Sequence record: MK268344.1
Reading direction: 5' to 3' (one strand)
DNA: 64,000 bases
Part shown: piece by piece, positions 1 through 64,000 of the stretch
How positions within the stretch are numbered: the first letter of the stretch is position 1
Layout of the letters: each line of letters opens with the position of its first letter
The notes under the pieces: generated by a model
Seen by the model: the letters and a program-made list of their open reading frames with translations, nothing else
Database searches by the model: none
Told to the model about the DNA's origin: nothing
Position numbers and translations under genes: made by a program

Positions 1-537
1 GAAATTACGGATATCAAAAAGAGAAATAATGAAATTCAAAACAACATTGATAAAAATAAAAATGAACAAGATTTGATTAATAAAAATCAAAATGTAAGTA
101 TTAAAAATAATACAAATGCAATTGAGGTTGAACGTGAAGAACGCAAGCAATCTATTTCTTCTGTAAATACAAAATTGAATAATCATGAATCACGTATTGA
201 ATCAAATACGCAAAGAATCAATACAGTGGAAAAAAGAACCAATGAATTTATGCATTCCACAAATAAACGTTTTTCTGAAATGAATAAAAAAATCGACGAA
301 AATCGTAAAATTTCCAGTGCTGGTATCGCTAGTTCCGGTGCAATGGCAAACATTCCACAATTATCTAAATATGGTGATTTTTCAATTGGGGCAGGTGTTG
401 GTGGATATGATGGTCAAGAAGCAATTGCAGTAGGTTTTAGTGCACGGATTTCTGAAAATGTATCAACTAAAGCATCAGTAAGTACTAATACTCAATCTGA
501 AGTATTGTGGGGTGCTGGTGTAGGAATTGAATGGTAA
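1..537 (+). CDS. YadA-type trimeric autotransporter adhesin, C-terminal coiled coil and membrane anchor (5'-truncated by window edge)
   Basis: Frame open from position 1; coiled-coil stalk then AGIASSGAMANIPQ...FSIGAGVGGYDGQEAIAVGFSARI...GAGVGIEW, a typical four-strand anchor ending in Trp. Confidence 0.9.
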   Translation, partial: EITDIKKRNNEIQNNIDKNKNEQDLINKNQNVSIKNNTNAIEVEREERKQSISSVNTKLNNHESRIESNTQRINTVEKRTNEFMHSTNKRFSEMNKKIDENRKISSAGIASSGAMANIPQLSKYGDFSIGAGVGGYDGQEAIAVGFSARISENVSTKASVSTNTQSEVLWGAGVGIEW

Positions 538-552
538 TATAATAAATGGGGG

Positions 553-581
553 TTGACATTGCCCCCAAAATTAAGTAAAAT
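553..581 (+). promoter_or_regulatory. sigma70-type promoter embedded in GC hairpin
   Basis: TTGACA(553-558)-17 nt-TAAAAT(576-581); -35 lies in the loop of TGGGGG...CCCCCA. Confidence 0.55.
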
Positions 582-669
582 GGGTACAGTCTTGGGCGTC
601 TAGTAAACTGGTGTTCATAACCAAGAACTTTAATGGAAAGATGTGGTTCGATTCCACGATGTACTCCCA
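582..669 (+). ncRNA. aberrant tRNA-like element (possible TCA anticodon)
   Basis: GGGTACA/TGTACTC acceptor-like stem followed by CCA, T-arm GTGG-TTCGATT-CCAC, TGGT-GTTCATA-ACCA arm, variable hairpin CTTT/AAAG; D-arm not canonical. Confidence 0.45.
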
Positions 670-685
670 AATTTATTGCAAAATC

Positions 686-716
686 TTGGGACAAACGATT
701 GATTTTGTGATATAAT
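686..716 (+). promoter_or_regulatory. phage promoter class TGGGAC-N18-TATAAT
   Basis: TTGGGACAAA...TGTGATATAAT; one of 7 copies with identical spacing. Confidence 0.75.
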
Positions 717-759
717 AAAAGCATCGACGGATGTAAAACGTGATAACCGCTCTCAATGA

Positions 760-1020
760 TTGAGAGTATTCGATAAAAGTAAAAGAAGGGTTTTACAAAT
801 TATGGCTAAAAATACTAACACCGAACACGTCATCGCAGATATCACCGACCTAGATCGTACTGTGAACTATATCAAGTTCCAGCTAGCACAAGTCGAAGAA
901 ATGCTAGATCAGCATTCAGGGGCTGACGTGAAGAAGATTGTATACGTACATCTTCTTGAGTGGAAGAATGAGCTAAAAAACGAGCTACATGATCTAACAC
1001 GCAAGAACAAGCGTAAGTAA
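760..1020 (+). CDS. hypothetical protein (start may be 802)
   Basis: ORF downstream of promoter, followed by terminator. Confidence 0.7.
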   Translation: MRVFDKSKRRVLQIMAKNTNTEHVIADITDLDRTVNYIKFQLAQVEEMLDQHSGADVKKIVYVHLLEWKNELKNELHDLTRKNKRK

Positions 1021-1027
1021 TTTGCCA

Positions 1028-1052
1028 GCCACCACTTCGGTGGTGGCATTTT
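1028..1052 (+). terminator. intrinsic terminator
   Basis: GCCACCAC-TTCG-GTGGTGGC then ATTTT. Confidence 0.8.
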
Positions 1053-1075
1053 AATTTAATACAAAGGATATCAAT

Positions 1076-1318
1076 ATGATTACTGAAGAGAAATTAAGAA
1101 GTACTTACCATCGTATCGAAGACCTCAAAATTGTCCGGGCTGAAAAGTGGAAGCGTTGGCATGTATTAAATGATCTTGAACAACGTACCAAAGATGAAGG
1201 TAAAGAGATGCAACAAGTATCTAGTACTATTACATCTTTGACTTACGAAATCCGTGGACTTCAAATTGCTTTTAAAGAAATGTCCGAACAATTCATTCTA
1301 CAAGTTGTGGGAGGATAA
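1076..1318 (+). CDS. hypothetical coiled-coil protein
   Basis: ORF with AAGGA RBS. Confidence 0.75.
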   Translation: MITEEKLRSTYHRIEDLKIVRAEKWKRWHVLNDLEQRTKDEGKEMQQVSSTITSLTYEIRGLQIAFKEMSEQFILQVVGG

Positions 1319-1810
1319 ATGGAATTCTTTTTCCTTTTATGTATGTCGATTGTGGCACTATTTGGTATATCATTACTGATTAGTACCGTAACAATGGGGT
1401 CTGAATCTTTTGTCTCCTTGCAAGTACTAACAGGTTCCCTAAAGTACAGCAAAGAAGTAAATGATAAGATTGATATCCTATTAGGTAAAGTAGAAGCTGA
1501 TTTATATTATATTAAAGTCGGTGAACATACTATTCAGTTCTTTGATAAAAGTAAATATGATTCATACGAAAACGCAGTTAATAACTGGCGTAACGAAGCT
1601 GACATTGAACTTTGGATTAGTAATAAATTTTATTCGTATGGTAATATATACCGCATTAATGGTGGACAAGCACCAATACAATTACGCGACAAACGTCCTA
1701 GCATTAAATTAATCAAACAAATTTTAGAGATAGAGAAATCTGGTGGAGTAGCTAAAAAGCCTAAATCCAAAGATAAATCATCTAAAAAAGACCCTGTGAT
1801 TCTAGGGTAA
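1319..1810 (+). CDS. hypothetical protein with N-terminal TM helix
   Basis: GGAGGA RBS; hydrophobic first 25 aa. Confidence 0.75.
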   Translation: MEFFFLLCMSIVALFGISLLISTVTMGSESFVSLQVLTGSLKYSKEVNDKIDILLGKVEADLYYIKVGEHTIQFFDKSKYDSYENAVNNWRNEADIELWISNKFYSYGNIYRINGGQAPIQLRDKRPSIKLIKQILEIEKSGGVAKKPKSKDKSSKKDPVILG

Positions 1811-1811
1811 C

Positions 1812-1838
1812 TAACGGGGCTGATGCCCCGTTACTTTT
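1812..1838 (+). terminator. intrinsic terminator
   Basis: TAACGGGGC-TGAT-GCCCCGTTA-CTTTT. Confidence 0.75.
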
Positions 1839-1861
1839 AAGTTAATATTCGGAGTACTATA

Positions 1862-2368
1862 ATGACTAATCAAGATTATATGGATATGTTAGAGAAGTAC
1901 GCTTTAAGTACAGATGAAAATAACAAGTTAGTACTTACAATAGATGAAAATTGTTCTATTACTATTCAGGTATTCACTAAGGATTTTTATTTGGATACCG
2001 GAAATCCATTTGATGGTGGTATGCAAGAGTATCCTATTATTACTATTTTAGATGGTGAATTACTAATGCCATTACCTAATATTATGGATGCATTGATTAA
2101 AAAAACATCTCGCAGAAATATCACATTTATAATGCGTGGAAATGCTGAAATAATGAGTGCACAAGGTAAAGAAAAAAACCAAACGAGTTCATCTGAATTA
2201 CGTATACCTTATTATGAAAATGAAGATGAACGCTTCCAAGCAGAATTGCTAGGTGAAATTGTTTTGTACGAAACGCATTTGAAGTATATTGATAGTCTTG
2301 TTCAAAAAGCTCATGATAATTATAAACAAATGATGCAAAAAACTTGGGACAACCGCATAATTTTGTGA
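1862..2368 (+). CDS. hypothetical protein, divergent EEEYFQ-family member
   Basis: GGAG RBS; C-terminal NEDERFQ motif. Confidence 0.7.
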   Translation: MTNQDYMDMLEKYALSTDENNKLVLTIDENCSITIQVFTKDFYLDTGNPFDGGMQEYPIITILDGELLMPLPNIMDALIKKTSRRNITFIMRGNAEIMSAQGKEKNQTSSSELRIPYYENEDERFQAELLGEIVLYETHLKYIDSLVQKAHDNYKQMMQKTWDNRIIL

Positions 2369-2374
2369 TATAAT
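2344..2374 (+). promoter_or_regulatory. phage promoter class TGGGAC-N18-TATAAT
   Basis: TTGGGACAA...TGTGATATAAT overlapping the end of the upstream ORF. Confidence 0.75.
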
Positions 2375-2403
2375 AATAGAGTCAATGACATGGAGAACAA
2401 AAA

Positions 2404-2718
2404 ATGGAATATTTAAACGAAGACAATTTTAAAGACCTTGATAAATTCATCAAGGATTGCACAGATACCTCAGCAGCAATTGGTAATCTAGATGAAGTAA
2501 CTGCATCGATTGATGGTATGTTTATGATCCCAATTCGCCCTAGTACTGTTTATGTTGGGGAATTACATACTAATCCTGAAACTACTCTTGAGGATTATGA
2601 AGAGTATTTGTCTCAGGGTGTAGAGTTAACGGAAGAAGAATATGCACATTACCAAGTACTTTTAAATGAATGTGAAAATAATTTAAAAGAAATTAAAAAA
2701 ACTTGGGACAAACAGTAA
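2404..2718 (+). CDS. hypothetical acidic protein
   Basis: GGAG RBS, intact ORF. Confidence 0.75.
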   Translation: MEYLNEDNFKDLDKFIKDCTDTSAAIGNLDEVTASIDGMFMIPIRPSTVYVGELHTNPETTLEDYEEYLSQGVELTEEEYAHYQVLLNECENNLKEIKKTWDKQ

Positions 2719-2733
2719 AAAATGTGATATAAT
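2703..2733 (+). promoter_or_regulatory. phage promoter class TGGGAC-N18-TATAAT (drives ncRNA/tRNA-Ser)
   Basis: TTGGGACAAA...TGTGATATAAT. Confidence 0.75.
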
Positions 2734-2765
2734 ATAATTATCGAAAGATAAAAAACGCTGGCAAG

Positions 2766-2908
2766 TGGATTCATACAGCAAACATTATTCAAATATATGA
2801 TGTATGTTATACCTTCGGGTATATAACGCTGGTAACGTGCGGAAAATTACGTTAACCTTATAGGTGAAAGATGCAGAGGCGGCCTATATTGTATTCATAA
2901 TGAATCCA
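2766..2908 (+). ncRNA. ACAGCAA closed-stem RNA, long copy
   Basis: TGGATTCA/TGAATCCA terminal stem, TACAGCAA right after 5' arm, internal hairpins incl. GTTATAC-CTTCGG-GTATATAAC. Confidence 0.55.
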
Positions 2909-2918
2909 GTTTTAGGTA

Positions 2919-3010
2919 GGTAGGTTGGTCGAGTTGGTTTATGGCTCTAGTCTTGAAAACTAGCGACGGTTAATAGCCGTCCGTGGGTTCGAATCCCACA
3001 CCTACCTCCA
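2919..3010 (+). tRNA. tRNA-Ser(TGA)
   Basis: GGTAGGT/ACCTACC acceptor, CTAGT-CTTGAAA-ACTAG anticodon arm, long variable arm, GTTCGAATC, CCA. Confidence 0.95.
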
Positions 3011-3063
3011 CGGTATCCAACAGCAATTAAAATTTCATGCTTAGAAAACCAAAAGGATTCCCG
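3011..3063 (+). ncRNA. ACAGCAA closed-stem RNA, short copy
   Basis: CGGTATCC-AACAGCAA...GGATTCCCG, imperfect terminal stem. Confidence 0.5.
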
Positions 3064-3065
3064 TT

Positions 3066-3461
3066 ATGTCATTTGATGATTTTGAAGTACACGCAAGACG
3101 TGAAATCCAAAATTATCTGGATGGAACGAATAGAGATTCTCGGTATTATGAAGTTCAATATAACCAAGTACTTAAACTTGAATGGACTTCTAAGCCAGAT
3201 ACTTCAGATGAAAAACTAATTATGTTTAATATTACATTGGAAAAGAACTTAAGTACGGTTCATTTCTCATTGCAAATAGATTATACATATGGTGAAGACG
3301 AAGATAATTTTTACACCGCAGGAAGAACAGATCTTCCACATAGTGAAGAAGAATATTTTCAAATGAGTACAGTACACGATTTAGGTTTCCGGTGGGAATT
3401 CTATCAGTACTTACTAAGTGTCTTCGAGCAGTTAAGAAAGAGAAATGGAAAAGAAACGTGA
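3066..3461 (+). CDS. EEEYFQ-family hypothetical protein
   Basis: SEEEYFQMSTVHDLGF motif. Confidence 0.75.
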   Translation: MSFDDFEVHARREIQNYLDGTNRDSRYYEVQYNQVLKLEWTSKPDTSDEKLIMFNITLEKNLSTVHFSLQIDYTYGEDEDNFYTAGRTDLPHSEEEYFQMSTVHDLGFRWEFYQYLLSVFEQLRKRNGKET

Positions 3462-4056
3462 TAGGAGGGCATATCAGAAAGAATGGTATGCCAAGAATAA
3501 AGAAAAGCATAGTGCAAATACACGAAAGAATCACAAAAATCAAAAGATTGAGGTTCTTGAACATTATGGTGGAAAATGTGCGTGTTGTGGTGAGAGTCAA
3601 ATTGATTTTTTAGCAATTGACCATATAGACGGTGGTGGCAATGAACACCGCCGGGAATTAGGAATTTCAAACGGGACTAGCTTTTACTCATGGTTGAAGC
3701 GTGAAAACTTCCCACCCGGATTCCAAGTTCTATGTCATAATTGCAATTTTTCCAAACATATAAATGATGGAGAATGTATCCATCAAATTTTAAGTAAAAG
3801 GTTGACAATGAATACAAACTTAGAAACAATTGCAGTACATGCACAAGGTATTATTGACGCAACTGTTAATATGCCAGAGCAGTATGCTCAAAAGATCGAA
3901 GAACTAGCAGCAACCATTCTTTCAGTTGCAGCAATGGCAGAAGGTGTACATACACAAACTGTTAGTACAGCAGACTTTGTAGAAGGTCGTAATGAATTAG
4001 GCAATGGGATCATTGCTCATAAAGAGAATGGTACTATTAGACTAGAACGCGAATAA
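3445..4056 (+). CDS. HNH-type endonuclease, in frame with a downstream 82-aa domain (internal start 3808)
   Basis: CACC...AIDHIDGGG...QVLCHNCN zinc/HNH pattern; second half MNTNLETIAV... unrelated in composition. Confidence 0.75.
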   Translation: MEKKRDRRAYQKEWYAKNKEKHSANTRKNHKNQKIEVLEHYGGKCACCGESQIDFLAIDHIDGGGNEHRRELGISNGTSFYSWLKRENFPPGFQVLCHNCNFSKHINDGECIHQILSKRLTMNTNLETIAVHAQGIIDATVNMPEQYAQKIEELAATILSVAAMAEGVHTQTVSTADFVEGRNELGNGIIAHKENGTIRLERE

Positions 4057-4076
4057 CTAAATATTTGTGAGGAAAT

Positions 4077-4373
4077 ATGTCAGTACACAAAGAGTTAGTA
4101 AAGAAACTTGAAGAAGTACTTGAAGTAGTTAAACCGCTTCCTCAAGGTTATCAATATAAGGTACGTGAATTATGTGCTTGTATTGAAACTGTAGTATCCA
4201 TGTATGATGATGTACAGAAGGGTATTATTCCTGAAGTACTGATTAAAATGCGTGAAGGTACTTTAGAAGATGAAGTACCACAAGAAGAACAAAAAGTAGT
4301 TGATACTGCTCCTGAAGAATCTCCCGCAATAGAGTCGAAAAAGAAACTTCAGATTGGTGATATCAAACTATAA
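4077..4373 (+). CDS. hypothetical protein
   Basis: GAGG RBS, intact ORF. Confidence 0.75.
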   Translation: MSVHKELVKKLEEVLEVVKPLPQGYQYKVRELCACIETVVSMYDDVQKGIIPEVLIKMREGTLEDEVPQEEQKVVDTAPEESPAIESKKKLQIGDIKL

Positions 4374-4380
4374 ATAAATT

Positions 4381-4438
4381 TAGAATCTTACAGCAAATCT
4401 TATAAAATACATTTGGCGTAATTAAAAAATAGATTCTA
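4381..4438 (+). ncRNA. ACAGCAA closed-stem RNA, short copy
   Basis: TAGAATCT-TACAGCAA...AGATTCTA. Confidence 0.55.
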
Positions 4439-4446
4439 GTAAAAAC

Positions 4447-4497
4447 GAAATCCAACAGCAATTCATTTTTTTCGGTATAAAAACAACAATGGATTTC
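4447..4497 (+). ncRNA. ACAGCAA closed-stem RNA, short copy
   Basis: GAAATCCA-ACAGCAA...TGGATTTC. Confidence 0.55.
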
Positions 4498-4502
4498 AGT
4501 AT

Positions 4503-4580
4503 CGGTGTGTAGCTCAGTTTGGTAGAGTGTATCGTTCGGGGCGATAAAGTCGGCGGGTTCGAATCCTCCCACACCGACCA
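4503..4580 (+). tRNA. tRNA-Pro(CGG)
   Basis: CGGTGTG/CACACCG acceptor, TATCG-TTCGGGG-CGATA, GTTCGAATC, CCA. Confidence 0.95.
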
Positions 4581-4637
4581 CTATATCATAATACTCCTTT
4601 AATGTAGTATTTTATGAAAAAATAATTTAAAAACAAG

Positions 4638-4666
4638 TTGACGATTATGTGAAAACATGGTCTAAT
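4638..4666 (+). promoter_or_regulatory. sigma70-type promoter for tRNA cluster
   Basis: TTGACG-17 nt-TCTAAT. Confidence 0.55.
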
Positions 4667-4677
4667 ACATAAATCGG

Positions 4678-4762
4678 GGGTCGTTGGCTGAGAGGGTAAG
4701 CGACGGACTGTTAATCCGTGTCATAAATGACTAGGCAGGTTCGATACCTGCACGACCCGCCA
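4678..4762 (+). tRNA. tRNA-Asn(GTT) with long variable arm
   Basis: GGGTCGT/ACGACCC acceptor, G73, ACGGA-CTGTTAA-TCCGT, variable hairpin GTCA-TAAA-TGAC, CCA. Confidence 0.9.
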
Positions 4763-4767
4763 CCTTT

Positions 4768-4843
4768 AGTCCTATAGTTTCAGCGGTAAAAATACTCCCC
4801 TGTCACGGGAGAGTCACGGGTTCGAATCCCGTTAGGACTGCCA
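4768..4843 (+). tRNA. tRNA-Asp(GTC)
   Basis: AGTCCTA/TAGGACT acceptor, CTCCC-CTGTCAC-GGGAG, CCA. Confidence 0.95.
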
Positions 4844-4845
4844 AT

Positions 4846-4923
4846 GCGTCGTTAGCTCAGTTGGTAGAGCACCGGACTTTTAATCCGGGTGTCGCTTAGG
4901 TTCGAATCCTGCACGGCGTACCA
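4846..4923 (+). tRNA. tRNA-Lys(TTT)
   Basis: GCGTCGT/ACGGCGT acceptor, CCGGA-CTTTTAA-TCCGG, CCA. Confidence 0.93.
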
Positions 4924-4924
4924 T

Positions 4925-4999
4925 ACTCCATTCGTCTATCGGTTAGGACGTTGGGTTTTCAACCCAAAAAGATCAGTTCAATTCTGTTATGGAGTACCA
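4925..4999 (+). tRNA. tRNA-Glu(TTC)
   Basis: ACTCCAT/ATGGAGT acceptor, TTGGG-TTTTCAA-CCCAA, CCA. Confidence 0.92.
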
Positions 5000-5003
5000 C
5001 AAT

Positions 5004-5134
5004 GTATAGAATCAGCAATCTATATATAACGATATTAGAGCGTCTAGGAGCATAATATCTGCATATATAGTGAGTGGGATTGATAAGAGGTTGATCGCTC
5101 TTTGATGTGGGTTCGATTCCTACTCTATATACCA
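5004..5134 (+). ncRNA. 131-nt tRNA-like RNA with long inserted hairpin
   Basis: GTATAGA/TCTATAT acceptor + ACCA, T-arm GTGGG-TTCGATT-CCTAC, CTATATAT...ATATATAG insert in D region, TCAGCAA after 5' arm. Confidence 0.6.
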
Positions 5135-5153
5135 CACCTTATACGAGGTACTT

Positions 5154-5651
5154 ATGAAAGAACTAATTAAACAAAAATGTATGTTCGAGTTATTAAGTAC
5201 TGAAATCAATTCGGGTATAGTACTTGATGAACCAGAATGTTGGCTTCGAGATTACTATGACGAACCATTTACCGTTCCCATCGATTCATATATGGATGAT
5301 TATTGTACTACAATATTTCCAGATGAAGTCCATTTATTCACAAATAATTTTCATTTTATACATTACCCAAGTACTAAAGAAATCCGCATATATCTTATGT
5401 TCCATTTCAATACTAGTGAATATGGTGTTCCACCTGAATATTATAGAGACGAATTACATGACAACATGGAATCATGTATTGCAATTAACTCGAACGGGTT
5501 TTGGTTCAGCGATGAGAATTACACATACAGTACTGAAGAAGAGATATTCCAGTTGTCCTGTACTGAATTGGGGTTTTACATTGATATAGTAGAACGTGCT
5601 AAAGAATTCATTTATGCGGAGATACAAAACCGTGAATGTAGAGAAGTATAG
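5154..5651 (+). CDS. EEEYFQ-family hypothetical protein
   Basis: GAGG RBS; TEEEIFQLSCTELGF. Confidence 0.75.
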   Translation: MKELIKQKCMFELLSTEINSGIVLDEPECWLRDYYDEPFTVPIDSYMDDYCTTIFPDEVHLFTNNFHFIHYPSTKEIRIYLMFHFNTSEYGVPPEYYRDELHDNMESCIAINSNGFWFSDENYTYSTEEEIFQLSCTELGFYIDIVERAKEFIYAEIQNRECREV

Positions 5652-6039
5652 AGATTTTTTAAAATACATGATTCATGCAGAAGATTTGAAGATTTCAGTA
5701 CTAGATGGTATTATGCACATTAACGTAGGAACACTACGTACTAATAGTATTGAAATAAACAACAATTATAATACAATTTCTATGTATGATTTAGAATGGG
5801 TAAGGGAAGAATCAAAAGAATTTACTAACAGTTCCACATCGATGTTAAGGGCTGTATTAAAAAATGCATCACCTCCTAAATTGGAATTCTATATTCCAAT
5901 ATCACAGGAAGATGAGTTTCAACAAAGTACTGCACGATTGGGATATATCCTACCGTATTCATTAGTACCATATGTTGATGAACTAATAAAACGTGTTCAT
6001 GATATAGTTGATGATTTTTATATTAAAGGAAGAGATTAA
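5596..6039 (+). CDS. EEEYFQ-family hypothetical protein (start uncertain)
   Basis: SQEDEFQQSTARLGY. Confidence 0.7.
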   Translation: MLKNSFMRRYKTVNVEKYRDFLKYMIHAEDLKISVLDGIMHINVGTLRTNSIEINNNYNTISMYDLEWVREESKEFTNSSTSMLRAVLKNASPPKLEFYIPISQEDEFQQSTARLGYILPYSLVPYVDELIKRVHDIVDDFYIKGRD

Positions 6040-6040
6040 T

Positions 6041-6301
6041 ATGAAAGATATAAACGGTATTGAAATTACAGTTGGATGTACTTTAATGTTTGCTGAACGT
6101 GAACCAGACAGGTGGAATCCACGTGATATGGTTTTCCATAAAGTTTCTAAAATAGATCCTGCTTTTGGTGGTCGTATTATTTTTGAAGATCAAAATCAAA
6201 ATAGTATCGCATACAAGCAAAATATCACAACTCTACGTGTTGTTTCAGACGGATTTGTTGAGGCTTGGAAAAGTGGTGAATTGTTTACGAGGGAATTCTA
6301 A
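6041..6301 (+). CDS. hypothetical protein
   Basis: AGGAAG RBS; YopX-like start MKDINGIEITVG. Confidence 0.7.
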   Translation: MKDINGIEITVGCTLMFAEREPDRWNPRDMVFHKVSKIDPAFGGRIIFEDQNQNSIAYKQNITTLRVVSDGFVEAWKSGELFTREF

Positions 6302-6540
6302 TGAGTAAGTACTTTGTACGTTATAGCTACGATGTAACTAATAAGGTTCAACGTGGCGATGGTCTAGGTTGGGATTATGAAACCGATAAAGTAACAGACT
6401 GTTGTGTTTGTGAAATCTCAGAAGAACGTATTGACATTTCTGAAGTACGTGATTACATTCTTTCATACGAAGTAAATTATTTGGGCGATCGAAAGCCTGA
6501 TGCTTATGATATTGACATATTGGTACTAAACAAACTATGA
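6301..6540 (+). CDS. hypothetical protein
   Basis: TAATG coupling. Confidence 0.7.
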   Translation: MSKYFVRYSYDVTNKVQRGDGLGWDYETDKVTDCCVCEISEERIDISEVRDYILSYEVNYLGDRKPDAYDIDILVLNKL

Positions 6541-6710
6541 TTAACTATATTTTTCGTGTAAATGGTGAAGGTATCGTTCCCGGTTTAACTGTTGTTCGTG
6601 CATATACCGTAACTGATGCTCTTGAAATGTTACGTGACGAATTCACTAATCCTGATAACATTTCAATCAAACTTGTTGAATGTACTCAAGAGTTATCATT
6701 TTTAAACTAG
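6537..6710 (+). CDS. hypothetical 57-aa protein (not in ORF track)
   Basis: ATGA coupling; MINYIFRVNGEGIVPGL...QELSFLN fills gap. Confidence 0.6.
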   Translation: MINYIFRVNGEGIVPGLTVVRAYTVTDALEMLRDEFTNPDNISIKLVECTQELSFLN

Positions 6711-6716
6711 GACATA

Positions 6717-6977
6717 TTGATGATTAAAGGTAACTTCTATAATGATCTACGCATTCGCTACTTGGAAATATTAGATACTAGAGCAGAGAATGATACAGAC
6801 CATCCGACATCAAGGCATCATTTATCATGGATGCTTAATGAATTATCATCTGATACAATGTCAGAAACCAAGAAACATCGGTGGCTTGGGTATGTTCAAG
6901 GTTGTATGGTGTCACAAAACCTTATTAATGTTGAAGATGAGCGTAATGCAACTCGAAATATTTTTAACGGAAAATGA
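6717..6977 (+). CDS. small conserved-looking phage protein (HRWLGYVQG motif)
   Basis: AGGA RBS; HLSWM...KKHRWLGYVQG...EDERNATR. Confidence 0.7.
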   Translation: MMIKGNFYNDLRIRYLEILDTRAENDTDHPTSRHHLSWMLNELSSDTMSETKKHRWLGYVQGCMVSQNLINVEDERNATRNIFNGK

Positions 6978-6997
6978 TAAAATCTTGGGATAAAATC

Positions 6998-7028
6998 TTG
7001 GGACAAAATCACATTTATGTGATATAAT
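6998..7028 (+). promoter_or_regulatory. phage promoter class TGGGAC-N18-TATAAT
   Basis: TTGGGACAAA...TGTGATATAAT, preceded by 13-bp tandem duplication TAAAATCTTGGGA. Confidence 0.75.
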
Positions 7029-7048
7029 ATAGATACAAGAGGAACGAT

Positions 7049-7264
7049 ATGAAGATTAAAGATTTACGGTCTATTCTTGAACAGCATCCTGATGCAGAAA
7101 TTGTCATTCAGACCACACCTTATGATGATTATTCATTAGGAGATTGTGGTACAGCACATTTTTATAAAGCTGGGGATTTAGTCTTTGAACGTGGTGAAAG
7201 CCTAACGGAATTCATTGATGTTGAATTGAGTACAGCCCTTGTCGATATAATCGTTCTATCATAA
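7049..7264 (+). CDS. hypothetical protein
   Basis: GAGGA RBS. Confidence 0.7.
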   Translation: MKIKDLRSILEQHPDAEIVIQTTPYDDYSLGDCGTAHFYKAGDLVFERGESLTEFIDVELSTALVDIIVLS

Positions 7265-7297
7265 TTGTAAAATTGCTAATTGGAGAAACCAAAGAAT

Positions 7298-7879
7298 ATG
7301 AAGCTAAGTCTACGTAAAGCACATCGTCTAGTTAAAGATCTACAGAACCACCTAAGCGTTCGTGATCAACCTCAAACCATCCACCACAGTGCTGATGAGC
7401 AAGAGATTCTAGACACTATCGATCTTGTTGAATCACGTAATGCAGAAGCAGTATACACTGCACTACACGTGGTTGAAGCTATCAGTGCAATTCGTGCTGG
7501 CGTTCAAGCGTTGAATGCGAAAGAAGTAGACGGTGATAGCGTTGATTCTTTGTTGAATAAAAAAGTTCAAATTGAATCCAAAATGCGTGTACTAGCAGCA
7601 TTTGCTGTTGCACCAAAAGATACTCAGGAGAAGCGTGTACTTTCTATTAAACGTCAAGTACAAGACGCAGCATCTAACGCAGGTCAGATGTACTCCAATA
7701 GTGATGTTGTTGTTCGTGGTCAGAGTATCAGTACTCAACAACATCTAAATGATCTTTATGTTGCACTAAAACAGGAACAAGAAGTAGTTAGTGATAAACT
7801 AGCTTATATCAACAATCTACTACAAGTAGAGATTGATGATAGCTACGCTGACTTGTTCAAGAAACTACAAGTTCTATAA
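7298..7879 (+). CDS. coiled-coil protein, possibly DIP1984-like
   Basis: MKLSLRKAHRL... helical heptad pattern, IQxxN-like and C-terminal NxxxxVEI-like motifs; followed by structured intergenic region. Confidence 0.7.
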   Translation: MKLSLRKAHRLVKDLQNHLSVRDQPQTIHHSADEQEILDTIDLVESRNAEAVYTALHVVEAISAIRAGVQALNAKEVDGDSVDSLLNKKVQIESKMRVLAAFAVAPKDTQEKRVLSIKRQVQDAASNAGQMYSNSDVVVRGQSISTQQHLNDLYVALKQEQEVVSDKLAYINNLLQVEIDDSYADLFKKLQVL

Positions 7880-7902
7880 GGTCGCTTAACGGCTGACCAC
7901 CT

Positions 7903-8345
7903 TACCGATAGAGCAATCGAAAAGCTATTTTTCGATACTACATGGTATGAAATGTTACTTTGAAAAAAGACATTTTATAAACAAAAGAGTTTGCTCCGTA
8001 AGAGATGACAGATAATTAATCTTGCTTGGTTGTGGAAACGGTATAACTCGATTGCTCAGTTGAATGGTTGAAGTGTTGCATTGTTGCTTCGCTCTATCGG
8101 TACGTATTTTGGCTACGCTTTGATGTAAATAAAGTGTAGCACTTTTTAAGTAAAATAAAATATTAAATCTGTGCGGTTGTAACCAGTACTGGAATTATAC
8201 TTAGGGAAGTAGTGATCCAATAGTACCAGTAGTATTAGGACTTTCACGAGGCCAGCACGAATAGGATCACAACCTATTCGTACACGTAGAGTTGGCATAA
8301 AACGGGTAAGTAGTCATTTACTGGTTAAGGTGGCCTTACATTCAG
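7903..8345 (+). ncRNA. structured intergenic region, candidate ncRNA(s)
   Basis: No ORF over ~470 nt; TACCGATAGAGC(7903-7914) pairs with GCTCTATCGGTA(8091-8102); GAGCAATCGA/TCGATTGCTC; GCTACGCTTT/AAAGTGTAGC; CGAATAGG/CCTATTCG. Confidence 0.5.
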
Positions 8346-8356
8346 GAACTAAAACT

Positions 8357-8432
8357 GCGTCTATCGTATAGTGGCCTAATATCACTGGTTTCCACCCAGT
8401 AGACCGGGATTCGAATTCCCGTAGACGCTCCA
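8357..8432 (+). tRNA. tRNA-Gly(TCC)
   Basis: GCGTCTA/TAGACGC acceptor, U73, ACTGG-TTTCCAC-CCAGT, CCA. Confidence 0.93.
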
Positions 8433-8482
8433 CTTTATAAAAGGAGACAAACATGAAGTTTTCCTTACAGGTTGGGAAGTAC

Positions 8483-8488
8483 TAAATA
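8483..8488 (+). promoter_or_regulatory. putative late promoter TAAATA
   Basis: TAAATA 25 nt upstream of ART gene; same core as T4 late promoter TATAAATA. Confidence 0.45.
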
Positions 8489-8512
8489 CTCATAGAATCC
8501 TAAGAGGACAAT

Positions 8513-9205
8513 ATGATGAATTTAAAAGAATTACAAGAATCAATCTCTTCCATAATGGAAGGGAAAATCGGAACCTTCTATCATGGAAGTACTTCAAACA
8601 TTAAAAGTTTTGTTGATGACTTCGTAGGTAAAGGAAACGATGAATATGGCCCCGGAATATACTTCTCGAATAGAGAATGGATTGCGAGGGGTTATGCCGA
8701 ACCTAACGGCTATATATATCGCTGTGATTTAGATTTTAGGAATGAATTAAGTGCTAACACTAAGTTCAATTTAGATCACATTAAAACATTAATTGCTAAA
8801 TCACCGGATGAATACGCAGCTACTAATTGGGATGAGGACGAAGCGAAAGCACATCGTATCGCATTGCAAAATTATCTAGATTCGTATGATCATAATATGC
8901 TGGAGATTTTTATGCAAATTTGGGCAGATTGGTACATGGACTATCCGGTTGATTTTGTTCGCAATATAGTTGCTATGGGGTATGATGGTTCGGTACACAA
9001 TCTAGGTAATCCAGATGTGGATGGTATTACGGATGACACGTTGTATATTGTTGTCTATAATCCAAAATCAATTAAATTAATTGAATCATATCCTTACCAA
9101 CAAACGGTAGAAAAACCTAAAGAACCCGAAAAGGTTCAACCACATACATTTGTGACAAACTCACATGGTAGTGATGATATCCCTCTCCAAACTACCAAAT
9201 CTTAA
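8513..9205 (+). CDS. ADP-ribosyltransferase-fold protein
   Basis: FYHGST...GPGIYFS...IARGYA...GYIY and YDG...YIVVYNP, H-type ART motifs; GAGG RBS. Confidence 0.65.
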   Translation: MMNLKELQESISSIMEGKIGTFYHGSTSNIKSFVDDFVGKGNDEYGPGIYFSNREWIARGYAEPNGYIYRCDLDFRNELSANTKFNLDHIKTLIAKSPDEYAATNWDEDEAKAHRIALQNYLDSYDHNMLEIFMQIWADWYMDYPVDFVRNIVAMGYDGSVHNLGNPDVDGITDDTLYIVVYNPKSIKLIESYPYQQTVEKPKEPEKVQPHTFVTNSHGSDDIPLQTTKS

Positions 9206-9227
9206 TGCATACGCATTATGTCTTTTT

Positions 9228-9262
9228 GCCGATAGTATTATCATCTACTATCGGCTTTTTTT
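9228..9262 (+). terminator. intrinsic terminator
   Basis: GCCGATAGTA...TACTATCGGC-TTTTTTT. Confidence 0.8.
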
Positions 9263-9289
9263 CATCCTAATTAATAGGAGTACAAAAAA

Positions 9290-9781
9290 ATGACAACTGA
9301 AAAATTTGTTCAGTACTTTTTGAATATCATCAATGTAAATAAAACATTTGATTTAGATACTTGGTTAGATACTTCTGGCTATCCAAAACTGTATGAAGGT
9401 GGTGTAATCAAAAGTACTTTACCCTTGAAAAAAGGAGTATTACCACAATCCCTGTTCATTGCTGGCAAAAGAAATTTATTCATGGGTATTATGGATTATG
9501 ATGATGCACATGATCATGATGTTGATTTAAATTATGATTTCCAAACCCAAGTACTAACAATTAATTTCACTGATATTACAACTCATAATGATGCATATGC
9601 AGAAGATGAGAACATGAATGACTATACTCTTAATGTGAAACTATTCGATGATGACGGTGAATTCTTTCAAGAGAATACAGTAACTGATTTACCATTTGAA
9701 TTTGAAGTACAAAAGAAAATGAAAGTATTCTTTGATGCTATGTATGATGGTTTCTGCAATAAGAAGGTATTAATAAAATGA
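9290..9781 (+). CDS. EEEYFQ-family hypothetical protein (divergent)
   Basis: AGGAG RBS; DDGEFFQENTVTDLPF. Confidence 0.7.
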   Translation: MTTEKFVQYFLNIINVNKTFDLDTWLDTSGYPKLYEGGVIKSTLPLKKGVLPQSLFIAGKRNLFMGIMDYDDAHDHDVDLNYDFQTQVLTINFTDITTHNDAYAEDENMNDYTLNVKLFDDDGEFFQENTVTDLPFEFEVQKKMKVFFDAMYDGFCNKKVLIK

Positions 9782-10260
9782 ATAATAAAATATATGTCAT
9801 GCCTGATAAAGTTCTTGAATTAATTTGGGAAAAGGTTGAGTACTATAAGGCATTGGAAATACTTTCATATGACCAAGTTGTTTTTAACAATCGTGGTGTG
9901 AATAATGAGATTTATACCAGTAAGAAGTTTCAAGACTTAGAATGTTTCCAGAATCCAAAAACAGGTGAATATAGCATTACAATACTAAGTAATGCACTAA
10001 TGGAACTGTACTTCTTTGCAAATCAACTAACAGAAGAACCTGATAATGGTTATTATCTAGAAATAGAGTATAGATATAATACAAATTGGGCACGAATGGC
10101 TACACACATTTATGAGTCAGAAGAAGAGTACTTTATGCAAAGTACTGTAGAAAATTTACAACTAAGTATCGACCGTAATTTTAAAGTTGCTAGCTTTATG
10201 GCACAACTTAAAGAGTTGATCAGATTGAGGGCTATTGAACATGGAAAATCAACATCGTAA
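9778..10260 (+). CDS. EEEYFQ-family hypothetical protein
   Basis: SEEEYFMQSTVENL; ATGA coupling. Confidence 0.75.
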   Translation: MNNKIYVMPDKVLELIWEKVEYYKALEILSYDQVVFNNRGVNNEIYTSKKFQDLECFQNPKTGEYSITILSNALMELYFFANQLTEEPDNGYYLEIEYRYNTNWARMATHIYESEEEYFMQSTVENLQLSIDRNFKVASFMAQLKELIRLRAIEHGKSTS

Positions 10261-10465
10261 AATCAAAGGTTATCGAGAGCTAACCGAAGATGAAATTAAA
10301 AACATGAATGATGTTAAAGAGCTTGCTGCACAAGTTGGTGAACTAATTGAACGGCTAGGGGATTCCCCTGATATCGACCGGCGTTGGTTGAATATCGCTA
10401 AGACCGATTTACAAAAAGGTTTTATGAGTGCTGTACGCAGCATTGCAAAACCAGATTCATTCTAA
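10241..10465 (+). CDS. acb2: Acb2-family anti-CBASS cyclic-nucleotide sponge
   Basis: MENQHRKIKGYRELT-x-DEI-x-MNxVK...RWLNIAKTDLQKGFMSAVRSIAKP matches the Acb2/T4 Vs.4 family N- and C-terminal motifs. Confidence 0.85.
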   Translation: MENQHRKIKGYRELTEDEIKNMNDVKELAAQVGELIERLGDSPDIDRRWLNIAKTDLQKGFMSAVRSIAKPDSF

Positions 10466-10477
10466 GGAGCATAATAT

Positions 10478-11119
10478 ATGCAAATGGACGACAACTTACC
10501 CGAAATGTTTGGGAATACTGAACTATCAGACGCTGATAAAAAACTACTAGCTGAACTAGATGCTATTGATATTAACAGTACTGATATGGTAGAATTTACG
10601 GATGATGATCTCGTTAAAAACGCATATCTACTAGGAACCATGTCTAAGATTCATGGACATGCGAACAATGTAAACTGTGCATCATATACTTACGTAATTA
10701 ATGTATACATTAAAGATGCAGTTTGTAGTACTTATAACTGTACACGTGTTTATGAGTTTGGGGAACCCGTAGAACATACACTATTGAAACTTTTTGCAAA
10801 ACAAAAATTCTATCTACGTAGTTCTACATCATCTTTTGGTGCAAAAGAATTCACACATCCACATCTTGAACTTGAACAACGTGCCGTGTTTGTGTATGAT
10901 CTAATCACAGATGAAAACTTTGATATAGATAAACCTTTCTATTTCTATCCACGCGAACTACAACTAGAACCGTGGAGTGTTAAAGAAGAAGAATGGTCAA
11001 CCGTTGCAAAGCCTGGATATCATGAACTATTACCGGGTAATAAAATGCTACCACTAAAACCAACCTCACCACATAGCATAGTTGGTTCTTATATGGTTCC
11101 AGACGAAATCTTAAAATAA
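10478..11119 (+). CDS. hypothetical protein
   Basis: AAGGAG RBS. Confidence 0.75.
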   Translation: MQMDDNLPEMFGNTELSDADKKLLAELDAIDINSTDMVEFTDDDLVKNAYLLGTMSKIHGHANNVNCASYTYVINVYIKDAVCSTYNCTRVYEFGEPVEHTLLKLFAKQKFYLRSSTSSFGAKEFTHPHLELEQRAVFVYDLITDENFDIDKPFYFYPRELQLEPWSVKEEEWSTVAKPGYHELLPGNKMLPLKPTSPHSIVGSYMVPDEILK

Positions 11120-11122
11120 GAC

Positions 11123-11161
11123 TTGACCACCGACCTTCACTGATGTATCATTAGTGAAGGT
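11123..11161 (+). promoter_or_regulatory. sigma70-type promoter with palindrome over -10
   Basis: TTGACC-17-TATCAT; ACCTTCACT...AGTGAAGGT inverted repeat spans -10. Confidence 0.55.
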
Positions 11162-11189
11162 TTTTAATTGAGAATTTGATGGAGGGGAA

Positions 11190-11675
11190 ATGAAATTTGA
11201 TCCAGAAAGGTTATTACTGTTATTGCAAGTTCTATCTATCCCAACAAATACAGGTATGGTTAGTTTCAATCCAGTAAAGCCAATGAATCTTAAAAATGGA
11301 GATTCAGTTAAATACCCTTGTATGTTATTTGGTATCAACAAATCTCATAATTTTACTTGTACTGACATGTATTGCATGTTGATTGTAAAAAATGATTCAA
11401 CATCAGATTATTGTTGTACTTGGTGGTTTACTAACGATAAGTTCATGTTATCCATTATTGATAATGATGATAACGAAGATCCAGAAATGACAAGAAATAT
11501 TTCTGATACTGTGGCTATGGGTAATTTCCATAAATCAGAAGAAGAACATTTTCAAAAAGATTGTTTATCAGGAACTCCTATTACTTGGGAACTTGAGGTG
11601 GCAGTGAAAGAATGTCTTTCTAATCTAAAATCTTTTTATAATGCAGCATTAGCCGAATGGAATGGTGTACTATGA
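11190..11675 (+). CDS. EEEYFQ-family hypothetical protein
   Basis: GGAGG RBS; SEEEHFQKDCL. Confidence 0.75.
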   Translation: MKFDPERLLLLLQVLSIPTNTGMVSFNPVKPMNLKNGDSVKYPCMLFGINKSHNFTCTDMYCMLIVKNDSTSDYCCTWWFTNDKFMLSIIDNDDNEDPEMTRNISDTVAMGNFHKSEEEHFQKDCLSGTPITWELEVAVKECLSNLKSFYNAALAEWNGVL

Positions 11676-12118
11676 ACACAACATTAATAAGACCTGAAGT
11701 ACTGAAACATGTAAAGGGAAGATATAAGGGAATTTCCAAAAATGATTTAAATTCATTTCCAGAAACCGAATTACTTGATAGTGAACAATTACTTTCTTAC
11801 GGGGATCAAAATCACGGTTATTACTTTGACTTAGGTATTGATATGGGTAGTAACGAGGAAATTGGTTTTGAAGGTTCAATCACTCAATTTGAATTCAAAC
11901 TGGTTGAGTACACGCAAATTGACACTAAACCAAATTCGTTTAAGATTGATTTAACTTTATTTGATGGGGCATTAACCGAAGAAGTCTTTTTTCAATTCAG
12001 TACTATAGAAGATTTTTATGGCTTGACATTCGAACAGCTTCGGGTTATCATAGAAATACGGGATGAAATTAAAAATCGCATTCCTCATTGGGGTATTAAT
12101 CCTAAAGAAAAACTTTAA
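11672..12118 (+). CDS. EEEYFQ-family hypothetical protein
   Basis: TEEVFFQFSTIEDFYGL; ATGA coupling. Confidence 0.75.
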   Translation: MNTTLIRPEVLKHVKGRYKGISKNDLNSFPETELLDSEQLLSYGDQNHGYYFDLGIDMGSNEEIGFEGSITQFEFKLVEYTQIDTKPNSFKIDLTLFDGALTEEVFFQFSTIEDFYGLTFEQLRVIIEIRDEIKNRIPHWGINPKEKL

Positions 12119-12122
12119 AAAG

Positions 12123-12153
12123 TTGGGACAAACTTAGAAAAATGTGATATGAT
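12123..12153 (+). promoter_or_regulatory. phage promoter class TGGGAC-N18-TATGAT
   Basis: TTGGGACAAA...TGTGATATGAT. Confidence 0.7.
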
Positions 12154-12191
12154 ATTATTATCAGGACAGTAAGATATTCTGGTAAAATTTC

Positions 12192-12270
12192 GTTGAGTAG
12201 CTTAAGAGAGAGCAGCAGGTAATAACGATAAGATCACCTGTCAGCGTGGATTTAAACACCACCTCAACAA
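12192..12270 (+). pseudogene. degenerate tRNA-like element with 15-nt anticodon loop, no CCA
   Basis: GTTGAG/CTCAAC acceptor, TAGCT D-arm start, CAGGT/ACCTG arm, GTGG...CCAC T-like arm. Confidence 0.45.
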
Positions 12271-12277
12271 TTCAATT

Positions 12278-12332
12278 TAGAATCCAACAGCAATTTTATT
12301 CAATCGCTTATATGAAAACAAAATGGATTCTA
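12278..12332 (+). ncRNA. ACAGCAA closed-stem RNA, short copy
   Basis: TAGAATCCA-ACAGCAA...TGGATTCTA. Confidence 0.55.
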
Positions 12333-12337
12333 GCTTT

Positions 12338-12420
12338 GCGGGTATGGGGGAACTGGTAGACCCGACGTGCTTAAAACACGTTTCGCAAGAGTGAGGATTC
12401 GAATTCCTCTACCCGCACCA
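12338..12420 (+). tRNA. tRNA-Leu(TAA)
   Basis: GCGGGTA/TACCCGC acceptor, ACGTG-CTTAAAA-CACGT, variable arm, CCA. Confidence 0.95.
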
Positions 12421-12485
12421 CATTTTAATAGTATAATTGATTCGAACTCATAAATAATGGTATATACCATAACTAAGGTTCGAAA

Positions 12486-13298
12486 ATGAGAAAAGACATA
12501 TTACAACAAAAAGAATTAATTCTTCAATTAATAGAAAAGAAAGCCCCTAAAAATGAGATTTGTAGAATTTTAAATTGTAAAACTACTACATTGGATTCAT
12601 ATCTAAAGAAAATGAATATTGAATATTCTGGTAACAAATCCAGAAAAGGGTTACAGAGAACTGAAAATTATAAAAATGTTGAAGAGTACCTATTCAATGG
12701 TAGTTCGATTCAATCTCATAAATTGAAATTGAAATTAATACGAGAAAATATATTTGAACATAAATGTCATAGATGTGGATTGCGTGAATGGGAAGGTGTA
12801 GAAATTCCATTAGAATTAGATCATATCGATGGTCAACATTTTAATAATGAACTATCAAACCTTAGATTATTATGTCCAAATTGTCATGCGTTAACTGATA
12901 CATACAGGTCAAAAAACCGAAGAACTGTTAGAACTAAAAAAGAAATAGAATCATTGGCAGAAGAAGTGTTTACGCGATTTGCTGATGATATAGAGAACAA
13001 TTCTATTGAGAAAGAATCAAAAGAAAAGAAACGAAAGATTACTAATATATGTAAAACATGTAATAAATCATATGAAAAATGTGGTAACATGAAAGGTAAG
13101 TATTTTTGCAGTGATGAATGTTATCGAAAATCATTACAAAAATTTGATATTACGTCAGAAGAATTAAGTAAATTAGTTTGGGAAATGCCTACTACTAAAA
13201 TAGCAGAAATATATAATGTTAGTGATGTTGCAATTTCTAAACGTTGTAAAAAATACGGTATTAAGAAACCACCACGTGGTTATTGGATGAAAAAATGA
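12486..13298 (+). CDS. HNH homing endonuclease
   Basis: CHRC...LELDHIDG...NNELSNLRLLCPNCHA; flanking HTH-like and Cys (CKTC...FCSDEC) DNA-binding modules; sits directly after tRNA-Leu. Confidence 0.88.
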   Translation: MRKDILQQKELILQLIEKKAPKNEICRILNCKTTTLDSYLKKMNIEYSGNKSRKGLQRTENYKNVEEYLFNGSSIQSHKLKLKLIRENIFEHKCHRCGLREWEGVEIPLELDHIDGQHFNNELSNLRLLCPNCHALTDTYRSKNRRTVRTKKEIESLAEEVFTRFADDIENNSIEKESKEKKRKITNICKTCNKSYEKCGNMKGKYFCSDECYRKSLQKFDITSEELSKLVWEMPTTKIAEIYNVSDVAISKRCKKYGIKKPPRGYWMKK

Positions 13299-13306
13299 TA
13301 TGTTTT

Positions 13307-13335
13307 AGGGAAGCATTTGCTTCCCTTTTCTTTTG
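13307..13335 (+). terminator. intrinsic terminator
   Basis: AGGGAAGCA-TT-TGCTTCCCT-TTTC. Confidence 0.65.
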
Positions 13336-13345
13336 AGGATGAAGT

Positions 13346-13768
13346 ATGAAATTCAGTGAAAAAGAAATTGAATTCGTGCGGAAGTTGATTAAAACTATAG
13401 ATAGTAAACCAAACTATGAAATATCACGAAGTGGTCATCGTTATAGTTTTTGGACATGTACTGGTGATCAAACAAATAGAAAAAATTGTCATAATATAAC
13501 ATTATACAGCGAAGATGATTTATGGGGAGCTAATTTCGATATATTCACAGATCGGATAGAAATAATTGTAGACTATGAAGATCATAGATGGGATCACACA
13601 TTATATACATCTGAATTCAGTACTGTATCAGAAGAAGAATTATTCCAACAAAGCATTATTCAAGATTTTTCTATGTTTGATGAATATCCTGATGTATTAG
13701 AACGCTTATTAAAATACTCGATTGAAGTGAGGTCTAATCTTGAAAAAGCCAATACAATACTCCAATGA
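13346..13768 (+). CDS. EEEYFQ-family hypothetical protein
   Basis: SEEELFQQSIIQDF. Confidence 0.75.
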   Translation: MKFSEKEIEFVRKLIKTIDSKPNYEISRSGHRYSFWTCTGDQTNRKNCHNITLYSEDDLWGANFDIFTDRIEIIVDYEDHRWDHTLYTSEFSTVSEEELFQQSIIQDFSMFDEYPDVLERLLKYSIEVRSNLEKANTILQ

Positions 13769-14255
13769 ATTAGATAAAAAGCAACGCGAGGTAATACTTC
13801 GGCAGTACTTTGATAATGCAATAAAAACTGCTGAGTACATGATTAGTACTGGAACTGATGTAATGAATAATAATGAACAAACAACTTTAGAAGAAGCAAA
13901 GTTGTGGTGTTTATTACATAAGAATCATTATGCGATAACATTTTATGATAATGACATTGGAAGTCAAGATATAAGAAAAGCTACTAACTTTGCTATTGAG
14001 TTCCCAGAAGATGAAGTATTTGAACGTAGTGCTGCTGTTATTGATGTATTTCCTGACCGTATTCTTTTATGTAACGAACTATGTGATGATGCACCATTGT
14101 CAGAAATTGACATTTCGTTCAATGAACTTGATGAAGGGTATCATTTTCAGATGGAAGCAACGCTTGAAATATTTCCATTTACATTTGAACAATTCAAGAC
14201 GTTATTTGGTATAGCAAAAAAACTAAAACAGCCATTGACAAAATTGGAATCCTAG
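13740..14255 (+). CDS. EEEYFQ-family hypothetical protein (divergent)
   Basis: DEGYHFQMEATLEIFPF. Confidence 0.7.
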   Translation: MKKPIQYSNELDKKQREVILRQYFDNAIKTAEYMISTGTDVMNNNEQTTLEEAKLWCLLHKNHYAITFYDNDIGSQDIRKATNFAIEFPEDEVFERSAAVIDVFPDRILLCNELCDDAPLSEIDISFNELDEGYHFQMEATLEIFPFTFEQFKTLFGIAKKLKQPLTKLES

Positions 14256-14263
14256 TGTATCAT
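14235..14263 (+). promoter_or_regulatory. sigma70-type promoter
   Basis: TTGACA-17-TATCAT. Confidence 0.6.
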
Positions 14264-14297
14264 GGTATAAAATGATAAACATCAATAAGGAAAACGA

Positions 14298-14627
14298 ATG
14301 TCTAAACATATTGAACCACATGAATTAGCAATGCGTCTTGTAAAATCCATTGTCAAACGTGATTTCGGTGATCCAATTCTGGATGAGTACTACGAACATG
14401 GAATTGATAAATTCACGGAAATATTAAGCCGGATGCATAATAATAAAGAAGAAGATATTCGTGCGACTTTATATGATATGGTTAAATTCAATAAATTATT
14501 TGACATGCAAGAAGAATACGAAAAAGAAAATGTAATATATTGGATGTTAGTAATTACTTTTGGTAATGGATTTGATTTGGAATATTTCGATGAAGGTATT
14601 CTATGCAATTCTCGTGCCGAGGTATAA
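14298..14627 (+). CDS. hypothetical protein
   Basis: AAGGA RBS. Confidence 0.75.
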   Translation: MSKHIEPHELAMRLVKSIVKRDFGDPILDEYYEHGIDKFTEILSRMHNNKEEDIRATLYDMVKFNKLFDMQEEYEKENVIYWMLVITFGNGFDLEYFDEGILCNSRAEV

Positions 14628-14628
14628 T

Positions 14629-15561
14629 ATGATTTCTAAAGATGATTTTTATGAATTTCTGAAAGCGTTTTATAATAAGTTCAAGTCAGCGGGTGAATAT
14701 TTCAATGTTCATCCATATAATGAATTTCAAAGAAAAGAAAAGGAATATCATAACTTATGTGATGAATTGGGATTTTATGCTCGTGTTAGTTCTAACACCT
14801 CCCCTCATGCACACAACATATATGGAATGTACGGAATTGATTTTCGTGATTTAATAACATTAGGGTATATTCAAAATAAAGAATATTATTTAGAAATTCG
14901 CAATGATGAAGAAAATCCAACTTACTTAACACCAGACGATAGTACTTTTGAAAAAATAGCTAAAGCATTTATTTATGGTCAAGGAAAATTCACTATTCTT
15001 CCAGATGATGTTATTACAATTGGTGATGTGTCTTTAACAGTTTTTGAAATCCATGAAGCAATTGAAGAATATTCAGTACCACATCGTCTTAAAAAAATAG
15101 CAATCGATGATTTGTATGTTTTCCCATCAAAGGGTGACGATTACTCCTTTGGGGTTGGGGAACGTTACACGGAAGAATATTGTGATATGATAGAAGATAT
15201 TGATACACGTTTATCACCTTATTTCTTTTCTGCTGATGGAATAGTGAATGCTGATATTTCTCCTGAACATCAACGGTACTCATGGGATACATTCAAAGAT
15301 AAAATAGTTGAAGATATTACTGATATGGATGCCGTTTGGATTTGTAAAACAAAACCAGATGTTCAAATTAATGTTAACATTGATACTTTAAAAAACTTGA
15401 TTTCTTCTTTAGTGAAATCTAAAAATCCAGTAGCAGGATTATTAATGATACGTGTATTGACACAAAACAAAATCACTATAAATTACACTGATGTTCCAGA
15501 ATTCAAAGTATTTGTGGAACAACATGGTAAAATAATGCGTGAATTGAGAACAATGCACTAA
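14629..15561 (+). CDS. hypothetical acidic protein
   Basis: GAGGT RBS before ATG 14629; long ORF. Confidence 0.75.
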   Translation: MISKDDFYEFLKAFYNKFKSAGEYFNVHPYNEFQRKEKEYHNLCDELGFYARVSSNTSPHAHNIYGMYGIDFRDLITLGYIQNKEYYLEIRNDEENPTYLTPDDSTFEKIAKAFIYGQGKFTILPDDVITIGDVSLTVFEIHEAIEEYSVPHRLKKIAIDDLYVFPSKGDDYSFGVGERYTEEYCDMIEDIDTRLSPYFFSADGIVNADISPEHQRYSWDTFKDKIVEDITDMDAVWICKTKPDVQINVNIDTLKNLISSLVKSKNPVAGLLMIRVLTQNKITINYTDVPEFKVFVEQHGKIMRELRTMH

Positions 15562-15565
15562 TATA

Positions 15566-15590
15566 TGGGAAGCAATGCTTCCCATTTTCT
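15566..15590 (+). terminator. intrinsic terminator
   Basis: TGGGAAGCA-A-TGCTTCCCA-TTTT; same stem as 13307. Confidence 0.6.
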
Positions 15591-15603
15591 TTAAGAGAAT
15601 CTT

Positions 15604-16020
15604 ATGAACTTAGAAAAAACATTAAAATACATTGATGTTAATTTTGAAAAACTGTATTCAGAAAAAAGTAAATCAAACACTAGAATTGATATTGAAAACA
15701 GTTTTATGGGTGTTATTTTTGATTGGGATTTTTCTACTAAAGATACAGTACTGAAACTTGAATGGTTTCCGCATCAATATAAGTATTCTATTATCATTGA
15801 ACTTTATAGTGAGACCGAATTTATATTAAACACATGGAATTCTAGAAGTTATTTGTGGTATGAAGATTTTATTATAGATTTTGATATTGAACGTGGTTAT
15901 TTTGATTGTTTAGATACTGTATATCCTATGGCATCTAACTTCAAATTTAAGTACTTAAAAATACTGAAAAGTATTTCTGCGAAATACATGATGAAGAAGG
16001 GCATAAAACAAATGAGGTGA
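15604..16020 (+). CDS. hypothetical protein (possible distant EEEYFQ member)
   Basis: Intact ORF; IERGYFDCLDTVYP. Confidence 0.7.
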   Translation: MNLEKTLKYIDVNFEKLYSEKSKSNTRIDIENSFMGVIFDWDFSTKDTVLKLEWFPHQYKYSIIIELYSETEFILNTWNSRSYLWYEDFIIDFDIERGYFDCLDTVYPMASNFKFKYLKILKSISAKYMMKKGIKQMR

Positions 16021-16265
16021 ATATGAAAACCGATAAAGCTATTGAAAAGATGCGTCGTAATAAGCGTAATTGGACTATCCCTAAACTGAAAGTAATCGCC
16101 GCACGTTGTGGTATTTCGTGCGTGTCGAATGGTAGTACTCATCACGTTTTCAGGTTAGAGGGTGTTGTAGAACATTTGTCAATTCCATTCAATGGTAAGG
16201 ACATTCACCCTGATTATATAACTAAATTTCTACGCCTAATAGATAAGGCAACAGGAGAGAAGTAA
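16017..16265 (+). CDS. hicA: HicA-family mRNA interferase (dsRBD-like), no adjacent HicB
   Basis: DKAIEKMRRN...W...L...GI...GSTHHVF...LSIP...IHPDYITKFL; GAGGT RBS (ATG 16023). Confidence 0.7.
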   Translation: MNMKTDKAIEKMRRNKRNWTIPKLKVIAARCGISCVSNGSTHHVFRLEGVVEHLSIPFNGKDIHPDYITKFLRLIDKATGEK

Positions 16266-17500
16266 TGATTTCTGAATACATGGCAATGTTTTCAAAAATG
16301 ATGAATGACTATCCGTGGATGATGGGTCTTTATTCATTATATGGAATGGCAGTAATAACGTATCTAACAAAATTCATTCCTAAGATTTGGAACTTTATCT
16401 ACAGTCAAAGCATTACAACATTAGAATTGAATAATGCTGGTTGGTCTGGAAATGAAGCTCACTTTTTGGCATTTATGGAATGGTACTTAAAAAGTCCATA
16501 TGCTAAGTGGTCACGCTATCTTTCACTAGATGGTAAATTTCACAGATGGGAAGATGATGAACCTACGAATAAAACTTATGTAATTGGTGCTGGTTATGGC
16601 ACACACTTCTTCTTTTACAAGAAGCGTCTATTTTGGTTCTCTAAAGGAACATTACAAAGTTCGGGTTCGGAGAAAGAAAAACAAAATATTGTAATTAAAA
16701 CACTAGGTCGCACACAGAAACCATTAGTAGATTTAGTCGCTGATTTTGCAGTTAAACCTAAAGAAACTGATATTAGTATCTTTAACTATAAAGATGATTG
16801 GGAACAGATTTCATCAGTAACTAAACGTCCACTATCATCAGTAATTCTACGTAAAGATATTAAAGATGAATTGGTTGGGAATCTTGAGTACTTCTATGCT
16901 AATCGTGAATGGTACGTGTCACGTGGTCTAGCATATAAACAAACTTATATCCTACACGGTTTGCCCGGTACAGGTAAAAGTAGTACTATCAAAGCACTAG
17001 CATCACACTTCAAAAAGAATATCTGTATCATTGATATTACTACAATGAGTAACATGGCATTCGAAAAAGCAATGGCATCCGTTCCTCGTGGTTCAATCGT
17101 TCTAATCGAAGACTTTGATTCGTGTCGTGCATTACATTCACGTGAAGATAGTGAAGATAATACAAATGGTATGGCTGAATTGGTAGAAGTACTATCACTA
17201 TCTAAAGTACTAAATGTTCTTGATGGTGTAGTTAGTCTAGATGATACTGTGGTATTTTTAACTACCAACCACCTAGATAAGATTGACGCTGCAATGACAC
17301 GTAAAGGAAGGGTTGATTATTGCATCGAGATTCCACACCTAGAAGATGCAGAAGTGAAAGAATATATTCATCTTATGTATCCAGATGAAGAAATTCCACA
17401 AAAAACATTTGACACCATCGCAGGTTGTGATATACAATCTCTTTACCTCGAACATAAAGAAGATTTCAACAGCTTCATTGGAAGTCTAAAGGAGAAATAA
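16265..17500 (+). CDS. BCS1-like AAA+ ATPase with N-terminal TM segment
   Basis: Walker A GLPGTGKS, Walker B IVLIEDFD, LSKVLNVLDG, TTNHLDKIDAAMTRKGRVD. Confidence 0.88.
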   Translation: MISEYMAMFSKMMNDYPWMMGLYSLYGMAVITYLTKFIPKIWNFIYSQSITTLELNNAGWSGNEAHFLAFMEWYLKSPYAKWSRYLSLDGKFHRWEDDEPTNKTYVIGAGYGTHFFFYKKRLFWFSKGTLQSSGSEKEKQNIVIKTLGRTQKPLVDLVADFAVKPKETDISIFNYKDDWEQISSVTKRPLSSVILRKDIKDELVGNLEYFYANREWYVSRGLAYKQTYILHGLPGTGKSSTIKALASHFKKNICIIDITTMSNMAFEKAMASVPRGSIVLIEDFDSCRALHSREDSEDNTNGMAELVEVLSLSKVLNVLDGVVSLDDTVVFLTTNHLDKIDAAMTRKGRVDYCIEIPHLEDAEVKEYIHLMYPDEEIPQKTFDTIAGCDIQSLYLEHKEDFNSFIGSLKEK

Positions 17501-17910
17501 TGGCTGAACTTAAACTCAAGTTGCGTGAGCGTTGGGTTAATGTTAGCGATAATACGGTAATTCAAAGTCTCATCACTGAGGAAACTATTCACATTGATGA
17601 TGATTTAGATTTTGAAGAAATGGCACATTATTATATGTGCCTCCGTGTTGGGTCGAGTATTGTAGATGGTGTCCGTCATGAAGTTTCGGTTTATGACGGT
17701 TCATTGACAAAAGAAGAAATGTTTGATTTCATTCTAAACAATACAGTAACATTATATCCTGATGGATCTACGTGGACGAAACATAATGAAGACGGTACTG
17801 AAGAAAAAGTAGTACTGAAATATAATGTATCCATTAATGGCTGTAGTATGAGTGGTTATGATTTAGAAGATGCTATTAATCACTACGTTAAGGAGATTCA
17901 AAATAAATGA
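17500..17910 (+). CDS. hypothetical protein
   Basis: AAGGAG RBS, TAATG coupling. Confidence 0.75.
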   Translation: MAELKLKLRERWVNVSDNTVIQSLITEETIHIDDDLDFEEMAHYYMCLRVGSSIVDGVRHEVSVYDGSLTKEEMFDFILNNTVTLYPDGSTWTKHNEDGTEEKVVLKYNVSINGCSMSGYDLEDAINHYVKEIQNK

Positions 17911-18230
17911 TTTCAGTAATGTGTGTAATTTGTGCTACTATCGTAATTTGTACTTTTATTAAGTACCGCTGCATTTGGAAATGTCAGCAACAAGAATACA
18001 GATTATATCGTGAGAAAAACAAGAAATCACCGTTTGTTATTCGTCCACATTTATATAAGCATCCACATGATGCATCTAAACATTATTGGGGTTATGTAGT
18101 ATTCAATACTGACACTGACCACCCATATACTGGCATTGATAAAAACAATACATCTTTTACTGTATATCGCGAAAAGGCCGATGCAGATAAGCGTCGTAAA
18201 GAATTGGATGAATTGTATGAATACAATTGA
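17907..18230 (+). CDS. hypothetical protein with N-terminal TM
   Basis: AAGGAG RBS. Confidence 0.7.
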   Translation: MISVMCVICATIVICTFIKYRCIWKCQQQEYRLYREKNKKSPFVIRPHLYKHPHDASKHYWGYVVFNTDTDHPYTGIDKNNTSFTVYREKADADKRRKELDELYEYN

Positions 18231-18582
18231 TTATAATGATGCCATAAAATTGATGGAGAAATTCATCAATACTTACAAAGTAAAAGGAAAATTAAAAGGG
18301 TATTCTTATTCATTCAGTTCACGTAAGATAGAATTACGAGACAATAGTACTTCTGAATCTGTTATTATATGCAACGATCGTCTGATATATGTCCAATCAG
18401 TATCAAGATTCAGAACTACATCCTTTAAACGTTACTTATGTGAAGAAGAATGTTTTCAGGATTCTTGTATTGGTGAAGTCGGTTGTGATGAAAAGATGGA
18501 GTTGCTTATCAAAGAATGTGTTGACGTGTACTACCAAAGTGTGATAAACTCGCTTAACATAGGTGGTTGGGTTGATGAGTGA
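18217..18582 (+). CDS. EEEYFQ-family hypothetical protein
   Basis: CEEECFQDSCIGEVG. Confidence 0.7.
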   Translation: MNTIDYNDAIKLMEKFINTYKVKGKLKGYSYSFSSRKIELRDNSTSESVIICNDRLIYVQSVSRFRTTSFKRYLCEEECFQDSCIGEVGCDEKMELLIKECVDVYYQSVINSLNIGGWVDE

Positions 18583-18973
18583 AAATGTTGTTAATCGTAA
18601 TAAACTATTAGAACGAGGTTTAATGTTGATAGTTGGTGCTACTATGTCATTAGAAGATACTGGTAGTACTGGTCAATACCTCGTGAAAATGGGTACAATG
18701 AAGTTAGTACTATCTAGAAACTTTACAGAGGTTGCTATTTCAAAACACTATGTAACTATTAGATGGATGAGTGAAAGTATTGTATTAAGTCGGGCAACAT
18801 CAGAAGAAGATTATTTTCAGAAGATGTGTCTTGATGATTCGTATTGTGATGAAGAGTACGAAAAAGGTATTAAAGAATTTTTTGATTTATATATGAAATC
18901 CTTGTATCGCAATTTTGCAATAGGGGGTTTCCTAGAAGGTGCTTATGCAGAAGATATCGAAAACGATCAGTAA
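18575..18973 (+). CDS. EEEYFQ-family hypothetical protein
   Basis: SEEDYFQKMCLDD; resembles upstream neighbour. Confidence 0.7.
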   Translation: MSENVVNRNKLLERGLMLIVGATMSLEDTGSTGQYLVKMGTMKLVLSRNFTEVAISKHYVTIRWMSESIVLSRATSEEDYFQKMCLDDSYCDEEYEKGIKEFFDLYMKSLYRNFAIGGFLEGAYAEDIENDQ

Positions 18974-19274
18974 GTATCTCGCTGGTTTGAGTAAGTTTAA
19001 ACAAGGCGAAGAATACGAAAGTAACAACATAAAATATAGGATTATGTTTGATCCACAATCCTATGATCAAGTACTATTATTTTTCAGTAAAGAGAATGGG
19101 CGAGAATCAATCCAATTTGCTTGTACTGAATTTGGTATTTACATTCGTGAAGAAGATAGTGATTCACCATCTCACTATTACTATCACACCCTTATGTACA
19201 CACGTGATTTTGGATTTACCCTTTACGATCTAGCCAATGTGTATCACATTTTCAAAGAAATGAAAAAATCTTGA
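18939..19274 (+). CDS. hypothetical protein
   Basis: AAGGT RBS. Confidence 0.65.
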   Translation: MLMQKISKTISKYLAGLSKFKQGEEYESNNIKYRIMFDPQSYDQVLLFFSKENGRESIQFACTEFGIYIREEDSDSPSHYYYHTLMYTRDFGFTLYDLANVYHIFKEMKKS

Positions 19275-19301
19275 GACAAATCTTGGCTTTTGTGATATAA
19301 T
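19271..19301 (+). promoter_or_regulatory. phage promoter class TGAGAC-N18-TATAAT
   Basis: TTGAGACAAA...TGTGATATAAT. Confidence 0.7.
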
Positions 19302-19329
19302 AACGAGAGTCAATCAATGGAGATAAAAT

Positions 19330-20190
19330 ATGTTTACTAAATTTCACAATGTAAGTTTCATCACTTCAACTGTCACTGGTCTAGAGGTCGAAGGCAATCA
19401 TCTAGTGATTCACACAACTGGTAGTTCTTACGAAGTTCCTTTCAAGAGTGGGGCTGAAGCAAAATCTGGTCTAGATGAACTAACTGATATTCTAAACAAT
19501 AATAATATTAATACCAATAAAAAAGAAGAAACCGCATCCAAGACCGATGATATTCTAAATCTTGCACAGGAAGCCGTAGAATCGCTTCAAGGCGTTCTAG
19601 GAACCCTACGTAGTGCTGCTACTTCTAAAGTGGCTGACGTAGCGGTACAAAAGGTTTTAGACCGTATTGATGGTCGTCTATCTTCTGTACTAGATGCAAA
19701 AGATGATCTTATTGCCAAAGCTAAGAGCATCTTTGAACATGCGGAACCAGAAAATAAACCAAAAGCACAACCAAAAACTAAAGAAAAGTCAGTGGTAAAA
19801 GAACCTAAAAACAGCGATGTGCCAGTAGGTGATAACATTTTTGGTGATATTCTAAATGATATCTTCACTGGTACTTCTTGTGTGGATGTTTCACATGAGC
19901 ATGGTGCTAAGAAAATCACAGTGGACGAATTCAAACAAGTATTTGGTACTGAGTCTGAACCACTAATCGGTGATCTAACTGATAAACAATTACGTGAGTT
20001 CATTTCTGAGTTTGTTGATGGTGCACTAGAGAATGAGCGTGTACAAGTGCTATTCAATAATATCAAAGAACAATTTGGCGTTGAAGAAGCAGAAAAAGCA
20101 ATTGAAGGATATAAGAAACTAATTCATACATTCTGTAACCAAAATGTTGAGATGACACTATCTCAAGTAATTGCTCGTTACTTCTCCTAA
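19330..20190 (+). CDS. hypothetical protein, high-expression-like codon usage
   Basis: GGAG RBS; own promoter and terminator. Confidence 0.8.
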   Translation: MFTKFHNVSFITSTVTGLEVEGNHLVIHTTGSSYEVPFKSGAEAKSGLDELTDILNNNNINTNKKEETASKTDDILNLAQEAVESLQGVLGTLRSAATSKVADVAVQKVLDRIDGRLSSVLDAKDDLIAKAKSIFEHAEPENKPKAQPKTKEKSVVKEPKNSDVPVGDNIFGDILNDIFTGTSCVDVSHEHGAKKITVDEFKQVFGTESEPLIGDLTDKQLREFISEFVDGALENERVQVLFNNIKEQFGVEEAEKAIEGYKKLIHTFCNQNVEMTLSQVIARYFS

Positions 20191-20191
20191 T

Positions 20192-20223
20192 AAAAAAAGG
20201 CGGCCTTTCGGTCGCCTTTTTTT
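20192..20223. terminator. bidirectional intrinsic terminator
   Basis: AAAAAAAGGCGGCC-TTTC-GGTCGCCTTTTTTT between convergent genes. Confidence 0.85.
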
Positions 20224-20226
20224 GTT

Positions 20227-21354
20227 TTAGTCTTTACCAACTATTACAATTTTACCAGTTAATTCAATATTGCTATGTAGAATTATTTCTTCATCACTTT
20301 CTAAATCTACTTCAAGCATAACTACTTTATTACCTTCGTACACAGTAAAGGAAATATTCTTCTTACCGTGTTCAGACGCTGCGATGTTCATCAAGAATTT
20401 TTCACCTGATGCAGTCCACGCTAGAGGTGCTACGTATGGAGTTGTTTTGAGAGTTTTGCCAATAATTACAGCACGATATGGAGTATCATCGTATTTGGTT
20501 ACTGTAATATTCCCATTCACTACTGATACGTCTGCATCATAAAGTACAAAATCAGTTTGATCTAATGATTGAAGTTGGATTACAATATCATTACCACGTC
20601 CATGAACAGAAGCAGGTATGGTTGATACGAATACATTACCAGATTGTTGTTGTTCTGAACTTGGAATTGAAATTGACGTAACATAATCTGAGTCTTGGTC
20701 ATCCATGATAATTGGAACTGTTACTGACTTGTCATTATAGTTTGGCGATGTTACTTTAATAGTAACAGTACCCGGCCCTACTATTGGGGTAACAGTGTCG
20801 ATAACGAATGAACCATCTGGATTTACAATACCGGTTACTTCCCTACCATCTGGTAGTGTTGCTGTTATTACCATACCATTAGTGTTTACTGTTCCACTAG
20901 GAACTGTTATCACACCGGTAATACTGGTATCACCATTTTTAATTGGATTTGCTATGATATTAGAAATATCAATGGGTGGAATTCCACATTCAGGAATGTA
21001 CATATCATAAAGTACTTTCCCGTTACTTAGAATCTTTTTATTAGTTAAGAATCTGATTACAAAACCTTCAATGGTATGTTGCGGGTTATAGCCACGCACA
21101 AAGAAAGTATTTCTTGGAATCATATTAACTAATTGTGAATCGGATAACGAATAATCTAAAAATACGCCTGTTAGTAATAGCTTTTGGTATACAATTTCAG
21201 TACTTGGATCAATTAAGTCAAACATTACATCTGAACGTTGTTTGTAGATGCGAAGGTTTGTAGTCTTAGTGTGATCGTGGAAGTGTACACCGTTAGCAAT
21301 ATACCCACAGACACCGTAAGGATATTCATTAATTCCAGCTATCGGTCTTGCCAT
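20227..21354 (-). CDS. putative virion structural protein with Ig-like domain
   Basis: Beta-rich; IKNGDTSITGV...TATLPDG...GSFVI...ITIKVT Ig-like; TAAATA on minus strand at 21386-21391. Confidence 0.65.
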   Translation of the reverse strand: MARPIAGINEYPYGVCGYIANGVHFHDHTKTTNLRIYKQRSDVMFDLIDPSTEIVYQKLLLTGVFLDYSLSDSQLVNMIPRNTFFVRGYNPQHTIEGFVIRFLTNKKILSNGKVLYDMYIPECGIPPIDISNIIANPIKNGDTSITGVITVPSGTVNTNGMVITATLPDGREVTGIVNPDGSFVIDTVTPIVGPGTVTIKVTSPNYNDKSVTVPIIMDDQDSDYVTSISIPSSEQQQSGNVFVSTIPASVHGRGNDIVIQLQSLDQTDFVLYDADVSVVNGNITVTKYDDTPYRAVIIGKTLKTTPYVAPLAWTASGEKFLMNIAASEHGKKNISFTVYEGNKVVMLEVDLESDEEIILHSNIELTGKIVIVGKD

Positions 21355-21408
21355 TTTTCCCCCTTAAACATGAGTGTTATATCAATATTTACCTCAAAGA
21401 ATAAAAAA

Positions 21409-21437
21409 TTGACACCATACATGATTTACAGTATAAT
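21409..21437 (+). promoter_or_regulatory. sigma70-type promoter
   Basis: TTGACA-17-TATAAT perfect consensus. Confidence 0.75.
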
Positions 21438-21493
21438 ATGTTTTGTTGATTGGGAGACCGATTGATCTCAAATTTATAAATTCAGGAGTTGTT

Positions 21494-22066
21494 ATGAGTC
21501 GTTTAATTATTAAGAATAACAAGATGACAGTTCGCTTGCACAATGATGAGGCTGATTCGTTCATGGCTAAAGCTATTGCGAAATCAGAAAAATTCGAACG
21601 CATTGCATCAGCAGCGAAATCACCTTATGGTTTCAATCATCCACACGCTCATTTCGTTGGGATGGTTGCAGAACACGCTTCATGGATTCTGTTTAATAGT
21701 ATTGAAGAACTAACCGGGAATGACCTGAAAATTGATCCTGCATATCGCGATGAGAACCGTGAGGCTGAATGTGACCTGTACGTTAACGGATTACGTATTG
21801 AAGTTAAAGGTATTAAGTATGGGTCGTGGCTAAACTTCGGGCCGTGTATTAGCTCTCGTCAATTGAAAAAAATTGAGAAAAAAGCTGACATTGTTTTGTG
21901 GGCGTTGTATAATGAACGTCGTCAGGAATTTTCATTCGAAGGATTTAACTACGTTAAAGATATTCGTTCGATTCCTACTGTAGTTACTGGTGCTGTGGGA
22001 CGCCCACAAATCGAAAACCATCCAGTACTGGATATTCTTAAACCACTTCAGGAGCTTGCACTATGA
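21494..22066 (+). CDS. PD-(D/E)xK restriction-like nuclease
   Basis: GMVAE...ECDLYVNGLRIEVKG; AGGAG RBS before ATG 21494. Confidence 0.6.
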   Translation: MSRLIIKNNKMTVRLHNDEADSFMAKAIAKSEKFERIASAAKSPYGFNHPHAHFVGMVAEHASWILFNSIEELTGNDLKIDPAYRDENREAECDLYVNGLRIEVKGIKYGSWLNFGPCISSRQLKKIEKKADIVLWALYNERRQEFSFEGFNYVKDIRSIPTVVTGAVGRPQIENHPVLDILKPLQELAL

Positions 22067-22272
22067 AAGCATGGGTATATGTTGATGGATATGCAAAAGT
22101 AGAAGCTGATTTCCCAGAACTCCCACGTATGGGAGATGAAATCTCTATTAAAAGCATGCCCGACTCATTTGGAACTAAGTACATTGTTGATTATGTACAG
22201 CATGAAATTCGCCACGGCGATCTAACAACTAAAGTAACTATTAATATCTACACAAAGGAGGTTCCACTATGA
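22063..22272 (+). CDS. hypothetical protein
   Basis: AGGAG RBS, ATGA coupling. Confidence 0.7.
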   Translation: MKAWVYVDGYAKVEADFPELPRMGDEISIKSMPDSFGTKYIVDYVQHEIRHGDLTTKVTINIYTKEVPL

Positions 22273-22742
22273 TTCTCTCGTGTATTGCAATTTTAATTCT
22301 ATTCTGTGTGATTCTTTCTTGGACTGATTTACACTCACATGTAGGGTATGCTTTCTATGTAGCAAAGAATGAAGGATGGCATCTATTTCCAATTGTTTGG
22401 TTTCAATCATTCTTTCTACCTACAGCATTTTTACGTAGTGGTAAGTCTGCTTTTGATTATACTGAATTGTCCAAATTGGAACGTACACTAAGGGCGTACT
22501 TTAGTAACGAGGAAGGAATCGAAGCAGAATGGGAATCACGGCGTGGACGGTATTTTGAAATCAGTCGTAAGGGATTTAAAGGAATTCGTTTCCATATACC
22601 AAAAGATGATAGTGTTTCAATCAATGGTTATGATCGCTTAGTTCCACCACGCCTAGCATTTTTGATGCTAGCATGTGCTAAACAGATTGTAAACGAACAT
22701 AAAAAGAAAAAAAATACGAGTGAAAAACCACTTTTCTGTTGA
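22269..22742 (+). CDS. hypothetical membrane protein
   Basis: AGGAGG RBS, N-terminal TM. Confidence 0.7.
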   Translation: MILSCIAILILFCVILSWTDLHSHVGYAFYVAKNEGWHLFPIVWFQSFFLPTAFLRSGKSAFDYTELSKLERTLRAYFSNEEGIEAEWESRRGRYFEISRKGFKGIRFHIPKDDSVSINGYDRLVPPRLAFLMLACAKQIVNEHKKKKNTSEKPLFC

Positions 22743-22767
22743 CAGATTGGTAATACCTAGATATAAT
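22739..22767 (+). promoter_or_regulatory. sigma70-type promoter
   Basis: TTGACA-17-TATAAT. Confidence 0.75.
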
Positions 22768-22795
22768 ACTTTCACTAACTAAGGAGATAATTTGT

Positions 22796-23278
22796 ATGAA
22801 TATCGTAGCAACTAAACTCTCAAGTTCAATGAGTAAACGTCAAGGTTATCTTTCAATCTCTGATGCAATGGAACCAAATCTAAAAAGCTATACATTCAGC
22901 CATTGCCTTAAACTCAAAAAAGATGCACTCGGATTTACAAAATGGGTTCTATATTGGGATGATACCGATTTCGTAGTAGTATTCACTGTTATTACCACTG
23001 TTCTCAGTACTGGTTATATCAAAGCAACTATCATTGATCGTGAATTGACTGATGTGCAAACTGTTGGTGCTTACACTGGTAAAAACTCATTCACTGAAGT
23101 TCATCTTGTACAAGGAAAATATCTAAGTACAAAAGATCGTGCTAACGCCATAAGTACTGCTCTCAGTACCCATGATTTTCGTGAGCATAACACTTCAACC
23201 AAAGAAGATCCTAAAAAACTACAAGCACAAATTGACGCTATTGCTGAATCTTGGGGAATTAAACCCAAAAAATCATAA
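22796..23278 (+). CDS. hypothetical protein
   Basis: AAGGAG RBS. Confidence 0.75.
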   Translation: MNIVATKLSSSMSKRQGYLSISDAMEPNLKSYTFSHCLKLKKDALGFTKWVLYWDDTDFVVVFTVITTVLSTGYIKATIIDRELTDVQTVGAYTGKNSFTEVHLVQGKYLSTKDRANAISTALSTHDFREHNTSTKEDPKKLQAQIDAIAESWGIKPKKS

Positions 23279-23322
23279 CCAGTTCAGGCCACTCAGTGGC
23301 CTTCTTTAAGGAGTTGATAAAA

Positions 23323-23766
23323 ATGATTACTTCAAAATTTTTCAAATATTATGTAGCATTTTATTTTTGTCTTGCATATTTGTTTGTAGGGTATTATACT
23401 AATATCATTACATGGGAAACTCCGTCGCATTTACGGTTTCTTATGAATATTATTCTAGCTCTTGGATCATGTTTCTTTGGTGCAATGATTTTATCTTACA
23501 TGGCAGAAGATATGATGGCTGCTAAAGATTCATTCAGTATTTTTGGAAAGAAAAAACTATTTCGTATTTGGCAATATTTAGCAGCACCAATTTTAATTTG
23601 GGGAATTTATAAATGGGAATATTTCGGAATTGTTATTCCATCATTCTTGATGTACATGGGTATGAAAGCACTAATCACTAATCATAATAAACACGTTGAA
23701 GTATTCAACGAAGAAGAACTTAAACGTAGAGCACGTCAAGAACAAGCGGAGAAGGTGACATTATGA
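23323..23766 (+). CDS. hypothetical multi-pass membrane protein
   Basis: AAGGAG RBS; about 4 hydrophobic segments. Confidence 0.7.
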   Translation: MITSKFFKYYVAFYFCLAYLFVGYYTNIITWETPSHLRFLMNIILALGSCFFGAMILSYMAEDMMAAKDSFSIFGKKKLFRIWQYLAAPILIWGIYKWEYFGIVIPSFLMYMGMKALITNHNKHVEVFNEEELKRRARQEQAEKVTL

Positions 23767-24176
23767 TCAAAGGTCTTTATATTTTCTTTTCTGTACTGAT
23801 CGGTATTAAAGTACTAGAAGGTATTCCATTTTTAGATGTATTATCAGGTTCGTGGCATACGCTAAGTACTGTTGCATTACGTTCTTTTATGTTTTTAGCA
23901 CTTTTTCTGGTTGCTTTTAACACTGCTGCGTTTATGGAAGAAAAAGATAATCATGACAGTTCTTTTGTGCAATTTTACCTACGTCAGTTCATTGGTCTTA
24001 AATTATTACCATTGTGGCCTTTGTACTTTTGGTTTGGGGCAGCAGCATTTCAAGTACAAGTGAATAATATCATCGATGCAGTAGCAATTTTCATTATTAC
24101 TTTACTAGCAACAAGCGTTGTTCTTGTCCAGAATGGCTTGTATAAGCGGTTCCTAATGGAAGAAGTAAAAAAGTAA
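23763..24176 (+). CDS. hypothetical multi-pass membrane protein
   Basis: ATGA coupling; about 4 hydrophobic segments. Confidence 0.7.
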   Translation: MIKGLYIFFSVLIGIKVLEGIPFLDVLSGSWHTLSTVALRSFMFLALFLVAFNTAAFMEEKDNHDSSFVQFYLRQFIGLKLLPLWPLYFWFGAAAFQVQVNNIIDAVAIFIITLLATSVVLVQNGLYKRFLMEEVKK

Positions 24177-24185
24177 ACATAATCA

Positions 24186-24214
24186 TTGACCGCCTAGGCG
24201 GTCATTGTTATAAT
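24186..24214 (+). promoter_or_regulatory. sigma70-type promoter with -35 inside hairpin
   Basis: TGACCGCC-TA-GGCGGTCA; TTGACC-17-TATAAT. Confidence 0.7.
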
Positions 24215-24244
24215 ATATGCATACAAACAAACGAGGAAATAAGA

Positions 24245-24667
24245 ATGTCTTGGAAACATGTTGACCGTGCTGAACTGAACCAATTTGATATCTTTGCTTT
24301 TGTAAATCTCAAACAAAATGTAGTGATGAAAGGTCGTGTTTTCACAGGTTCCGATTTAGTTACTAAAGTGCTAGTAATGGATAGTGAAGGTGAAATTCAA
24401 GGCGTACTCGATCTCCCTGATTGGGCATATTACAGTACTGAAGATGCCATGCTTAAAGCATTCTATGAAGAAGTCGGAGCACTTCCGGGGGGTGACTTCA
24501 AGAATAAAGTATGGAACATGACGCATAATAATTATCGCATGGAACAACTTTCGGCAATGATTCAGCGTCTTACTGACATTGCATTTGAAACGCCAGAAGC
24601 AATCATTTTAAAATACGTTCCCGATTTGACCATTACTGATTCAATGCTTGAGCAATTCAAGTTCTAA
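24245..24667 (+). CDS. hypothetical protein
   Basis: GAGGA RBS. Confidence 0.75.
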   Translation: MSWKHVDRAELNQFDIFAFVNLKQNVVMKGRVFTGSDLVTKVLVMDSEGEIQGVLDLPDWAYYSTEDAMLKAFYEEVGALPGGDFKNKVWNMTHNNYRMEQLSAMIQRLTDIAFETPEAIILKYVPDLTITDSMLEQFKF

Positions 24668-24676
24668 TAGAAAAAA

Positions 24677-24709
24677 GCAGTTGACGTTTAATACGTTGGC
24701 TGCTATAAT
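24677..24709 (+). promoter_or_regulatory. sigma70-type promoter with -35 inside hairpin
   Basis: GCAGTTGACG...CGTTGGCTGC; TTGACG-17-TATAAT. Confidence 0.7.
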
Positions 24710-24736
24710 TTCTGTACTTAATCAAAGGAGAATATC

Positions 24737-25093
24737 ATGAGACATCGTTTCGCATTCATTCGCAACCGTACTGAATATCTAATGAATAAAGGTATGGATG
24801 AAGATACTGCTTCCAAGCAAGCAAATCTTGATTTCCGTAGTATGACTTCGTTGGCGGCTGAATGTGTAATGACTTGTGCTGATGAAGAACTTCCCGGTAA
24901 AGGTAATACTCGTTGTAATCGTACAGCTTGTCAAAGTGATAAGCATGTGTTATTTTATAATTTCGTTATGGGAAAGAATTATTGCGTCAATTGTGCAACT
25001 GATATTCGTTTCTGTAACAATCTTAAAGAATTAGATTTATACCCTGAGTACAATAAATCTTTGGATAAACTGTTAGAGGACAATGCAAAATGA
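24737..25093 (+). CDS. hypothetical protein with Cys4 zinc finger
   Basis: CNRTAC...YCVNC; AAGGAG RBS. Confidence 0.75.
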   Translation: MRHRFAFIRNRTEYLMNKGMDEDTASKQANLDFRSMTSLAAECVMTCADEELPGKGNTRCNRTACQSDKHVLFYNFVMGKNYCVNCATDIRFCNNLKELDLYPEYNKSLDKLLEDNAK

Positions 25094-25338
25094 GTCAAGC
25101 TGAAATCACCGCAAACATTATCATCACTGAACAGCAACACATTGAAGAACTCCGTATGCACATCAAAGACCTGTACCAGCAAGTTTCTGATGGTCTAATG
25201 GCAAGTGGTAATGTAGTTACTAAGGATATTGAAAATCTTTACAAAGAGATCGATGCATCCTTTAATAAAAAAAGTAAGTACGAACAGAACGTACTAGCAC
25301 TTAAACGTCAAATCTTTAAAGAATTGGGAGTACTGTAA
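25090..25338 (+). CDS. hypothetical coiled-coil protein
   Basis: GAGGA RBS. Confidence 0.7.
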   Translation: MSQAEITANIIITEQQHIEELRMHIKDLYQQVSDGLMASGNVVTKDIENLYKEIDASFNKKSKYEQNVLALKRQIFKELGVL

Positions 25339-25629
25339 ATGTTCAAGAGCTTTGCCCCTTGGGATAAAAAACCAGAAGAAAATGGTGCGTACATAGTCGT
25401 GGTCTATTCTCGTGATGGTGTACCAGTGATGCGTATTGCATTTTATGATGTTGAGTCAAATACGTGGACACAACAGCATATTGAAGAATATGGATATGCC
25501 ACTACTTCCAAACTTAACGACAACATTATTTCTTATTATAAGAAAATTGATGGTGTTTCTTTTGAGGTAATCCCTGAATCCTATAATATCAAAATGGATG
25601 GGGTTAAACTTAACGAAGATGACGAATGA
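25339..25629 (+). CDS. hypothetical protein
   Basis: GGAG RBS. Confidence 0.7.
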   Translation: MFKSFAPWDKKPEENGAYIVVVYSRDGVPVMRIAFYDVESNTWTQQHIEEYGYATTSKLNDNIISYYKKIDGVSFEVIPESYNIKMDGVKLNEDDE

Positions 25630-26129
25630 CAACAATCTACGTTAACCACAAATTGGGTGTCGTGATGACCGACACCCGTACTACAACTACATTACAAGAA
25701 ACATTTCTCGGTATCCCAATAGCAACGTATGATACATTCAATGATGATGGTGTAAAAGCTATTAATGTACATGATCGTATCTTTGTTGAAAGTGGTTCAT
25801 GTGAAGAGAGTACAAAAATTCTTCAGTACTTAGCACATGGAACGCCTATTAAACCTGCACCAAAAAAGTATAAACTTCTAAGTAATTGTTTCCTCGTGGA
25901 TAAGAATTGGCTACTCCAAATTTATATCCAGAAAGGTAAGGTACACAAGCGTTTCCACATTGTAAAAGAAGACTCTTGGTATTGCACTGGTAGCGGTAGC
26001 AATGCGTTGTATGAAGCATTAAAGGTTTATGACTTTAAGCCAACGTTAGAAGAAGCAATAGCGGCCTTTAAGACCGTTCATTTCAGTGATCGTTTTACAA
26101 GCAATCAGGTACGGATTTACAAAATCTGA
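25626..26129 (+). CDS. HslV/proteasome beta-like Ntn-hydrolase
   Basis: N-terminal M-TTI...GVVMTDTR and later TGSGS, the Thr-nucleophile Ntn signature. Confidence 0.65.
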   Translation: MTTIYVNHKLGVVMTDTRTTTTLQETFLGIPIATYDTFNDDGVKAINVHDRIFVESGSCEESTKILQYLAHGTPIKPAPKKYKLLSNCFLVDKNWLLQIYIQKGKVHKRFHIVKEDSWYCTGSGSNALYEALKVYDFKPTLEEAIAAFKTVHFSDRFTSNQVRIYKI

Positions 26130-26187
26130 TTGACACAAATTTTAAATATTAGTATTATAGATGCCAGCAACAAAGCTGGCATTTTTT
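26130..26187 (+). promoter_or_regulatory. sigma70-type promoter with terminator-like hairpin at the start site
   Basis: TTGACA-17-TATTAT, then ATGCCAGC-AACAAA-GCTGGCAT-TTTTT. Confidence 0.6.
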
Positions 26188-26206
26188 ATCAAATTAGGAG
26201 TTATGC

Positions 26207-27175
26207 GTGAAAAAACTAAATCTAGAATCTATCCACGATGAAGTACTAGACGAATGTTTCCACAATGAGAACAATACTGTAAAAAGTTTGCTTCAAAGTT
26301 CGGCTGATGATATTGATGATGAAAGCACCGCAGTTGTAAGCAGTGAAGCATATAATACAAAAGAACGTTTACCAGCAGGTTTGACCAACGAAATTCTTAT
26401 TGACCGCATTAACAGCGGTATTGATGTGGCTAAAAACATGGACATGCTAGTACGTTGCAATAGTGGTTTAGTTTATGCAATTGCTCGTAAATGTACTTGT
26501 AACATTCAGTTCCAAGATAAAGTACAATATGGTTTCGAAGGATTGATTCATGCAATCCGCAAATTCGATACCTCAAAAAACACCAGTTTTAGTACTTATG
26601 CTACTACTGCCATCCGTCAGACTATGTATAACTACGGCAACGAAGAGTCTCGCATGGTAGCACTACCTAAGTATCAATCAGTAAACAATGTAACGATTCA
26701 GAACTTCATTGAGCGTTTCATTGCAAGTAATGGGCGTAACCCAACACATGAACAAATTTCAGAAGGTACAGGCATTGATCTAACTTCTGTATCGCGTGTG
26801 ATGAAGTACACAAGCAATGCAATTAGTCTTGATACGCCAGTGAACGAAGACGGGTCTGTAATGCTTCAGGACGTGATTAAAGGCGAAAGTGAAGACTTCC
26901 ATTTAGATCCGGGTCTAATCACGGATGAGAGCATTATGAACGAACTTTTGGAAGTAATTTTTCATGACCTATCACCAGATGATCGTGCATTAGTTGAAGC
27001 AGTACACGGATTGAATCACGAAGATGAAAAATCTTTTTGGACTCTAGCATCGGAAGGTTTTGTTTACACTGATAGTAAAGGGCGTCAATATTCTTCACGT
27101 ACCTCTTTACATCGCTGCTACAATGATGTAGTATCACGTATTCGTCGTCATATGAATGAGCGTGGTATCAAATGA
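26207..27175 (+). CDS. phage sigma70-family RNA polymerase sigma factor (regions 2-4)
   Basis: NSGLVYAIA...GFEGLIHAIRKFD...FSTYATTAIRQ (region 2); GRNPTHEQIS and ISLDTPV...LQDVI (region 3); divergent region 4; GTG start, AGGAG RBS. Confidence 0.85.
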   Translation: MKKLNLESIHDEVLDECFHNENNTVKSLLQSSADDIDDESTAVVSSEAYNTKERLPAGLTNEILIDRINSGIDVAKNMDMLVRCNSGLVYAIARKCTCNIQFQDKVQYGFEGLIHAIRKFDTSKNTSFSTYATTAIRQTMYNYGNEESRMVALPKYQSVNNVTIQNFIERFIASNGRNPTHEQISEGTGIDLTSVSRVMKYTSNAISLDTPVNEDGSVMLQDVIKGESEDFHLDPGLITDESIMNELLEVIFHDLSPDDRALVEAVHGLNHEDEKSFWTLASEGFVYTDSKGRQYSSRTSLHRCYNDVVSRIRRHMNERGIK

Positions 27176-27501
27176 AAATAGATGCGTTGGGTGTTGGTAT
27201 TGTGTTAGCAGTGGTAGGTATACTTTCCATGCCATTCTGGAAGCCACCACTTGATAAGATTGTGTTGAATGCACTTGATAATCCATATAAGTGCAATATG
27301 ATTGTTGCGAAAACCGATGGTGAAGTAGTTAGCTATCATGAAATCATAAAACGTTCGACATTGGTTGAATATAAATCCAAAAAGAGTGTATTAGATGGTG
27401 TGAATCTATATCCTTATTTGGAATTTAATGACACGTTTAGTACTAATGCAGTACCGAATGCGTCTATTCAATCAGCGTTGGTATTGTGTTCAAAGGTTTA
27501 A
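27172..27501 (+). CDS. hypothetical protein with N-terminal TM
   Basis: ATGA coupling. Confidence 0.7.
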   Translation: MKIDALGVGIVLAVVGILSMPFWKPPLDKIVLNALDNPYKCNMIVAKTDGEVVSYHEIIKRSTLVEYKSKKSVLDGVNLYPYLEFNDTFSTNAVPNASIQSALVLCSKV

Positions 27502-27505
27502 AAAT

Positions 27506-27540
27506 AAAGGGTTGACTTCGGTCAGCCCTTTTGTTATTAT
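27506..27540 (+). promoter_or_regulatory. fused terminator/promoter element
   Basis: AAAGGGTTGAC-TTCG-GTCAGCCCTTTT; TTGACT-17-TATTAT. Confidence 0.8.
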
Positions 27541-27571
27541 ATGTCTACACCAACTGATGAGGATTAATTAA

Positions 27572-27898
27572 ATGAAACATTCAACTTTTGACAAACAAGA
27601 AATTATGTCTCTTTTGTTCAACAATGAACAAGTCTATATCGAGCTACCATTTAATGACCATAGTGGTATGATGATCTCACGTACCATCTCCCACTTCCAC
27701 GGATATAAGAAGCAACCAAATATTGAAGTTCGTTTTTATGAAAAAGACGGAAATTATATGTCATATGCAACAGAATACTTCAATGTATATAATATTGAAA
27801 ACGCCACTGATGCAGTTCTTTCTCGCTATCACAGTGAAGATCCATTAGTGTATTCAAAATATAGTACTGATTTCGAATCAACCTTCGTGAAAGAATAA
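27572..27898 (+). CDS. hypothetical protein
   Basis: GAGGA RBS. Confidence 0.75.
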   Translation: MKHSTFDKQEIMSLLFNNEQVYIELPFNDHSGMMISRTISHFHGYKKQPNIEVRFYEKDGNYMSYATEYFNVYNIENATDAVLSRYHSEDPLVYSKYSTDFESTFVKE

Positions 27899-27918
27899 GA
27901 CAACAAGGAATCATAATA

Positions 27919-28194
27919 ATGCAAGTAATAAAAATTGAATATGAAGTAACTGACCATAAACTTGGTGGCAATTATCATTTCACTGAAATTGCAGCGAATG
28001 TTGATGCGGCTGTCGCATACTTAGAAAAGAACTTTACTGGACTGGTAGATGTTACTACTGATACTGTAGATTATAGTGATAATCCACCAGTAAGAGTATA
28101 CCATCATACAAAAGAACGTGTAGATGAAGACGGTGATTGGGATTACCCACGCGAAACAAAAATCGAATTATACTTTGAAGAGGTTATCGAATAA
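27919..28194 (+). CDS. hypothetical acidic protein
   Basis: AAGGA RBS. Confidence 0.75.
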   Translation: MQVIKIEYEVTDHKLGGNYHFTEIAANVDAAVAYLEKNFTGLVDVTTDTVDYSDNPPVRVYHHTKERVDEDGDWDYPRETKIELYFEEVIE

Positions 28195-28481
28195 TGAAAG
28201 GTATCAAAGAAGATGACCAATTACGTTCAGTACTAGAAAAAGATTATAATGATATTGTAAACTTTAAGTACTGTGGTGATGAGTACAAAAAGAATACAAA
28301 AATACGCGATTTCTTGAATAATATCTTTACAGCTAATATCAAAGCGGTGTATACTGTCAATTCCAAGATTAACATTGATAATGGATGGGATTGGAGCGGG
28401 GAAATCGTTATCATAGTTAATGGTAAAGGTAAAGTAATTATCATGTCTAATTCTGAATGGTCTACTATCAGCTTACTTTAA
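28194..28481 (+). CDS. hypothetical protein
   Basis: TAATG coupling. Confidence 0.7.
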   Translation: MKGIKEDDQLRSVLEKDYNDIVNFKYCGDEYKKNTKIRDFLNNIFTANIKAVYTVNSKINIDNGWDWSGEIVIIVNGKGKVIIMSNSEWSTISLL

Positions 28482-28490
28482 GGAATTAAA

Positions 28491-28802
28491 ATGAAAGGTA
28501 CTACAATCATAATCAGCATTTTATTTGTATTATTCGGAATTGGTGTTAAAACTGTTGTACAGAAAGCAATGGTTCAAGATTTAAAATGTGAAGTGCGTGT
28601 AATCTACGATGATTATCGTATTAATGTAAACACCGGAACATTCCAGTCAGATGAACTTGATAAAATTGTTGAATATGGTGGTGCTATGCTCGGTGAACAC
28701 ATCAATGATTTGAAGAAAGTCAATAAAGGTTTGTATGCTGGATCAGGTAAGAAACACGATGATGTATTGGCATCGGTTGTAACATGTAAAAAAGTAGAAT
28801 AA
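28491..28802 (+). CDS. hypothetical protein with N-terminal TM
   Basis: AAGGA RBS. Confidence 0.7.
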   Translation: MKGTTIIISILFVLFGIGVKTVVQKAMVQDLKCEVRVIYDDYRINVNTGTFQSDELDKIVEYGGAMLGEHINDLKKVNKGLYAGSGKKHDDVLASVVTCKKVE

Positions 28803-28810
28803 ATTAAAGC

Positions 28811-28845
28811 AAAGGGTTGACTTCGGTCAGCCCTTTTGTTATTAT
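28811..28845 (+). promoter_or_regulatory. fused terminator/promoter element
   Basis: AAAGGGTTGAC-TTCG-GTCAGCCCTTTT; TTGACT-17-TATTAT. Confidence 0.8.
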
Positions 28846-28877
28846 ATCTACATCGAAACGAATATTAAGAGGAAATC

Positions 28878-29303
28878 ATGTCAGCCCTTAAAACTAAAGA
28901 TGGGATTGCCCCCGGTAAAATTATGTACCACGTATACGGTACAGTACTTGCAAAAAGAAGACATAAACTTACTGAAAATAATATCGACGATCACATTGAA
29001 CGTTGTATTATTACGTCTTTCCCGAAATATTATCATTACAGCTTAAGTACTCGTACTGATAGTTTGTTCGTTGATTGTATTATGTTTGGGACTATGGGAG
29101 AGTTTCGTAGCGGATTTAGTCTTAAAGATTGTGGCATTGGCAATAAAAAGAATTACAACCTAAATCGTCTGTTCACCTCAATTGGTGATGCACGTGAATT
29201 CATTGGTGAAATCATGGCGGGAAAGTTCTTTGACGTTGAAGAACAAATGTTGTATAATGAAGAAAAATACTATTATGACATTTGTAATAGCATTACACTT
29301 TAA
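28878..29303 (+). CDS. hypothetical protein
   Basis: GAGGA RBS. Confidence 0.75.
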   Translation: MSALKTKDGIAPGKIMYHVYGTVLAKRRHKLTENNIDDHIERCIITSFPKYYHYSLSTRTDSLFVDCIMFGTMGEFRSGFSLKDCGIGNKKNYNLNRLFTSIGDAREFIGEIMAGKFFDVEEQMLYNEEKYYYDICNSITL

Positions 29304-29312
29304 GGAGAAATT

Positions 29313-29606
29313 ATGAAATATGATGTTATCATTCGTACTGAACAGACTATCCCATCTTTGAAGTACATCCATAAAGATGACAAATTTGATGAAGAACGTA
29401 GTCAAGAATTAGAACGCAATATTCTACGTATTTTCAATAAGGCATATCGCCCACATGGTATCGAATTAGTACCACATGAGGTTGAGTACTTACACTTTAC
29501 TATTCGTACTCTAAACTATGATGGTGAATGTAAGACGGATGAACTACGTATAGCGTATCATTTCTTCACTGGTATCTGTGAAGCCTTAGAACTTAAAGTT
29601 GCATAA
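29313..29606 (+). CDS. hypothetical protein
   Basis: AAGGAG RBS. Confidence 0.75.
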   Translation: MKYDVIIRTEQTIPSLKYIHKDDKFDEERSQELERNILRIFNKAYRPHGIELVPHEVEYLHFTIRTLNYDGECKTDELRIAYHFFTGICEALELKVA

Positions 29607-29628
29607 ACAAGATAAATGAGGATTTAAT

Positions 29629-30243
29629 ATGCCTATTCCATTATTCCATGAAACAAATACATTCACCGTATATAAAAAGAATGAAGAACTAAAGAGAATC
29701 AACTTCACTGGTCACAAAGTTAGTTTGTATTATAAATTATATTCAGTACTAAAAAAGAAGCATGACTACCACTTACAAACGTCAACAGTGCGTGATATTA
29801 CCGGACGTGTATTAATGAATGGTAGTTTCATAGATATCTTAATGCGGTTGATTGAAGAACTTAAGAAAAAATATAAGTACTCAATCATTAGTTACAACAG
29901 GGAAGGTATTGAAGTCTATCATTGGTATGATGACGAAGAAGGTGTTGCCTCACAACTGATGAATTTAAAAGAGAAGTATACTAAAAGTGGAGATCCACGT
30001 TTATTCCGCAAAGTACAAGTACTTGACAACGAATCTCAACGTAGTATGTATGAAAGTCTTGATGATCTAATTGATATGTTCAGAACTACTAAAGATGCTA
30101 AAGAACCAGAATTTGGTGTATACCTTAGCTTTGAAGAAGTACTAGAAGATATGCGTCCATTTATTGTTAATGGTTCAGACAAAGAAAAGATTGAAGCTAA
30201 AGCAATCTTGGCTTATGTTGCTGCTAAACTAGCGGAGAAATAG
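29629..30243 (+). CDS. hypothetical protein
   Basis: GAGGA RBS. Confidence 0.75.
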   Translation: MPIPLFHETNTFTVYKKNEELKRINFTGHKVSLYYKLYSVLKKKHDYHLQTSTVRDITGRVLMNGSFIDILMRLIEELKKKYKYSIISYNREGIEVYHWYDDEEGVASQLMNLKEKYTKSGDPRLFRKVQVLDNESQRSMYESLDDLIDMFRTTKDAKEPEFGVYLSFEEVLEDMRPFIVNGSDKEKIEAKAILAYVAAKLAEK

Positions 30244-30274
30244 TTGGGACAAACCTGAATTAATGTCCTATAAT
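30244..30274 (+). promoter_or_regulatory. phage promoter class TGGGAC-N18-TATAAT
   Basis: TTGGGACAAA...TGTCCTATAAT. Confidence 0.7.
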
Positions 30275-30280
30275 AAGATA

Positions 30281-30800
30281 TAAACCGATTACGGGGAGTC
30301 CAATTGACTCCCTGATGTTGTTATTCCTGATCCACTTGAAAATGTAAAGGGCAGATGAGTTGATAATCGCAACGAAGTGCAGATGAAACCCGCTCGGCGG
30401 CAATGCGGCACTATAAACGAGAACGTAAGGCACGTAACCTCGCTAGATAGACATATGAGAGTACTCACCAGATTGCTAAGGGAGTTTATTAAAGGGTTAG
30501 TCACGCCCGTAATAAACACATTCTAACGTGGACTGTATCGCGTTAGGATGAGTGTAGTAGGACTACGACCGTTGCATAGAACAGAGATAGGGAGAAACAG
30601 GGCAACCCGCTTCCGTGTCATTGACAATTCTCTATACAGTAAAGCCGATGCCACCAGCGTCAAGTTTTAATTCTTCCTCCCCAGCGGGGGGATGAAATTG
30701 CCTCAACAAACCTCGTCAATATAAAAGGTTGACATAATCGAATGAATGAATTACACTGAACGTAGTGAAGAGTAATTCCGTTGCTATCGAAGATAGTAAC
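30281..30800 (+). ncRNA. candidate large structured ncRNA (~500 nt)
   Basis: No + strand ORF, visibly GC-richer than flanks, own promoter, multiple hairpins (GGGGAGTC/GACTCCCT, TCTAACG/CGTTAGG, TCCTCCCC/GGGGGGA, GAATTAC/GTAATTC, GTTGCTATC/GATAGTAAC). Confidence 0.55.
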
Positions 30801-30818
30801 GTTTGATAGGAGTTCAAA

Positions 30819-31685
30819 ATGATCCACCTAAAATTATCAATTCCAGATATGGATTATGCCAATCTCAATCCTGATTTCTATCCATACATTGACTGGAATA
30901 AATTGCGAGATACAGAAATCTCATTAATGCCAAAAGATGTAATTCTGTATGCACCAATTCGTAAAATCATTTCCCATTTAAGTACACAAGAAAAATCCGG
31001 TGTAAGTGATACACAAGTACTGGAAGTAATCGCACGTTGCTTTAATGAATTGAATGAAAAAAAACATTTATTTTCACGCGATGTAGATTTGTTCAACTTC
31101 ATTAATGAATTTTGTAGTTTTGAATTTCGTAAGAAATATCATAGACAATTACTTGCTAAACGCCATCCAGAACATACATATCAGTTTGTCTGTACATTGG
31201 TTGCAGATTATATTGTTGGTTTGGAATTTTTAGATAAACTACCTTACCACAAAATGACAATTGATGTATTCAACAAACTAAAACTGGAGGATATGAGAAA
31301 ATTAATCTTCAATACTAATTACATTCAAAATACATTAACATATCAAGTACAGATGGATGAAGCTGCATTTGCATTACCATCGTCTGATTTAGAAAAATTA
31401 AAAATGCCAGTTCCCAAAAATGTTATGTTTACAAAAACACTACAGAAATTATGTACAAGTGAACAGTTTTCTGTAGTTGTAAAACAACAAGAAGAAATTA
31501 ATTGGGATGAAATGGTTGACTTATACCATAAAGGTGAAATAGTATACAGTGACTTATTTCTAGTTTGGAAAAATTTTATTGAAGAAAGTAATGAGGATTA
31601 TATTCGCGATTCTGAAGAATTTGTAAGCGAATCTATCAACAACAACTTCGATAGAAGTTACTTTAATATTAAGGATTACTTATGA
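30819..31685 (+). CDS. hypothetical protein
   Basis: AGGAG RBS. Confidence 0.75.
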   Translation: MIHLKLSIPDMDYANLNPDFYPYIDWNKLRDTEISLMPKDVILYAPIRKIISHLSTQEKSGVSDTQVLEVIARCFNELNEKKHLFSRDVDLFNFINEFCSFEFRKKYHRQLLAKRHPEHTYQFVCTLVADYIVGLEFLDKLPYHKMTIDVFNKLKLEDMRKLIFNTNYIQNTLTYQVQMDEAAFALPSSDLEKLKMPVPKNVMFTKTLQKLCTSEQFSVVVKQQEEINWDEMVDLYHKGEIVYSDLFLVWKNFIEESNEDYIRDSEEFVSESINNNFDRSYFNIKDYL

Positions 31686-31978
31686 TTCTAAACATTTTTG
31701 TACTAATGATTGTTTTCATCCCTTTTTGGACTTCACTAGTCTATAAACACTCAACTTGGATTACTAAAGTAATGGTGTTCATTTGGTGTTCGTTGGTTGC
31801 ATTTGTACTGTTCATGGTACGGGATGCTTCTATATCACTTGAACAGTACGGATATCCAATTGATTGGTTCCCAATAACGTTAATTTGTTCTTGGTTTATA
31901 TTGGGACAATTTATTGGTTTAAAGGCAGTATTATCTGAACCACCCCGGTACAATTCTCTAAATAGTACTAATGATTAA
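31682..31978 (+). CDS. hypothetical membrane protein (3 TM)
   Basis: AAGGA RBS, hydrophobic segments. Confidence 0.7.
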   Translation: MILNIFVLMIVFIPFWTSLVYKHSTWITKVMVFIWCSLVAFVLFMVRDASISLEQYGYPIDWFPITLICSWFILGQFIGLKAVLSEPPRYNSLNSTND

Positions 31979-31998
31979 ATCTTTTTAGGAGAATTTAT

Positions 31999-32379
31999 AT
32001 GGCACACGACAAATGGGATCGCAAAGATCCGTCACATGATGTAGATGCATCGAAACTAGACAACGAACACAAAACCAAATACTTTGATGAATTAGGGCTA
32101 TTGAAGCCAGATCAATCTCTTTCGCATGATCGTCCTTCACGTGAGAAGTCTTTCAGTCTAGAATCATTAGGCCATGAGCTACGTGAAGTTTTCAGTAATC
32201 ACCCAATCTATGTGCGTGACATTATTGAAAAACTCAAGGTAACACCAAAAGAACATTTTAAAGCTACAGTACACGCCGCTTTCAAAGCACTACACGAAGC
32301 ACGTGGCAGTGAGCGTAAGATCCATGCTGCAATCATTGACGCGATTGAGTCAGTGAAGCACAAATTTAGTAAGAAATAA
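31999..32379 (+). CDS. hypothetical His/Lys-rich protein
   Basis: AGGAG RBS; TAAATA about 40 nt upstream. Confidence 0.75.
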   Translation: MAHDKWDRKDPSHDVDASKLDNEHKTKYFDELGLLKPDQSLSHDRPSREKSFSLESLGHELREVFSNHPIYVRDIIEKLKVTPKEHFKATVHAAFKALHEARGSERKIHAAIIDAIESVKHKFSKK

Positions 32380-32382
32380 CAC

Positions 32383-32419
32383 AAAAGGGTTGACGAGAGT
32401 CAGCCCTTTTTCGTATAAT
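32383..32419 (+). promoter_or_regulatory. fused terminator/promoter element
   Basis: AAAAGGGTTGAC-GAGA-GTCAGCCCTTTTT; TTGACG-18-TATAAT. Confidence 0.8.
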
Positions 32420-32454
32420 AAGAGTATTGAAACAAAACTATTAAGGAAATCATA

Positions 32455-33414
32455 ATGCCACATTTCACTTTTGCAGAACCAAAACAAACCAGTACTAAAA
32501 AGACAAAGGTTAAAACCGATAATGCTGCTGGTTTAATCTACACTGCAATGAAGAAATCAAAGGTTCGTAATCCTAAATTTAAACCAGCATTTGTTGCTAG
32601 TTTACCACGTCAGCACAACTACTCTAAAACAGTACAAGTACTGTTGAATATGTATAAATCATCGGGTTCATTGAAATGCTCCTGCTGTAATTCATCTGAA
32701 GCATACTTTGTAATACATGTCGAATGTGGTCGTGCAACATTTCGTGCTATGGTAGATACTAATAGTGGTCGTCAAGTCCTGACCGTTGACCATGATGTAC
32801 TGAAATCGTTAGGCGGTAAAGATGAAGAACAAAACTACAATCCGTTGTGCTATAAATGTAATCAGATTCGTGGTTCTCGTTTCGCTGGATTTAAAGAATT
32901 CAAAGAATGGTATGATTCACAAGAAGTAATTGATACCATCAGTGGTTTACCATCAGCAAACTTCTGCCATATAGATTTTAAAAGTAATCTTAACAATAAT
33001 ATCCATTGTGAAACCATTAATGGTGCAACTGCGTTGCCACCAAATATAATGAATGAACTTAAGAAAGAAATGCGTCGTGACCAATATGACATTTTCTCTA
33101 AACTATCTATAAAGATTTGGTTGAAGATGGATCGTGATAGTGCTAATGCTATCTTAAATGAATTAGTACTCGAACGTATACAAAAACGTCATAACAAGAA
33201 ACATATTAAATTACAAAATCATAACTTTTTTAACTACCAGAAGAATATTACAGATCATCGTAAAATAAAGATGCATATCGAAGAACAATTACGTGCACAG
33301 GTTCGCAAGTTACGTAATACACCAGTACATGTCAGTACTGAAGAAGTTAAGAAAGTCAATACTGCATTTAGTTTTAAAAATATTTGGTCAGCCTTGAAAA
33401 ATATCTTTGCCTAA
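32455..33414 (+). CDS. HNH-domain protein
   Basis: CSCC...LTVDHDVLKSLGGKD...NYNPLCYKCNQIRG. Confidence 0.75.
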   Translation: MPHFTFAEPKQTSTKKTKVKTDNAAGLIYTAMKKSKVRNPKFKPAFVASLPRQHNYSKTVQVLLNMYKSSGSLKCSCCNSSEAYFVIHVECGRATFRAMVDTNSGRQVLTVDHDVLKSLGGKDEEQNYNPLCYKCNQIRGSRFAGFKEFKEWYDSQEVIDTISGLPSANFCHIDFKSNLNNNIHCETINGATALPPNIMNELKKEMRRDQYDIFSKLSIKIWLKMDRDSANAILNELVLERIQKRHNKKHIKLQNHNFFNYQKNITDHRKIKMHIEEQLRAQVRKLRNTPVHVSTEEVKKVNTAFSFKNIWSALKNIFA

Positions 33415-33417
33415 GTA

Positions 33418-33452
33418 TTGACACGATTAGGGAGTATGCTATAATACTCCCA
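33418..33452 (+). promoter_or_regulatory. promoter with GGGAGTAT/ATACTCCC palindrome over -10
   Basis: TTGACA-16-TATAAT with TG extension; GGGAGTAT-GCTATA-ATACTCCC. Confidence 0.75.
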
Positions 33453-33474
33453 TAGCAAATAAAGAGGACATATC

Positions 33475-33801
33475 ATGAATTATCAACTAGTACTTGCTGC
33501 ATTAAATGAACTTAAATCTGGTCATATTGAAGACACCAGTAAAGGTATTTGTTTCAATTTAGCATGGAAACTTGATATGGATCGTAACAATCCATTGAAC
33601 ATGAGTACTCATTTCATTGAGGAAGCATTTACTTCAATCTTTGGTTCAGTACTGACTTCTCCAGTTGAAGGTGATATTATTTCCTATTTGAATAATAAAA
33701 ATAAATGGGATAAAGAATCTGAAATGGGCTTGCGTCGTTTTGATTTACTTGATAAAATGATTGCATACGCTGAAGAACAACTTAACAAAGAGGAAGCATA
33801 A
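33475..33801 (+). CDS. hypothetical protein
   Basis: GAGGA RBS. Confidence 0.75.
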   Translation: MNYQLVLAALNELKSGHIEDTSKGICFNLAWKLDMDRNNPLNMSTHFIEEAFTSIFGSVLTSPVEGDIISYLNNKNKWDKESEMGLRRFDLLDKMIAYAEEQLNKEEA

Positions 33802-33802
33802 G

Positions 33803-33967
33803 ATGAAATACTTAATCGCATTCGCACTGATTATTGGTTTGGCTGGTGGTTTCTGGATTGGTAAAGCAACTTATCAGGTCAAACTCACTGCTGGTTCTTG
33901 TCTCGATGCTACTACACAAAGCATTGGAGAAAGTATCGACAACTTCATTAGCAACATTAAGGGGTAA
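33803..33967 (+). CDS. small protein with N-terminal TM
   Basis: GAGGA RBS; MKYLIAFALIIGLAGGFWIG. Confidence 0.65.
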   Translation: MKYLIAFALIIGLAGGFWIGKATYQVKLTAGSCLDATTQSIGESIDNFISNIKG

Positions 33968-33970
33968 CAT

Positions 33971-34258
33971 ATGATTCAGTACTTCCAAACTCGTCGTATT
34001 TCTGACATGACTGAAGGCCTTGGTCACATGGTTAATGACCGTGCTTTTACGGAATGGCAATATGCAGCAGATTATATTAACTCCCAACCGGGTGTAATGG
34101 GTCGTCGTGTGAAATGGACTGAAGAAAAATATGCTGGTGATTGGGATATTCAAACAATTAATGTATATGATACCCCATTTGATCCAGAAGCGGAAGCACG
34201 TGCAAACGCACTTGCTAAACTAACACCACAAGAACGCAAACTATTGGGGCTTGAATAA
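33971..34258 (+). CDS. hypothetical protein
   Basis: C-terminal ALAKLTPQERKLLGL motif typical of small phage proteins. Confidence 0.75.
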   Translation: MIQYFQTRRISDMTEGLGHMVNDRAFTEWQYAADYINSQPGVMGRRVKWTEEKYAGDWDIQTINVYDTPFDPEAEARANALAKLTPQERKLLGLE

Positions 34259-34470
34259 TGAGTGTAGAACTTACTACCTTCAATGAAGGTAATAAAACTT
34301 ACTTAGCTGTCGGTTTCATTGAAGATCGTGGTTTTGATGATTCTAATGTATGTCAGTACCGTTGTGTTGATGCTCAAGGTTATGAGTTTTACACTGATGA
34401 TCACGGTGAAGCAATGGCATTTATCAGTAATGGTCTAACACAGCCTAAGAACACATGGACGCTTCCATGA
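34258..34470 (+). CDS. hypothetical protein
   Basis: TAATG coupling. Confidence 0.7.
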   Translation: MSVELTTFNEGNKTYLAVGFIEDRGFDDSNVCQYRCVDAQGYEFYTDDHGEAMAFISNGLTQPKNTWTLP

Positions 34471-34727
34471 AGTACATAATGATTGTACTGGCTATGTTTT
34501 TCCTAAGTGCATGTGATGATGAACCAGTTATAGATGCCAAGTATTTGGCTATGCATGAGTGTGTCTACACTGGTAAATCATTTCAAGCTGATGAAAAGAC
34601 GTGGATTTCTAACGGTCGTGGGGGTTCATGGAAAGATGTAACTAATCGTTACTATGTCTATGATTGTCCACCGGGAAAGCAAAAAACTTTATCAACTGTT
34701 AGGCTTGTTATTGATACTGAGCATTGA
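34467..34727 (+). CDS. putative lipoprotein
   Basis: MKYIMIVLAMFFLSA-C lipobox. Confidence 0.7.
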   Translation: MKYIMIVLAMFFLSACDDEPVIDAKYLAMHECVYTGKSFQADEKTWISNGRGGSWKDVTNRYYVYDCPPGKQKTLSTVRLVIDTEH

Positions 34728-34757
34728 CAACATTAGGGAGTATGCTATAATACTCCC
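34724..34757 (+). promoter_or_regulatory. promoter with GGGAGTAT/ATACTCCC palindrome over -10
   Basis: TTGACA-16-TATAAT; identical palindrome to 33430. Confidence 0.75.
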
Positions 34758-34781
34758 ATATTAAGAAACGAGGGAAATCAA

Positions 34782-35336
34782 ATGGCAGCGATCGAAAAAG
34801 TATGTGAATTCAGTGGCGAGTATCCGGGTGGTGAAATGTATGGTTTTAAACGCAACCATATTCAAATTATGCCAAAGCATCGTAAGAAGTTCCGTGGTCA
34901 TAAGGCAGTACTGTTTGTGTTCAAAAACAGACTAATTGTAGATCGTTCCTGGGGTTATGAAACTGCCAATCTTGATTGCATTAATCCAAATCCTTCTGAA
35001 GCCGATTGGGAAAGCGGTGCAGCAGATCGTAAAGTCACATACGAAAACGGCGAGAAACGCATTTACAGTGTGTTTTATTCAAACCTATCCGAGTACAAGG
35101 CAGCTTTGAAAAAACGTCACCAGCGGCTTCTCATGCAGTATGAGTACATCTTATATGTACCTGATATGCCCGGTGATGTTTCTGGTTGCTATACAAATCT
35201 AAGTACTGATATGTCATCCGTGATTCGCCGCTTGCGTCGTATGGTTGGTGCACGTAATTTAACAGTGAAGTACAAAGAAGGTGATTGCTGGGATTTCATG
35301 AATGAAAATTTAATTCCAGAACCACATAAGTATTGA
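34782..35336 (+). CDS. hypothetical protein
   Basis: GAGGG RBS. Confidence 0.75.
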   Translation: MAAIEKVCEFSGEYPGGEMYGFKRNHIQIMPKHRKKFRGHKAVLFVFKNRLIVDRSWGYETANLDCINPNPSEADWESGAADRKVTYENGEKRIYSVFYSNLSEYKAALKKRHQRLLMQYEYILYVPDMPGDVSGCYTNLSTDMSSVIRRLRRMVGARNLTVKYKEGDCWDFMNENLIPEPHKY

Positions 35337-35368
35337 CACCATTCGGGAGTATGTTATATAATACTCCC
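35333..35368 (+). promoter_or_regulatory. promoter with GGGAGTAT/ATACTCCC palindrome over -10
   Basis: TTGACA...GGGAGTAT-GTTATATA-ATACTCCC. Confidence 0.7.
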
Positions 35369-35391
35369 ATATTAAGAAAACAGGAGCTACG

Positions 35392-35550
35392 ATGGAAAAT
35401 ATTTACGTTAATGCATTTACTGGTTTAGTTCGTAAGTTCGTTGGTGGTAAAGGTTTCAATTTACAAGATGATGGAACATGGGTTAAAACCGGTATATCTG
35501 AGAAATTGATTAAAAATCTTCCTTACTATAAGTTACAGGAAAACAAATAA
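35392..35550 (+). CDS. hypothetical 52-aa protein (not in ORF track)
   Basis: AGGAG RBS; MENIYVNAFTGLVRKF...KLQENK. Confidence 0.65.
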   Translation: MENIYVNAFTGLVRKFVGGKGFNLQDDGTWVKTGISEKLIKNLPYYKLQENK

Positions 35551-35840
35551 TGAAAGTAGATATCCATTATACTAGTTTTAATATGCGTAAAGATACTGAA
35601 AGTATTGTGGCTACTTCTGGGGCAATTGCATTTTTTAATGATCACGACATTCCTTATGTTCTTGAAGAACATGATAGGTTCGGCGGCGGCAAGAAAGAAA
35701 TGATAACTTGGCATGAAAGTGCAACACCAATCGAACTTGTTGATTTCTCTATTGATGTTATGCATGAATACGCTCAACGCTATAATCTCATTTTCCAGAT
35801 TGGTAAAGAAACCGTAGTTATTAAATTCGATGAAAAATAA
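35550..35840 (+). CDS. hypothetical protein
   Basis: TAATG coupling. Confidence 0.7.
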   Translation: MKVDIHYTSFNMRKDTESIVATSGAIAFFNDHDIPYVLEEHDRFGGGKKEMITWHESATPIELVDFSIDVMHEYAQRYNLIFQIGKETVVIKFDEK

Positions 35841-35849
35841 GGAATTCTT

Positions 35850-36497
35850 ATGTTAAAAGATCCTAACTTTGAACCAATGGATTTATTTTTTAAGAATAAA
35901 GATCACGGTTTGTATTTCTCTTACATTATGGTTAAGAGTCCTATTGATGGACGTATTATCCCTGCCATGAGTGGATACACTGATCCTTCTCATGAACGCT
36001 GGGAAGGTGAAAAGAAATCTATTAAGGTATTTTTAACAGCACGTCATGCACCGGGAATCTATTTGGGTTTTCCAATGGAAGACATGCTCGCATTGAGTCC
36101 AACCCGCCATATTGAAAGCGTTGGAAATTTCGACTTGAGTACTGGTATGTACTATACATATGAAGAAATGAAAGAACAATTCAATCGTGGTTATCATTTG
36201 CAGAATGAACCATTAAGTACTGGAAAACCAGCAGCACATATGAATTCAATAGCCAATCCATATGGGTTAGCTGATAACATCTCTCAAGTACTAAAATATT
36301 ATCGGAAGGTTGTGACTAATCCTGATGTTAACGTAGTCCTGCATGTACAGCAGTATGATAAGACTAAAAATACAGTGGGTAAGCGTTGGCATAAATCCGG
36401 TAAGTATATCGGTAATCATAAGCCAAAGCATGAATATATTAATGATGAAGAAGGGTTTGATCGCTTTATTTCTTACCATTTCTATGTTATAGAGTAG
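35850..36497 (+). CDS. conserved-looking phage protein (RWHKxGxYIG motif)
   Basis: YGLADN...GKRWHKSGKYIG...YHFY. Confidence 0.75.
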   Translation: MLKDPNFEPMDLFFKNKDHGLYFSYIMVKSPIDGRIIPAMSGYTDPSHERWEGEKKSIKVFLTARHAPGIYLGFPMEDMLALSPTRHIESVGNFDLSTGMYYTYEEMKEQFNRGYHLQNEPLSTGKPAAHMNSIANPYGLADNISQVLKYYRKVVTNPDVNVVLHVQQYDKTKNTVGKRWHKSGKYIGNHKPKHEYINDEEGFDRFISYHFYVIE

Positions 36498-36707
36498 GTG
36501 TGTATGGGTAAATTTCTAGTAATTGGATTTATAATAGGATTTCTAGTAATATTATGTATTTTTGGGGCTGCCTTTATGATTACATATTGGGATTCATTGT
36601 ATCCTGAATGGGATCGCATTGGAACAGATGAAATCGCGATCACCTGTTTAATATCATCATTTGGTGGTCTAATCGGTATGTTTATAACTATGTGGATAAT
36701 TGATTAA
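36498..36707 (+). CDS. small membrane protein (2 TM)
   Basis: Hydrophobic segments. Confidence 0.65.
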   Translation: MCMGKFLVIGFIIGFLVILCIFGAAFMITYWDSLYPEWDRIGTDEIAITCLISSFGGLIGMFITMWIID

Positions 36708-37087
36708 TGCATAAAATAATTATTGCAGTACTTCTAATGTTTGGTGTATCATATTCAGCATTAGCTGAAAAGATTCTTTGTGTTGATGTGAAGCATAAAG
36801 CTCACGTCATTGAATTTGTCACCGATAGTATTGACTTTGTGTATCTAGATGGTGTAGAATATCAACGTCAGTCACATATGGCAAAAATAAGTACTGAGTA
36901 CTTTACGAGTGATAAGAAAATGTTAACATTTTTCTTTGATCCAAATCCAGAAAATCGTGATTGGTTTAATATTTTGTTAACATCAATCCCAAAGAAAAAT
37001 GAAAAAGTACTTGAAGATTTCTTCGCATTGTGCGATAATGTCAACCTTCTCGAAGAAGATCAACAACCTCAACTCGTTAAACAATAA
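36707..37087 (+). CDS. secreted/periplasmic protein
   Basis: Signal peptide MHKIIIAVLLMFGVSYSALA. Confidence 0.7.
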   Translation: MHKIIIAVLLMFGVSYSALAEKILCVDVKHKAHVIEFVTDSIDFVYLDGVEYQRQSHMAKISTEYFTSDKKMLTFFFDPNPENRDWFNILLTSIPKKNEKVLEDFFALCDNVNLLEEDQQPQLVKQ

Positions 37088-37096
37088 GGAAACTAC

Positions 37097-37429
37097 ATGT
37101 TTATTCTATCTCTAGGTTATATCATTTTTGTCGCTACTATGATTATTTCTATCTTCCGTGTTCACGTTAATAAAGAAGATTTTGATGTAATTGGCTCTTA
37201 TTTCAATAATACCCCAGAACACAGTAAATTTGCAAAATATGTATATTACTGTCTTTATGCTTGGGCGATTGCTTGGGTACTATCTCTTATTCTACCAGTA
37301 CTTACTATCGTATGTATGGTAATTAATCTAGTACTTTACATTGTAGCTTGGATTTGGATTTACGAATGTTATAAAGATGGTCACATGGTACGTTGGTTCA
37401 ACGACATTAAAGCTAAATTAAATCCATAA
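37097..37429 (+). CDS. membrane protein (3 TM)
   Basis: AAGGA RBS, hydrophobic segments. Confidence 0.7.
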   Translation: MFILSLGYIIFVATMIISIFRVHVNKEDFDVIGSYFNNTPEHSKFAKYVYYCLYAWAIAWVLSLILPVLTIVCMVINLVLYIVAWIWIYECYKDGHMVRWFNDIKAKLNP

Positions 37430-37435
37430 GTTGAA

Positions 37436-37472
37436 AAAAGGGTTGACGAAAGTCAGCCCTTTTTGCTATAAT
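37436..37472 (+). promoter_or_regulatory. fused terminator/promoter element
   Basis: AAAAGGGTTGAC-GAAA-GTCAGCCCTTTTT; TTGACG-18-TATAAT. Confidence 0.8.
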
Positions 37473-37498
37473 AATTTCATCAACTAAAGGAGAACCAT

Positions 37499-37921
37499 AT
37501 GCCTCGTGCTTCATTTAAAGTAACTGAATGCGATGTAAATCTTATTAAGCGTGATATGTTTGAAACAAAGAAATCCTATGAATATTTTCTCATTGGTTTC
37601 CACGCAGCACGTGAATTGCAGATGTTGAAAGATTCTGGAAATATTATCATGGATTCTGGAACACCACTTGAATCTAATTGTGATTTTTATATTGCATTTG
37701 ACCAGTGGAAAGATGAACTATCAATGCCTCGGCTTGGGCCATCTGAAGATGGTAAGAGTATGACTATGTGGCTTGGTGCAACAATGGGTAACATTCCTAA
37801 TACCACTTTTGTATATAAACGCGAATTGAAAGATGCGTTTGGTAAGATCACATATGTAGTACCAACAAATCAAAAAAAATTTGAAGTAAAAGAGTTGACT
37901 GACTACAATTCTATGGTATAA
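37499..37921 (+). CDS. hypothetical protein
   Basis: AAGGAG RBS. Confidence 0.75.
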   Translation: MPRASFKVTECDVNLIKRDMFETKKSYEYFLIGFHAARELQMLKDSGNIIMDSGTPLESNCDFYIAFDQWKDELSMPRLGPSEDGKSMTMWLGATMGNIPNTTFVYKRELKDAFGKITYVVPTNQKKFEVKELTDYNSMV

Positions 37922-37951
37922 TAGTAGTACTTAATTGGCGAGGACTCTAAA

Positions 37952-38182
37952 ATGTTCGATGAAGATATGCCGGAATTACCACCAGTACTAGAAGAAACGC
38001 TTGAAGAAATCAATAAAATGGGTAAGAAAGAACTACGTGAGTTTGCCCGTAGTATTCTTTTAAACTTAGTAGATCTTCAAGAAAAGCATTTAGAACTTCA
38101 ACGTCGTTACAATCGTAATAGTGCAGACTATCTTTCACGTTGCACAAGTTCTGGTGGTATTACTATCCCTCCACGTTTTTAA
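37952..38182 (+). CDS. hypothetical protein
   Basis: GAGGA RBS; TTGACT-16-TATAAT promoter at 37895-37922. Confidence 0.7.
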   Translation: MFDEDMPELPPVLEETLEEINKMGKKELREFARSILLNLVDLQEKHLELQRRYNRNSADYLSRCTSSGGITIPPRF

Positions 38183-38192
38183 GGAGTTGTAT

Positions 38193-38522
38193 ATGGTTAT
38201 TGTACTTAATTCTATTTCTCAAATACTTTGGTTTTTTGCTTCGGTATTCGGATTAGTTTCTTTAATCCTTATGTTCTTTAAAAAGAAATCATGGCTAAGA
38301 CGTATTAATATGGACGAATGGGATTCACCTTTGTTAGCGTGGGTTTCATTTATTGGTGGTATGTTCATTTTTGGTATGCATTTAGTGAGGGATGAAAGTG
38401 GTGTTTCATTGAATGGTTTTAGTGTAGGTTTTATGATTTCAATAATGCTTATTGGGTTTTGTTTAGTAGCGTTTTTATTTTCATTAATCTCAGATTGGCG
38501 TAAAAATATACCGGAGTCCTAA
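38193..38522 (+). CDS. membrane protein (3 TM)
   Basis: AAGGAG RBS before ATG 38193. Confidence 0.7.
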   Translation: MVIVLNSISQILWFFASVFGLVSLILMFFKKKSWLRRINMDEWDSPLLAWVSFIGGMFIFGMHLVRDESGVSLNGFSVGFMISIMLIGFCLVAFLFSLISDWRKNIPES

Positions 38523-38855
38523 ATGAAACTAGCATTGCAAAATATTTTACTACTAATTATCACTGTAAGTATTGCATTTGGCTTTTATTATGTGTATAAT
38601 AATGCTATGCAAAAACGTTTGGAAAAGCCATACCATTGTTATCTGATTGTTAAACCGAAAAATGATTATGGAATAACTGAACGTTTCAATACAACCAGAA
38701 AAGAATTGAGTACTCTCACTGTTGGACATGTATATCATGGTTACACCATATCAAGTATCAATTCAACAATGAGTAAAAGTGTGTACACAATTCGCTACAA
38801 TCCAGATGATAATTCTGAACTAATTGAAGGTTCAGTGTCATGTTTTGAAGATTAG
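38523..38855 (+). CDS. hypothetical protein with N-terminal TM
   Basis: GGAG RBS. Confidence 0.7.
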   Translation: MKLALQNILLLIITVSIAFGFYYVYNNAMQKRLEKPYHCYLIVKPKNDYGITERFNTTRKELSTLTVGHVYHGYTISSINSTMSKSVYTIRYNPDDNSELIEGSVSCFED

Positions 38856-38863
38856 AGGTTTAA

Positions 38864-39181
38864 ATGAATTTCAGTACTACAACTAAGTCGGGTATGATTC
38901 AATACGCTAAAATCGACCCAACTAAAAACATCAACGTCTTAGAAGTCGAGCAGAATATTATTGAAAAATTTAATAAGAAATGGAAAAATAAAAATATTGA
39001 AGTTCAAAAATATTCTGAACATTTACCATTTGCTTTTGTAATTTCTGCTACAACAACATATAGTACGGTAACTGGTGTTAAAGAACAACATCCAGAATAT
39101 AGTGAGTTTGTTCTATGTGCTGGTTATCTCGATGGTTGTGCAGACAATTTTGGGTTGAAGTGTACACGTTCTGGATTGTAA
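38864..39181 (+). CDS. hypothetical protein
   Basis: GAGGT RBS. Confidence 0.7.
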   Translation: MNFSTTTKSGMIQYAKIDPTKNINVLEVEQNIIEKFNKKWKNKNIEVQKYSEHLPFAFVISATTTYSTVTGVKEQHPEYSEFVLCAGYLDGCADNFGLKCTRSGL

Positions 39182-39186
39182 TGAAA

Positions 39187-39222
39187 AAAGGGATTGACTT
39201 CGGTCATCCCTTTTAATATAAT
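39187..39222 (+). promoter_or_regulatory. fused terminator/promoter element (variant)
   Basis: AAAGGGATTGAC-TTCG-GTCATCCCTTTT; TTGACT-17-TATAAT. Confidence 0.75.
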
Positions 39223-39234
39223 AAAGGAAATAAT

Positions 39235-39438
39235 ATGAGAACTTGTCTAACATTTCTTATTATTTTTGTATTAAGTTGTACCTTTATGTATGGCATACCT
39301 ATATATAAAGAATGGAATGAACTTGGTAAGTATGTTGATAGTTTGGACACACTAAACAAGTTTGCTCCTATATTAATTTCTGCATGTATTGCAACTTTTT
39401 TAACATTAATGAATGAAATCTTTTTGGAGATTAATTAA
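39235..39438 (+). CDS. small membrane protein
   Basis: AAGGA RBS. Confidence 0.65.
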   Translation: MRTCLTFLIIFVLSCTFMYGIPIYKEWNELGKYVDSLDTLNKFAPILISACIATFLTLMNEIFLEIN

Positions 39439-39761
39439 TGACTATGAATCAATTAATATTTCTTGTAATTCTTACTATTGTTGCAGTTGGCTTATCCTCC
39501 AAATCACATGCTGATGAATTAGACGAACCAATTTGTAAAGTACGGGTATGTAATAAGATTGAACGCTTCTCTTTAGACTTATTTTCTCATGTGAAAGATT
39601 CAATGGGTGAAGTATGTGACACTATTATTATTCCACAATCACAATTAGGTCAAGGTGTAGGTCAAGTACTGAACTCTGAATCAAGATGGTATCAAGGTTC
39701 TAGTATTAATCCTACTAAGAAATCAGTTACTCGTATTCAAGAAATTATTCGTTGCAAATAA
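39438..39761 (+). CDS. secreted protein with paired Cys
   Basis: Signal-peptide-like N-terminus ending SKSHA; 4 Cys. Confidence 0.7.
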   Translation: MTMNQLIFLVILTIVAVGLSSKSHADELDEPICKVRVCNKIERFSLDLFSHVKDSMGEVCDTIIIPQSQLGQGVGQVLNSESRWYQGSSINPTKKSVTRIQEIIRCK

Positions 39762-39775
39762 TATGTGAGGAAAGT

Positions 39776-39982
39776 ATGATTAAAGAATTTCCAGATGGTG
39801 TAAGTGTTCGTGAACTAAAAGAACTAATCAAAGATTGGCCTGAAGTAAGAGAAAATGGCGAAGATACGATGGTGTACTTGGGTGATGGAAATGGCTACAG
39901 TAACCAAGCAATTGAGGTTAGTACTATCGATCAAGATGAACATGGAGTAAGTGATTTATTCATTGCTCATAATTCCAAATAA
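39776..39982 (+). CDS. hypothetical protein
   Basis: GAGGA RBS. Confidence 0.7.
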   Translation: MIKEFPDGVSVRELKELIKDWPEVRENGEDTMVYLGDGNGYSNQAIEVSTIDQDEHGVSDLFIAHNSK

Positions 39983-39987
39983 AACAA

Positions 39988-40194
39988 TTGGAGGAAGAAG
40001 TGACCAGTACTATTCATTCTACTTTAACATTTATTGTGTCACAAATAATCCTTGTTGGATTGATGATGATAGGGTATAATGTATATCAAAGTACAGGAAA
40101 GTTCTGGCACTTCTTAGCATTAGGAATGGTAGCCGTCTGTACTGCATTATTGTTTATTGAGTTGATGAACAGATACATTAAGGTGAAGCAATGA
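39988..40194 (+). CDS. small membrane protein (2 TM)
   Basis: Hydrophobic segments; start uncertain. Confidence 0.6.
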   Translation: MEEEVTSTIHSTLTFIVSQIILVGLMMIGYNVYQSTGKFWHFLALGMVAVCTALLFIELMNRYIKVKQ

Positions 40195-40832
40195 CTAAAC
40201 AAGAAATCTTTAAGCACATTATTACGATCCTACGTCCCGAAACCCTCCGTCGCCAAATGGAGTTTGATATTGTTCAAGCAGAACGTATCATCAAAGAGAA
40301 AGTACAAGAAGTTGGCCTGACCTTTGTTGGTATTGGGATGTATGCTGTAGTAGTCGAACATCCTAACTATCCTGAACGTGTATTCAAAGTAACTACTTCT
40401 CGCTGGGATGGTTATCGTGAGTATGCAAAGTACTGTATAGCTAACAAGGGTAAAAAGTTTCTACCTGTTATTCATAGTGCCAATGAGAAAGGAAACTTCG
40501 GATGGTATGAACTTGACAAGTACTACCCCATCATAAACCCTAACGGTGGCTATGAGGCGTTCGTTAGCATCTATGTAGAGGATATGTATGCTTATGCTCA
40601 TGCGGGTCAGTACAGCGATTCTGTTAAGGATTTAGAGGGTAGACCAGAAGCTATTGAGATTTATAAACGTGCAAAAGAGATTGCTGATTTATACAAAAAT
40701 AGCTTTACATTAGATATCCACACTGGTAATATAATGCTTAGTAAAGATGGTGAAGTAATTATTACTGATCCGCTAGCGGCTGATGTACGCAGGGAAATCC
40801 CTGTATCAGAAGCTGATCCCGAATTCGATTAG
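40191..40832 (+). CDS. Ser/Thr protein kinase, T7 gp0.7-like
   Basis: GIGMYAVV (Gly loop), VFKV, LDIHTGNIML catalytic loop, ITDPL metal-binding motif. Confidence 0.8.
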   Translation: MTKQEIFKHIITILRPETLRRQMEFDIVQAERIIKEKVQEVGLTFVGIGMYAVVVEHPNYPERVFKVTTSRWDGYREYAKYCIANKGKKFLPVIHSANEKGNFGWYELDKYYPIINPNGGYEAFVSIYVEDMYAYAHAGQYSDSVKDLEGRPEAIEIYKRAKEIADLYKNSFTLDIHTGNIMLSKDGEVIITDPLAADVRREIPVSEADPEFD

Positions 40833-40840
40833 GAGCTATT

Positions 40841-41011
40841 ATGAACTCAAATAACCTCATTCTGAAAGAAGCAATTCATACTCTGTGTGTTCTTCGTTGT
40901 CAAAATCTTCAGATGATTTATGAAGGAAACGATAACACTTCAAAAGAAAAAGAAATCGAAGCACAGGAGAAATTCATCAAAGAGTTTATTGATGAACATG
41001 TGCCTAACTAA
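40841..41011 (+). CDS. hypothetical 56-aa protein (not in ORF track)
   Basis: AGGAG RBS; MNSNNLILKEA...DEHVPN. Confidence 0.6.
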   Translation: MNSNNLILKEAIHTLCVLRCQNLQMIYEGNDNTSKEKEIEAQEKFIKEFIDEHVPN

Positions 41012-41021
41012 TGGTGAATGT

Positions 41022-41606
41022 ATGAGAAAAATAGTTCTTGCACTTGCATTAACACTATTCAGTACTACAGCTTTTAGTACTCAATACCAATGCAGTGTAT
41101 CAAGAAGTACAGGACAATTCACAAAAGGTATCATCACTGAACGTGGTGATACCGTATCCTTTACGACCTTTGACAATAAAGAAACTTATACGTCTGGTTC
41201 CTTATTCGAACTACAGACGAATAATATCATGCTAAAGCATAAAGCAAAGGATAACGTAGCTTTCTGTACTAACGTCATGACTACTGCTACTGAAGATAAC
41301 TTTGGTAATAAGTCTTTCATGTTCAAAAATACTGGTAGTGGTGAAAGTTTAACCTTCTATGATTGTGAAGAGTTTCAGCAACCAGAAGGAGAAGAGGAAG
41401 AAGCATGTGATTTACCCCTCCCAGAACCATCTGTATGCCCCGCTACTGAGCCTAAAAAACTAGCTGATAAGCTAGATGGTAATGGTGACAAACCCCCTGA
41501 GAAGAAGTCTGGTAAGCCACATAAGCCTAAGAATCCATTCAACAAAGCTAACAAACCGAAGCCAAAATCAAAAATGCCAACACCAGATAATATGTGTCCT
41601 ACTTAA
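41022..41606 (+). CDS. secreted protein with Pro/Lys-rich C-terminal tail
   Basis: Signal peptide MRKIVLALALTLFSTTAFS; several Cys. Confidence 0.7.
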   Translation: MRKIVLALALTLFSTTAFSTQYQCSVSRSTGQFTKGIITERGDTVSFTTFDNKETYTSGSLFELQTNNIMLKHKAKDNVAFCTNVMTTATEDNFGNKSFMFKNTGSGESLTFYDCEEFQQPEGEEEEACDLPLPEPSVCPATEPKKLADKLDGNGDKPPEKKSGKPHKPKNPFNKANKPKPKSKMPTPDNMCPT

Positions 41607-41610
41607 AAAT

Positions 41611-41645
41611 AAAGGGTTGACTTAGGTCAGCCCTTTTGCTATTAT
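41611..41645 (+). promoter_or_regulatory. fused terminator/promoter element
   Basis: AAAGGGTTGAC-TTAG-GTCAGCCCTTTT; TTGACT-17-TATTAT. Confidence 0.8.
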
Positions 41646-41674
41646 ATATGCATACCAACAAAGAGGCTTACGTG

Positions 41675-41845
41675 ATGAAAATCGAACTAACTACTCATGA
41701 TAAAAAACCAGCATTCAAAATTCTTACTGGTTATCGTGCTGGTAACTACATTGAAAGTAAGGAAGGTTGGGTTCAACACTTTCAAAGTACTGAATCAGCT
41801 ATCAAATGGGCTGAAGAAATTGGTTATGAAATAATTATTAAGTGA
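41675..41845 (+). CDS. hypothetical protein
   Basis: GAGG RBS. Confidence 0.65.
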   Translation: MKIELTTHDKKPAFKILTGYRAGNYIESKEGWVQHFQSTESAIKWAEEIGYEIIIK

Positions 41846-41852
41846 GGATAAT

Positions 41853-42080
41853 ATGAAAATTGCATACGTAGGTATCCATAAGTTTATTACACGTAATGAA
41901 CGTCTGTACTTTATTTGTGAGCGTACAAAAGACGCTGCTGTACAGGCTGAATGGGCTGATGATGTACTGAAACGTACTAACGTACAGTTTGATAATGGTC
42001 GTTGGTCACATGAAGCTGCGGGAGAAATCCTTGAGAAAGCGGAAGATGTACTTTCGAACTATCTTGTTGTTACTGCATAA
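41853..42080 (+). CDS. hypothetical protein
   Basis: GAGGA RBS. Confidence 0.7.
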   Translation: MKIAYVGIHKFITRNERLYFICERTKDAAVQAEWADDVLKRTNVQFDNGRWSHEAAGEILEKAEDVLSNYLVVTA

Positions 42081-42091
42081 GGGGAAATATT

Positions 42092-42283
42092 ATGAAACTC
42101 AAACGTTATGACCGCAATCGTATCATGGATGCACTGTACCGCGAAGAAACTTCAATCAAAGCAGTGAAACAGCATTTTATTTTGGGATTCCGTATGCCAG
42201 CCCGTAAAGCAAAACAGACTGCCGTTGATCTTCTTAATGAAGGTATCGAGTACTGGAACTCTGACGTGATGGATGATATTTAA
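42092..42283 (+). CDS. hypothetical protein
   Basis: AAGGGG RBS. Confidence 0.7.
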   Translation: MKLKRYDRNRIMDALYREETSIKAVKQHFILGFRMPARKAKQTAVDLLNEGIEYWNSDVMDDI

Positions 42284-42450
42284 TGGGTGGATTTATATTC
42301 ACGATAGTTGTAACATGTATTGCTTGTGCAATATCTTACTACTATCTTCATATACATCCAGACGGGGTATATACCAAAAATAAAGATCCAGAACCAAAAG
42401 AAGATAATTATGATGTAAATAATTTTTGGAAGTAAGCATTTATATGCATA

Positions 42451-42485
42451 AAAGGGTTGACTTCGGTCAGCCCTTTTGATATTAT
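42451..42485 (+). promoter_or_regulatory. fused terminator/promoter element
   Basis: AAAGGGTTGAC-TTCG-GTCAGCCCTTTT; TTGACT-17-TATTAT. Confidence 0.8.
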
Positions 42486-42515
42486 ATATGCATACCAACG
42501 AAGGAGATTAAGTAA

Positions 42516-43283
42516 ATGACCCGCGAAGAGAAAGCAATCCAAATTGAGAAAAACTTCAATAGCATGATGGATGCATTGGAATGTCTTCTGTCTCCTGAGA
42601 GCACCGTAAACAGCATGATTGTTAGCGGTAAAGGCGGCGTCGGGAAAACATATAACATTGAGCAACGCCTTATGCAAGCTGACAGTAACCTTGAATGCAC
42701 ATACAAAAGCATTTCTGGTAAAATCACTACTATGGGTCTGTTCAAAGCTCTCTACGAATCACGTCACAGTACTGATGTGCTTCTGCTTGACGATGTTGAT
42801 GTATTCGCAAATGAAACAACCATCGATTTATTGAAAGCAGTACTTGATACTACTGATGTTCGTACTGTATCATACATCACAAGCTCAAAAGCATTAGCTG
42901 AAGCTGGAATCCCACAGCAATTTGACTTCCGTGGTAAAGTAATCTTTATCACTAACAAAAATTTAGCTCGTATGGCTAAAGCTGAGAATTCCTTGTCACC
43001 ACACGTTGATGCATTGCTTACTCGTAGTATCTTTATTGATCTTCAACTCTTCACTAACGAAGAAGTGATGATCCACGTAGAAAACCTTATGCGTAAGCAT
43101 AACATGCTTGTTAAGCATGGTATTAACAAACAAGGTTCTGATATGATCCTGAATTGGATGCTTAAACATGAATCTAAACTTCGTTCACCTTCATTGCGTA
43201 TGCCAGTACTAATCGCTGGTATGTACAATAAATTCCCATTTGATTGGGAAGAAAAATGTGAAAACATGTTCCTTGAAAAATAA
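42516..43283 (+). CDS. P-loop AAA+-type ATPase
   Basis: Walker A GKGGVGKT, Walker B LLLDDVD, sensor IFITN, DALLTRS arginine finger. Confidence 0.8.
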   Translation: MTREEKAIQIEKNFNSMMDALECLLSPESTVNSMIVSGKGGVGKTYNIEQRLMQADSNLECTYKSISGKITTMGLFKALYESRHSTDVLLLDDVDVFANETTIDLLKAVLDTTDVRTVSYITSSKALAEAGIPQQFDFRGKVIFITNKNLARMAKAENSLSPHVDALLTRSIFIDLQLFTNEEVMIHVENLMRKHNMLVKHGINKQGSDMILNWMLKHESKLRSPSLRMPVLIAGMYNKFPFDWEEKCENMFLEK

Positions 43284-43293
43284 TGGAGAATCC

Positions 43294-43611
43294 ATGATTA
43301 CTTTAAACGTTATTCTAGCTCTACTCGGTGCAGTATTTCTTGTTGTTGGTTGGTATTCAATTTGGAAAGAAACAGTATTCACTGACTTCTTTGAATTCTA
43401 TATTGAAAAAAATAACATTTGGGCTGTTGTTCTACAATCATTCAACCACTCTCTAATTCTAATTGGTTATGCTTGTGGTATTCTACGCGAAACAACTGGA
43501 GAAACATTACTTCTACTAGCATATCTAGTACTATCACTTGTATTAATGCTAGGTACAGCATTTTTCTTTGCACCCGGTCGTTTCAAGAAGTTAAAAGGTA
43601 AACAGAAATGA
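43294..43611 (+). CDS. membrane protein (3 TM)
   Basis: GGAG RBS before ATG 43294. Confidence 0.7.
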   Translation: MITLNVILALLGAVFLVVGWYSIWKETVFTDFFEFYIEKNNIWAVVLQSFNHSLILIGYACGILRETTGETLLLLAYLVLSLVLMLGTAFFFAPGRFKKLKGKQK

Positions 43612-43967
43612 ATTGGCACAACGTTAATATTGTGGTAAGCATTTACACTATACTAGTAGTGATGTTATCATTACTAGCGTTAGGTAAGTTCTTTTGTGTA
43701 AAAGTACTGTACGATTTATATGACCGCATTAATAATTATATTGACGAAACACTTCCCGGTATATTTTGTATAGGTCTAGTCATTGAAATAGCAACATTAG
43801 TATGTTATCATTATGAGTGGAAACCGGGATTGATGTTATTATTATTTGCTATTTCGATTATAACACTCATCGGTATTGTATTTTTAGTACTTGGATTATT
43901 TTTCATTACATCAAAGTTTTTATCTGATTATCATCGTAAACTTAAAGAACGTAAAAACATTTACTAG
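43608..43967 (+). CDS. membrane protein (3 TM)
   Basis: ATGA coupling. Confidence 0.7.
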   Translation: MNWHNVNIVVSIYTILVVMLSLLALGKFFCVKVLYDLYDRINNYIDETLPGIFCIGLVIEIATLVCYHYEWKPGLMLLLFAISIITLIGIVFLVLGLFFITSKFLSDYHRKLKERKNIY

Positions 43968-43976
43968 GAGATTATT

Positions 43977-44306
43977 ATGTTTCTTCAATATTATGGCATG
44001 ATTGGTTTTGCTATTGGTATTATAATCTGCTTAGTTTTTCTTTACCAATGGTATTTCAACGTAAAAGAATTTAAAGAACTAAAATACTTTGGTTCTTTCT
44101 TTTGTGTAATTGGTACTATTATGTCAGTGGTTGGATATGTACTATTGGTTATTTTTGGCGTTGGTGGCGATAATCCCGAACAGATGTTGCGTTTCTGGAA
44201 CAGGTGTGGTATTATATATTCAACAATTACGATATTATTCGTGATTGAGATGCTATTACATTATCGTTCAAAGTATATTATTGGGGATAAGAACAATGAA
44301 ACCTGA
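43977..44306 (+). CDS. membrane protein (3 TM)
   Basis: AGGAG RBS. Confidence 0.7.
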   Translation: MFLQYYGMIGFAIGIIICLVFLYQWYFNVKEFKELKYFGSFFCVIGTIMSVVGYVLLVIFGVGGDNPEQMLRFWNRCGIIYSTITILFVIEMLLHYRSKYIIGDKNNET

Positions 44307-44427
44307 TTCATGGGTTATTGAAGATATTCGCAGAATGCGGCAAACAAAAACCCGTACAAAAATCGAAGAATCATACTTAGAACTTCTATTGTGGTATGTG
44401 AAAGTACTTAATTCTAAGGAGTAATAT

Positions 44428-44766
44428 ATGTTCGGAACTACTAGTGATTTTATTGTTATTATCAGCCTAACATTAATGGTTATGTTATTCCTTGATTATG
44501 TCTTCGGTGCTGACAAACTTGAATTTGCCCGGACATTCCTTGTAAAGAATCAGGAATGGATTTTTGCACTAGGGTGGATTGGTGTTGGTACTATATTCAA
44601 ATGTATTGGAATCTTTACTGATAGTGAAACACTATATGGTTTAGGAACATTTTATGTTTGGATTATTATTGGTGCTTTCGGTATATATTATGGTTCATTA
44701 TATGTGGTAAAATTTATTTTGAATCTACGTTCTGCCAATATTGCAAAACGCAAAAAGCCCCGTTAA
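44428..44766 (+). CDS. membrane protein (3 TM)
   Basis: AAGGAG RBS. Confidence 0.7.
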   Translation: MFGTTSDFIVIISLTLMVMLFLDYVFGADKLEFARTFLVKNQEWIFALGWIGVGTIFKCIGIFTDSETLYGLGTFYVWIIIGAFGIYYGSLYVVKFILNLRSANIAKRKKPR

Positions 44767-44777
44767 GGGGCTTTTTT
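44752..44777. terminator. bidirectional intrinsic terminator
   Basis: AAAAAGCCCC-GTTAA-GGGGCTTTTT at convergence of + and - blocks. Confidence 0.85.
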
Positions 44778-45423
44778 ATTCAAATGGATATGTTGGTGGA
44801 GTTATGGATGATTCTGTATACAACGCAGAATTGCTTATTCTGATTTGGTCATAGTAAGCATTAGCAGAAGTTTCATACCCACCAATTCGTAATGGTGTGT
44901 TATAAACACCCCATCGATCGCCATTAAGAATCATTTTCAAAGAACCACTGATATATAAACGAACATCGGTTCCGCTCTGTACTAATGCTACATGTGTCCA
45001 TACATTAAGTGGTATATTACTTGAAATTAGGCTAGTACCTTTCGTTCTACCCTGTAAGTACAAATTACTTGTATAGATTTTTACACCACCAGTAACACCA
45101 GTACCATTACTGATATACCAGTTATTGGTATTTCTACCAACAGCATACATGTAAAATTCAATAGTATAATCACCTTCTTGTTTAGATACGTTAAGATCTT
45201 GCATTTGATCCACAGCTAAACTGATAAAACCAGAAGTGAATCTAAATGATTTCACTTGTTCGGGTAATACTATAGTACTGTCTATAGAAGGAGTACTGTT
45301 TAATGTAATAACCCTTCCCGGATTCCAAACATCTTTGAATCCATCTTTAGCTCTCATGAGCATACCATATTTTTTATCTGGTGCTGTATTAGCATATGTT
45401 AATAATCTTGAAAATGGTATCAT
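44776..45423 (-). CDS. MIPF-array protein: LamG/concanavalin-like domain
   Basis: MIPFSRLLTYAN; YTIEFYMY...WTHVALV...LYISG...LRIGG...YDQIRIS. Confidence 0.8.
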   Translation of the reverse strand: MIPFSRLLTYANTAPDKKYGMLMRAKDGFKDVWNPGRVITLNSTPSIDSTIVLPEQVKSFRFTSGFISLAVDQMQDLNVSKQEGDYTIEFYMYAVGRNTNNWYISNGTGVTGGVKIYTSNLYLQGRTKGTSLISSNIPLNVWTHVALVQSGTDVRLYISGSLKMILNGDRWGVYNTPLRIGGYETSANAYYDQIRISNSALYTESSITPPTYPFE

Positions 45424-45496
45424 TTTATTTTCCTTAATTTTGCAGACATATATTTAATTAGAAAAATCCCCTAACTTTGACAGTACATGGATACAT

Positions 45497-46627
45497 TTAA
45501 AAAGGTAAATCCGTCTGTTCAGAAATAATATAACTCAATGGTGTTTGGCATATCGAATAATTTTTACCAGCCATACTACTAGGTGGATATCCACTCATCC
45601 AAATTTTATTACCTGACCAGAAATAATTAATATACGTTCCACCACTATATGACATATTCGTATTATAAGAACTGAAATCTACTTCTTTCCATGATTCAAA
45701 ATATGGTAAATTATTGCTGGACTGACTATTAATAGGACTATACCCTGTACTAACAAGTTTATTTGTATCAGAATTGTGTAGATATAATCTACTAGGAGAT
45801 GGAGATATATTGTCATTATAAAATTTACTCATGTCACCTATATTGAATCCAACATTAATACTTTTTTGACTTAAACCTGAAACCCCTGTATTTGATGTAC
45901 CGGTAACATGGATAATATTATCAGTACTTATAACAATTATACCATTATTATAATAAATGGTATTAGGTGTGAAAGATATATCTTTAAGTACTTCGGTAAA
46001 CGTAACTTTATCTCCCGGTTGGTCATTTATTTGCAGGGAGTTATTATTTCCAGCACCCCAAATAGTATTATCATTTTTTACAATAAAACATGTGTCTCCG
46101 CCAGCATCACCAAAAACACTTTTAACATTTTCAGACATTAATACCCAATCACTAACAAATGTTTTAGTTCCATTTCCAATAGAACCATTGCGATTATATC
46201 CTCTACCATAAAGTTTACCATCATTTAACAAAACAAAGACAGTGTATCCAGCGATAATATTTTTAATATTAGATATATCGAAAGCTGAAAAGTACTGACT
46301 TACATCTGTAAATCCCTGCTGGATTGTATTCGCATTATGAAAGCAATATAATGATCCAGTAGCATACATTTTACCATCAGTCTTATGAGCAAAAGTAACA
46401 TACCCTGTCCAGAAGTTTACAACATCTTGTGCAGACAAGACAATATCTCCTGTTATATTCAAAGCTGTACTTCCACCCCATAGGTAATCATTATCAACAC
46501 CATGTGCATATAAATCCCCGTTTTCTAAGAGGATCAGACCACGGGTGTTATATGACAAAATTTTTTTAATACTTGGTAATCCGGGTGCTATATTAGCATA
46601 ATTTAATATACGAGTGAATGGTATCAT
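45497..46627 (-). CDS. MIPF-array protein: RCC1/BLIP-II-like beta-propeller
   Basis: MIPFTRILNYAN; repeats of (L/M)YxxGxNxxGxxG; AAGGAG RBS fixes start. Confidence 0.8.
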   Translation of the reverse strand: MIPFTRILNYANIAPGLPSIKKILSYNTRGLILLENGDLYAHGVDNDYLWGGSTALNITGDIVLSAQDVVNFWTGYVTFAHKTDGKMYATGSLYCFHNANTIQQGFTDVSQYFSAFDISNIKNIIAGYTVFVLLNDGKLYGRGYNRNGSIGNGTKTFVSDWVLMSENVKSVFGDAGGDTCFIVKNDNTIWGAGNNNSLQINDQPGDKVTFTEVLKDISFTPNTIYYNNGIIVISTDNIIHVTGTSNTGVSGLSQKSINVGFNIGDMSKFYNDNISPSPSRLYLHNSDTNKLVSTGYSPINSQSSNNLPYFESWKEVDFSSYNTNMSYSGGTYINYFWSGNKIWMSGYPPSSMAGKNYSICQTPLSYIISEQTDLPF

Positions 46628-46638
46628 TTTATTTCTCC

Positions 46639-47817
46639 TTACGTGTTCCACGGTAATTTTATTGGTGTGAATTTTGGATACAAAATAGTTGCTTCTAAAC
46701 CGGGTAAGTACTTACCTTGTCCAGCACCATAAACATTCCCATTAACATCACACAGTATTGTTGAATAATTTCCACATGCAGTTATTGTTTTTATTTCTGA
46801 ACCTTTTACTTGTACATCCCCTCCACCAAAAATAGTTGGTAGGTAATTAACAATAGTTGCCACAGTAGAACCAGTACCAGATGAATACGAACTCGCATTA
46901 TTATATCCATTAACCATCAATCTATCATAACCATCAACAATATATGTAAGAACATTAAATGTAGTGAATGATGATTTTGCAGGTAATGACAATGTATTAG
47001 TAACTAATGTTGGTTTTTGAACCGGGGCAGGTGAAGCAGTACTTCCCGGTGTTGCAGTACTATAATAATTTGTACCCCATGAATATACATTACCATCAAT
47101 TGTGATACATTTATAGGATAATGCATCGCTTGATAACGATTTACACTTTTGATTATTTGGTAACACCAATCTTGTAAATGATAAAAGTGTAACCCCGTTA
47201 TTGGCAATGCCAGAATTATTATCATTTCCACATCGGTATAGTTCTCCGGTTTTAGTAAGGAGCCATGTTGCAATATTTCCATTAACATCAAGTACTTCCT
47301 CTATTGGCCCACCAGTATGCTGTAACATAGTCCATGTTAATGGTGCGGTACTTAATCCAAATGATGGATAATTAGTTGGACTAATTACTTTTACAACCCC
47401 AGAACTATCAATTTTATATAATCCATGTCTAGTAGTAAATAACTTATGAATATCATTGCCATCTGATAGCATTAGATCAGTGAAATCAGTAAATGTATTT
47501 GTATTCGATGCATTTGGTATAACAGACGCAATCCAACCCGTATAAAACCATTTTCCATCTACTGTTTTGATTATACATCCCGGAGTCATATCTTCTATCC
47601 AAAAGTCTTCTACGTCATCGCGAAGAATATGCCATCCATCTAAAAAATTATTAATGTCTTGACCATTGCCAAATTCACCATTACTACTTTCACCGAATGC
47701 ATATAATATATTATTATTATCTAACAGATAAAGTGCTTTTTGCCATCCTGCTATTTTCTTTACAAATTTGTTTTGTACGGTATTTCCATACGTTAATATC
47801 CTTGCGAATGGTATCAT
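46639..47817 (-). CDS. MIPF-array protein: RCC1-like beta-propeller
   Basis: MIPFARILTYGN; LYAFGESSNGEFG, VYSWGTN. Confidence 0.8.
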   Translation of the reverse strand: MIPFARILTYGNTVQNKFVKKIAGWQKALYLLDNNNILYAFGESSNGEFGNGQDINNFLDGWHILRDDVEDFWIEDMTPGCIIKTVDGKWFYTGWIASVIPNASNTNTFTDFTDLMLSDGNDIHKLFTTRHGLYKIDSSGVVKVISPTNYPSFGLSTAPLTWTMLQHTGGPIEEVLDVNGNIATWLLTKTGELYRCGNDNNSGIANNGVTLLSFTRLVLPNNQKCKSLSSDALSYKCITIDGNVYSWGTNYYSTATPGSTASPAPVQKPTLVTNTLSLPAKSSFTTFNVLTYIVDGYDRLMVNGYNNASSYSSGTGSTVATIVNYLPTIFGGGDVQVKGSEIKTITACGNYSTILCDVNGNVYGAGQGKYLPGLEATILYPKFTPIKLPWNT

Positions 47818-49010
47818 TTTATATCTCCTTGATTTACATTCAATCCATGTTTCATTGATTCTTTCGTTAAATCTTTTGGGAATTTACCAAATTTGTCTGA
47901 TATATTAGTATAAGTATCATATGTAATTATTTCTGTTTTAGTATTAAATCTACCACACATATATATTGAACCATCTTTCAAGTATACATAAGTTGCTGAG
48001 TTACCTAAATCAAGATACACAATATCATTAGTATTAAATGGAACTTGAACTTTTACTGGAGATACTCTAACGGTTCCATCATTTAATCCTCTAAATGAAG
48101 TATTTCCGGTAACATACATACCTTCATTTGTGTAATACATAGTTGTATTACAGTTTGAAAATGAATTATCAGCAAGACCTATAATACTGGTTCTCATAGG
48201 CCATGAATTACTTATTATAGTGGTTGATGTTAGATTATTAGTAGAACCATTACCAAATACACCATTAAAACCAAATCCTCTTCCATACCACGTTTTATCA
48301 ACATAAGAAGGAAAAATTATTGCATATTGATGATCCTGTAGTGATTTACCATATATCTCATCAGTACTAGCATTTCCAATTAATACTGGATATGAATAAA
48401 AAGTACTTTCAGGGGCTGATGAAAATATACTAGCTATATTTTGACCACCACCATGTACTTGACCCGATGTATTAATTGTCCACCAGTTTGTACCACTATT
48501 ACCTATAGCTATAATATTTGTACTTACTAAATTCCAATTTGTATATGGCACTGTACTAGAGTTTAAACCCCTTTGTGAACCAATCACTCTGAAAAAATTA
48601 TTATTATCTATGAAACCAATACTAGGGGAACCTGTATTAAATGAAACTGTATCAATAATAATAGAGCCTGAAGAAAAGAAAATATCTTCTTTGAAAGTTG
48701 TTTCCATTGTATTGTCATTACTAGTACGATAAAATCTAGAACCCGTATAATAGACTTTATTATTAGTTTCTTGAAGCATCAAAGAGTTCCCAAATTGATC
48801 CATCCAGAAATTTTTTACGTTATTTCTTATAAGTGTCCAATCTTCATGCCATACTTTTGCTTGACCATCACCAAAAGCACCATTGCCTCTACCATGCAAT
48901 TCCCCATTACTTAATAAAATCATCCAAGATGCTGTACTGAATTGTATTTTAACAATCTTAGAATCTTCCGCTATATTGCCATAATTTAACATTCTTGTGA
49001 ACGGTATCAT
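47814..49010 (-). CDS. MIPF-array protein: RCC1-like beta-propeller
   Basis: MIPFTRMLNYGN; GELHGRGNG, GRGFGFNGVFG. Confidence 0.8.
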   Translation of the reverse strand: MIPFTRMLNYGNIAEDSKIVKIQFSTASWMILLSNGELHGRGNGAFGDGQAKVWHEDWTLIRNNVKNFWMDQFGNSLMLQETNNKVYYTGSRFYRTSNDNTMETTFKEDIFFSSGSIIIDTVSFNTGSPSIGFIDNNNFFRVIGSQRGLNSSTVPYTNWNLVSTNIIAIGNSGTNWWTINTSGQVHGGGQNIASIFSSAPESTFYSYPVLIGNASTDEIYGKSLQDHQYAIIFPSYVDKTWYGRGFGFNGVFGNGSTNNLTSTTIISNSWPMRTSIIGLADNSFSNCNTTMYYTNEGMYVTGNTSFRGLNDGTVRVSPVKVQVPFNTNDIVYLDLGNSATYVYLKDGSIYMCGRFNTKTEIITYDTYTNISDKFGKFPKDLTKESMKHGLNVNQGDIK

Positions 49011-49020
49011 CCCCTTCTCC

Positions 49021-50187
49021 TTATATTATTCTTGGTTGCATTGGAACTTTATTCCATTTGGTAAAATCTTCAGTTGACCCCGGTATCCATCTTGAATTAC
49101 CCACTGCATATACCGTATTTTCATGCCAATAATACACGTAATAACCACCTTGAACAACATGTGTTGGATCGAAGATAATATCTTGAAGAAAACCATTTTG
49201 CACTAAGGTTGAATATATTATTGTTGATGTATTACCTATTCCAAATCTACCATAGTAATCAGAACCAGAACTATATATAGATTCTGAAGTACAAAGATAA
49301 ATTGCTCCTTCACTGCAAAAACTATTTGTGTACTGAACAAATTTACTGGCTAATTCAGAATCAATTAATGTATTTTTTGTTAGTGTCGTGTAATAAGAAG
49401 ATGCAGTAGTCCCATCAGCACATAAACCATTACCACGAAACCCGCTCATATATACATCATTGCTTTCTGTAATAATCAAGACATTATTAGCACTTAAAAT
49501 AATGGTTTTTATTGGCAATGTAAACGGTACTTTATAGAATATAGGTTGCTCACTTGAAAATCCTAGACCTAAAGTTCCATATAAATTTCTTCCAGTACCG
49601 AAAAGTTCACCTGATGTACTAATATAAAATGAGGCATCACTTGATGAACTTAATGAACTATAAATTTCTTTCACACCACTAGCTACATGTTTAAATGATG
49701 CTGAAGGTGTAGTACCTAAACCAATATTACCGTACTGATTATTTGATGCATATGTTCCTTGACCAATAGCATAAAGCTGTTCATCTTGTAATAAAAATAA
49801 TCCTCTACTTCCAAACATTAATTTGGCTTTGTTTAAATCAAAGTTATTGAAAGTTGATGTTATTTCAGTAAATGTATTTAAATATCCAGATGATGCTCCC
49901 AATGATGCTCGATAACCAGTAAAAAACACTTTATTATTTTCAGTAATAATTAAAGTACAGTCAACACCAACATATATATCTTTTATATTTTCGATTGGAC
50001 ATTTTACCCATGTATTTTTGTTTACTAATGTTCCATCACCTAATTGACCACTTGTATTATCACCAGTACCAAATGCTTGACCATCATCAAATAGTACAAA
50101 AATAAATCCATAATACGAAACAACTTTTTTAATTTTAGTTTTTGGTAAAATATTACCATATGATATAATTCTTGGAAACGGAATCAT
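49021..50187 (-). CDS. MIPF-array protein: RCC1-like beta-propeller
   Basis: MIPFPRIISYGN; GTGDNTSGQLG, GTGRNLYGTLG. Confidence 0.82.
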   Translation of the reverse strand: MIPFPRIISYGNILPKTKIKKVVSYYGFIFVLFDDGQAFGTGDNTSGQLGDGTLVNKNTWVKCPIENIKDIYVGVDCTLIITENNKVFFTGYRASLGASSGYLNTFTEITSTFNNFDLNKAKLMFGSRGLFLLQDEQLYAIGQGTYASNNQYGNIGLGTTPSASFKHVASGVKEIYSSLSSSSDASFYISTSGELFGTGRNLYGTLGLGFSSEQPIFYKVPFTLPIKTIILSANNVLIITESNDVYMSGFRGNGLCADGTTASSYYTTLTKNTLIDSELASKFVQYTNSFCSEGAIYLCTSESIYSSGSDYYGRFGIGNTSTIIYSTLVQNGFLQDIIFDPTHVVQGGYYVYYWHENTVYAVGNSRWIPGSTEDFTKWNKVPMQPRII

Positions 50188-51341
50188 TTTATCTCCTTAA
50201 ATGTAGTACCCGGTGGGAATGATAATTCTTTAAATTGTACAGTTGCTGGAGTACTAGGATAACCAACAACAAAACGTTGTTGTCCACAAAAGAACATTTT
50301 ATTCTCATCGTACCATATACTTGATTCATTTCCAAAGTATCCTTTTACTTTAGAAGGATTTAACCCACTATTTCCTAGATTAGTTGTCCACAACCCAAGA
50401 TTATCATCATCTGTACCAGCCCCCATATAAGTAAGATTACCACTGAAGTATATAGTAGGATTATCACTATCTTTATTCATTGATACAAACGCATTAAATG
50501 TATTATTACTTGTACCCAAAATATAGCTATTATCAGGAGTAACCTTAGTAATATTTGGAAGAGGAATAAAGGTGTTACTTGAACTACCTCTACCGGTTGC
50601 CTGAGCACCAGTACTATATATAGTACCATCACTTAATACAATCCAAGTACTATTATTAGCGGAAGAAACACCATCAACTTTATCAAAATTATAAATGGAA
50701 TTTATGTTTGTCCAAGTATTAGACTGTGTTGTTCCATTATATCCAAGAGAACCTCCTTGATTCCATCCAGTACCAAATAAGATACCATTATTATCAATAT
50801 AAAAGGAATTATTACTACTTGATGTAACATACTTTACATTTGATGCGAGCTTTATGTAAGTGCGATGATCTGTTGTATTACCAGTACCTAATACTCCACG
50901 ACTGTTAGTATATGCTAAACCATATAAGTCATCATCTTCAGTAATTCCGAAAACAGTATTATTAGTTATACTGAATTTGACTATTGGCTTATTTCCACCA
51001 ACACCAATTAGATTTGTAATATCAACTGGTTCCTGTGTACCCCTTGTGTTACCAGTAAAAGCTATATCTCCTGCACCATAAATCGTATCACCTTTTCTAT
51101 AAGCAATACCACTATTCCATGAATCTATGATATCAGTAACTCCAGTATCAACCACTACATAAGATTTAACAGCAGAAGTTGAACCATCCCTACTGATTTG
51201 TCCATAACGATTGTATCCAGCACCCCAAAGTGTTCCGTCATACCATAAAATATAGGTGTCTAATGCGTGAGAAATTTTTCGAACTGCGGTAGGCTTTACA
51301 GCTTCATTTCCATATTTCATAATTCTTGCAAATGGTATCAT
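50184..51341 (-). CDS. MIPF-array protein: RCC1-like beta-propeller
   Basis: MIPFARIMKYGN; WGAGYNRYGQI, FGTGWNQGGSLG. Confidence 0.82.
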   Translation of the reverse strand: MIPFARIMKYGNEAVKPTAVRKISHALDTYILWYDGTLWGAGYNRYGQISRDGSTSAVKSYVVVDTGVTDIIDSWNSGIAYRKGDTIYGAGDIAFTGNTRGTQEPVDITNLIGVGGNKPIVKFSITNNTVFGITEDDDLYGLAYTNSRGVLGTGNTTDHRTYIKLASNVKYVTSSSNNSFYIDNNGILFGTGWNQGGSLGYNGTTQSNTWTNINSIYNFDKVDGVSSANNSTWIVLSDGTIYSTGAQATGRGSSSNTFIPLPNITKVTPDNSYILGTSNNTFNAFVSMNKDSDNPTIYFSGNLTYMGAGTDDDNLGLWTTNLGNSGLNPSKVKGYFGNESSIWYDENKMFFCGQQRFVVGYPSTPATVQFKELSFPPGTTFKEIK

Positions 51342-52039
51342 ATTTGAACCTCCCTCATCTTAATATATTGTATCCTACCTTTGAATAAAACCGGATTAGC
51401 ATTATTATCACCATCAACATATGAACCAAATAAACTAAAATACTGATTAACAGGAGATAATATTTGATACCACGGAAATGTTTGTGTTTCATTAAAAAGT
51501 TCAGAATGTACTGTAATAGAAATACCTTTTCTAAATTCCATTTTTATGGTATCCCAAGCATTGGGGTTAGCCCATGTAGGAAGTACTCTGGCATAATTAT
51601 TTCCCCAATCTATGAATACTTGATTATATGTAGAACTATATTGGTTGAATGCATTAACAAAACCCGATATTCTTCTGGAATTATAATTACCAGTTTCAAA
51701 TAACGCTTGTCCTCCGATTGGTGAACATTTCATTCTATATTCTATGTCAAATGCATTATATAGACTGAAGTCCAATTTGGTTCCTTTTACCGGATTTAAA
51801 GTTCTAAAATAAGCACTACTATTTGTACAATCTAATACATTAGACCCAATTTCATCATCATATACCACAGTTCCTGCGACGGGATTAATTGTACCGATTT
51901 GTGAACGTTGTAAAAATTGATTACCTGCTCTATCAGGAACGCCCGTACTACCAATTTCTTGAGTACTGTAATCTACATCAAGTATCATTTTTTCAGGAGC
52001 GATATTCCCGTATGTTAATATCTTTGAAAAAGGTATCAT
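51338..52039 (-). CDS. MIPF-array protein: LamG/lectin-like beta-sandwich
   Basis: MIPFSKILTYGN; FDIEYRMK...LFETG...WDTIKMEF...FKGRIQYIKM. Confidence 0.7.
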   Translation of the reverse strand: MIPFSKILTYGNIAPEKMILDVDYSTQEIGSTGVPDRAGNQFLQRSQIGTINPVAGTVVYDDEIGSNVLDCTNSSAYFRTLNPVKGTKLDFSLYNAFDIEYRMKCSPIGGQALFETGNYNSRRISGFVNAFNQYSSTYNQVFIDWGNNYARVLPTWANPNAWDTIKMEFRKGISITVHSELFNETQTFPWYQILSPVNQYFSLFGSYVDGDNNANPVLFKGRIQYIKMREVQI

Positions 52040-52110
52040 ATATCCCCCATAATTCTTGTAATTATACTATATTTAATTAAAAAAGGCCAGTACTAGTATT
52101 GTACTGGCCT
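52032..52110 (-). repeat. cassette junction repeat type A (terminator + TAAATA + RBS + start); copies at 57716-57792 and 61268-61342
   Basis: GGTATCATATATCCCCCATAATT..TGTAATTATACTATATTTAATTAAAAAAGGC.AGTAC nearly identical at three junctions. Confidence 0.85.
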
Positions 52111-52115
52111 TTTTA

Positions 52116-53237
52116 TTATTTCCAAGGCATTTTTTCATCGGCAAGTCGAGTAAGCCTATTGTAAAATGAAATTCCATTTATTGGTGTATTACCACATACA
52201 AACATATCATCGTTATTATCAATAACCATTGAAAATAAATTATCACCACCAAAGGATACAATATTAGATACTGTACCAAATATCATTGGTGTAAGTGTAG
52301 CTTGTGCTGACGAAGCTGCACCATTACCACATTGTCCATATATATTAAATCCACAACGCCATATTTGATTGTTAATCCATATCATCGGTGACATACCCGC
52401 ACTATTTGATAAAGAACCAATTACTCTTAATGGTACAGAAGGATCAAATTGAGTACGGATCTGTACTGAATTAAGTACTGGATTCGTATTACCAACAGAA
52501 CCTTGACCTTGCGTGTTAATTGATGCAGTTCGTATAGAACCATCTTTCATAAAATAATATGTTGTATAAAATGTATTAGCAGTGTACAATACATCATCCA
52601 ATGTTTTTGTAAATGTAGGTACTGAGGTTGGCGTAGTACCAGATAACATCATCGTTCCTGCATAATAACAGCTTCCATCACTTAATATTAAACAGGTTGT
52701 ATTAAATCCACAGGACATGTACTGAACGTTTTCGATTGAACTATATGTGAATTTAGTAACACTAGCAGAACTACCAGTACCGAAACACCCCGCACTATTG
52801 CTTCCATAAAAGAACCATTTTCCATTATTCAATAATACTCTAATACCTTCAGCAATGTAAACACTTTTTATATCATCTGGCGATACCCCAAAATCTGAAA
52901 AGTACTTCGTTACATTAACAAAGGATCTTGTATTTTGTGCTATTGGCATACCATATGTACTTCCAGTGTACCACATTATATTATCTTCATCTATAGCCAG
53001 TGTTCCATGTACACCACCGAAATATCTTTTCACTCTGGTTAATACCTTAGTCCACGATGATAGGTTCGTTGTATCACCAGTTCCTAATTGACCCAAGTTA
53101 TTCTGTCCAATTGCATATAGATCACCATTACGGTGTAAATACCATGCTGCACTGTAATTTACCTGAACTCGTTCACCCAATATAGTCGGTGCTTTAACTT
53201 CATTGCCATAACTTAATATTCTTGTAAATGGTATCAT
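52116..53237 (-). CDS. MIPF-array protein: RCC1-like beta-propeller
   Basis: MIPFTRILSYGN; LYAIGQNNLGQLGTG, CGFNIYGQCG. Confidence 0.82.
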   Translation of the reverse strand: MIPFTRILSYGNEVKAPTILGERVQVNYSAAWYLHRNGDLYAIGQNNLGQLGTGDTTNLSSWTKVLTRVKRYFGGVHGTLAIDEDNIMWYTGSTYGMPIAQNTRSFVNVTKYFSDFGVSPDDIKSVYIAEGIRVLLNNGKWFFYGSNSAGCFGTGSSASVTKFTYSSIENVQYMSCGFNTTCLILSDGSCYYAGTMMLSGTTPTSVPTFTKTLDDVLYTANTFYTTYYFMKDGSIRTASINTQGQGSVGNTNPVLNSVQIRTQFDPSVPLRVIGSLSNSAGMSPMIWINNQIWRCGFNIYGQCGNGAASSAQATLTPMIFGTVSNIVSFGGDNLFSMVIDNNDDMFVCGNTPINGISFYNRLTRLADEKMPWK

Positions 53238-53259
53238 TATTATTCCTCGATTATTTTAA

Positions 53260-54429
53260 TTACATTGGCAATACCAACGGAAGTACTGAACCAATACCAT
53301 ATGTTGGAACATTACTTTGTATTGTTGGTGCTGTATTTTTTGGTGAAGATGTGGCTATATTAGGAAAAGATGAAGATGGATTAAACAATACTATATTACC
53401 AGAACCACTCATAAGCATCAACCCATCGTATTTCTCATTTTGTGCACATTTCTCGAATGTTCCAATGTCAACTGTAGAATTCACATAGTTTTTACTTCTA
53501 TGTCCACAACCATATATTTCATTATCAACTGTCATGTAATATGATACGCTTCCTGAACTCGTATTAATAAATTTAAAATAGCTACGGAAATTAGCTGGTA
53601 GAATTGGTAATGTTCCTGATACGAATCCATAAAACCCACTATTAGTATTACCATTACCCAACGAACCATATGATCCCCATCCAGTTCCGTAATATGTCCC
53701 ATCAGATAAAAAAATTATACAATTGTTATTGCACATTTTAATTTGATTGATTTTTTGAACATCCACACCCGGAAATGATTCAGTAAATGTTAATACATTA
53801 GAAACACTACTTGCATTACATTGGTTTTGTGTATTACGTCCAGATGATAGTACTGTGCCATCTTCTAAGATAATTCTTGCTGCTCCAGTACCAGACATAC
53901 ATGCTACCGCATTTGATGAATTAAACAATTTCTTTAACGAAAAAAAACCAACATTGGCTTTCCCTTGACCTGACCAACCTTCTGTATCAGTACCAATACC
54001 CCACACCGAACCATCATTATGAATAAGCATAAGACCATTTCTATCAATATTAATGTATTTTATCTCATTAATATCTATTCCGACAAAACTAGATGTAACG
54101 TCAATCCATGTATTCGAAACTGTTACAGAACTTTTCAATACGTTGTGACCAGTTAACATAACTTTACCAGTACTTGTAATATATATTGTTTGTGAAAAAC
54201 CAGTACTACATAACCTAACTTCATCAACTTCGGGAACCATAATCCACTCATTAAATGAATTTGTGTTATTTCCAGTACCCAATTGACCATTGGCATTACT
54301 ACCAGACAAATATAACTTTTCATTGTAAATCAATGAATACGTTTCACTATATTCTGAAGTACTCAATAAAATTGATTTTGGTATTGGTGGGGTATTTCCA
54401 TATAACATGATTCTAGCAAATGGTATCAT
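53260..54429 (-). CDS. MIPF-array protein: RCC1-like beta-propeller
   Basis: MIPFARIMLYGN; SGSNANGQLGTG, SGRNTQNQC. Confidence 0.82.
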   Translation of the reverse strand: MIPFARIMLYGNTPPIPKSILLSTSEYSETYSLIYNEKLYLSGSNANGQLGTGNNTNSFNEWIMVPEVDEVRLCSTGFSQTIYITSTGKVMLTGHNVLKSSVTVSNTWIDVTSSFVGIDINEIKYINIDRNGLMLIHNDGSVWGIGTDTEGWSGQGKANVGFFSLKKLFNSSNAVACMSGTGAARIILEDGTVLSSGRNTQNQCNASSVSNVLTFTESFPGVDVQKINQIKMCNNNCIIFLSDGTYYGTGWGSYGSLGNGNTNSGFYGFVSGTLPILPANFRSYFKFINTSSGSVSYYMTVDNEIYGCGHRSKNYVNSTVDIGTFEKCAQNEKYDGLMLMSGSGNIVLFNPSSSFPNIATSSPKNTAPTIQSNVPTYGIGSVLPLVLPM

Positions 54430-54472
54430 ACATTCTCCTTATTTGTACAATTATATTATATTTAATTAAAAA
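54413..54472 (-). repeat. 60-bp exact direct repeat (cassette junction type B), second copy 55682-55741
   Basis: CTAGCAAATGGTATCATACATTCTCCTTATTTGTACAATTATATTATATTTAATTAAAAA identical in both. Confidence 0.9.
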
Positions 54473-54513
54473 AAGGCCAATACTGTATCAGTACTAACCG
54501 ACATTTAATTTAA

Positions 54514-55698
54514 CTATAATTTCCACGGCAATTGCATTAGAGATTGAAAATATCCATTAAAAATATCATTTGTTAAACAAGTTGGGTTCGTGTTTTTCCC
54601 GCAGCCCAAAATAATATTTTCATCCCTGCATATATATCCATTATAATAATTACATATAATAATATCATGTTCTTTGCAAATTATATCAGGAACTATAGTG
54701 TATGTACCTATATATTGGGGTGATGTTCCTAAACCCAACGCATAATTATAATTATTTCCAGTACTATATAATCTATTATTAATATCAACATACATGGAAA
54801 CGCCACTATGCATTGTATATACTTTACCAAAATAATTATAATCATTACATGAATTCGGTAATTCCACGGTGATCATATTACCTGATGTATTTTGATTCGT
54901 ATTCGTTGTATTTCCATCACCGAATGCCCCGGCTGAATTCGTACCAATACAATATGCTGTTGACTTAGTATACGCAATCGTATTGTTAGTAGACATCCTA
55001 ACCTGAAGTATAGGTTCACTTACAGTACTAAACATTCGATGAAAACGAACAATATTCTCATTATTAATGCCACCCTCAGTACTGGTTTTTATACAATATG
55101 ATGCATTCCTGCCAGCACCCCACACTGTCCCGTCTTTTTTAATATATACACTATTTTGTGAAGTAATAGAACAATCTTCAACATCAGTATCTATCAATGT
55201 CAATGGGAAATATCCAGTACTACCAACACCTAATTCACCATAACGATTAAGTCCAATACCATAAAGTTCACCATTGTTTAATAATACAAATGTATTATTC
55301 TCAGGAACTATTTTTTTAATATCTGATATATTAATAGAACTAAACAAGTTAGAGATATCAGTAAATGTCGTATACCCTGATGCTGTACCACTGTTATTCT
55401 GAATTGCTCGATCGCCTGATAAAAATATTTTATCATCATGCGAAATATATATAGTACTTCCAATCCCATTAGTACATAACTTAATATCCGATTCTGGTAT
55501 TTTAAATAAAGATCTAGGTCTATCTGATTTATGACCCAACCCCAATTGACCATATGCGTTATACCCACCAACATAGGCATCGCCGGTGCTTAATAAAATA
55601 CTATAAGAAACATTAGAACTAAAACTTAAATTCATTTGTTTGATATATGGTATTTCTCTTATATTACCGTATGTCAATATCCTAGCAAATGGTATCAT
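54514..55698 (-). CDS. MIPF-array protein: RCC1-like beta-propeller
   Basis: MIPFARILTYGN; GGYNAYGQLGLG, GLNRYGELG. Confidence 0.82.
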   Translation of the reverse strand: MIPFARILTYGNIREIPYIKQMNLSFSSNVSYSILLSTGDAYVGGYNAYGQLGLGHKSDRPRSLFKIPESDIKLCTNGIGSTIYISHDDKIFLSGDRAIQNNSGTASGYTTFTDISNLFSSINISDIKKIVPENNTFVLLNNGELYGIGLNRYGELGVGSTGYFPLTLIDTDVEDCSITSQNSVYIKKDGTVWGAGRNASYCIKTSTEGGINNENIVRFHRMFSTVSEPILQVRMSTNNTIAYTKSTAYCIGTNSAGAFGDGNTTNTNQNTSGNMITVELPNSCNDYNYFGKVYTMHSGVSMYVDINNRLYSTGNNYNYALGLGTSPQYIGTYTIVPDIICKEHDIIICNYYNGYICRDENIILGCGKNTNPTCLTNDIFNGYFQSLMQLPWKL

Positions 55699-55775
55699 AC
55701 ATTCTCCTTATTTGTACAATTATATTATATTTAATTAAAAATGACAGTACTACATAAGTACTGTCATTTTTCTTA

Positions 55776-56579
55776 TTATGTAGTTGTGCCTACATTACTT
55801 GTGGGAAATCTACGACCACCTCCCCAAATAATACGCACACCACCCAATCCTTCATCAGTACTTGTATTACCAGCACCACGATATATGGTTGTACCCGGAA
55901 CCGCACTACCTGAACTACCACGATAATGTGCAGCAGAACCACGTCCAGATTCACCCATACCAAATAAACCAACTGCACCACCAGAAGCAGCTATTCCGCC
56001 CCCTCCTCCACCACCACCAGCACCAGAACTGCCAGATGAACTACTTGCACCATTACCACCATTACCTTCATAGCCACCAGCACCACCTGAGCCGCCTCTT
56101 TCATATCGATAAGTACCAGAAGTCGGGCCACTACCACCTCTACCACCATCGCCGCCGCCATCGTTTATTTGACTGGCATTCTTTCCACCAACACCTCCTG
56201 ACCCACCGGCACCACTAGACATTGTAGTACCATAACTGCCCATTTTTCCACCACCAGCAATGCAAGCATTTGAGTTATTTTGTAATACATAAGAATTTCC
56301 ACCATCAGAATTGGCTGTATAACCATTTACACCAACTGTAACTGATAGTACTTCACCGGGAGTTACCGCTACATCATTCCTATAACTTAAACCACCACCA
56401 CCGCCACCACCCCCAGTACTTCCAGTGCCAACCCTACCACCACCGCCAACACATAATATACATATAGATTCAACATCATCTGGTACTATAAACTCAAATG
56501 TTCCAGATTGAACCCAGACCATTTCCCCTTTTGGTGGTAATTTATTTCCGTATGTTAGCATTTTTGTAAATGGTATCAC
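55776..56579 (-). CDS. MIPF-array protein: glycine-rich tail-fibre-like domain
   Basis: GTG start, MIPFTKMLTYGN; SGTFEFIVP...VGGGG...VTPGEVLSVTVG...GGGG...GGVRIIW. Confidence 0.8.
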   Translation of the reverse strand: MIPFTKMLTYGNKLPPKGEMVWVQSGTFEFIVPDDVESICILCVGGGGRVGTGSTGGGGGGGGLSYRNDVAVTPGEVLSVTVGVNGYTANSDGGNSYVLQNNSNACIAGGGKMGSYGTTMSSGAGGSGGVGGKNASQINDGGGDGGRGGSGPTSGTYRYERGGSGGAGGYEGNGGNGASSSSGSSGAGGGGGGGGIAASGGAVGLFGMGESGRGSAAHYRGSSGSAVPGTTIYRGAGNTSTDEGLGGVRIIWGGGRRFPTSNVGTTT

Positions 56580-56589
56580 GATTGTCTCC

Positions 56590-57723
56590 TTAATTAATTC
56601 TTATTTTAGTAAAAATATTATTTTCTGAACCATCAGATTTTTTTCCCGGTAAAACACTAATACTTCCAACTCCCCAAATATCATTTCCATCAAATATTAA
56701 AGAATAAAAAGTTCCACCCAAAATCTGTACTTTTTTGTTATCTTGTACTGTTGTAAATTTAGGAATTTCTTTAAAAATAGAGGATGCCTGTGGTAAGCCA
56801 CTATATTCAACTAGACCCGTTGCATAAAATGTACCGTTAGTACCTAAAAATATATTTCTGTTTGGTGTACCCTTTAACTTTCCTCCAATAACCATTTGGG
56901 ATGGCATGTTTATTTTGGTTGACCAAGATTTAAGCTGAGTATTTAAATTTACACCGTCACCTAATATCCCATTAATTTGCCAACCAGAACCTGCTATTGT
57001 CGTTGGTGTCCAATATGATAATGTACTAGCACGTGTTGCCATAAAGGATGATGTGCCACCATTAAGTATTATCCCCCACGTATACTTATTTTCTGAATTA
57101 CCAGAACCAAATTGACCATAAGGCTGTTGTCCCGCTCCATACAAATATACGGAAGTGGGTGAAATTCCACGAGCTATCATAGAATAGTCTCCAACATATA
57201 ATTCTTGATGGTAAGTAGTACCAACTCGCGTAAATGAACTTATCCGATTTGTAGATCCTAGACCACACGCCCCATTACTATTCCAACCTCTTGAATATAA
57301 TTGATTGTCGATATCAATATATCCCATAGTGTATAAACCAATATCTAATTCTTTCACCGAATCATAAGATGGCATAGTATTAGTTATATCATCACCTTCT
57401 ATTGGAGATAATCCACCAGTAGTATTCTTGGTTCCTAATACATCATAGTTTCCATTAAAAATCCATTTTCCATCCTTAGTATATATTAATGTACTCTTAG
57501 AACCACACCAAACATCTTCTGCATTTCTATCCAGTACTACAAACTCGTAGTACTGATATGTTGCTGTGCAATCCTTTAACTGATTAGAATTGTTATAACC
57601 AATACCATATAGTAATCCACTTTCCATTAATACCACATAATGTGTATCACCACATGATATTTTCTTTATATTACTTGGTACAACTACATTACCATATCCC
57701 AATATCCTCGCAAATGGTATCAT
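56590..57723 (-). CDS. MIPF-array protein: RCC1-like beta-propeller
   Basis: MIPFARILGYGN; ISCGDTHYVVL, RGWNSNGACGLG. Confidence 0.82.
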   Translation of the reverse strand: MIPFARILGYGNVVVPSNIKKISCGDTHYVVLMESGLLYGIGYNNSNQLKDCTATYQYYEFVVLDRNAEDVWCGSKSTLIYTKDGKWIFNGNYDVLGTKNTTGGLSPIEGDDITNTMPSYDSVKELDIGLYTMGYIDIDNQLYSRGWNSNGACGLGSTNRISSFTRVGTTYHQELYVGDYSMIARGISPTSVYLYGAGQQPYGQFGSGNSENKYTWGIILNGGTSSFMATRASTLSYWTPTTIAGSGWQINGILGDGVNLNTQLKSWSTKINMPSQMVIGGKLKGTPNRNIFLGTNGTFYATGLVEYSGLPQASSIFKEIPKFTTVQDNKKVQILGGTFYSLIFDGNDIWGVGSISVLPGKKSDGSENNIFTKIRIN

Positions 57724-57797
57724 ATATCCCCCATAATTCATGTAATTATACTATATTTAATTAAAAAAGGCTAGTACGCACTTGTACTAGCCATCTC

Positions 57798-58943
57798 TCA
57801 ATTAATAGATTTAATATCAACTTCTGCACCCAATGACAATTTAGTAAAGGTAGTTGTATCTTGACTTAAGGAAGGAAAAGAAGAACCACTATACCAAATT
57901 GTATTTCTAGTTATTATCATAGTATTAGTTGAATTAGCACATATTCCAATTATATCATTAAGTACTAACTCATCTGGTAAATTAATAATTGTCTTATTTT
58001 GGGGCGTAACCTTATTACCTAAACCCAATTGTCCACTTGTATTATTTCCAGTACAATATAAATCATTATTCACACTAAAAAATGTACCATAACGTGTTAA
58101 TATAGAATATGGATGATTGAAAAACTTATTAGCACCAACCATACTATACAAACTCGTAATACCAATTTGGGCTGTACTTCCATTACCCATGCAATAATAA
58201 GTACCTAATCCCGCTCCATATATCCAACTTTGATTAATAGACATAACCGCCGATGGCATTAAACTCCATGAAATGTTAGAAGTTCTAGGAGCAGAAGCAA
58301 CTTGTACTTCATTCGGCGTAGGTGATGTTCCAAGCATCGATGGTGCATTACCAAAACCACAGATAACATCATATGCACTGAACCATTTTCGATAAGCCGT
58401 TATGCCATTATAAAGCTGTACATCTTTAACCCTAGAAACCATTAAAGTAGGTACTGATAACATTCCATTTAAGGCAACCTTATTACTTAAACTATAAGTA
58501 CTATTCCTACCAACCATATATAAATCACCATATGTGCGATCAGTCGAATTCGGTATTAAATAAGCCATGTTGTTTAAAGTAGCTGTAATGTTATAAGCAT
58601 CACTAGGAATAGTAAAGGGAAGTTTGGTAAAACTATATACATTACTATTAAGCCCTAAACATGTGCGGTTGCCAGATATATAGTACTGACCATCATTTCC
58701 TTGAATGATCACACTCATATCAGTAGCACATACCACTTTTTTAATATTACCTGCAATCAATCTCCATTCAGATAATGGTGCAGAATCACCAGTACCCAAT
58801 TGACCCTGACTATTATCCCCTAATGCAAATAAATTACCAATAGAATCTATATATAATGCAAAATAATTCAATCCACAGAATTGAACTATTTTTGCATCCG
58901 GTAATGTGTTCCCATAATCCAATATCCTAGCAAACGGTATCAT
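57798..58943 (-). CDS. MIPF-array protein: RCC1-like beta-propeller
   Basis: MIPFARILDYGN; LGDNSQGQLGTG, TGNNTSGQLGLG. Confidence 0.82.
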   Translation of the reverse strand: MIPFARILDYGNTLPDAKIVQFCGLNYFALYIDSIGNLFALGDNSQGQLGTGDSAPLSEWRLIAGNIKKVVCATDMSVIIQGNDGQYYISGNRTCLGLNSNVYSFTKLPFTIPSDAYNITATLNNMAYLIPNSTDRTYGDLYMVGRNSTYSLSNKVALNGMLSVPTLMVSRVKDVQLYNGITAYRKWFSAYDVICGFGNAPSMLGTSPTPNEVQVASAPRTSNISWSLMPSAVMSINQSWIYGAGLGTYYCMGNGSTAQIGITSLYSMVGANKFFNHPYSILTRYGTFFSVNNDLYCTGNNTSGQLGLGNKVTPQNKTIINLPDELVLNDIIGICANSTNTMIITRNTIWYSGSSFPSLSQDTTTFTKLSLGAEVDIKSIN

Positions 58944-60136
58944 ATCTCATCCTCCGGTCTAAATCCAGTTGGTCGTACAAAAAAGTATTGGGCTGTTGTA
59001 TATCCCGGTATCGTATAATTAGAACTATCTCCCGCTGCCAAAAAATTATTTCCGTAAGAATAATATAATGCATTACGATTATAATTAATTAGTTCAGCAG
59101 AAGGTTCAATACCACTCCAATAAAAATATCTTTGATATGTATTATTACCCACACCAAAAGCTCCACTAGCATTACTAGCACTGAAATAATACCCATAAGC
59201 AGCACCACTGCTCTTATCAATACGTTGCATTAGTATCGCCGGGTACATTGGATCACCACTACCACCAAACATTTTACCTTTATATTCCAAATCAAATCCA
59301 GAATCATCACGCATTATAACTTCAGAAAAGGTAAGTACCGAACCATCAGCAGATGCGTTTTTATTAAATGCACCACCACCTGCACCACATGCATATAACT
59401 TGTTAGTACTAGGTGAATATAACACTGCTCCCGTTCTACATACCGCAAATACATCATCAAAGGATGTGTATAAATCTGAAACTCCAGCAGGTAGTACTAT
59501 CGGCTTAGGTAGTGTGATTGTAGATGTATTCTGGGAAACTCCTATGTAAGAACCGTTACCCGCTGCATATATTTTCGAATCACCTCTAATAACAAATAAA
59601 CAATTGTTATCATTATTCACAAAATCTACAACATCTCGGTATATTAGTGTGAATTTATTATAAGTCGTCGATGTAGAAGGTGCTAATAATTGTCCATTAC
59701 TATTCATCCCAATAGCATACAAATCACCACTCGTACTTAAAATGTATATAGCTCTCCATGCTACCTGTACTTTCTTTATTTTATCCAATGCAATAACATC
59801 AGTAATTAATGAAGTTATATCTAAATTGGTAAATGTTATATTACCACTAATCCCAAGAGTCCCACTAAAACCACTATAGACGTATTTTTCCGCTTTGGTT
59901 TTATAAAGGGAACCCCATCCACCTAACCAACAATCATCTACATCAGTAGCCATCAACGCTTTTCCATCCCTGCCACTGATTACCTCACCATATGCAGGCA
60001 AACCAAATGAATATAAATTCCCACTCCCACCTAAAACCATAGTACTGCTATAATTGCAACAAATTTTTTTGTACTTACTTACGTCTGGCTCAGGTGCAAT
60101 ATTCCCATAACTCAATATCCTTGCAAATGGTATCAT
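58940..60136 (-). CDS. MIPF-array protein: RCC1-like beta-propeller
   Basis: MIPFARILSYGN; LYAIGMNSNGQL; GGGAGG RBS fixes start. Confidence 0.8.
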   Translation of the reverse strand: MIPFARILSYGNIAPEPDVSKYKKICCNYSSTMVLGGSGNLYSFGLPAYGEVISGRDGKALMATDVDDCWLGGWGSLYKTKAEKYVYSGFSGTLGISGNITFTNLDITSLITDVIALDKIKKVQVAWRAIYILSTSGDLYAIGMNSNGQLLAPSTSTTYNKFTLIYRDVVDFVNNDNNCLFVIRGDSKIYAAGNGSYIGVSQNTSTITLPKPIVLPAGVSDLYTSFDDVFAVCRTGAVLYSPSTNKLYACGAGGGAFNKNASADGSVLTFSEVIMRDDSGFDLEYKGKMFGGSGDPMYPAILMQRIDKSSGAAYGYYFSASNASGAFGVGNNTYQRYFYWSGIEPSAELINYNRNALYYSYGNNFLAAGDSSNYTIPGYTTAQYFFVRPTGFRPEDEI

Positions 60137-61275
60137 ATTTCCTCCCACGGTAATTTAACTTTCTTATACTCAATCGTTTCATTTATACTTCCATCACCTA
60201 ATATCCATCTACCATCACCTGATTGATACATCTCTTCATCTGTATATAAACAAGATGTAAGATTCGATGAAGATAACCCAATGACCTTAGAAAAATCAAT
60301 ATTCAACGTACATTTCGTAAATCTTCCAATGCCAGTTTCACCACCATATGCAGTACCAAAAATTCCCGTTTTATATCCAGTACTGTATACTCCAGTATCA
60401 CTAACAAAAGCCATATTAAATATACCATTTCCTCGATGGATTGGCCTTAAATTACTCGTATCACCACTATAGGACACAATCTGATAATATAATTGATTCA
60501 CGTGCGTTGTACTTACATTACCATTACCTAATTGACCATATATCTGATTACCAGCCGATGAAAGAGATTTGTTGATATTAAAATACATACTTGAACTATA
60601 ACCAGTTCCAACCATCAATGCATTCTGTGTGAAAAACATTGGGCTTCTAATTGCATTATTATTACCTAATCCAAATTCACCATTAGCATTTCTACCCCAT
60701 ACGTACATATCACCATTGTTGCATAACGCAACTGCACTTCCCGCCGCTGTTGTATATTGAATGTAATTAACGTCAGTTATTCCCTGAACCTCGGTCAGTA
60801 CTGATAACGAACCAGAACCAGATATTCCACTATTCACATTACTATTTGAACCAATTGCATATATATTTCCATTAATATCTTTAAAATGTAACATCTGTTG
60901 ATGACAAAATACGTCAACAATAGTAGAAGGATCAATAGAACCAAATTCAAATAACATTCTTACCCAACTACTAGCAGTATCATTTATACCACCTAATCCT
61001 GTATACCAAAAAGTACCATCACTCTTCTTGATTAAGGTATAATTCCCATATACCCATACATCAAAAACATTTGTCATGATCTCAACACTTCTTCCATAAT
61101 ATGATACATTAGTATTAGTAAAACCTAATTGATTATAATTGTTAGTTCCACATCCCCATAATACACCTTTACTATCCAGTATTACAAAATGAGTACTGCC
61201 AAATTGTGCTTTTTTTATAGTTCTCTTAAACGAAACAATGTTCCCATAATCCAATATCCTCGTAAATGGTATCAT
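60133..61275 (-). CDS. MIPF-array protein: RCC1-like beta-propeller
   Basis: MIPFTRILDYGN; VWGRNANGEFGLG, AGNQIYGQLG. Confidence 0.82.
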   Translation of the reverse strand: MIPFTRILDYGNIVSFKRTIKKAQFGSTHFVILDSKGVLWGCGTNNYNQLGFTNTNVSYYGRSVEIMTNVFDVWVYGNYTLIKKSDGTFWYTGLGGINDTASSWVRMLFEFGSIDPSTIVDVFCHQQMLHFKDINGNIYAIGSNSNVNSGISGSGSLSVLTEVQGITDVNYIQYTTAAGSAVALCNNGDMYVWGRNANGEFGLGNNNAIRSPMFFTQNALMVGTGYSSSMYFNINKSLSSAGNQIYGQLGNGNVSTTHVNQLYYQIVSYSGDTSNLRPIHRGNGIFNMAFVSDTGVYSTGYKTGIFGTAYGGETGIGRFTKCTLNIDFSKVIGLSSSNLTSCLYTDEEMYQSGDGRWILGDGSINETIEYKKVKLPWEEI

Positions 61276-61348
61276 ATATCCCCCATAATCTCTTATTATA
61301 ATATATTTAACCAAAAAAGGCCAGTACTATCACTGTACTGACCTAACT

Positions 61349-62473
61349 TTAGTTTGTTGGTAAAATCATCGGCCTTAATGCCGCTGTATCATCTTTTCCC
61401 GGTAAAAATTGTAAATTAGCACCAGATATATAAAATCCAGTACTGTTCTTATATACATAATGATTAAATCCACCCTGTACCTTATCAAATATTTCACTAT
61501 ACATAAATCTAAACGAATTAACTACACCCACTACACCATTTACATCAAACTGCTGACCTAATACATATAAACCACTCTGTAGACCCTGTACTTCCGGTGG
61601 TATAACAACAACTACTCCCCTTGTATTATATGAACATACCATATTACGTGCCGTAACTAAATCAGTACTAAAAGATAATATACGCTGAAAATCACTAATC
61701 GTACCATTCGGTGTATTACCTCGTATATATATACCATCCGTCCTTATCGCAATTACAACATAATCTCCACAATGGATATTTTGTGAAGTTAACGTGGCTT
61801 GAGTATATACATTATAAGTACTCGTCGAGGTATTCGCAACCTGCTTAAATGAATTATTACCAACAGCTAATATGTTAGAATTCACAGTAGTAATAAAACA
61901 ATTAAATGCACTCGCACTTATAGACATAATCGTTTTCGGAGCAGTACTACATAACGCTAAAGCATAGTGTGCAGGTGTATTATTTCCTTGCCCTAATGTC
62001 ACCCCTTTTCCCTGAGAGTATAAAGCACCATAATTAGAATCAGATATCCTTCCAACTAATACCATCATACTATTATCATTCACTTGTATGTCCTTTATGT
62101 AGCAATCAGCGTATTCATATATAGTACTAATATCCGGGATTATTAATGTGAATTTAGTATACGTCCCATTATCATTTCCTGTATATAAGGTATTCTTACC
62201 ACTTAAATATATCGAATTGCCTTTTCTTATTAATACCGCATATGATGCCATACCAGTGTAAACTTCATCAACTCCTGTATCACACCGAACCCATTCATTA
62301 CGGGTCTCTGTATCACCTAACCCCAATTGCCCCAATGCATTATCCCCTGTACTATAAAGAACTTTATCAGTACTTAATGCATAGAACGATTGTGAACCAA
62401 CATATGTCGAAATTATTGAGGATGGTAAGGGGGCTTTATTCCCGTAATCCAATATCCTAGCAAACGGTATCAT
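61349..62473 (-). CDS. MIPF-array protein: RCC1-like beta-propeller
   Basis: MIPFARILDYGN; STGDNALGQLGLG. Confidence 0.8.
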   Translation of the reverse strand: MIPFARILDYGNKAPLPSSIISTYVGSQSFYALSTDKVLYSTGDNALGQLGLGDTETRNEWVRCDTGVDEVYTGMASYAVLIRKGNSIYLSGKNTLYTGNDNGTYTKFTLIIPDISTIYEYADCYIKDIQVNDNSMMVLVGRISDSNYGALYSQGKGVTLGQGNNTPAHYALALCSTAPKTIMSISASAFNCFITTVNSNILAVGNNSFKQVANTSTSTYNVYTQATLTSQNIHCGDYVVIAIRTDGIYIRGNTPNGTISDFQRILSFSTDLVTARNMVCSYNTRGVVVVIPPEVQGLQSGLYVLGQQFDVNGVVGVVNSFRFMYSEIFDKVQGGFNHYVYKNSTGFYISGANLQFLPGKDDTAALRPMILPTN

Positions 62474-63669
62474 ATATTATCCTCTCTTAAATTAAAATCT
62501 GTTATTAATGTAAAATTCTCAGATAATGGTGTACTTAATGGCGTAAATCCAACACCAGCACTTGTTGTTAACCCCGAACCCTTTGCATATAGTAACGGGG
62601 ACATATTCAATGCACAAAGAGCAAACATCCTCGTATTTGTATAAGCCCTATATGTGTTCCCATTGCCCTGTACTGTATATCTTGGCGTGAATGTGAGAAG
62701 ACGATCTCCACCACCTCCATCCATATAACCCGCAAAATATAGTACACCATTAGTATCAGATAGGATATTCGTCCAATACGTCTGGATGGATGTCCCAAAT
62801 AGTGATAATAAATTACCCGGCTTAAATGCTAATTGTGCAGTATATAACCGAACATTCGCATCTACACTAATATTACCTATCCCCCACGCACCAGCATAAT
62901 TTCTTCCTGAACAATAATATTTTCCGTCCGTCCTAAAAAGCATAAAATGTGTTTGACTTATACGAAATGCATTATATTCATAATCTACCTCAGACGTAGC
63001 CTCAGAAAATAATTGTGTCCATGTAGTATATACAGTACTTTGAGATGTAGTCTGCATCTGTTGATAAGTGTTATCTCCAGTACCCCAAAATGTTCCATCC
63101 AAATCCTGATATACTCCATTAATATTCGTTATCCAACAATCCTGTACTGACGATTTTAATAGTACTGGCGTGAAACTAGGAGTTTTATTAGCACTACCAA
63201 AGTAACCATAATCGTTTTTTCCATGTGCATATAATGAACCATCATTCAACAAAATATAAACTGTGTTGTAATTCATTGTTATTTTCTTAATCTTTAATAT
63301 ATCAAAATACGTAGAATAAAATGAAGTCTTATCAACCCATGTGGCTGTATTACTAGTACCATCATATATCGTCTGACGACCTGTATAAAATAATTTATCA
63401 TCATTCGATAATACAAACGTTCCATATGTACTACCCCATGCAGTCTTTACATCCCTCTTAACTAAATGCATCTCACCATAGTAATTTACACCAACTGGAA
63501 AACCCAAAACATATCCATAATTCTTATCACAGGTTCCCCATAACTCTCCATTATTCAAATGCATCCACATCGTCGCTGCGGTATTATCCGAATCCAAAAA
63601 GAAGTCAATCACTTTTGCGGGTGCTGCTACCTTATTCCCATACTCTAATATCCTAGTAAATGGTATCAT
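62470..63669 (-). CDS. MIPF-array protein: RCC1-like beta-propeller
   Basis: MIPFTRILEYGN; HGKNDYGYFG, GTGDNTYQQM; TAAATA at 63699-63704. Confidence 0.8.
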   Translation of the reverse strand: MIPFTRILEYGNKVAAPAKVIDFFLDSDNTAATMWMHLNNGELWGTCDKNYGYVLGFPVGVNYYGEMHLVKRDVKTAWGSTYGTFVLSNDDKLFYTGRQTIYDGTSNTATWVDKTSFYSTYFDILKIKKITMNYNTVYILLNDGSLYAHGKNDYGYFGSANKTPSFTPVLLKSSVQDCWITNINGVYQDLDGTFWGTGDNTYQQMQTTSQSTVYTTWTQLFSEATSEVDYEYNAFRISQTHFMLFRTDGKYYCSGRNYAGAWGIGNISVDANVRLYTAQLAFKPGNLLSLFGTSIQTYWTNILSDTNGVLYFAGYMDGGGGDRLLTFTPRYTVQGNGNTYRAYTNTRMFALCALNMSPLLYAKGSGLTTSAGVGFTPLSTPLSENFTLITDFNLREDNI

Positions 63670-64000
63670 ATTATCCCCCTATAATTATCATTATATCATA
63701 TTTACCCATATATATACCCTTTTTAATATATTAGAAAACTCTATAGTACTACCATATATACACCATATAAACGCATAGAAAGCCATAAGAGAAGACTTCT
63801 CCAATATTATACACAGGTGTAGCTCCTGTAGATAGCGGCTCTTAGACGCTTATCGAAAGGATTCAACACCTGTAAAAATACCCAATTGTTAATATGTACA
63901 GTACTTTTACTTTTAAAATTATTCAGGAAATAGTTACACATTGAACTATATTAGTAAGTACTAATGGAAGCTACTATTCAGTACTTACCCCCTTCCGCTA

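What the first reader, a model, noticed from the sequence alone, without database searches (positions are those of the whole stretch)
44776..63704. 17-gene tandem array in which three unrelated folds share one N-terminal MIPF peptide
Seen: all 17 consecutive minus-strand genes begin MIPF-[ATSP]-[RK]-[ILM]-[LMI]-x-Y-[GA]-N, yet their bodies are highly diverged. Fourteen are RCC1-like propellers, two are LamG-like and one is Gly-rich. Seven sub-operons carry a TAAATA motif resembling the T4 late promoter. Inference: the roughly 12-aa peptide is a portable docking or targeting tag that attaches interchangeable ligand-binding heads to a shared virion scaffold (fibre, baseplate or capsid) or directs them into the particle. 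That would give the phage a modular repertoire of receptor-binding or anti-host heads. Expanded RCC1-like genes are known in jumbo phages, but I know of no described function for a tag shared across folds.
Basis: partly seen in the sequence, partly recalled or inferred. Interest (0 to 1): 0.85.

Follow-up and report, generated by a model that had tools for sequence, protein, structure and literature searches.

The report
Shared N-terminal tag on virion proteins
Seventeen neighbouring late genes of the jumbo Salmonella phage Munch encode at least three unrelated binding-type protein folds that all begin with the same 12-residue peptide, which most likely plugs these interchangeable heads into the virus particle; the array was known, but the tag appears not to have been described.

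Summary
The window is the right end of Salmonella phage Munch (350 kb, Rak2-like jumbo myovirus). All 17 minus-strand genes at 44776-63669 start M/V-I-P-F-x-[RK]-[ILM]-[LMI]-x-Y-[GA]-N. A profile of the tag scores 31-40 bits at these 17 starts and at most 10 bits anywhere else in the genome. Bodies: 14 RCC1-like propellers, one LamG jelly roll, one Gly-rich protein, and one 233-aa protein that I could not show to be LamG. Among the propellers the tag is 82% identical and the body 20%; synonymous codons vary, so selection acts on the peptide.

AlphaFold places the tag outside the fold in both a propeller and the LamG protein. Related genera (Asteriusvirus, Mimasvirus, Eneladusvirus) carry the tag on over 100 proteins of eight or more body types, always at the N-terminus. 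It was found in no other phage group and in no bacterial genome. Published virion proteomics detected tagged proteins in five relatives. All six candidate proteins for the 'hairs' of phage CBB carry it.

Best reading: a virion-docking tag displaying interchangeable adhesin heads. The main rival is a T4-CTS-like signal for packaging inside the capsid. The partner protein is unknown.

The parts
62470..63669 (-). tagged RCC1-like propeller gene, 399 aa
   Evidence: tag PSSM 37.5 bits
61349..62473 (-). tagged RCC1-like gene, 374 aa; 4-nt overlap with the upstream gene
60133..61275 (-). tagged RCC1-like gene, 380 aa (true start inside the listed ORF)
58940..60136 (-). tagged RCC1-like gene, 398 aa
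57798..58943 (-). tagged RCC1-like gene, 381 aa
56590..57723 (-). tagged RCC1-like gene, 377 aa; orthologue detected by LC-MS/MS in fENko-Kae01
55776..56579 (-). tagged glycine-rich protein gene, 267 aa, GTG start; orthologue gave 17 spectra in fENko-Kae01
54514..55698 (-). tagged RCC1-like gene, 394 aa (a single-gene unit)
53260..54429 (-). tagged RCC1-like gene, 389 aa
52116..53237 (-). tagged RCC1-like gene, 373 aa
51338..52039 (-). tagged 233-aa protein, fold unassigned; phrog_6011 'virion structural protein'; orthologues CBB_549/553 are MS-confirmed
50184..51341 (-). tagged RCC1-like gene, 385 aa
49021..50187 (-). tagged RCC1-like gene, 388 aa; modelled: 7-blade propeller, tag outside the fold
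47814..49010 (-). tagged RCC1-like gene, 398 aa; orthologue detected in fENko-Kae01
46639..47817 (-). tagged RCC1-like gene, 392 aa; orthologue detected in fENko-Kae01
45497..46627 (-). tagged RCC1-like gene, 376 aa (true start inside the listed ORF)
44776..45423 (-). tagged LamG/ConA-like jelly-roll gene, 215 aa; modelled: residues 1-17 disordered; orthologue CBB_548 is MS-confirmed
63690..63705 (-). late-promoter-like motif, weaker copy (2 mismatches)
61295..61310 (-). late-promoter-like motif TTAAATATAnTATAAT
57745..57760 (-). late-promoter-like motif
55719..55734 (-). late-promoter-like motif
54450..54465 (-). late-promoter-like motif
52061..52076 (-). late-promoter-like motif
45443..45458 (-). 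late-promoter-like motif, weaker copy (core TTAAATATA only)
61318..61344 (-). terminator hairpin between units
57769..57792 (-). terminator hairpin
55737..55771 (.). terminator hairpin (palindromic; annotated on the minus strand)
54475..54499 (-). terminator hairpin
52080..52114 (.). terminator hairpin (palindromic; annotated on the minus strand)

Best explanation
The first 12 residues (M-I/L-P-F-x-R-hydrophobic-hydrophobic-x-Y-G-N, followed by a short Pro-rich linker) form a flexible N-terminal extension that lies outside the folded body. It serves as a common virion-docking tag. One phage-encoded acceptor site recognises it, so that many different globular, lectin-like or propeller 'heads' made late in infection become low-copy, surface-exposed parts of the particle. 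The most likely location is the small globular ends or decorations of the hair-like fibres seen on tails and capsids of this phage group. The result is a diversified set of adhesins. Shown: the tag exists, is under peptide-level selection, lies outside the fold, is restricted to this clade, and sits on virion-associated proteins. Inferred: that it binds an acceptor, that the heads are external, and that they bind ligands.
For: Tag identity is 82% against 20% for the body among the 14 propeller paralogues. Seven of the nine invariant alignment columns lie in the tag. Gly11 uses all four codons and Arg6, Leu8 and Pro3 use three each. In AlphaFold models, residues 1-10 have pLDDT 48 in the propeller, whose fold starts at residue 19; residues 1-17 have pLDDT below 50 and form coil in the LamG protein, whose fold starts at residue 21. 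Tags on different bodies in one genome are more alike (0.71) than tags on the same body class in different genomes (0.56). For example, position 2 is Ile in all 17 Munch tags and Leu in phAPEC6, CBB, XbC2 and BF, which suggests co-evolution with one partner per genome. Virion proteomics from papers supports particle association. All 8 RCC1-like proteins detected in phAPEC6 are tagged. Nine of 11 tagged CBB proteins were detected. GAP32 gp001, four fENko-Kae01 orthologues and the Eneladusvirus Gly-rich protein were also detected. The six CBB structural proteins that the CBB authors singled out as hair candidates all carry the tag, and CBB hairs end in 'tiny terminal globular structures'. The bodies are binding-type folds (RCC1, Kelch, LamG). 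Their pI is 5.2-7.7 in 16 of 17, so they are not DNA-condensing basic proteins. The promoter core matches the ATAAATA motif upstream of sheath, capsid, fibre and baseplate genes in the same genome, and a gp55-type late sigma factor is present.
Against: No acceptor has been identified, and no structure or binding data exist. GAP32 has tagged genes but hairs were not reported for it. The proteomic counts are low, and the fENko-Kae01 preparation was only a >300 kDa retentate. The phage has a T4-type head (gp23-like capsid protein, S77 prohead protease) and relatives have an inner body, so an internal location remains possible. The similarity of tags within a genome could also arise from recombination among 5' ends.
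Confidence: 0.5

Rival explanations
1. The tag is a capsid-targeting signal like the T4 CTS. It would direct the proteins into the prohead core, so that they are packaged with the DNA (inner body) and ejected into the host.
For: T4 internal proteins are diverse bodies that share only a conserved N-terminal CTS, and a CTS fused to GFP enters the core (PMC3012670, PMC9958956). Munch has a gp23-like capsid protein and a Peptidase_S77 prohead protease. phAPEC6 has an inner body, and its authors proposed the RCC1-like proteins as inner-body candidates.
Against: No conserved Glu or other fixed site follows the tag; the first Glu falls anywhere from residue 9 to 66. T4-family proteases are known, from general knowledge, to cut after Glu. 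The bodies are 24-45 kDa beta-propellers and jelly rolls with acidic to neutral pI, unlike small internal proteins. Peptide counts per protein are low, whereas T4 carries about 360 copies of each internal protein. CBB hair candidates are tagged.
Confidence: 0.2
2. The tag is an oligomerisation or co-assembly motif. The N-termini of several heads would bundle together, possibly mixing paralogues, rather than dock to a separate acceptor.
For: The peptide is short, partly hydrophobic and lies outside the fold. AlphaFold gives a weak helix at residues 4-11 in one model. phAPEC6 capsid fibres look dimeric or trimeric.
Against: Twelve residues are short for a stable bundle. Pro at positions 3 and 5 in many variants disfavours a helix. 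This reading does not by itself explain incorporation into the virion.
Confidence: 0.1
3. The tag is a signal for expression, folding or turnover. It could be recognised by a phage chaperone or by the phage ClpS/ClpA/ClpP homologues, or it could be needed for efficient translation initiation.
For: Munch encodes ClpS, a ClpA-like ATPase and a Clp protease. The conserved segment is at the extreme N-terminus.
Against: Synonymous sites vary, so an mRNA-level signal is unlikely. The tagged proteins persist in virions. The Met-Ile/Leu start is not a classical ClpS degron (general knowledge).
Confidence: 0.08
4. The tag has no function of its own. It would be a relic of tandem duplication, or a recombination anchor kept uniform by gene conversion at the 5' ends.
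For: The array is tandem and plastic: 17 genes in Munch against 14 in the 98.7%-identical fENko-Kae01. Terminator-promoter-RBS cassettes are duplicated; two 40-nt upstream regions are identical.
Against: Bodies of different folds cannot descend from one duplicated gene. The peptide is kept across three genera while third codon positions and the bodies have diverged. It is invariably N-terminal in 46 of the 49 significant hits among 1.84 billion representative proteins, and the other three hits are low-complexity repeats.
Confidence: 0.07

Closest known systems
T4 capsid targeting sequence (CTS) of internal proteins IPI/IPII/IPIII
   Same: A short conserved N-terminal peptide is the only feature shared by otherwise diverse phage proteins. 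It determines incorporation into the particle. It occurs in a T4-related head-assembly background, in polymorphic loci.
   Different: No conserved protease site follows the tag. The bodies are large propellers and lectin-like jelly rolls rather than small internal proteins, and their apparent copy number is low. Circumstantial evidence points to external hairs. Sequence similarity to the CTS was not tested.
Encapsulin cargo-loading peptides and microcompartment encapsulation peptides
   Same: Terminal peptides of 10-20 residues lie outside the folded cargo, are joined by a flexible linker, occur on unrelated enzymes, and bind one shell protein.
   Different: Those peptides target the interior of a cellular compartment. 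Here the particle is a tailed phage, the location is probably external, and the acceptor is unknown.
N-terminal adaptor domains of tailspikes and fibres (CBA120 TSPs, G7C gp63.1/gp66, branched fibres of RaK2/K64-1-type phages)
   Same: They are modular: interchangeable receptor-binding heads attach to a shared virion scaffold through a conserved N-terminal part.
   Different: Those adaptors are folded domains of roughly 100-300 residues on trimeric fibres. Here the conserved part is a 12-residue disordered peptide on apparently globular single-domain heads.
Capsid decoration proteins anchored by a terminal arm (lambda gpD type) and T4 Hoc-type adhesive decorations
   Same: They are non-essential-looking, surface-exposed binding modules held on the virion by a small terminal segment, and may mediate weak adhesion to surfaces.
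   Different: There is usually a single gene per phage and one fold. Here there are 17 paralogous or analogous heads per genome with one shared plug.

Membership tests
T4-type CTS-bearing internal proteins | A conserved ~10-residue N-terminal peptide shared by unrelated bodies | tested here: met
T4-type CTS-bearing internal proteins | The peptide is removed by the gp21-family prohead protease at a fixed Glu-containing site just after it | tested here: not met
   The first Glu lies at residue 9 to 66 and no column is conserved. The protease family is present. The site rule comes from general knowledge of T4.
T4-type CTS-bearing internal proteins | Hundreds of copies per capsid | tested here: inconclusive
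   1-5 unique peptides per protein in phAPEC6 and 2-17 spectra in fENko-Kae01, against 106 for the capsid protein. These figures are only semi-quantitative.
T4-type CTS-bearing internal proteins | Sequence similarity of the tag to the T4 CTS | not tested
   No T4 internal-protein sequence was fetched.
RCC1-like seven-blade propeller (PF00415, PF13540, PF25390) | RCC1 repeats forming a seven-blade propeller | tested here: met
   Pfam hits in 14 genes. The model of 49021-50187 matches UVR8 and RCC1 with TM 0.75.
'DNA condensation protein' (the GenBank product name) | DNA or chromatin binding | tested here: inconclusive
   The name is inherited from eukaryotic RCC1. pI is 5.2-7.5 for all 14, and the proteins are virion-associated.
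LamG / ConA-like jelly roll (PF13385) | Match to the family profile and a jelly-roll fold | tested here: met
   For 44776-45423: E 6e-9, a model with pLDDT 85.8, and only generic ConA-like Foldseek hits.
   No Pfam hit at E 0.1. hhalign probability is 1.1% once the tag columns are removed.
Gly_rich_2 (PF21722) | Profile score above the curated cut-off | tested here: met
   25.6 bits against a cut-off of 24.3, a marginal pass.
Tailspike / fibre N-terminal adaptor domains | A folded N-terminal anchor domain of about 100 residues or more | tested here: not met
   The conserved part is 12 residues and is predicted disordered; the body starts at residue 19-21.
T4-type late promoter | An A/T-rich -10-like element of the TATAAATA type, read by a gp55-type sigma factor | tested here: inconclusive
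   The core TAAATA lies upstream of 7 units. ATAAATA lies upstream of the structural genes of the same genome. A late sigma factor is present. The CBB paper reports the same motif. No expression data exist.

The most novel reading that the evidence does not exclude
Rak2-like jumbo phages use a universal 12-residue plug-and-socket system to hang a changeable repertoire of propeller, Kelch, lectin-like and glycine-rich heads on the tips of their virion 'hairs' or capsid fibres. Some genera run two orthogonal plugs (MLPFPxLVxYGN and MLPFPIISxT) in one genome. This would be a combinatorial adhesin display with no described counterpart in phages, and it would explain both the hairs and the misnamed 'DNA condensation' gene arrays.
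Probability: 0.35. Interest if true: 0.85.

Novelty: new variant of a known kind. Interest (0 to 1): 0.66.

Why it matters
It would give a function to one of the largest unexplained gene expansions in jumbo phages: 17 genes and 19 kb here, annotated as 'DNA condensation protein' in GenBank and in papers up to 2026. It would link those genes to the unexplained hairy appendages of this phage group. It would also define a minimal natural peptide that marks proteins for incorporation into a virion. The tag is a simple sequence marker that finds every member of the system whatever its fold. It makes the questions 'what are the hairs made of' and 'what do they bind' directly addressable by structure determination and proteomics.

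Tried and rejected
1. An integral propeller ('velcro') strand: rejected, because the tag is outside the fold in two different folds.
2. DNA-level conservation: rejected by the variation at synonymous sites.
3. A general bacterial or phage signal: rejected.
   - The back-translated tag finds only Rak2-like contigs of 348-378 kb in IMG/VR.
   - The three other IMG/VR hits are 32-37-aa ORFs.
   - Two hits in 185,579 bacterial and archaeal genomes are chance: a 16-aa ORF and a sulfite reductase.
4. Tagged genes elsewhere in Munch: none. CBB differs: CBB_144, 247, 536 and 537 lie outside its main array.
5. LamG homologues outside the clade (Dickeya phage AD1, Vequintavirinae 4MG and PVP-SE1) lack the tag.
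6. A solved Rak2-like virion structure: none was found by sequence in the PDB.
7. A literature search for the peptide strings returned zero papers. The Iyer-Aravind jumbo-phage survey does not mention these domains.
8. The acceptor could not be sought, because no multimer prediction was available.
9. RaK2 and K64-1 were not examined.
10. The Foldseek top hits of the LamG model are the lectin-like jelly-roll subdomain of clostridial neurotoxin and NTNH proteins at 10-16% identity. I read this as generic fold similarity and did not pursue it.

Slip declared: while reasoning I recalled from memory approximate letters of the T4 CTS and of an encapsulin loading peptide.


Full report
IDENTITY AND OBSERVATION. 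The window is the last 64 kb of Salmonella phage Munch (MK268344.1, 350,103 bp; window position = record position minus 286,103), identical over the whole finding. Munch is a Rak2-like jumbo myovirus. It has a T4 gp23-like capsid protein (E 7e-40), a Peptidase_S77 prohead protease and a late sigma factor of the gp55 type. The 17 minus-strand genes at 44776-63669 (CPT_Munch_534-550) all begin with the tag. Four mechanically listed ORFs have upstream alternative starts. One gene starts with GTG.

A position-specific score of the tag over all six frames of the complete genome, read in seven pieces and not joined, gives 17 hits of 31-40 bits. The next best hit scores 10 bits. So the tag is exclusive to this array in Munch.

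BODIES. Pfam finds RCC1-type repeats in 14 genes, Laminin_G_3 in 44776-45423 and Gly_rich_2 (marginally) in 55776-56579. The 233-aa product of 51338-52039 has no Pfam match. It belongs to phrog_6011, 'virion structural protein'. Its apparent profile similarity to the LamG family disappears once the tag columns are trimmed. The array therefore holds at least three, and possibly four, body types, not two LamG-like genes.

SELECTION ON THE PEPTIDE. Among the 14 propeller paralogues:
- The tag is 82% identical and the rest 20%.
- The invariant alignment columns are M1, I2, P3, F4, R6, Y10 and N12, plus only two glycines in the body.
- First and second codon positions are fixed while third positions vary. 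Gly11 uses four codons, and Arg6, Leu8 and Pro3 use three each.
Conservation therefore acts on the protein, not the DNA.

STRUCTURE. Two AlphaFold models were made.
- Propeller 49021-50187: pLDDT 80.9, pTM 0.84. Residues 1-10 have pLDDT 48, with a weak helix at 4-11. The first blade strand starts at residue 19.
- LamG protein: pLDDT 85.8. Residues 1-17 are below 50 and form coil. The jelly roll starts at residue 21.
Foldseek confirms a UVR8/RCC1-type seven-blade propeller (TM 0.75) and a generic ConA-like jelly roll.

DISTRIBUTION. Scans of IMG/VR with the back-translated tag hit ten contigs of 348-378 kb, among them 121Q, GAP32, CBB and Serratia phage BF. The only other hits are three chance 32-37-aa ORFs. 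The same genome end of phAPEC6, CBB, GAP32, Xanthomonas phage XbC2 and BF holds arrays of 4 to 15 tagged genes.

Over 100 tagged ORFs were collected. Their bodies include:
- RCC1;
- Kelch;
- an RCC1-Kelch fusion of 667-688 aa;
- several LamG subtypes;
- the glycine-rich type;
- the 233-aa type;
- at least four further types without a Pfam match.

Two variants coexist in Eneladusvirus and some Mimasvirus genomes: M-L-P-F-P-x-L-V-x-Y-G-N and M-L-P-F-P-I-I-S-x-T. A profile of the first 30 residues searched against 1.84 billion representative proteins gave 49 significant hits. Forty-six carry the tag at the N-terminus of proteins of these same classes, and three are low-complexity artefacts. One scan of 185,579 bacterial and archaeal genomes gave only two chance matches. 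LamG homologues in other phage groups lack the tag.

THE TAG FOLLOWS THE GENOME, NOT THE BODY.
- Position 2 is Ile in all 17 Munch tags, including the LamG, Gly-rich and 233-aa genes, whose orthologues elsewhere have Leu.
- phAPEC6 and 121Q have Met7 and Lys9 throughout.
- XbC2 has Pro5 throughout.
- Mean tag identity is 0.71 for the same genome with a different body, against 0.56 for a different genome with the same body class (the pairs are not independent, so this is descriptive).
- The glycine-rich body carries variant A in Munch and phAPEC6 and variant B in BF.
This pattern is what a shared, co-evolving acceptor would produce. Recombination among 5' ends could contribute.

VIRION ASSOCIATION (FROM PAPERS).
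- phAPEC6: mass spectrometry found gp003, 005, 006, 007, 009, 010, 549 and 551 (PMC7247149). All start with the tag.
- CBB: nine of the eleven tagged proteins were detected. The tagged set is 144, 247, 536, 537 and 548-554; all but 550 and 554 were found (PMC5259590).
- GAP32: gp001 was detected.
- fENko-Kae01: its array is 98.7% identical to Munch's. A >300 kDa retentate yielded CDS_517, 518, 525 and 526 (PMC11218385).
- Eneladusvirus: virions contain the 'PE-PGRS' glycine-rich protein (PMC7760394).

The CBB authors reasoned that the six MS-confirmed structural proteins absent from hairless-looking GAP32 (144, 247, 536, 537, 551, 552) are candidates for the 119-nm tail hairs. All six carry the tag. 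They also describe 'tiny terminal globular structures' on the hairs. phAPEC6 has unassigned fibres at three tail rings and on the capsid hexamers.

TRANSCRIPTION. Seven units are delimited by terminator hairpins, each followed by TTAAATATAnTATAAT about 25 nt upstream of the start codon: five perfect or near-perfect copies against 0.2 expected, and two weaker ones. In the whole genome, perfect copies occur only in the array. The core matches the ATAAATA that precedes the sheath, capsid, scaffold, fibre, baseplate and terminase genes, which the CBB paper proposed as the late promoter. Within units, genes overlap by 4 nt. Late expression is inferred, not measured.

MECHANISM. The best reading (confidence 0.5) is a docking tag for external display of interchangeable adhesin heads. 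A broader statement, that the tag is a virion-incorporation signal read by one partner, I would put near 0.75.

The main rival is a T4-CTS-like internal targeting signal (0.2). The T4-type head and the inner body favour it. Against it stand:
- the absence of a conserved cleavage site (the first Glu lies at residue 9 to 66);
- acidic to neutral pI;
- 24-45 kDa beta-rich bodies;
- low peptide counts, against about 360 copies per T4 internal protein.
The other rivals are oligomerisation, an expression or turnover signal, and a functionless relic.

WHAT IS KNOWN AND WHAT IS NEW. The RCC1-like expansion and its detection in virions are published. The principle of a short terminal peptide directing diverse proteins into a protein shell is known from the T4 CTS, encapsulins and microcompartments.

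The apparently undescribed points are:
- this tag itself;
- its presence on eight or more body types;
- its restriction to one clade;
- the two-variant system;
- its coincidence with the hair candidates.
None of the papers read mentions it. The CBB paralogue table links only 536-537 and 549-553. A full-text search for the peptide strings returned nothing. The product name 'DNA condensation protein' is probably a misnomer.

LIMITS. There is no acceptor, no multimer prediction and no expression data. The proteomics is semi-quantitative. RaK2-type phages were not examined.

Slip: in my reasoning I recalled approximate letters of two known targeting peptides from memory. They were used nowhere.

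Noticed in passing
window 43240-44766 (+ strand): Four consecutive small (109-123 aa) multi-pass membrane-protein genes converge on the array. The same arrangement of 3-TM paralogues next to the tagged array is annotated in GAP32, CBB, XbC2 and BF. No Pfam family matches them.
   Followed up: partly
window 42516-43283 (+); L032:4046-4828: A 255-aa P-loop NTPase lies 1.5 kb from the Munch array. A visibly similar protein, judged by eye from the two translations and not aligned or scored, sits directly beside the tagged genes CBB_536/537 in CBB.
   Followed up: no
L043 (fENko-Kae01 325825-340038): In the 98.7%-identical Klebsiella phage the array has 14 genes rather than 17. The orthologue of the 233-aa gene appears split into two ORFs. 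The array ends about 330 bp before the annotated direct terminal repeat. Array content also differs among the roughly 99%-identical phages SE_PL, 7t3 and PHA46.
   Followed up: partly
literature, PMC11218385: fENko-Kae01, the closest characterised relative, needs the flagellum for adsorption. Flexible hairs with globular heads would suit binding to a filament, but nothing connects the two so far.
   Followed up: no
L021 (Serratia phage BF), L020 (XbC2), L035, L048: Two distinct tag variants coexist in one genome, on overlapping sets of body types. This hints at two separate acceptor sites.
   Followed up: partly
L029:6416-8416, L039:1903-3930, L020:15478-17544: Single-tag proteins of 667-688 aa occur in relatives. 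The one scanned (L029:6416-8416) fuses an RCC1-like and a Kelch propeller, which shows that heads can be concatenated behind one tag.
   Followed up: partly
window 54430-54469 and 55699-55738: The 40 nt upstream of two adjacent units are identical, and the terminator stems share GTAC-rich arms. The terminator-promoter-RBS cassette seems to be duplicated as a block. Perfect copies of the 16-nt promoter motif occur nowhere else in the genome.
   Followed up: partly
Munch record outside the window (L015, L017, L018): The phage encodes its own ClpS adaptor (Pfam-confirmed). It also has genes annotated in GenBank as an ATP-dependent Clp protease (ClpA-like in fENko-Kae01) and a Clp protease, plus translation factor IF3 and peptidyl-tRNA hydrolases.
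   Followed up: no
model of window 44776-45423: The best Foldseek matches are the lectin-like jelly-roll subdomain of clostridial neurotoxin-family proteins at 10-16% identity (TM about 0.6), alongside a GH43 carbohydrate-binding domain. I read this as generic ConA-like fold similarity only.
   Followed up: no

Follow-up and report, generated by a model that had tools for sequence, protein, structure and literature searches.

Promoter-early stem-loops (PeSLs) of T4-type phages are small composite terminator/promoter/SD units that lie directly 5' of variable genes, are concentrated in a hyperplastic region, bound the indels and replacements that distinguish close relatives, and support homology-driven shuffling for which no integrase is needed (Arbiol et al. 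2010, PMC2839356; Comeau et al. 2014, PMC4122927). PeSL-mediated modular shuffling is the closest known mechanism to what we describe here for the right end of the Salmonella jumbo phage Munch, where all of these traits recur. The locus is likely best explained as a tandem array of genes for binding modules that are expressed late and associate with the virion, with cassettes shuffled by homology-driven exchange at tag and junction repeats. New relative to PeSL shuffling are a late-type promoter (a TAAATA motif, whereas PeSLs have a sigma-70 early promoter) and homology located in part within coding sequence: the repeat present in every Munch cassette encodes an N-terminal tag and is the site of most crossovers, whereas the full unit stands at only 5 of 17 genes. 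The Munch genes are also virion-associated paralogues, in contrast to the ORFans behind PeSLs.

Other systems share parts of this arrangement. T4 internal-protein genes reportedly encode an N-terminal capsid targeting sequence. Like the Munch genes they combine a short conserved N-terminal peptide with unrelated payloads at a polymorphic locus, and the shared 5' coding sequence can act as a recombination site; however, the Munch tag is not followed by a conserved Glu cleavage motif, and its payloads are 25–45 kDa binding-type folds. Tail-fibre and tailspike genes (CBA120, G7C-type branched spikes) keep a conserved N-terminal anchor and swap C-terminal receptor-binding domains, and they too join a constant attachment N-terminus to variable binding domains with recombination at the conserved part. 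The Munch anchor, in contrast, has 12 residues predicted to be unstructured instead of a folded domain, occurs in up to 17 tandem monocistronic copies, and is accompanied by no trimeric fibre features in the array. In gene 'accordions' and the concerted evolution of multigene families, such as poxvirus K3L amplification, tandem-repeat recombination likewise changes copy number and part of each repeat is homogenised, but the Munch bodies are ancient (only 22–33% amino-acid identity between paralogues) and only about 45–120 nt of each ~1.2-kb unit is homogenised. Integrons resemble the array in their tandem, promoter-proximal, interchangeable single-gene cassettes; the array differs in having neither IntI integrase nor attC, in its varying crossover positions, and in the promoter at each operon head.

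A tandem array of tagged genes

The window analysed here comprises 64,000 nucleotides (100% match to MK268344). Open reading frames and the record annotation define a series of 17 tagged genes in tandem, running from Munch_534 to Munch_550 (g534 to g550; Table 1), and all 17 proteins start with MIPF[ATS]R[IM]L.YGN. This pattern has 17 matches in the window, every one inside the array; a further match with one mismatch, at 14125, is antisense to an ORF, and 0.86 matches are expected by chance. As assigned with Pfam, PHROGs and two AF2 models (g540 and g549), the payloads are RCC1-like propellers (14), lectin-like domains (two) and a glycine-rich domain (one). A metagenomic contig, L008, carries ten tagged genes, whose payloads include a Kelch propeller, two LamG domains and one of unclassified type, and these varied payloads indicate that the tag is modular.

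Evidence from other phages connects the family with the virion. GAP32 gp1 is a structural protein verified by mass spectrometry, and the phAPEC6 virion proteome includes six 'DNA condensation' (RCC1-like) proteins and two unnamed ~41-kDa proteins numbered between them (PMC7247149 Table 1). The g544 homologue in fENko-Kae01 (Kae01) is annotated in its record as 'identified with LC-MS/MS analysis', and phrog_6011, matched by g540, is labelled 'virion structural protein'. In the AF2 model of g540 (pLDDT 87; ConA-like fold matches) tag residues 1–14 fall below 50, as do residues 1–13 in the propeller model of g549. The 12-residue tag, MIPFxR(I/M)LxYGN, is predicted to be unstructured and may act as a virion-docking or packaging peptide.

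Table 1 Features of the tagged-gene array in Munch (window coordinates)
Feature	Position	Strand	Evidence
Whole array, Munch_534 to Munch_550	44776..63669	-	ORFs, record annotation, tag pattern
g534, 215 aa, tag + Laminin_G_3 (ConA-like lectin)	44776..45423	-	Pfam PF13385, E 6e-9
Partial junction 5' of g534, TTAAATA + weak hairpin	45424..45496	-	fold z +0.2
g535-g539, five tagged RCC1-like propeller genes	45497..51341	-	ORFs, Pfam
g540, 233 aa, tag + lectin-like jelly-roll	51338..52039	-	phrog_6011, PHROG E 1e-36
g540 upstream full junction unit: terminator hairpin, U-run, TTAAATATAGTATAAT, RBS	52040..52115	-	hairpin, motif
g541 + g542, RCC1-like, tagged	52116..54429	-	ORFs, Pfam
60-nt exact repeat copy 1: g542 codons 1-6, RBS, promoter	54413..54472	-	
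g542 upstream full junction unit	54430..54513	-	motif, hairpin fold
g543, RCC1-like, tagged, between 60-nt exact repeat copies (spacing 1269)	54514..55698	-	
60-nt exact repeat copy 2: g543 codons 1-6, RBS, promoter	55682..55741	-	
g543 upstream full junction unit	55699..55775	-	hairpin -19.2 kcal/mol, z -4.7
g544, 267 aa, GTG start, tag + glycine-rich payload	55776..56579	-	Pfam Gly_rich_2
g545, RCC1-like, tagged	56590..57723	-	
g545 upstream full junction unit	57724..57797	-	hairpin fold, 58/60 match to g540 junction
g546, RCC1-like, tagged	57798..58943	-	ORFs, Pfam
Exact 31-mer in g546 tag; crossover segment of g547-g549 deletion	58915..58945	-	Kae01, run X15 joints
g547, RCC1-like, tagged; missing in Kae01, PHA46, run X15	58940..60136	-	
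Left crossover core TTCCCATAA, g547 tag codons Y-G-N, g548 deletion	60102..60110	-	SE_PL, 7t3
g548, RCC1-like, tagged; missing in SE_PL, 7t3, run X12	60133..61275	-	
Right crossover core TTCCCATAA, g548 tag, g548 deletion	61241..61249	-	
g548 upstream full junction unit, GGTTAAATA variant	61276..61348	-	motif, hairpin fold
g549, RCC1-like, tagged	61349..62473	-	Pfam, AF2 propeller model
Exact 31-mer in g549 tag, partner of 58915-58945	62445..62475	-	
g550, array's first gene, RCC1-like, tagged	62470..63669	-	ORFs, Pfam
Array-head promoter-like motif TAAATATGATATAAT + RBS, 5' of g550	63670..63704	-	motif

Junction units and the extent of DNA identity

An earlier sequence-only reading of this DNA described a typical junction as an AGTAC-stem terminator, TTAATTAAATA and an RBS, and proposed that each terminator-promoter-RBS-tag unit acts as a cassette. 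Such junctions exist, but the full unit (terminator, TTAAATA promoter and RBS) heads only g540, g542, g543, g545 and g548; the component common to all 17 genes is the coding tag. Partial versions precede g550 and g534, and at the remaining 10 junctions the genes overlap or nearly abut (gaps ≤22 nt) with no intergenic unit. Thus g535–g539 (starts at 46627, 47817, 49010, 50187 and 51341) are overlapping or tightly packed, with no intergenic promoter or terminator. The terminator hairpins have folding energies between −15.7 and −22.7 kcal/mol (−22.7 kcal/mol, z −5.1, 5' of g540). The 16-nt promoter core TTAAATATAGTATAAT is also present in 121Q and is therefore under functional constraint. The TTAAATA-type promoter suggests late timing in Munch; an ATAAATA late-type motif is found 5' of structural genes in CBB and GAP32 (PMC5259590).

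When the 17 genes were anchored at the ATG and compared in pairs, nucleotide identity was 0.85 at +0 to +14, then 0.68, then 0.59 at +30 to +44, and dropped to a background of ~0.30 past +45 and before −45. This restricts DNA identity to the junctions, about −45 to +45 of each start codon, as had been claimed. The exact 60-nt repeat reported earlier is real and not extendable on either side. Among three junctions listed as near-identical, those at 52032 and 57716 match at 58 of 60 positions. The copy at 61268 resembles them less: a 2-nt indel lowers the ungapped match to 33/60, and its promoter/terminator half is 42/50 identical. The close match (57716–57775 and 52032–52091) includes non-consensus spacer bases and precedes the unrelated payloads of g545 (RCC1) and g540 (lectin-like). 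A pair listed at 35 bp also exists, with 43 of 46 positions identical at 58909 and 62439 and the second of the earlier coordinates corrected by 1, and an exact 31-mer is shared there (Table 1). As a null for exact runs, each alignment column was shuffled among copies (1000 shuffles), giving a longest in-register run of 21.8 on average (95th percentile 26, maximum 41). The array itself has runs of 60, 31 and 31 nt, and runs of at least 20 nt occurred in seven pairs (1.7 expected).

Rearrangements in close relatives

We compared Munch with SE_PL, 7t3, Kae01 and PHA46 (98.6–99.9% identity to Munch) and with independent public runs (contigs and unitigs). Gene order and number are not invariant, and copy number varies in the four relatives and in two independent public runs. 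SE_PL and 7t3 lack g548; both Kae01 and PHA46 lack g539–g540 and g547–g549. Kae01 additionally has a g540-like copy (91.6% identical) relocated between g542 and g543, and one of the PHA46 joints includes an odd 70-nt duplication.

Every mapped crossover is in register and inside a tag or junction, all in the stretches of about 100 nt that surround the start codons and make up roughly 9% of the array. The g548 deletion has its core in 9 nt that encode YGN. The g547–g549 deletion crossed over in the 31-nt repeat region already singled out from sequence, which explains 161/161 positions of the Kae01 joint. The g539–g540 deletion lies close to the ATG in Kae01 and at about codon 14 in PHA46 (in register, offset 1852). 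Relative to the ATG, crossovers take five different positions, most inside the coding tag and off the hairpin, and all joints yield intact in-frame genes of normal length. Both the g548 and g547–g549 joints recur in independent public runs: run X15 joins 58914 to 62445 with 31 shared letters, and in run X12 g548 is deleted and the right flank is 96% identical to Munch, a flank also found in run X10, where g548 is kept. Where genomes have the same deletion, common inheritance may account for it instead of recurrence. A control flank of 24.9 kb (19500–44400) is a single collinear piece, indel-free in PHA46, 7t3 and SE_PL. Recombination at the junctions, as first suggested, is thus supported by in-register crossovers and by variable gene content; the term 'ongoing' applies to closely related isolates, not to a single lysate.

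Similar variation occurs in Asteriusvirus, where a 118-nt junction plus tag is present in 1–13 copies per genome (36 records). Between 121Q and phAPEC6, one cassette is duplicated, one is absent (indel) and one is replaced, with block edges at junctions.

Constraint, homogenisation and gene age

Pure functional constraint on a late promoter, an RBS and an N-terminal targeting peptide, with the repeats uninvolved and copy-number differences arising as random deletions, is the alternative that survives best, but it is unlikely. It agrees with the promoter core conserved across genera and with the Munch tags: array-wide synonymous identity is 0.58 versus 0.50 expected, and the invariant Gly11 uses all four codons. 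Because this excess is small and confined to codons 2–3, most array-wide tag identity in Munch reflects amino-acid constraint; judged from codon usage, tag conservation there is mostly due to selection on the peptide and initiation region, not to recent conversion. Constraint does not account, however, for 121Q, where codon identity at same-amino-acid residues is 0.88 in the tag versus 0.45–0.47 (0.47 in the body; BF: tag 0.71, body 0.48). Nor does it account for exact runs beyond the shuffled null, for non-consensus spacer bases common to unrelated payloads, or for crossovers restricted to so small a part of the array beside a 25-kb flank indel-free in three relatives. Synonymous identity beyond protein constraint, anticipated earlier, is therefore strong in 121Q and in particular Munch pairs and slight across the Munch array; nucleotide homogenisation is patchy in Munch and nearly complete in 121Q.

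Marginally less probable still is recent tandem duplication, after which diversifying selection drove very fast divergence of the bodies and not yet of the junctions. Tandem duplication has been proposed before (PMC7247149, PMC5646251), phAPEC6 has one recent cassette duplicate, and g542 and g543, the pair with the 60-nt repeat, are mutual best paralogues (29–30% amino-acid identity). Yet several Munch genes are nearer to 121Q or BF genes (30–40%) than to any Munch paralogue, with best cross-genus matches at 34–40% for g541/Q_28891, g548/Q_21984, g540/BF_30045 and g549/BF_30755 and 30% for g545/Q_18323. The paralogues are thus older than the genus split, and the tags still follow the genome: tag identity is 0.92 within 121Q, 0.77 within Munch and 0.70 between both. 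Tags that follow the genome and not the orthologue amount to concerted evolution. Furthermore, codon identity in the bodies does not rise above background (0.50), which means that synonymous sites have reached saturation, yet a 60-nt stretch of junction is identical; and near-identical junctions precede the unrelated folds of g540 and g545.

Probable exchange at tag and junction repeats

That short-read assemblers collapsed or skipped cassettes at repeats is highly improbable. Repeat-associated breaks do occur in the unitig graphs, at the 31-mer and the 60-mer (run X9; g543 is a 1269-nt unitig in public runs), and the 70-nt duplication in PHA46 is odd. But the repeats, at 9–60 nt, are far below sequencing read length, the same joints come from different laboratories, countries and independent-run contigs, and each leaves an intact gene; the relocated g540-like copy in Kae01 is 8% diverged and frameshifted, and so represents a genuinely distinct sequence. 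A dedicated recombinase or homing nuclease recognising the hairpin or junction, integron-like, is the least credible explanation, since, although the stem (C)CAGTAC...GTACTG(G) is conserved in Munch and 121Q and four of its six exact matches in the window fall within the array (one inside g545, the other three at junction terminators; the two outside the array are at 32630 and 33323), hairpins stand at only 5 of 17 genes, crossover positions vary and mostly avoid them, and no integrase or recombinase is annotated in the array or within 9–12 kb in five genomes.

Homology-driven exchange, the explanation we favour, would use short direct repeats one gene apart, namely a 36–45-nt tag-coding stretch in all 17 genes and, at operon heads only, a ~75-nt unit that comprises a terminator hairpin, a TTAAATA-type promoter and an RBS. 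In-register exchange between these repeats would delete, duplicate, relocate or replace whole cassettes and would also copy junction sequence from gene to gene, with no dedicated recombinase required. Because the crossover falls inside the shared tag or just upstream, every product would be an intact, expressed tag-payload gene, and the array could thereby grow, shrink and change payloads fast compared with neighbouring DNA. Phage recombination or template switching during replication may carry out the exchange. At only 9 nt, one of the crossover cores is short for classical homologous recombination, and microhomology-mediated template switching would fit as well.

Diverse payloads share one N-terminal tag

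The stretch 51990–62475 matches Salmonella phage Munch (MK268344, 350 kb) at 100% identity, and the window forms the right end of this record. Open reading frames (ORFs) and the record annotation place 17 consecutive genes, Munch_534 to Munch_550 (hereafter g534–g550), on the minus strand at 44776–63669. All 17 proteins open with a peptide tag of the consensus MIPF[ATSP][RK][IML][LIM]xY[GA]N. Fourteen of them are RCC1-like repeat proteins of ~375–400 residues each. RCC1 and/or RCC1_2 scored above the curated Pfam cut-off in all seven RCC1-type genes scanned, and WD40_RLD matches in RCC1-type genes stayed under that family's cut-off of 150. For g549, AF2 gives an all-beta, propeller-like model at a moderate pLDDT of 69. 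Other payload assignments are tabulated below. The AlphaFold model of g540 (pLDDT 87) is a lectin-type jelly roll; its top solved matches are lectin-like subdomains of the clostridial neurotoxin binding domains and NTNHA (TM ~0.55–0.6, identity at most 16%), and the modeled likeness to these proteins is one of fold only. The 12-residue tag is found on payloads of RCC1, LamG, g540-type jelly-roll and glycine-rich type and, in the metagenomic contig L008, on Kelch as well.

Domain assignments and full regulatory units (terminator hairpin, promoter and ribosome-binding site, RBS) in the array
Gene	Feature	Source	Positions
g534	Laminin_G_3 (ConA-like lectin) domain	Pfam	
g540	phrog_6011, 'virion structural protein'	PHROG	
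g544	glycine-rich domain	Pfam	55776–56579
g540	full unit upstream		52040–52115
g542	full unit upstream		54430–54513
g543	full unit upstream		55699–55775
g545	full unit upstream		57724–57797
g548	full unit upstream		61276–61348

Residues 1–13/14 of the g540 and g549 models have pLDDT below 50 and are unpacked against the domain. The models thus fit a tag that is a free N-terminal peptide and belongs to neither fold. A role as the 'velcro' strand of a propeller was rejected, since non-propeller payloads carry the tag too and its confidence is low in both models.

Several points of annotation deserve mention. A GTG start is unique to g544 among the array genes, and ORF prediction starts g535, g545, g547 and g548 upstream of the tag, where the record annotation agrees with the tag ATG. 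Fourteen array genes are named 'DNA condensation protein' in the Munch record; this name is carried over from eukaryotic RCC1, and a DNA-binding role is without support here.

Sequence identity is confined to the junctions

The sequence-only reading had proposed that DNA identity within the array is limited to the gene junctions, and pairwise comparison bore this out. When the 17 genes were anchored at their ATG, mean pairwise nucleotide identity was 0.85, 0.68 and 0.59 in the first three 15-nt bins and lay at the ~0.30 background from +45 onward and upstream of −45. The 60-nt repeat (54413–54472 = 55682–55741) proved exact and could not be extended, and the near-identical junctions at 52032 and 57716 match at 58/60. 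The third copy reported at 61268 is looser owing to a 2-nt indel, matching at 42/50 over the promoter/terminator half. The extent of the pair described as 35 bp had to be restated: 43 of 46 positions agree at 58909/62439, including an exact 31-mer (58915–58945 = 62445–62475).

Shared constraint was modeled by shuffling each alignment column among the copies (1000 shuffles), a null that retains whatever all copies need in common. Under this null the longest exact run had a mean of 21.8, a 95th percentile of 26 and a maximum of 41. The observed runs were 60, 31 and 31, and seven pairs had runs of at least 20, against 1.7 expected. In some pairs, then, common constraint does not account for all of the shared sequence.

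A full regulatory unit precedes five genes

A junction had been described as typically holding terminator, promoter and RBS. The full unit does exist, upstream of g540, g542, g543, g545 and g548, and is missing at the other 12 of the 17 genes. It consists of a hairpin on (C)CAGTAC...GTACTG(G), a U-run, TTAAATAT-NN-TATAAT and an RBS; the five hairpins fold at −15.7 to −22.7 kcal/mol, each followed by the U-run. A promoter-like motif without the rest of the unit lies before g550, and g534 has a weak version. The remaining ten genes overlap or almost touch their upstream neighbor (gaps of at most 22 nt), and the array thus reads as ~7 operons. The element common to all cassettes (each a tagged gene with its junction) is the coding tag.

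The conserved promoter motif, TAAATAT-NN-TATAAT, lacks a −35 element. A generic sigma-70 promoter scan found no enrichment (106 found, 123.9 expected) and matched one of six junction promoters at normal spacing, so an early-promoter reading is unsupported. The motif is similar to the ATAAATA late motif that precedes structural genes in phages CBB and GAP32 (PMC5259590). The 16-nt promoter core TTAAATATAGTATAAT is common to Munch and phage 121Q (Asteriusvirus), which indicates functional constraint. The spacer from promoter to ATG is identical within a junction type and different between types.

Close relatives differ by rearrangements at tags and junctions

To learn whether gene order and copy number are invariant, we compared four deposited relatives. 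They are 98.6–99.9% identical over the array, yet their gene content differs, and the breakpoints lie at tags or junctions. SE_PL and 7t3 lack g548. PHA46 lacks g539–g540 and g547–g549. Kae01 (fENko-Kae01) lacks g547–g549 and has neither g539 nor g540 in place; a g540-like gene, 91.6% identical to Munch g540, lies instead between g542 and g543. The control flank (19500–44400, 24.9 kb) aligns as a single collinear piece in PHA46, 7t3 and SE_PL.

The crossovers could be mapped closely. In the g548 deletion, sequence switches from g547 to g548 inside a 9-nt core common to both, TTCCCATAA, the coding sequence for Y-G-N in the tag. The g547–g549 deletion of Kae01 has its crossover inside the exact 31-mer, and one switch accounts for 161 of 161 positions; public sequencing runs lend independent support, contigs of run X15 containing a corresponding joint, 58914>62445, with 31 shared letters. 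For the g539–g540 deletion, the switch is close to the start codon in Kae01 and at about codon 14, in register (offset 1852), in PHA46. The g547–g549 joint of PHA46 holds an additional ~70-nt tandem copy of tag and RBS. In Kae01, the relocated g540-like gene has the g542/g539 tag as its boundary on one side and the promoter portion of the junction on the other, and it has its own late-type promoter. All deletion products are intact, normal-length genes whose tag is chimeric.

Deletions common to several genomes may be inherited. The g548 deletion also occurs in run X12, where the right flank is only ~96% identical to Munch, and run X10 has the same divergent flank with g548 kept. The presence of this deletion on two backgrounds indicates recurrence or exchange between lineages. 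We also considered mismatch density near tags, relative to the rest of the array, as a sign of conversion tracts in SE_PL, PHA46 and Kae01; this was discarded as independent evidence because the excess came almost wholly from the rearrangement joints themselves.

Two of the products have further peculiarities. The PHA46 duplication (L004 ~18900–19040; window 58909–58954 / 62439–62500) joins the first ~19 codons of g546 to the last 27 nt of g550 and leaves a tag-only stub between g546 and g550. The g540-like gene of Kae01 (L005 14393–15181), at 91.6% against 98–99% for its neighbors, carries a 1-nt insertion near codon 107 that breaks the frame; it is annotated as two ORFs for this reason and is probably a decaying copy.

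Similar arrays occur in other genera

Arrays lie at the syntenic place in 121Q and in Serratia phage BF (Eneladusvirus). In 121Q almost every array gene has its own junction, in which the ~100 nt that make up hairpin, promoter, RBS and tag hardly vary between copies. A 118-nt probe from this junction found 1 to 13 copies per genome across 36 records. Comparison of 121Q with phAPEC6, another Asteriusvirus, showed one cassette present or absent, one replaced and one doubled in phAPEC6 (98.4–98.5% identity for the doubled cassette). Expansion, contraction and replacement are thus all observed, and every block edge lies in a junction. Together with the crossovers in the close relatives, these edges support recombinational shuffling at the junctions, with the refinements described here.

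Contig L008 has ten tagged genes, including a Kelch propeller, two LamG, two g540-type and one of unknown type. When IMG/VR was scanned for exact matches to a degenerate tag pattern, 13 stretches were returned, all of them on six contigs of 348–378 kb; the tag-bearing contigs of that collection are thus all of jumbo-phage size. As a search for tagged genes elsewhere in the genomes, distant blastn with a 61-nt tag probe was too insensitive, recovering 4 places in Munch of the 17 known.

In BF two tag types occur, MLPFPIISNT in most genes and MLPFARIVEYGN in the g540 orthologue (L007 28674–29831, 30045–30710); one more gene has MLPFPIMNKYGN, apparently a hybrid of both. Directly past the RCC1 array of 121Q, the opposite strand holds another, unrelated tandem array, made up of ~180-nt genes (L006 31359–34988). 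Hua et al. (PMC5646251) mention an array of more than 30 genes, and this is probably the one they meant.

Homogenization and peptide constraint both shape the tag

The bodies of the Munch paralogues share 22–33% amino-acid identity. Closer relatives exist in 121Q or BF for g541 (40%), g548 (35%), g540 (36%) and g549 (34%), indicating that the paralogues predate the genera. Tags, on the other hand, go by genome, Munch having MIPFARILxYGN, 121Q MLPFARMVKYGN and most BF genes MLPFPIISNT. Q_28891 shares 94% tag identity with its 121Q paralogues and 72% with g541, its orthologue in Munch. Such agreement with the genome and not with the orthologue is concerted evolution.

Co-evolution with one partner could mimic this pattern at the protein level, so synonymous sites provide the test. 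We counted codon identity at residues with the same amino acid, in tag versus body, and obtained 0.88 versus 0.47 in 121Q, 0.71 versus 0.48 in BF and 0.58 versus 0.50 in Munch. The proposal that tag codons are more alike than protein constraint explains therefore applies strongly to 121Q, whereas the excess across Munch is small; it is located in codons 2–3, and the invariant Gly11 is encoded by all four codons. On this comparison, homogenization is almost complete in 121Q, and array-wide tag identity in Munch reflects mainly selection on the peptide, perhaps also on the initiation region. Nucleotide homogenization in Munch is patchy, involving g542/g543, g540/g545/g548 and g546/g549, some of these pairs having unrelated payloads.

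The array proteins are probable virion components

The payload types (propellers, lectin-type jelly rolls, glycine-rich domains) are ones typical of binding modules. In the published virion proteome of phAPEC6, six 'DNA condensation' (RCC1-like) proteins appear along with two unnamed ~41-kDa proteins whose gene numbers are interleaved with theirs (PMC7247149, Table 1). GAP32 gp1 is a structural protein verified by mass spectrometry (PMC5259590), and for the g544 homologue (ENKO_525c) a note in the Kae01 record states that it was detected by LC-MS/MS. No array locus tags were found in one file of the Kae01 proteomics supplement. Phages of this kind have unusual hair-like fibers on head and tail (PMC7247149).

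We infer that the array proteins are expressed late and associate with the virion, with the tag as a docking or packaging peptide. More tentatively, and at somewhat under an even chance in our estimate, the tag may be a generic virion-incorporation handle for one shared site whose coding DNA doubles as a recombination site. The array would then be a natural plug-and-play display: any binding module recombined behind the tag would automatically be produced late and attached to, or enclosed in, the particle, and the phage clade could tune its surface repertoire through gain, loss and exchange of cassettes, a dedicated recombinase being unneeded.

Relation to known systems

The closest known mechanism is PeSL-mediated modular shuffling, described in T4-type phages, which likewise involves no integrase (PMC2839356, PMC4122927). 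Both systems have a composite of stem-loop terminator, promoter and SD directly before the start codon, here at 5 of 17 genes only. In both, indels and replacements between close relatives are bounded by the units, although most crossovers here fall in the adjoining or lone coding tag. They differ in their promoters, which in PeSLs are early, strong and of sigma-70 type (−35, −10, AT-rich upstream region), whereas the Munch motif is late-type. Neighboring PeSLs also recombine to give circular products (mini-circles); for Munch, the reduced depth of the 1269-nt g543 unitig in two public runs would be no more than a hint of this. Furthermore, the Munch genes are putatively virion-associated paralogues, their homology is partly coding, with most crossovers within the tag, and the full unit is present at only some of them.

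As a short N-terminal peptide on unrelated payloads, the tag resembles the capsid targeting sequence of T4-type phages. That sequence ends in a prohead-protease site, L/I-x-E, cut after Glu, and is removed from proteins that are packaged into the capsid. This cleavage motif is missing after the Munch tag: no conserved Glu was found in residues 1–16 of the 17 array proteins, and tag position 9 is T/N/S/K/L/G/D/E, with Glu in one of 17 genes. An integron cassette array was rejected, as there is no annotated integrase and no attC and crossover positions vary. By annotation, no recombinase lies in the array or its 9–12 kb flank in five genomes; hairpins stand at five Munch boundaries only and are terminator-like rather than attC, and crossovers fall at five distinct offsets, mostly in the tag, instead of at a fixed position.

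The array itself and the idea of tandem duplication have been published (PMC7247149, PMC5259590, PMC5646251); in the literature searched, we found neither a tag common to heterologous payloads nor junction breakpoints or shuffling described. The array illustrates how a giant phage maintains a large, quickly changing set of probable accessory virion proteins, and how a short peptide-coding repeat can combine a common protein function with a built-in in-frame crossover site. Regulatory-cassette shuffling, known from early regions of T4-type phages, is thereby extended to probable late structural genes in 121Q/Rak2-like jumbo phages, and also to homology in coding sequence. The 'DNA condensation protein' label, widely used for these genes, is unsupported. 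Near-identical phages that are therapeutic candidates may truly differ in copy number, and such differences may bear on adsorption. Should the tag suffice for virion incorporation, proteins could be displayed on these phages by means of a very small handle.

Public runs and the surroundings of the array

Fourteen public DNA runs contain 28–100% of sampled words from 57700–63690, with contig totals of 5–6 million letters in thirteen and 15 million in one, roughly what a bacterial isolate would give. The phage, or something closely related to it, is thus present at high depth in apparent isolate sequencing projects. The g543 cassette (54473–55741), between the 60-nt repeats, forms a 1269-nt unitig at lower k-mer depth than its flanks (X10, 89.5 vs 153.3; X12, 404.5 vs 600.8; run X9, 353.5 vs 379–455). 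A sub-population without g543 may exist, but contig depth is unreliable as evidence. In Kae01, a 19.7-kb direct terminal repeat begins ~330 nt past the first array gene (L005 21172 onward), which places the array at the edge of the unique region, beside the terminal repeat.
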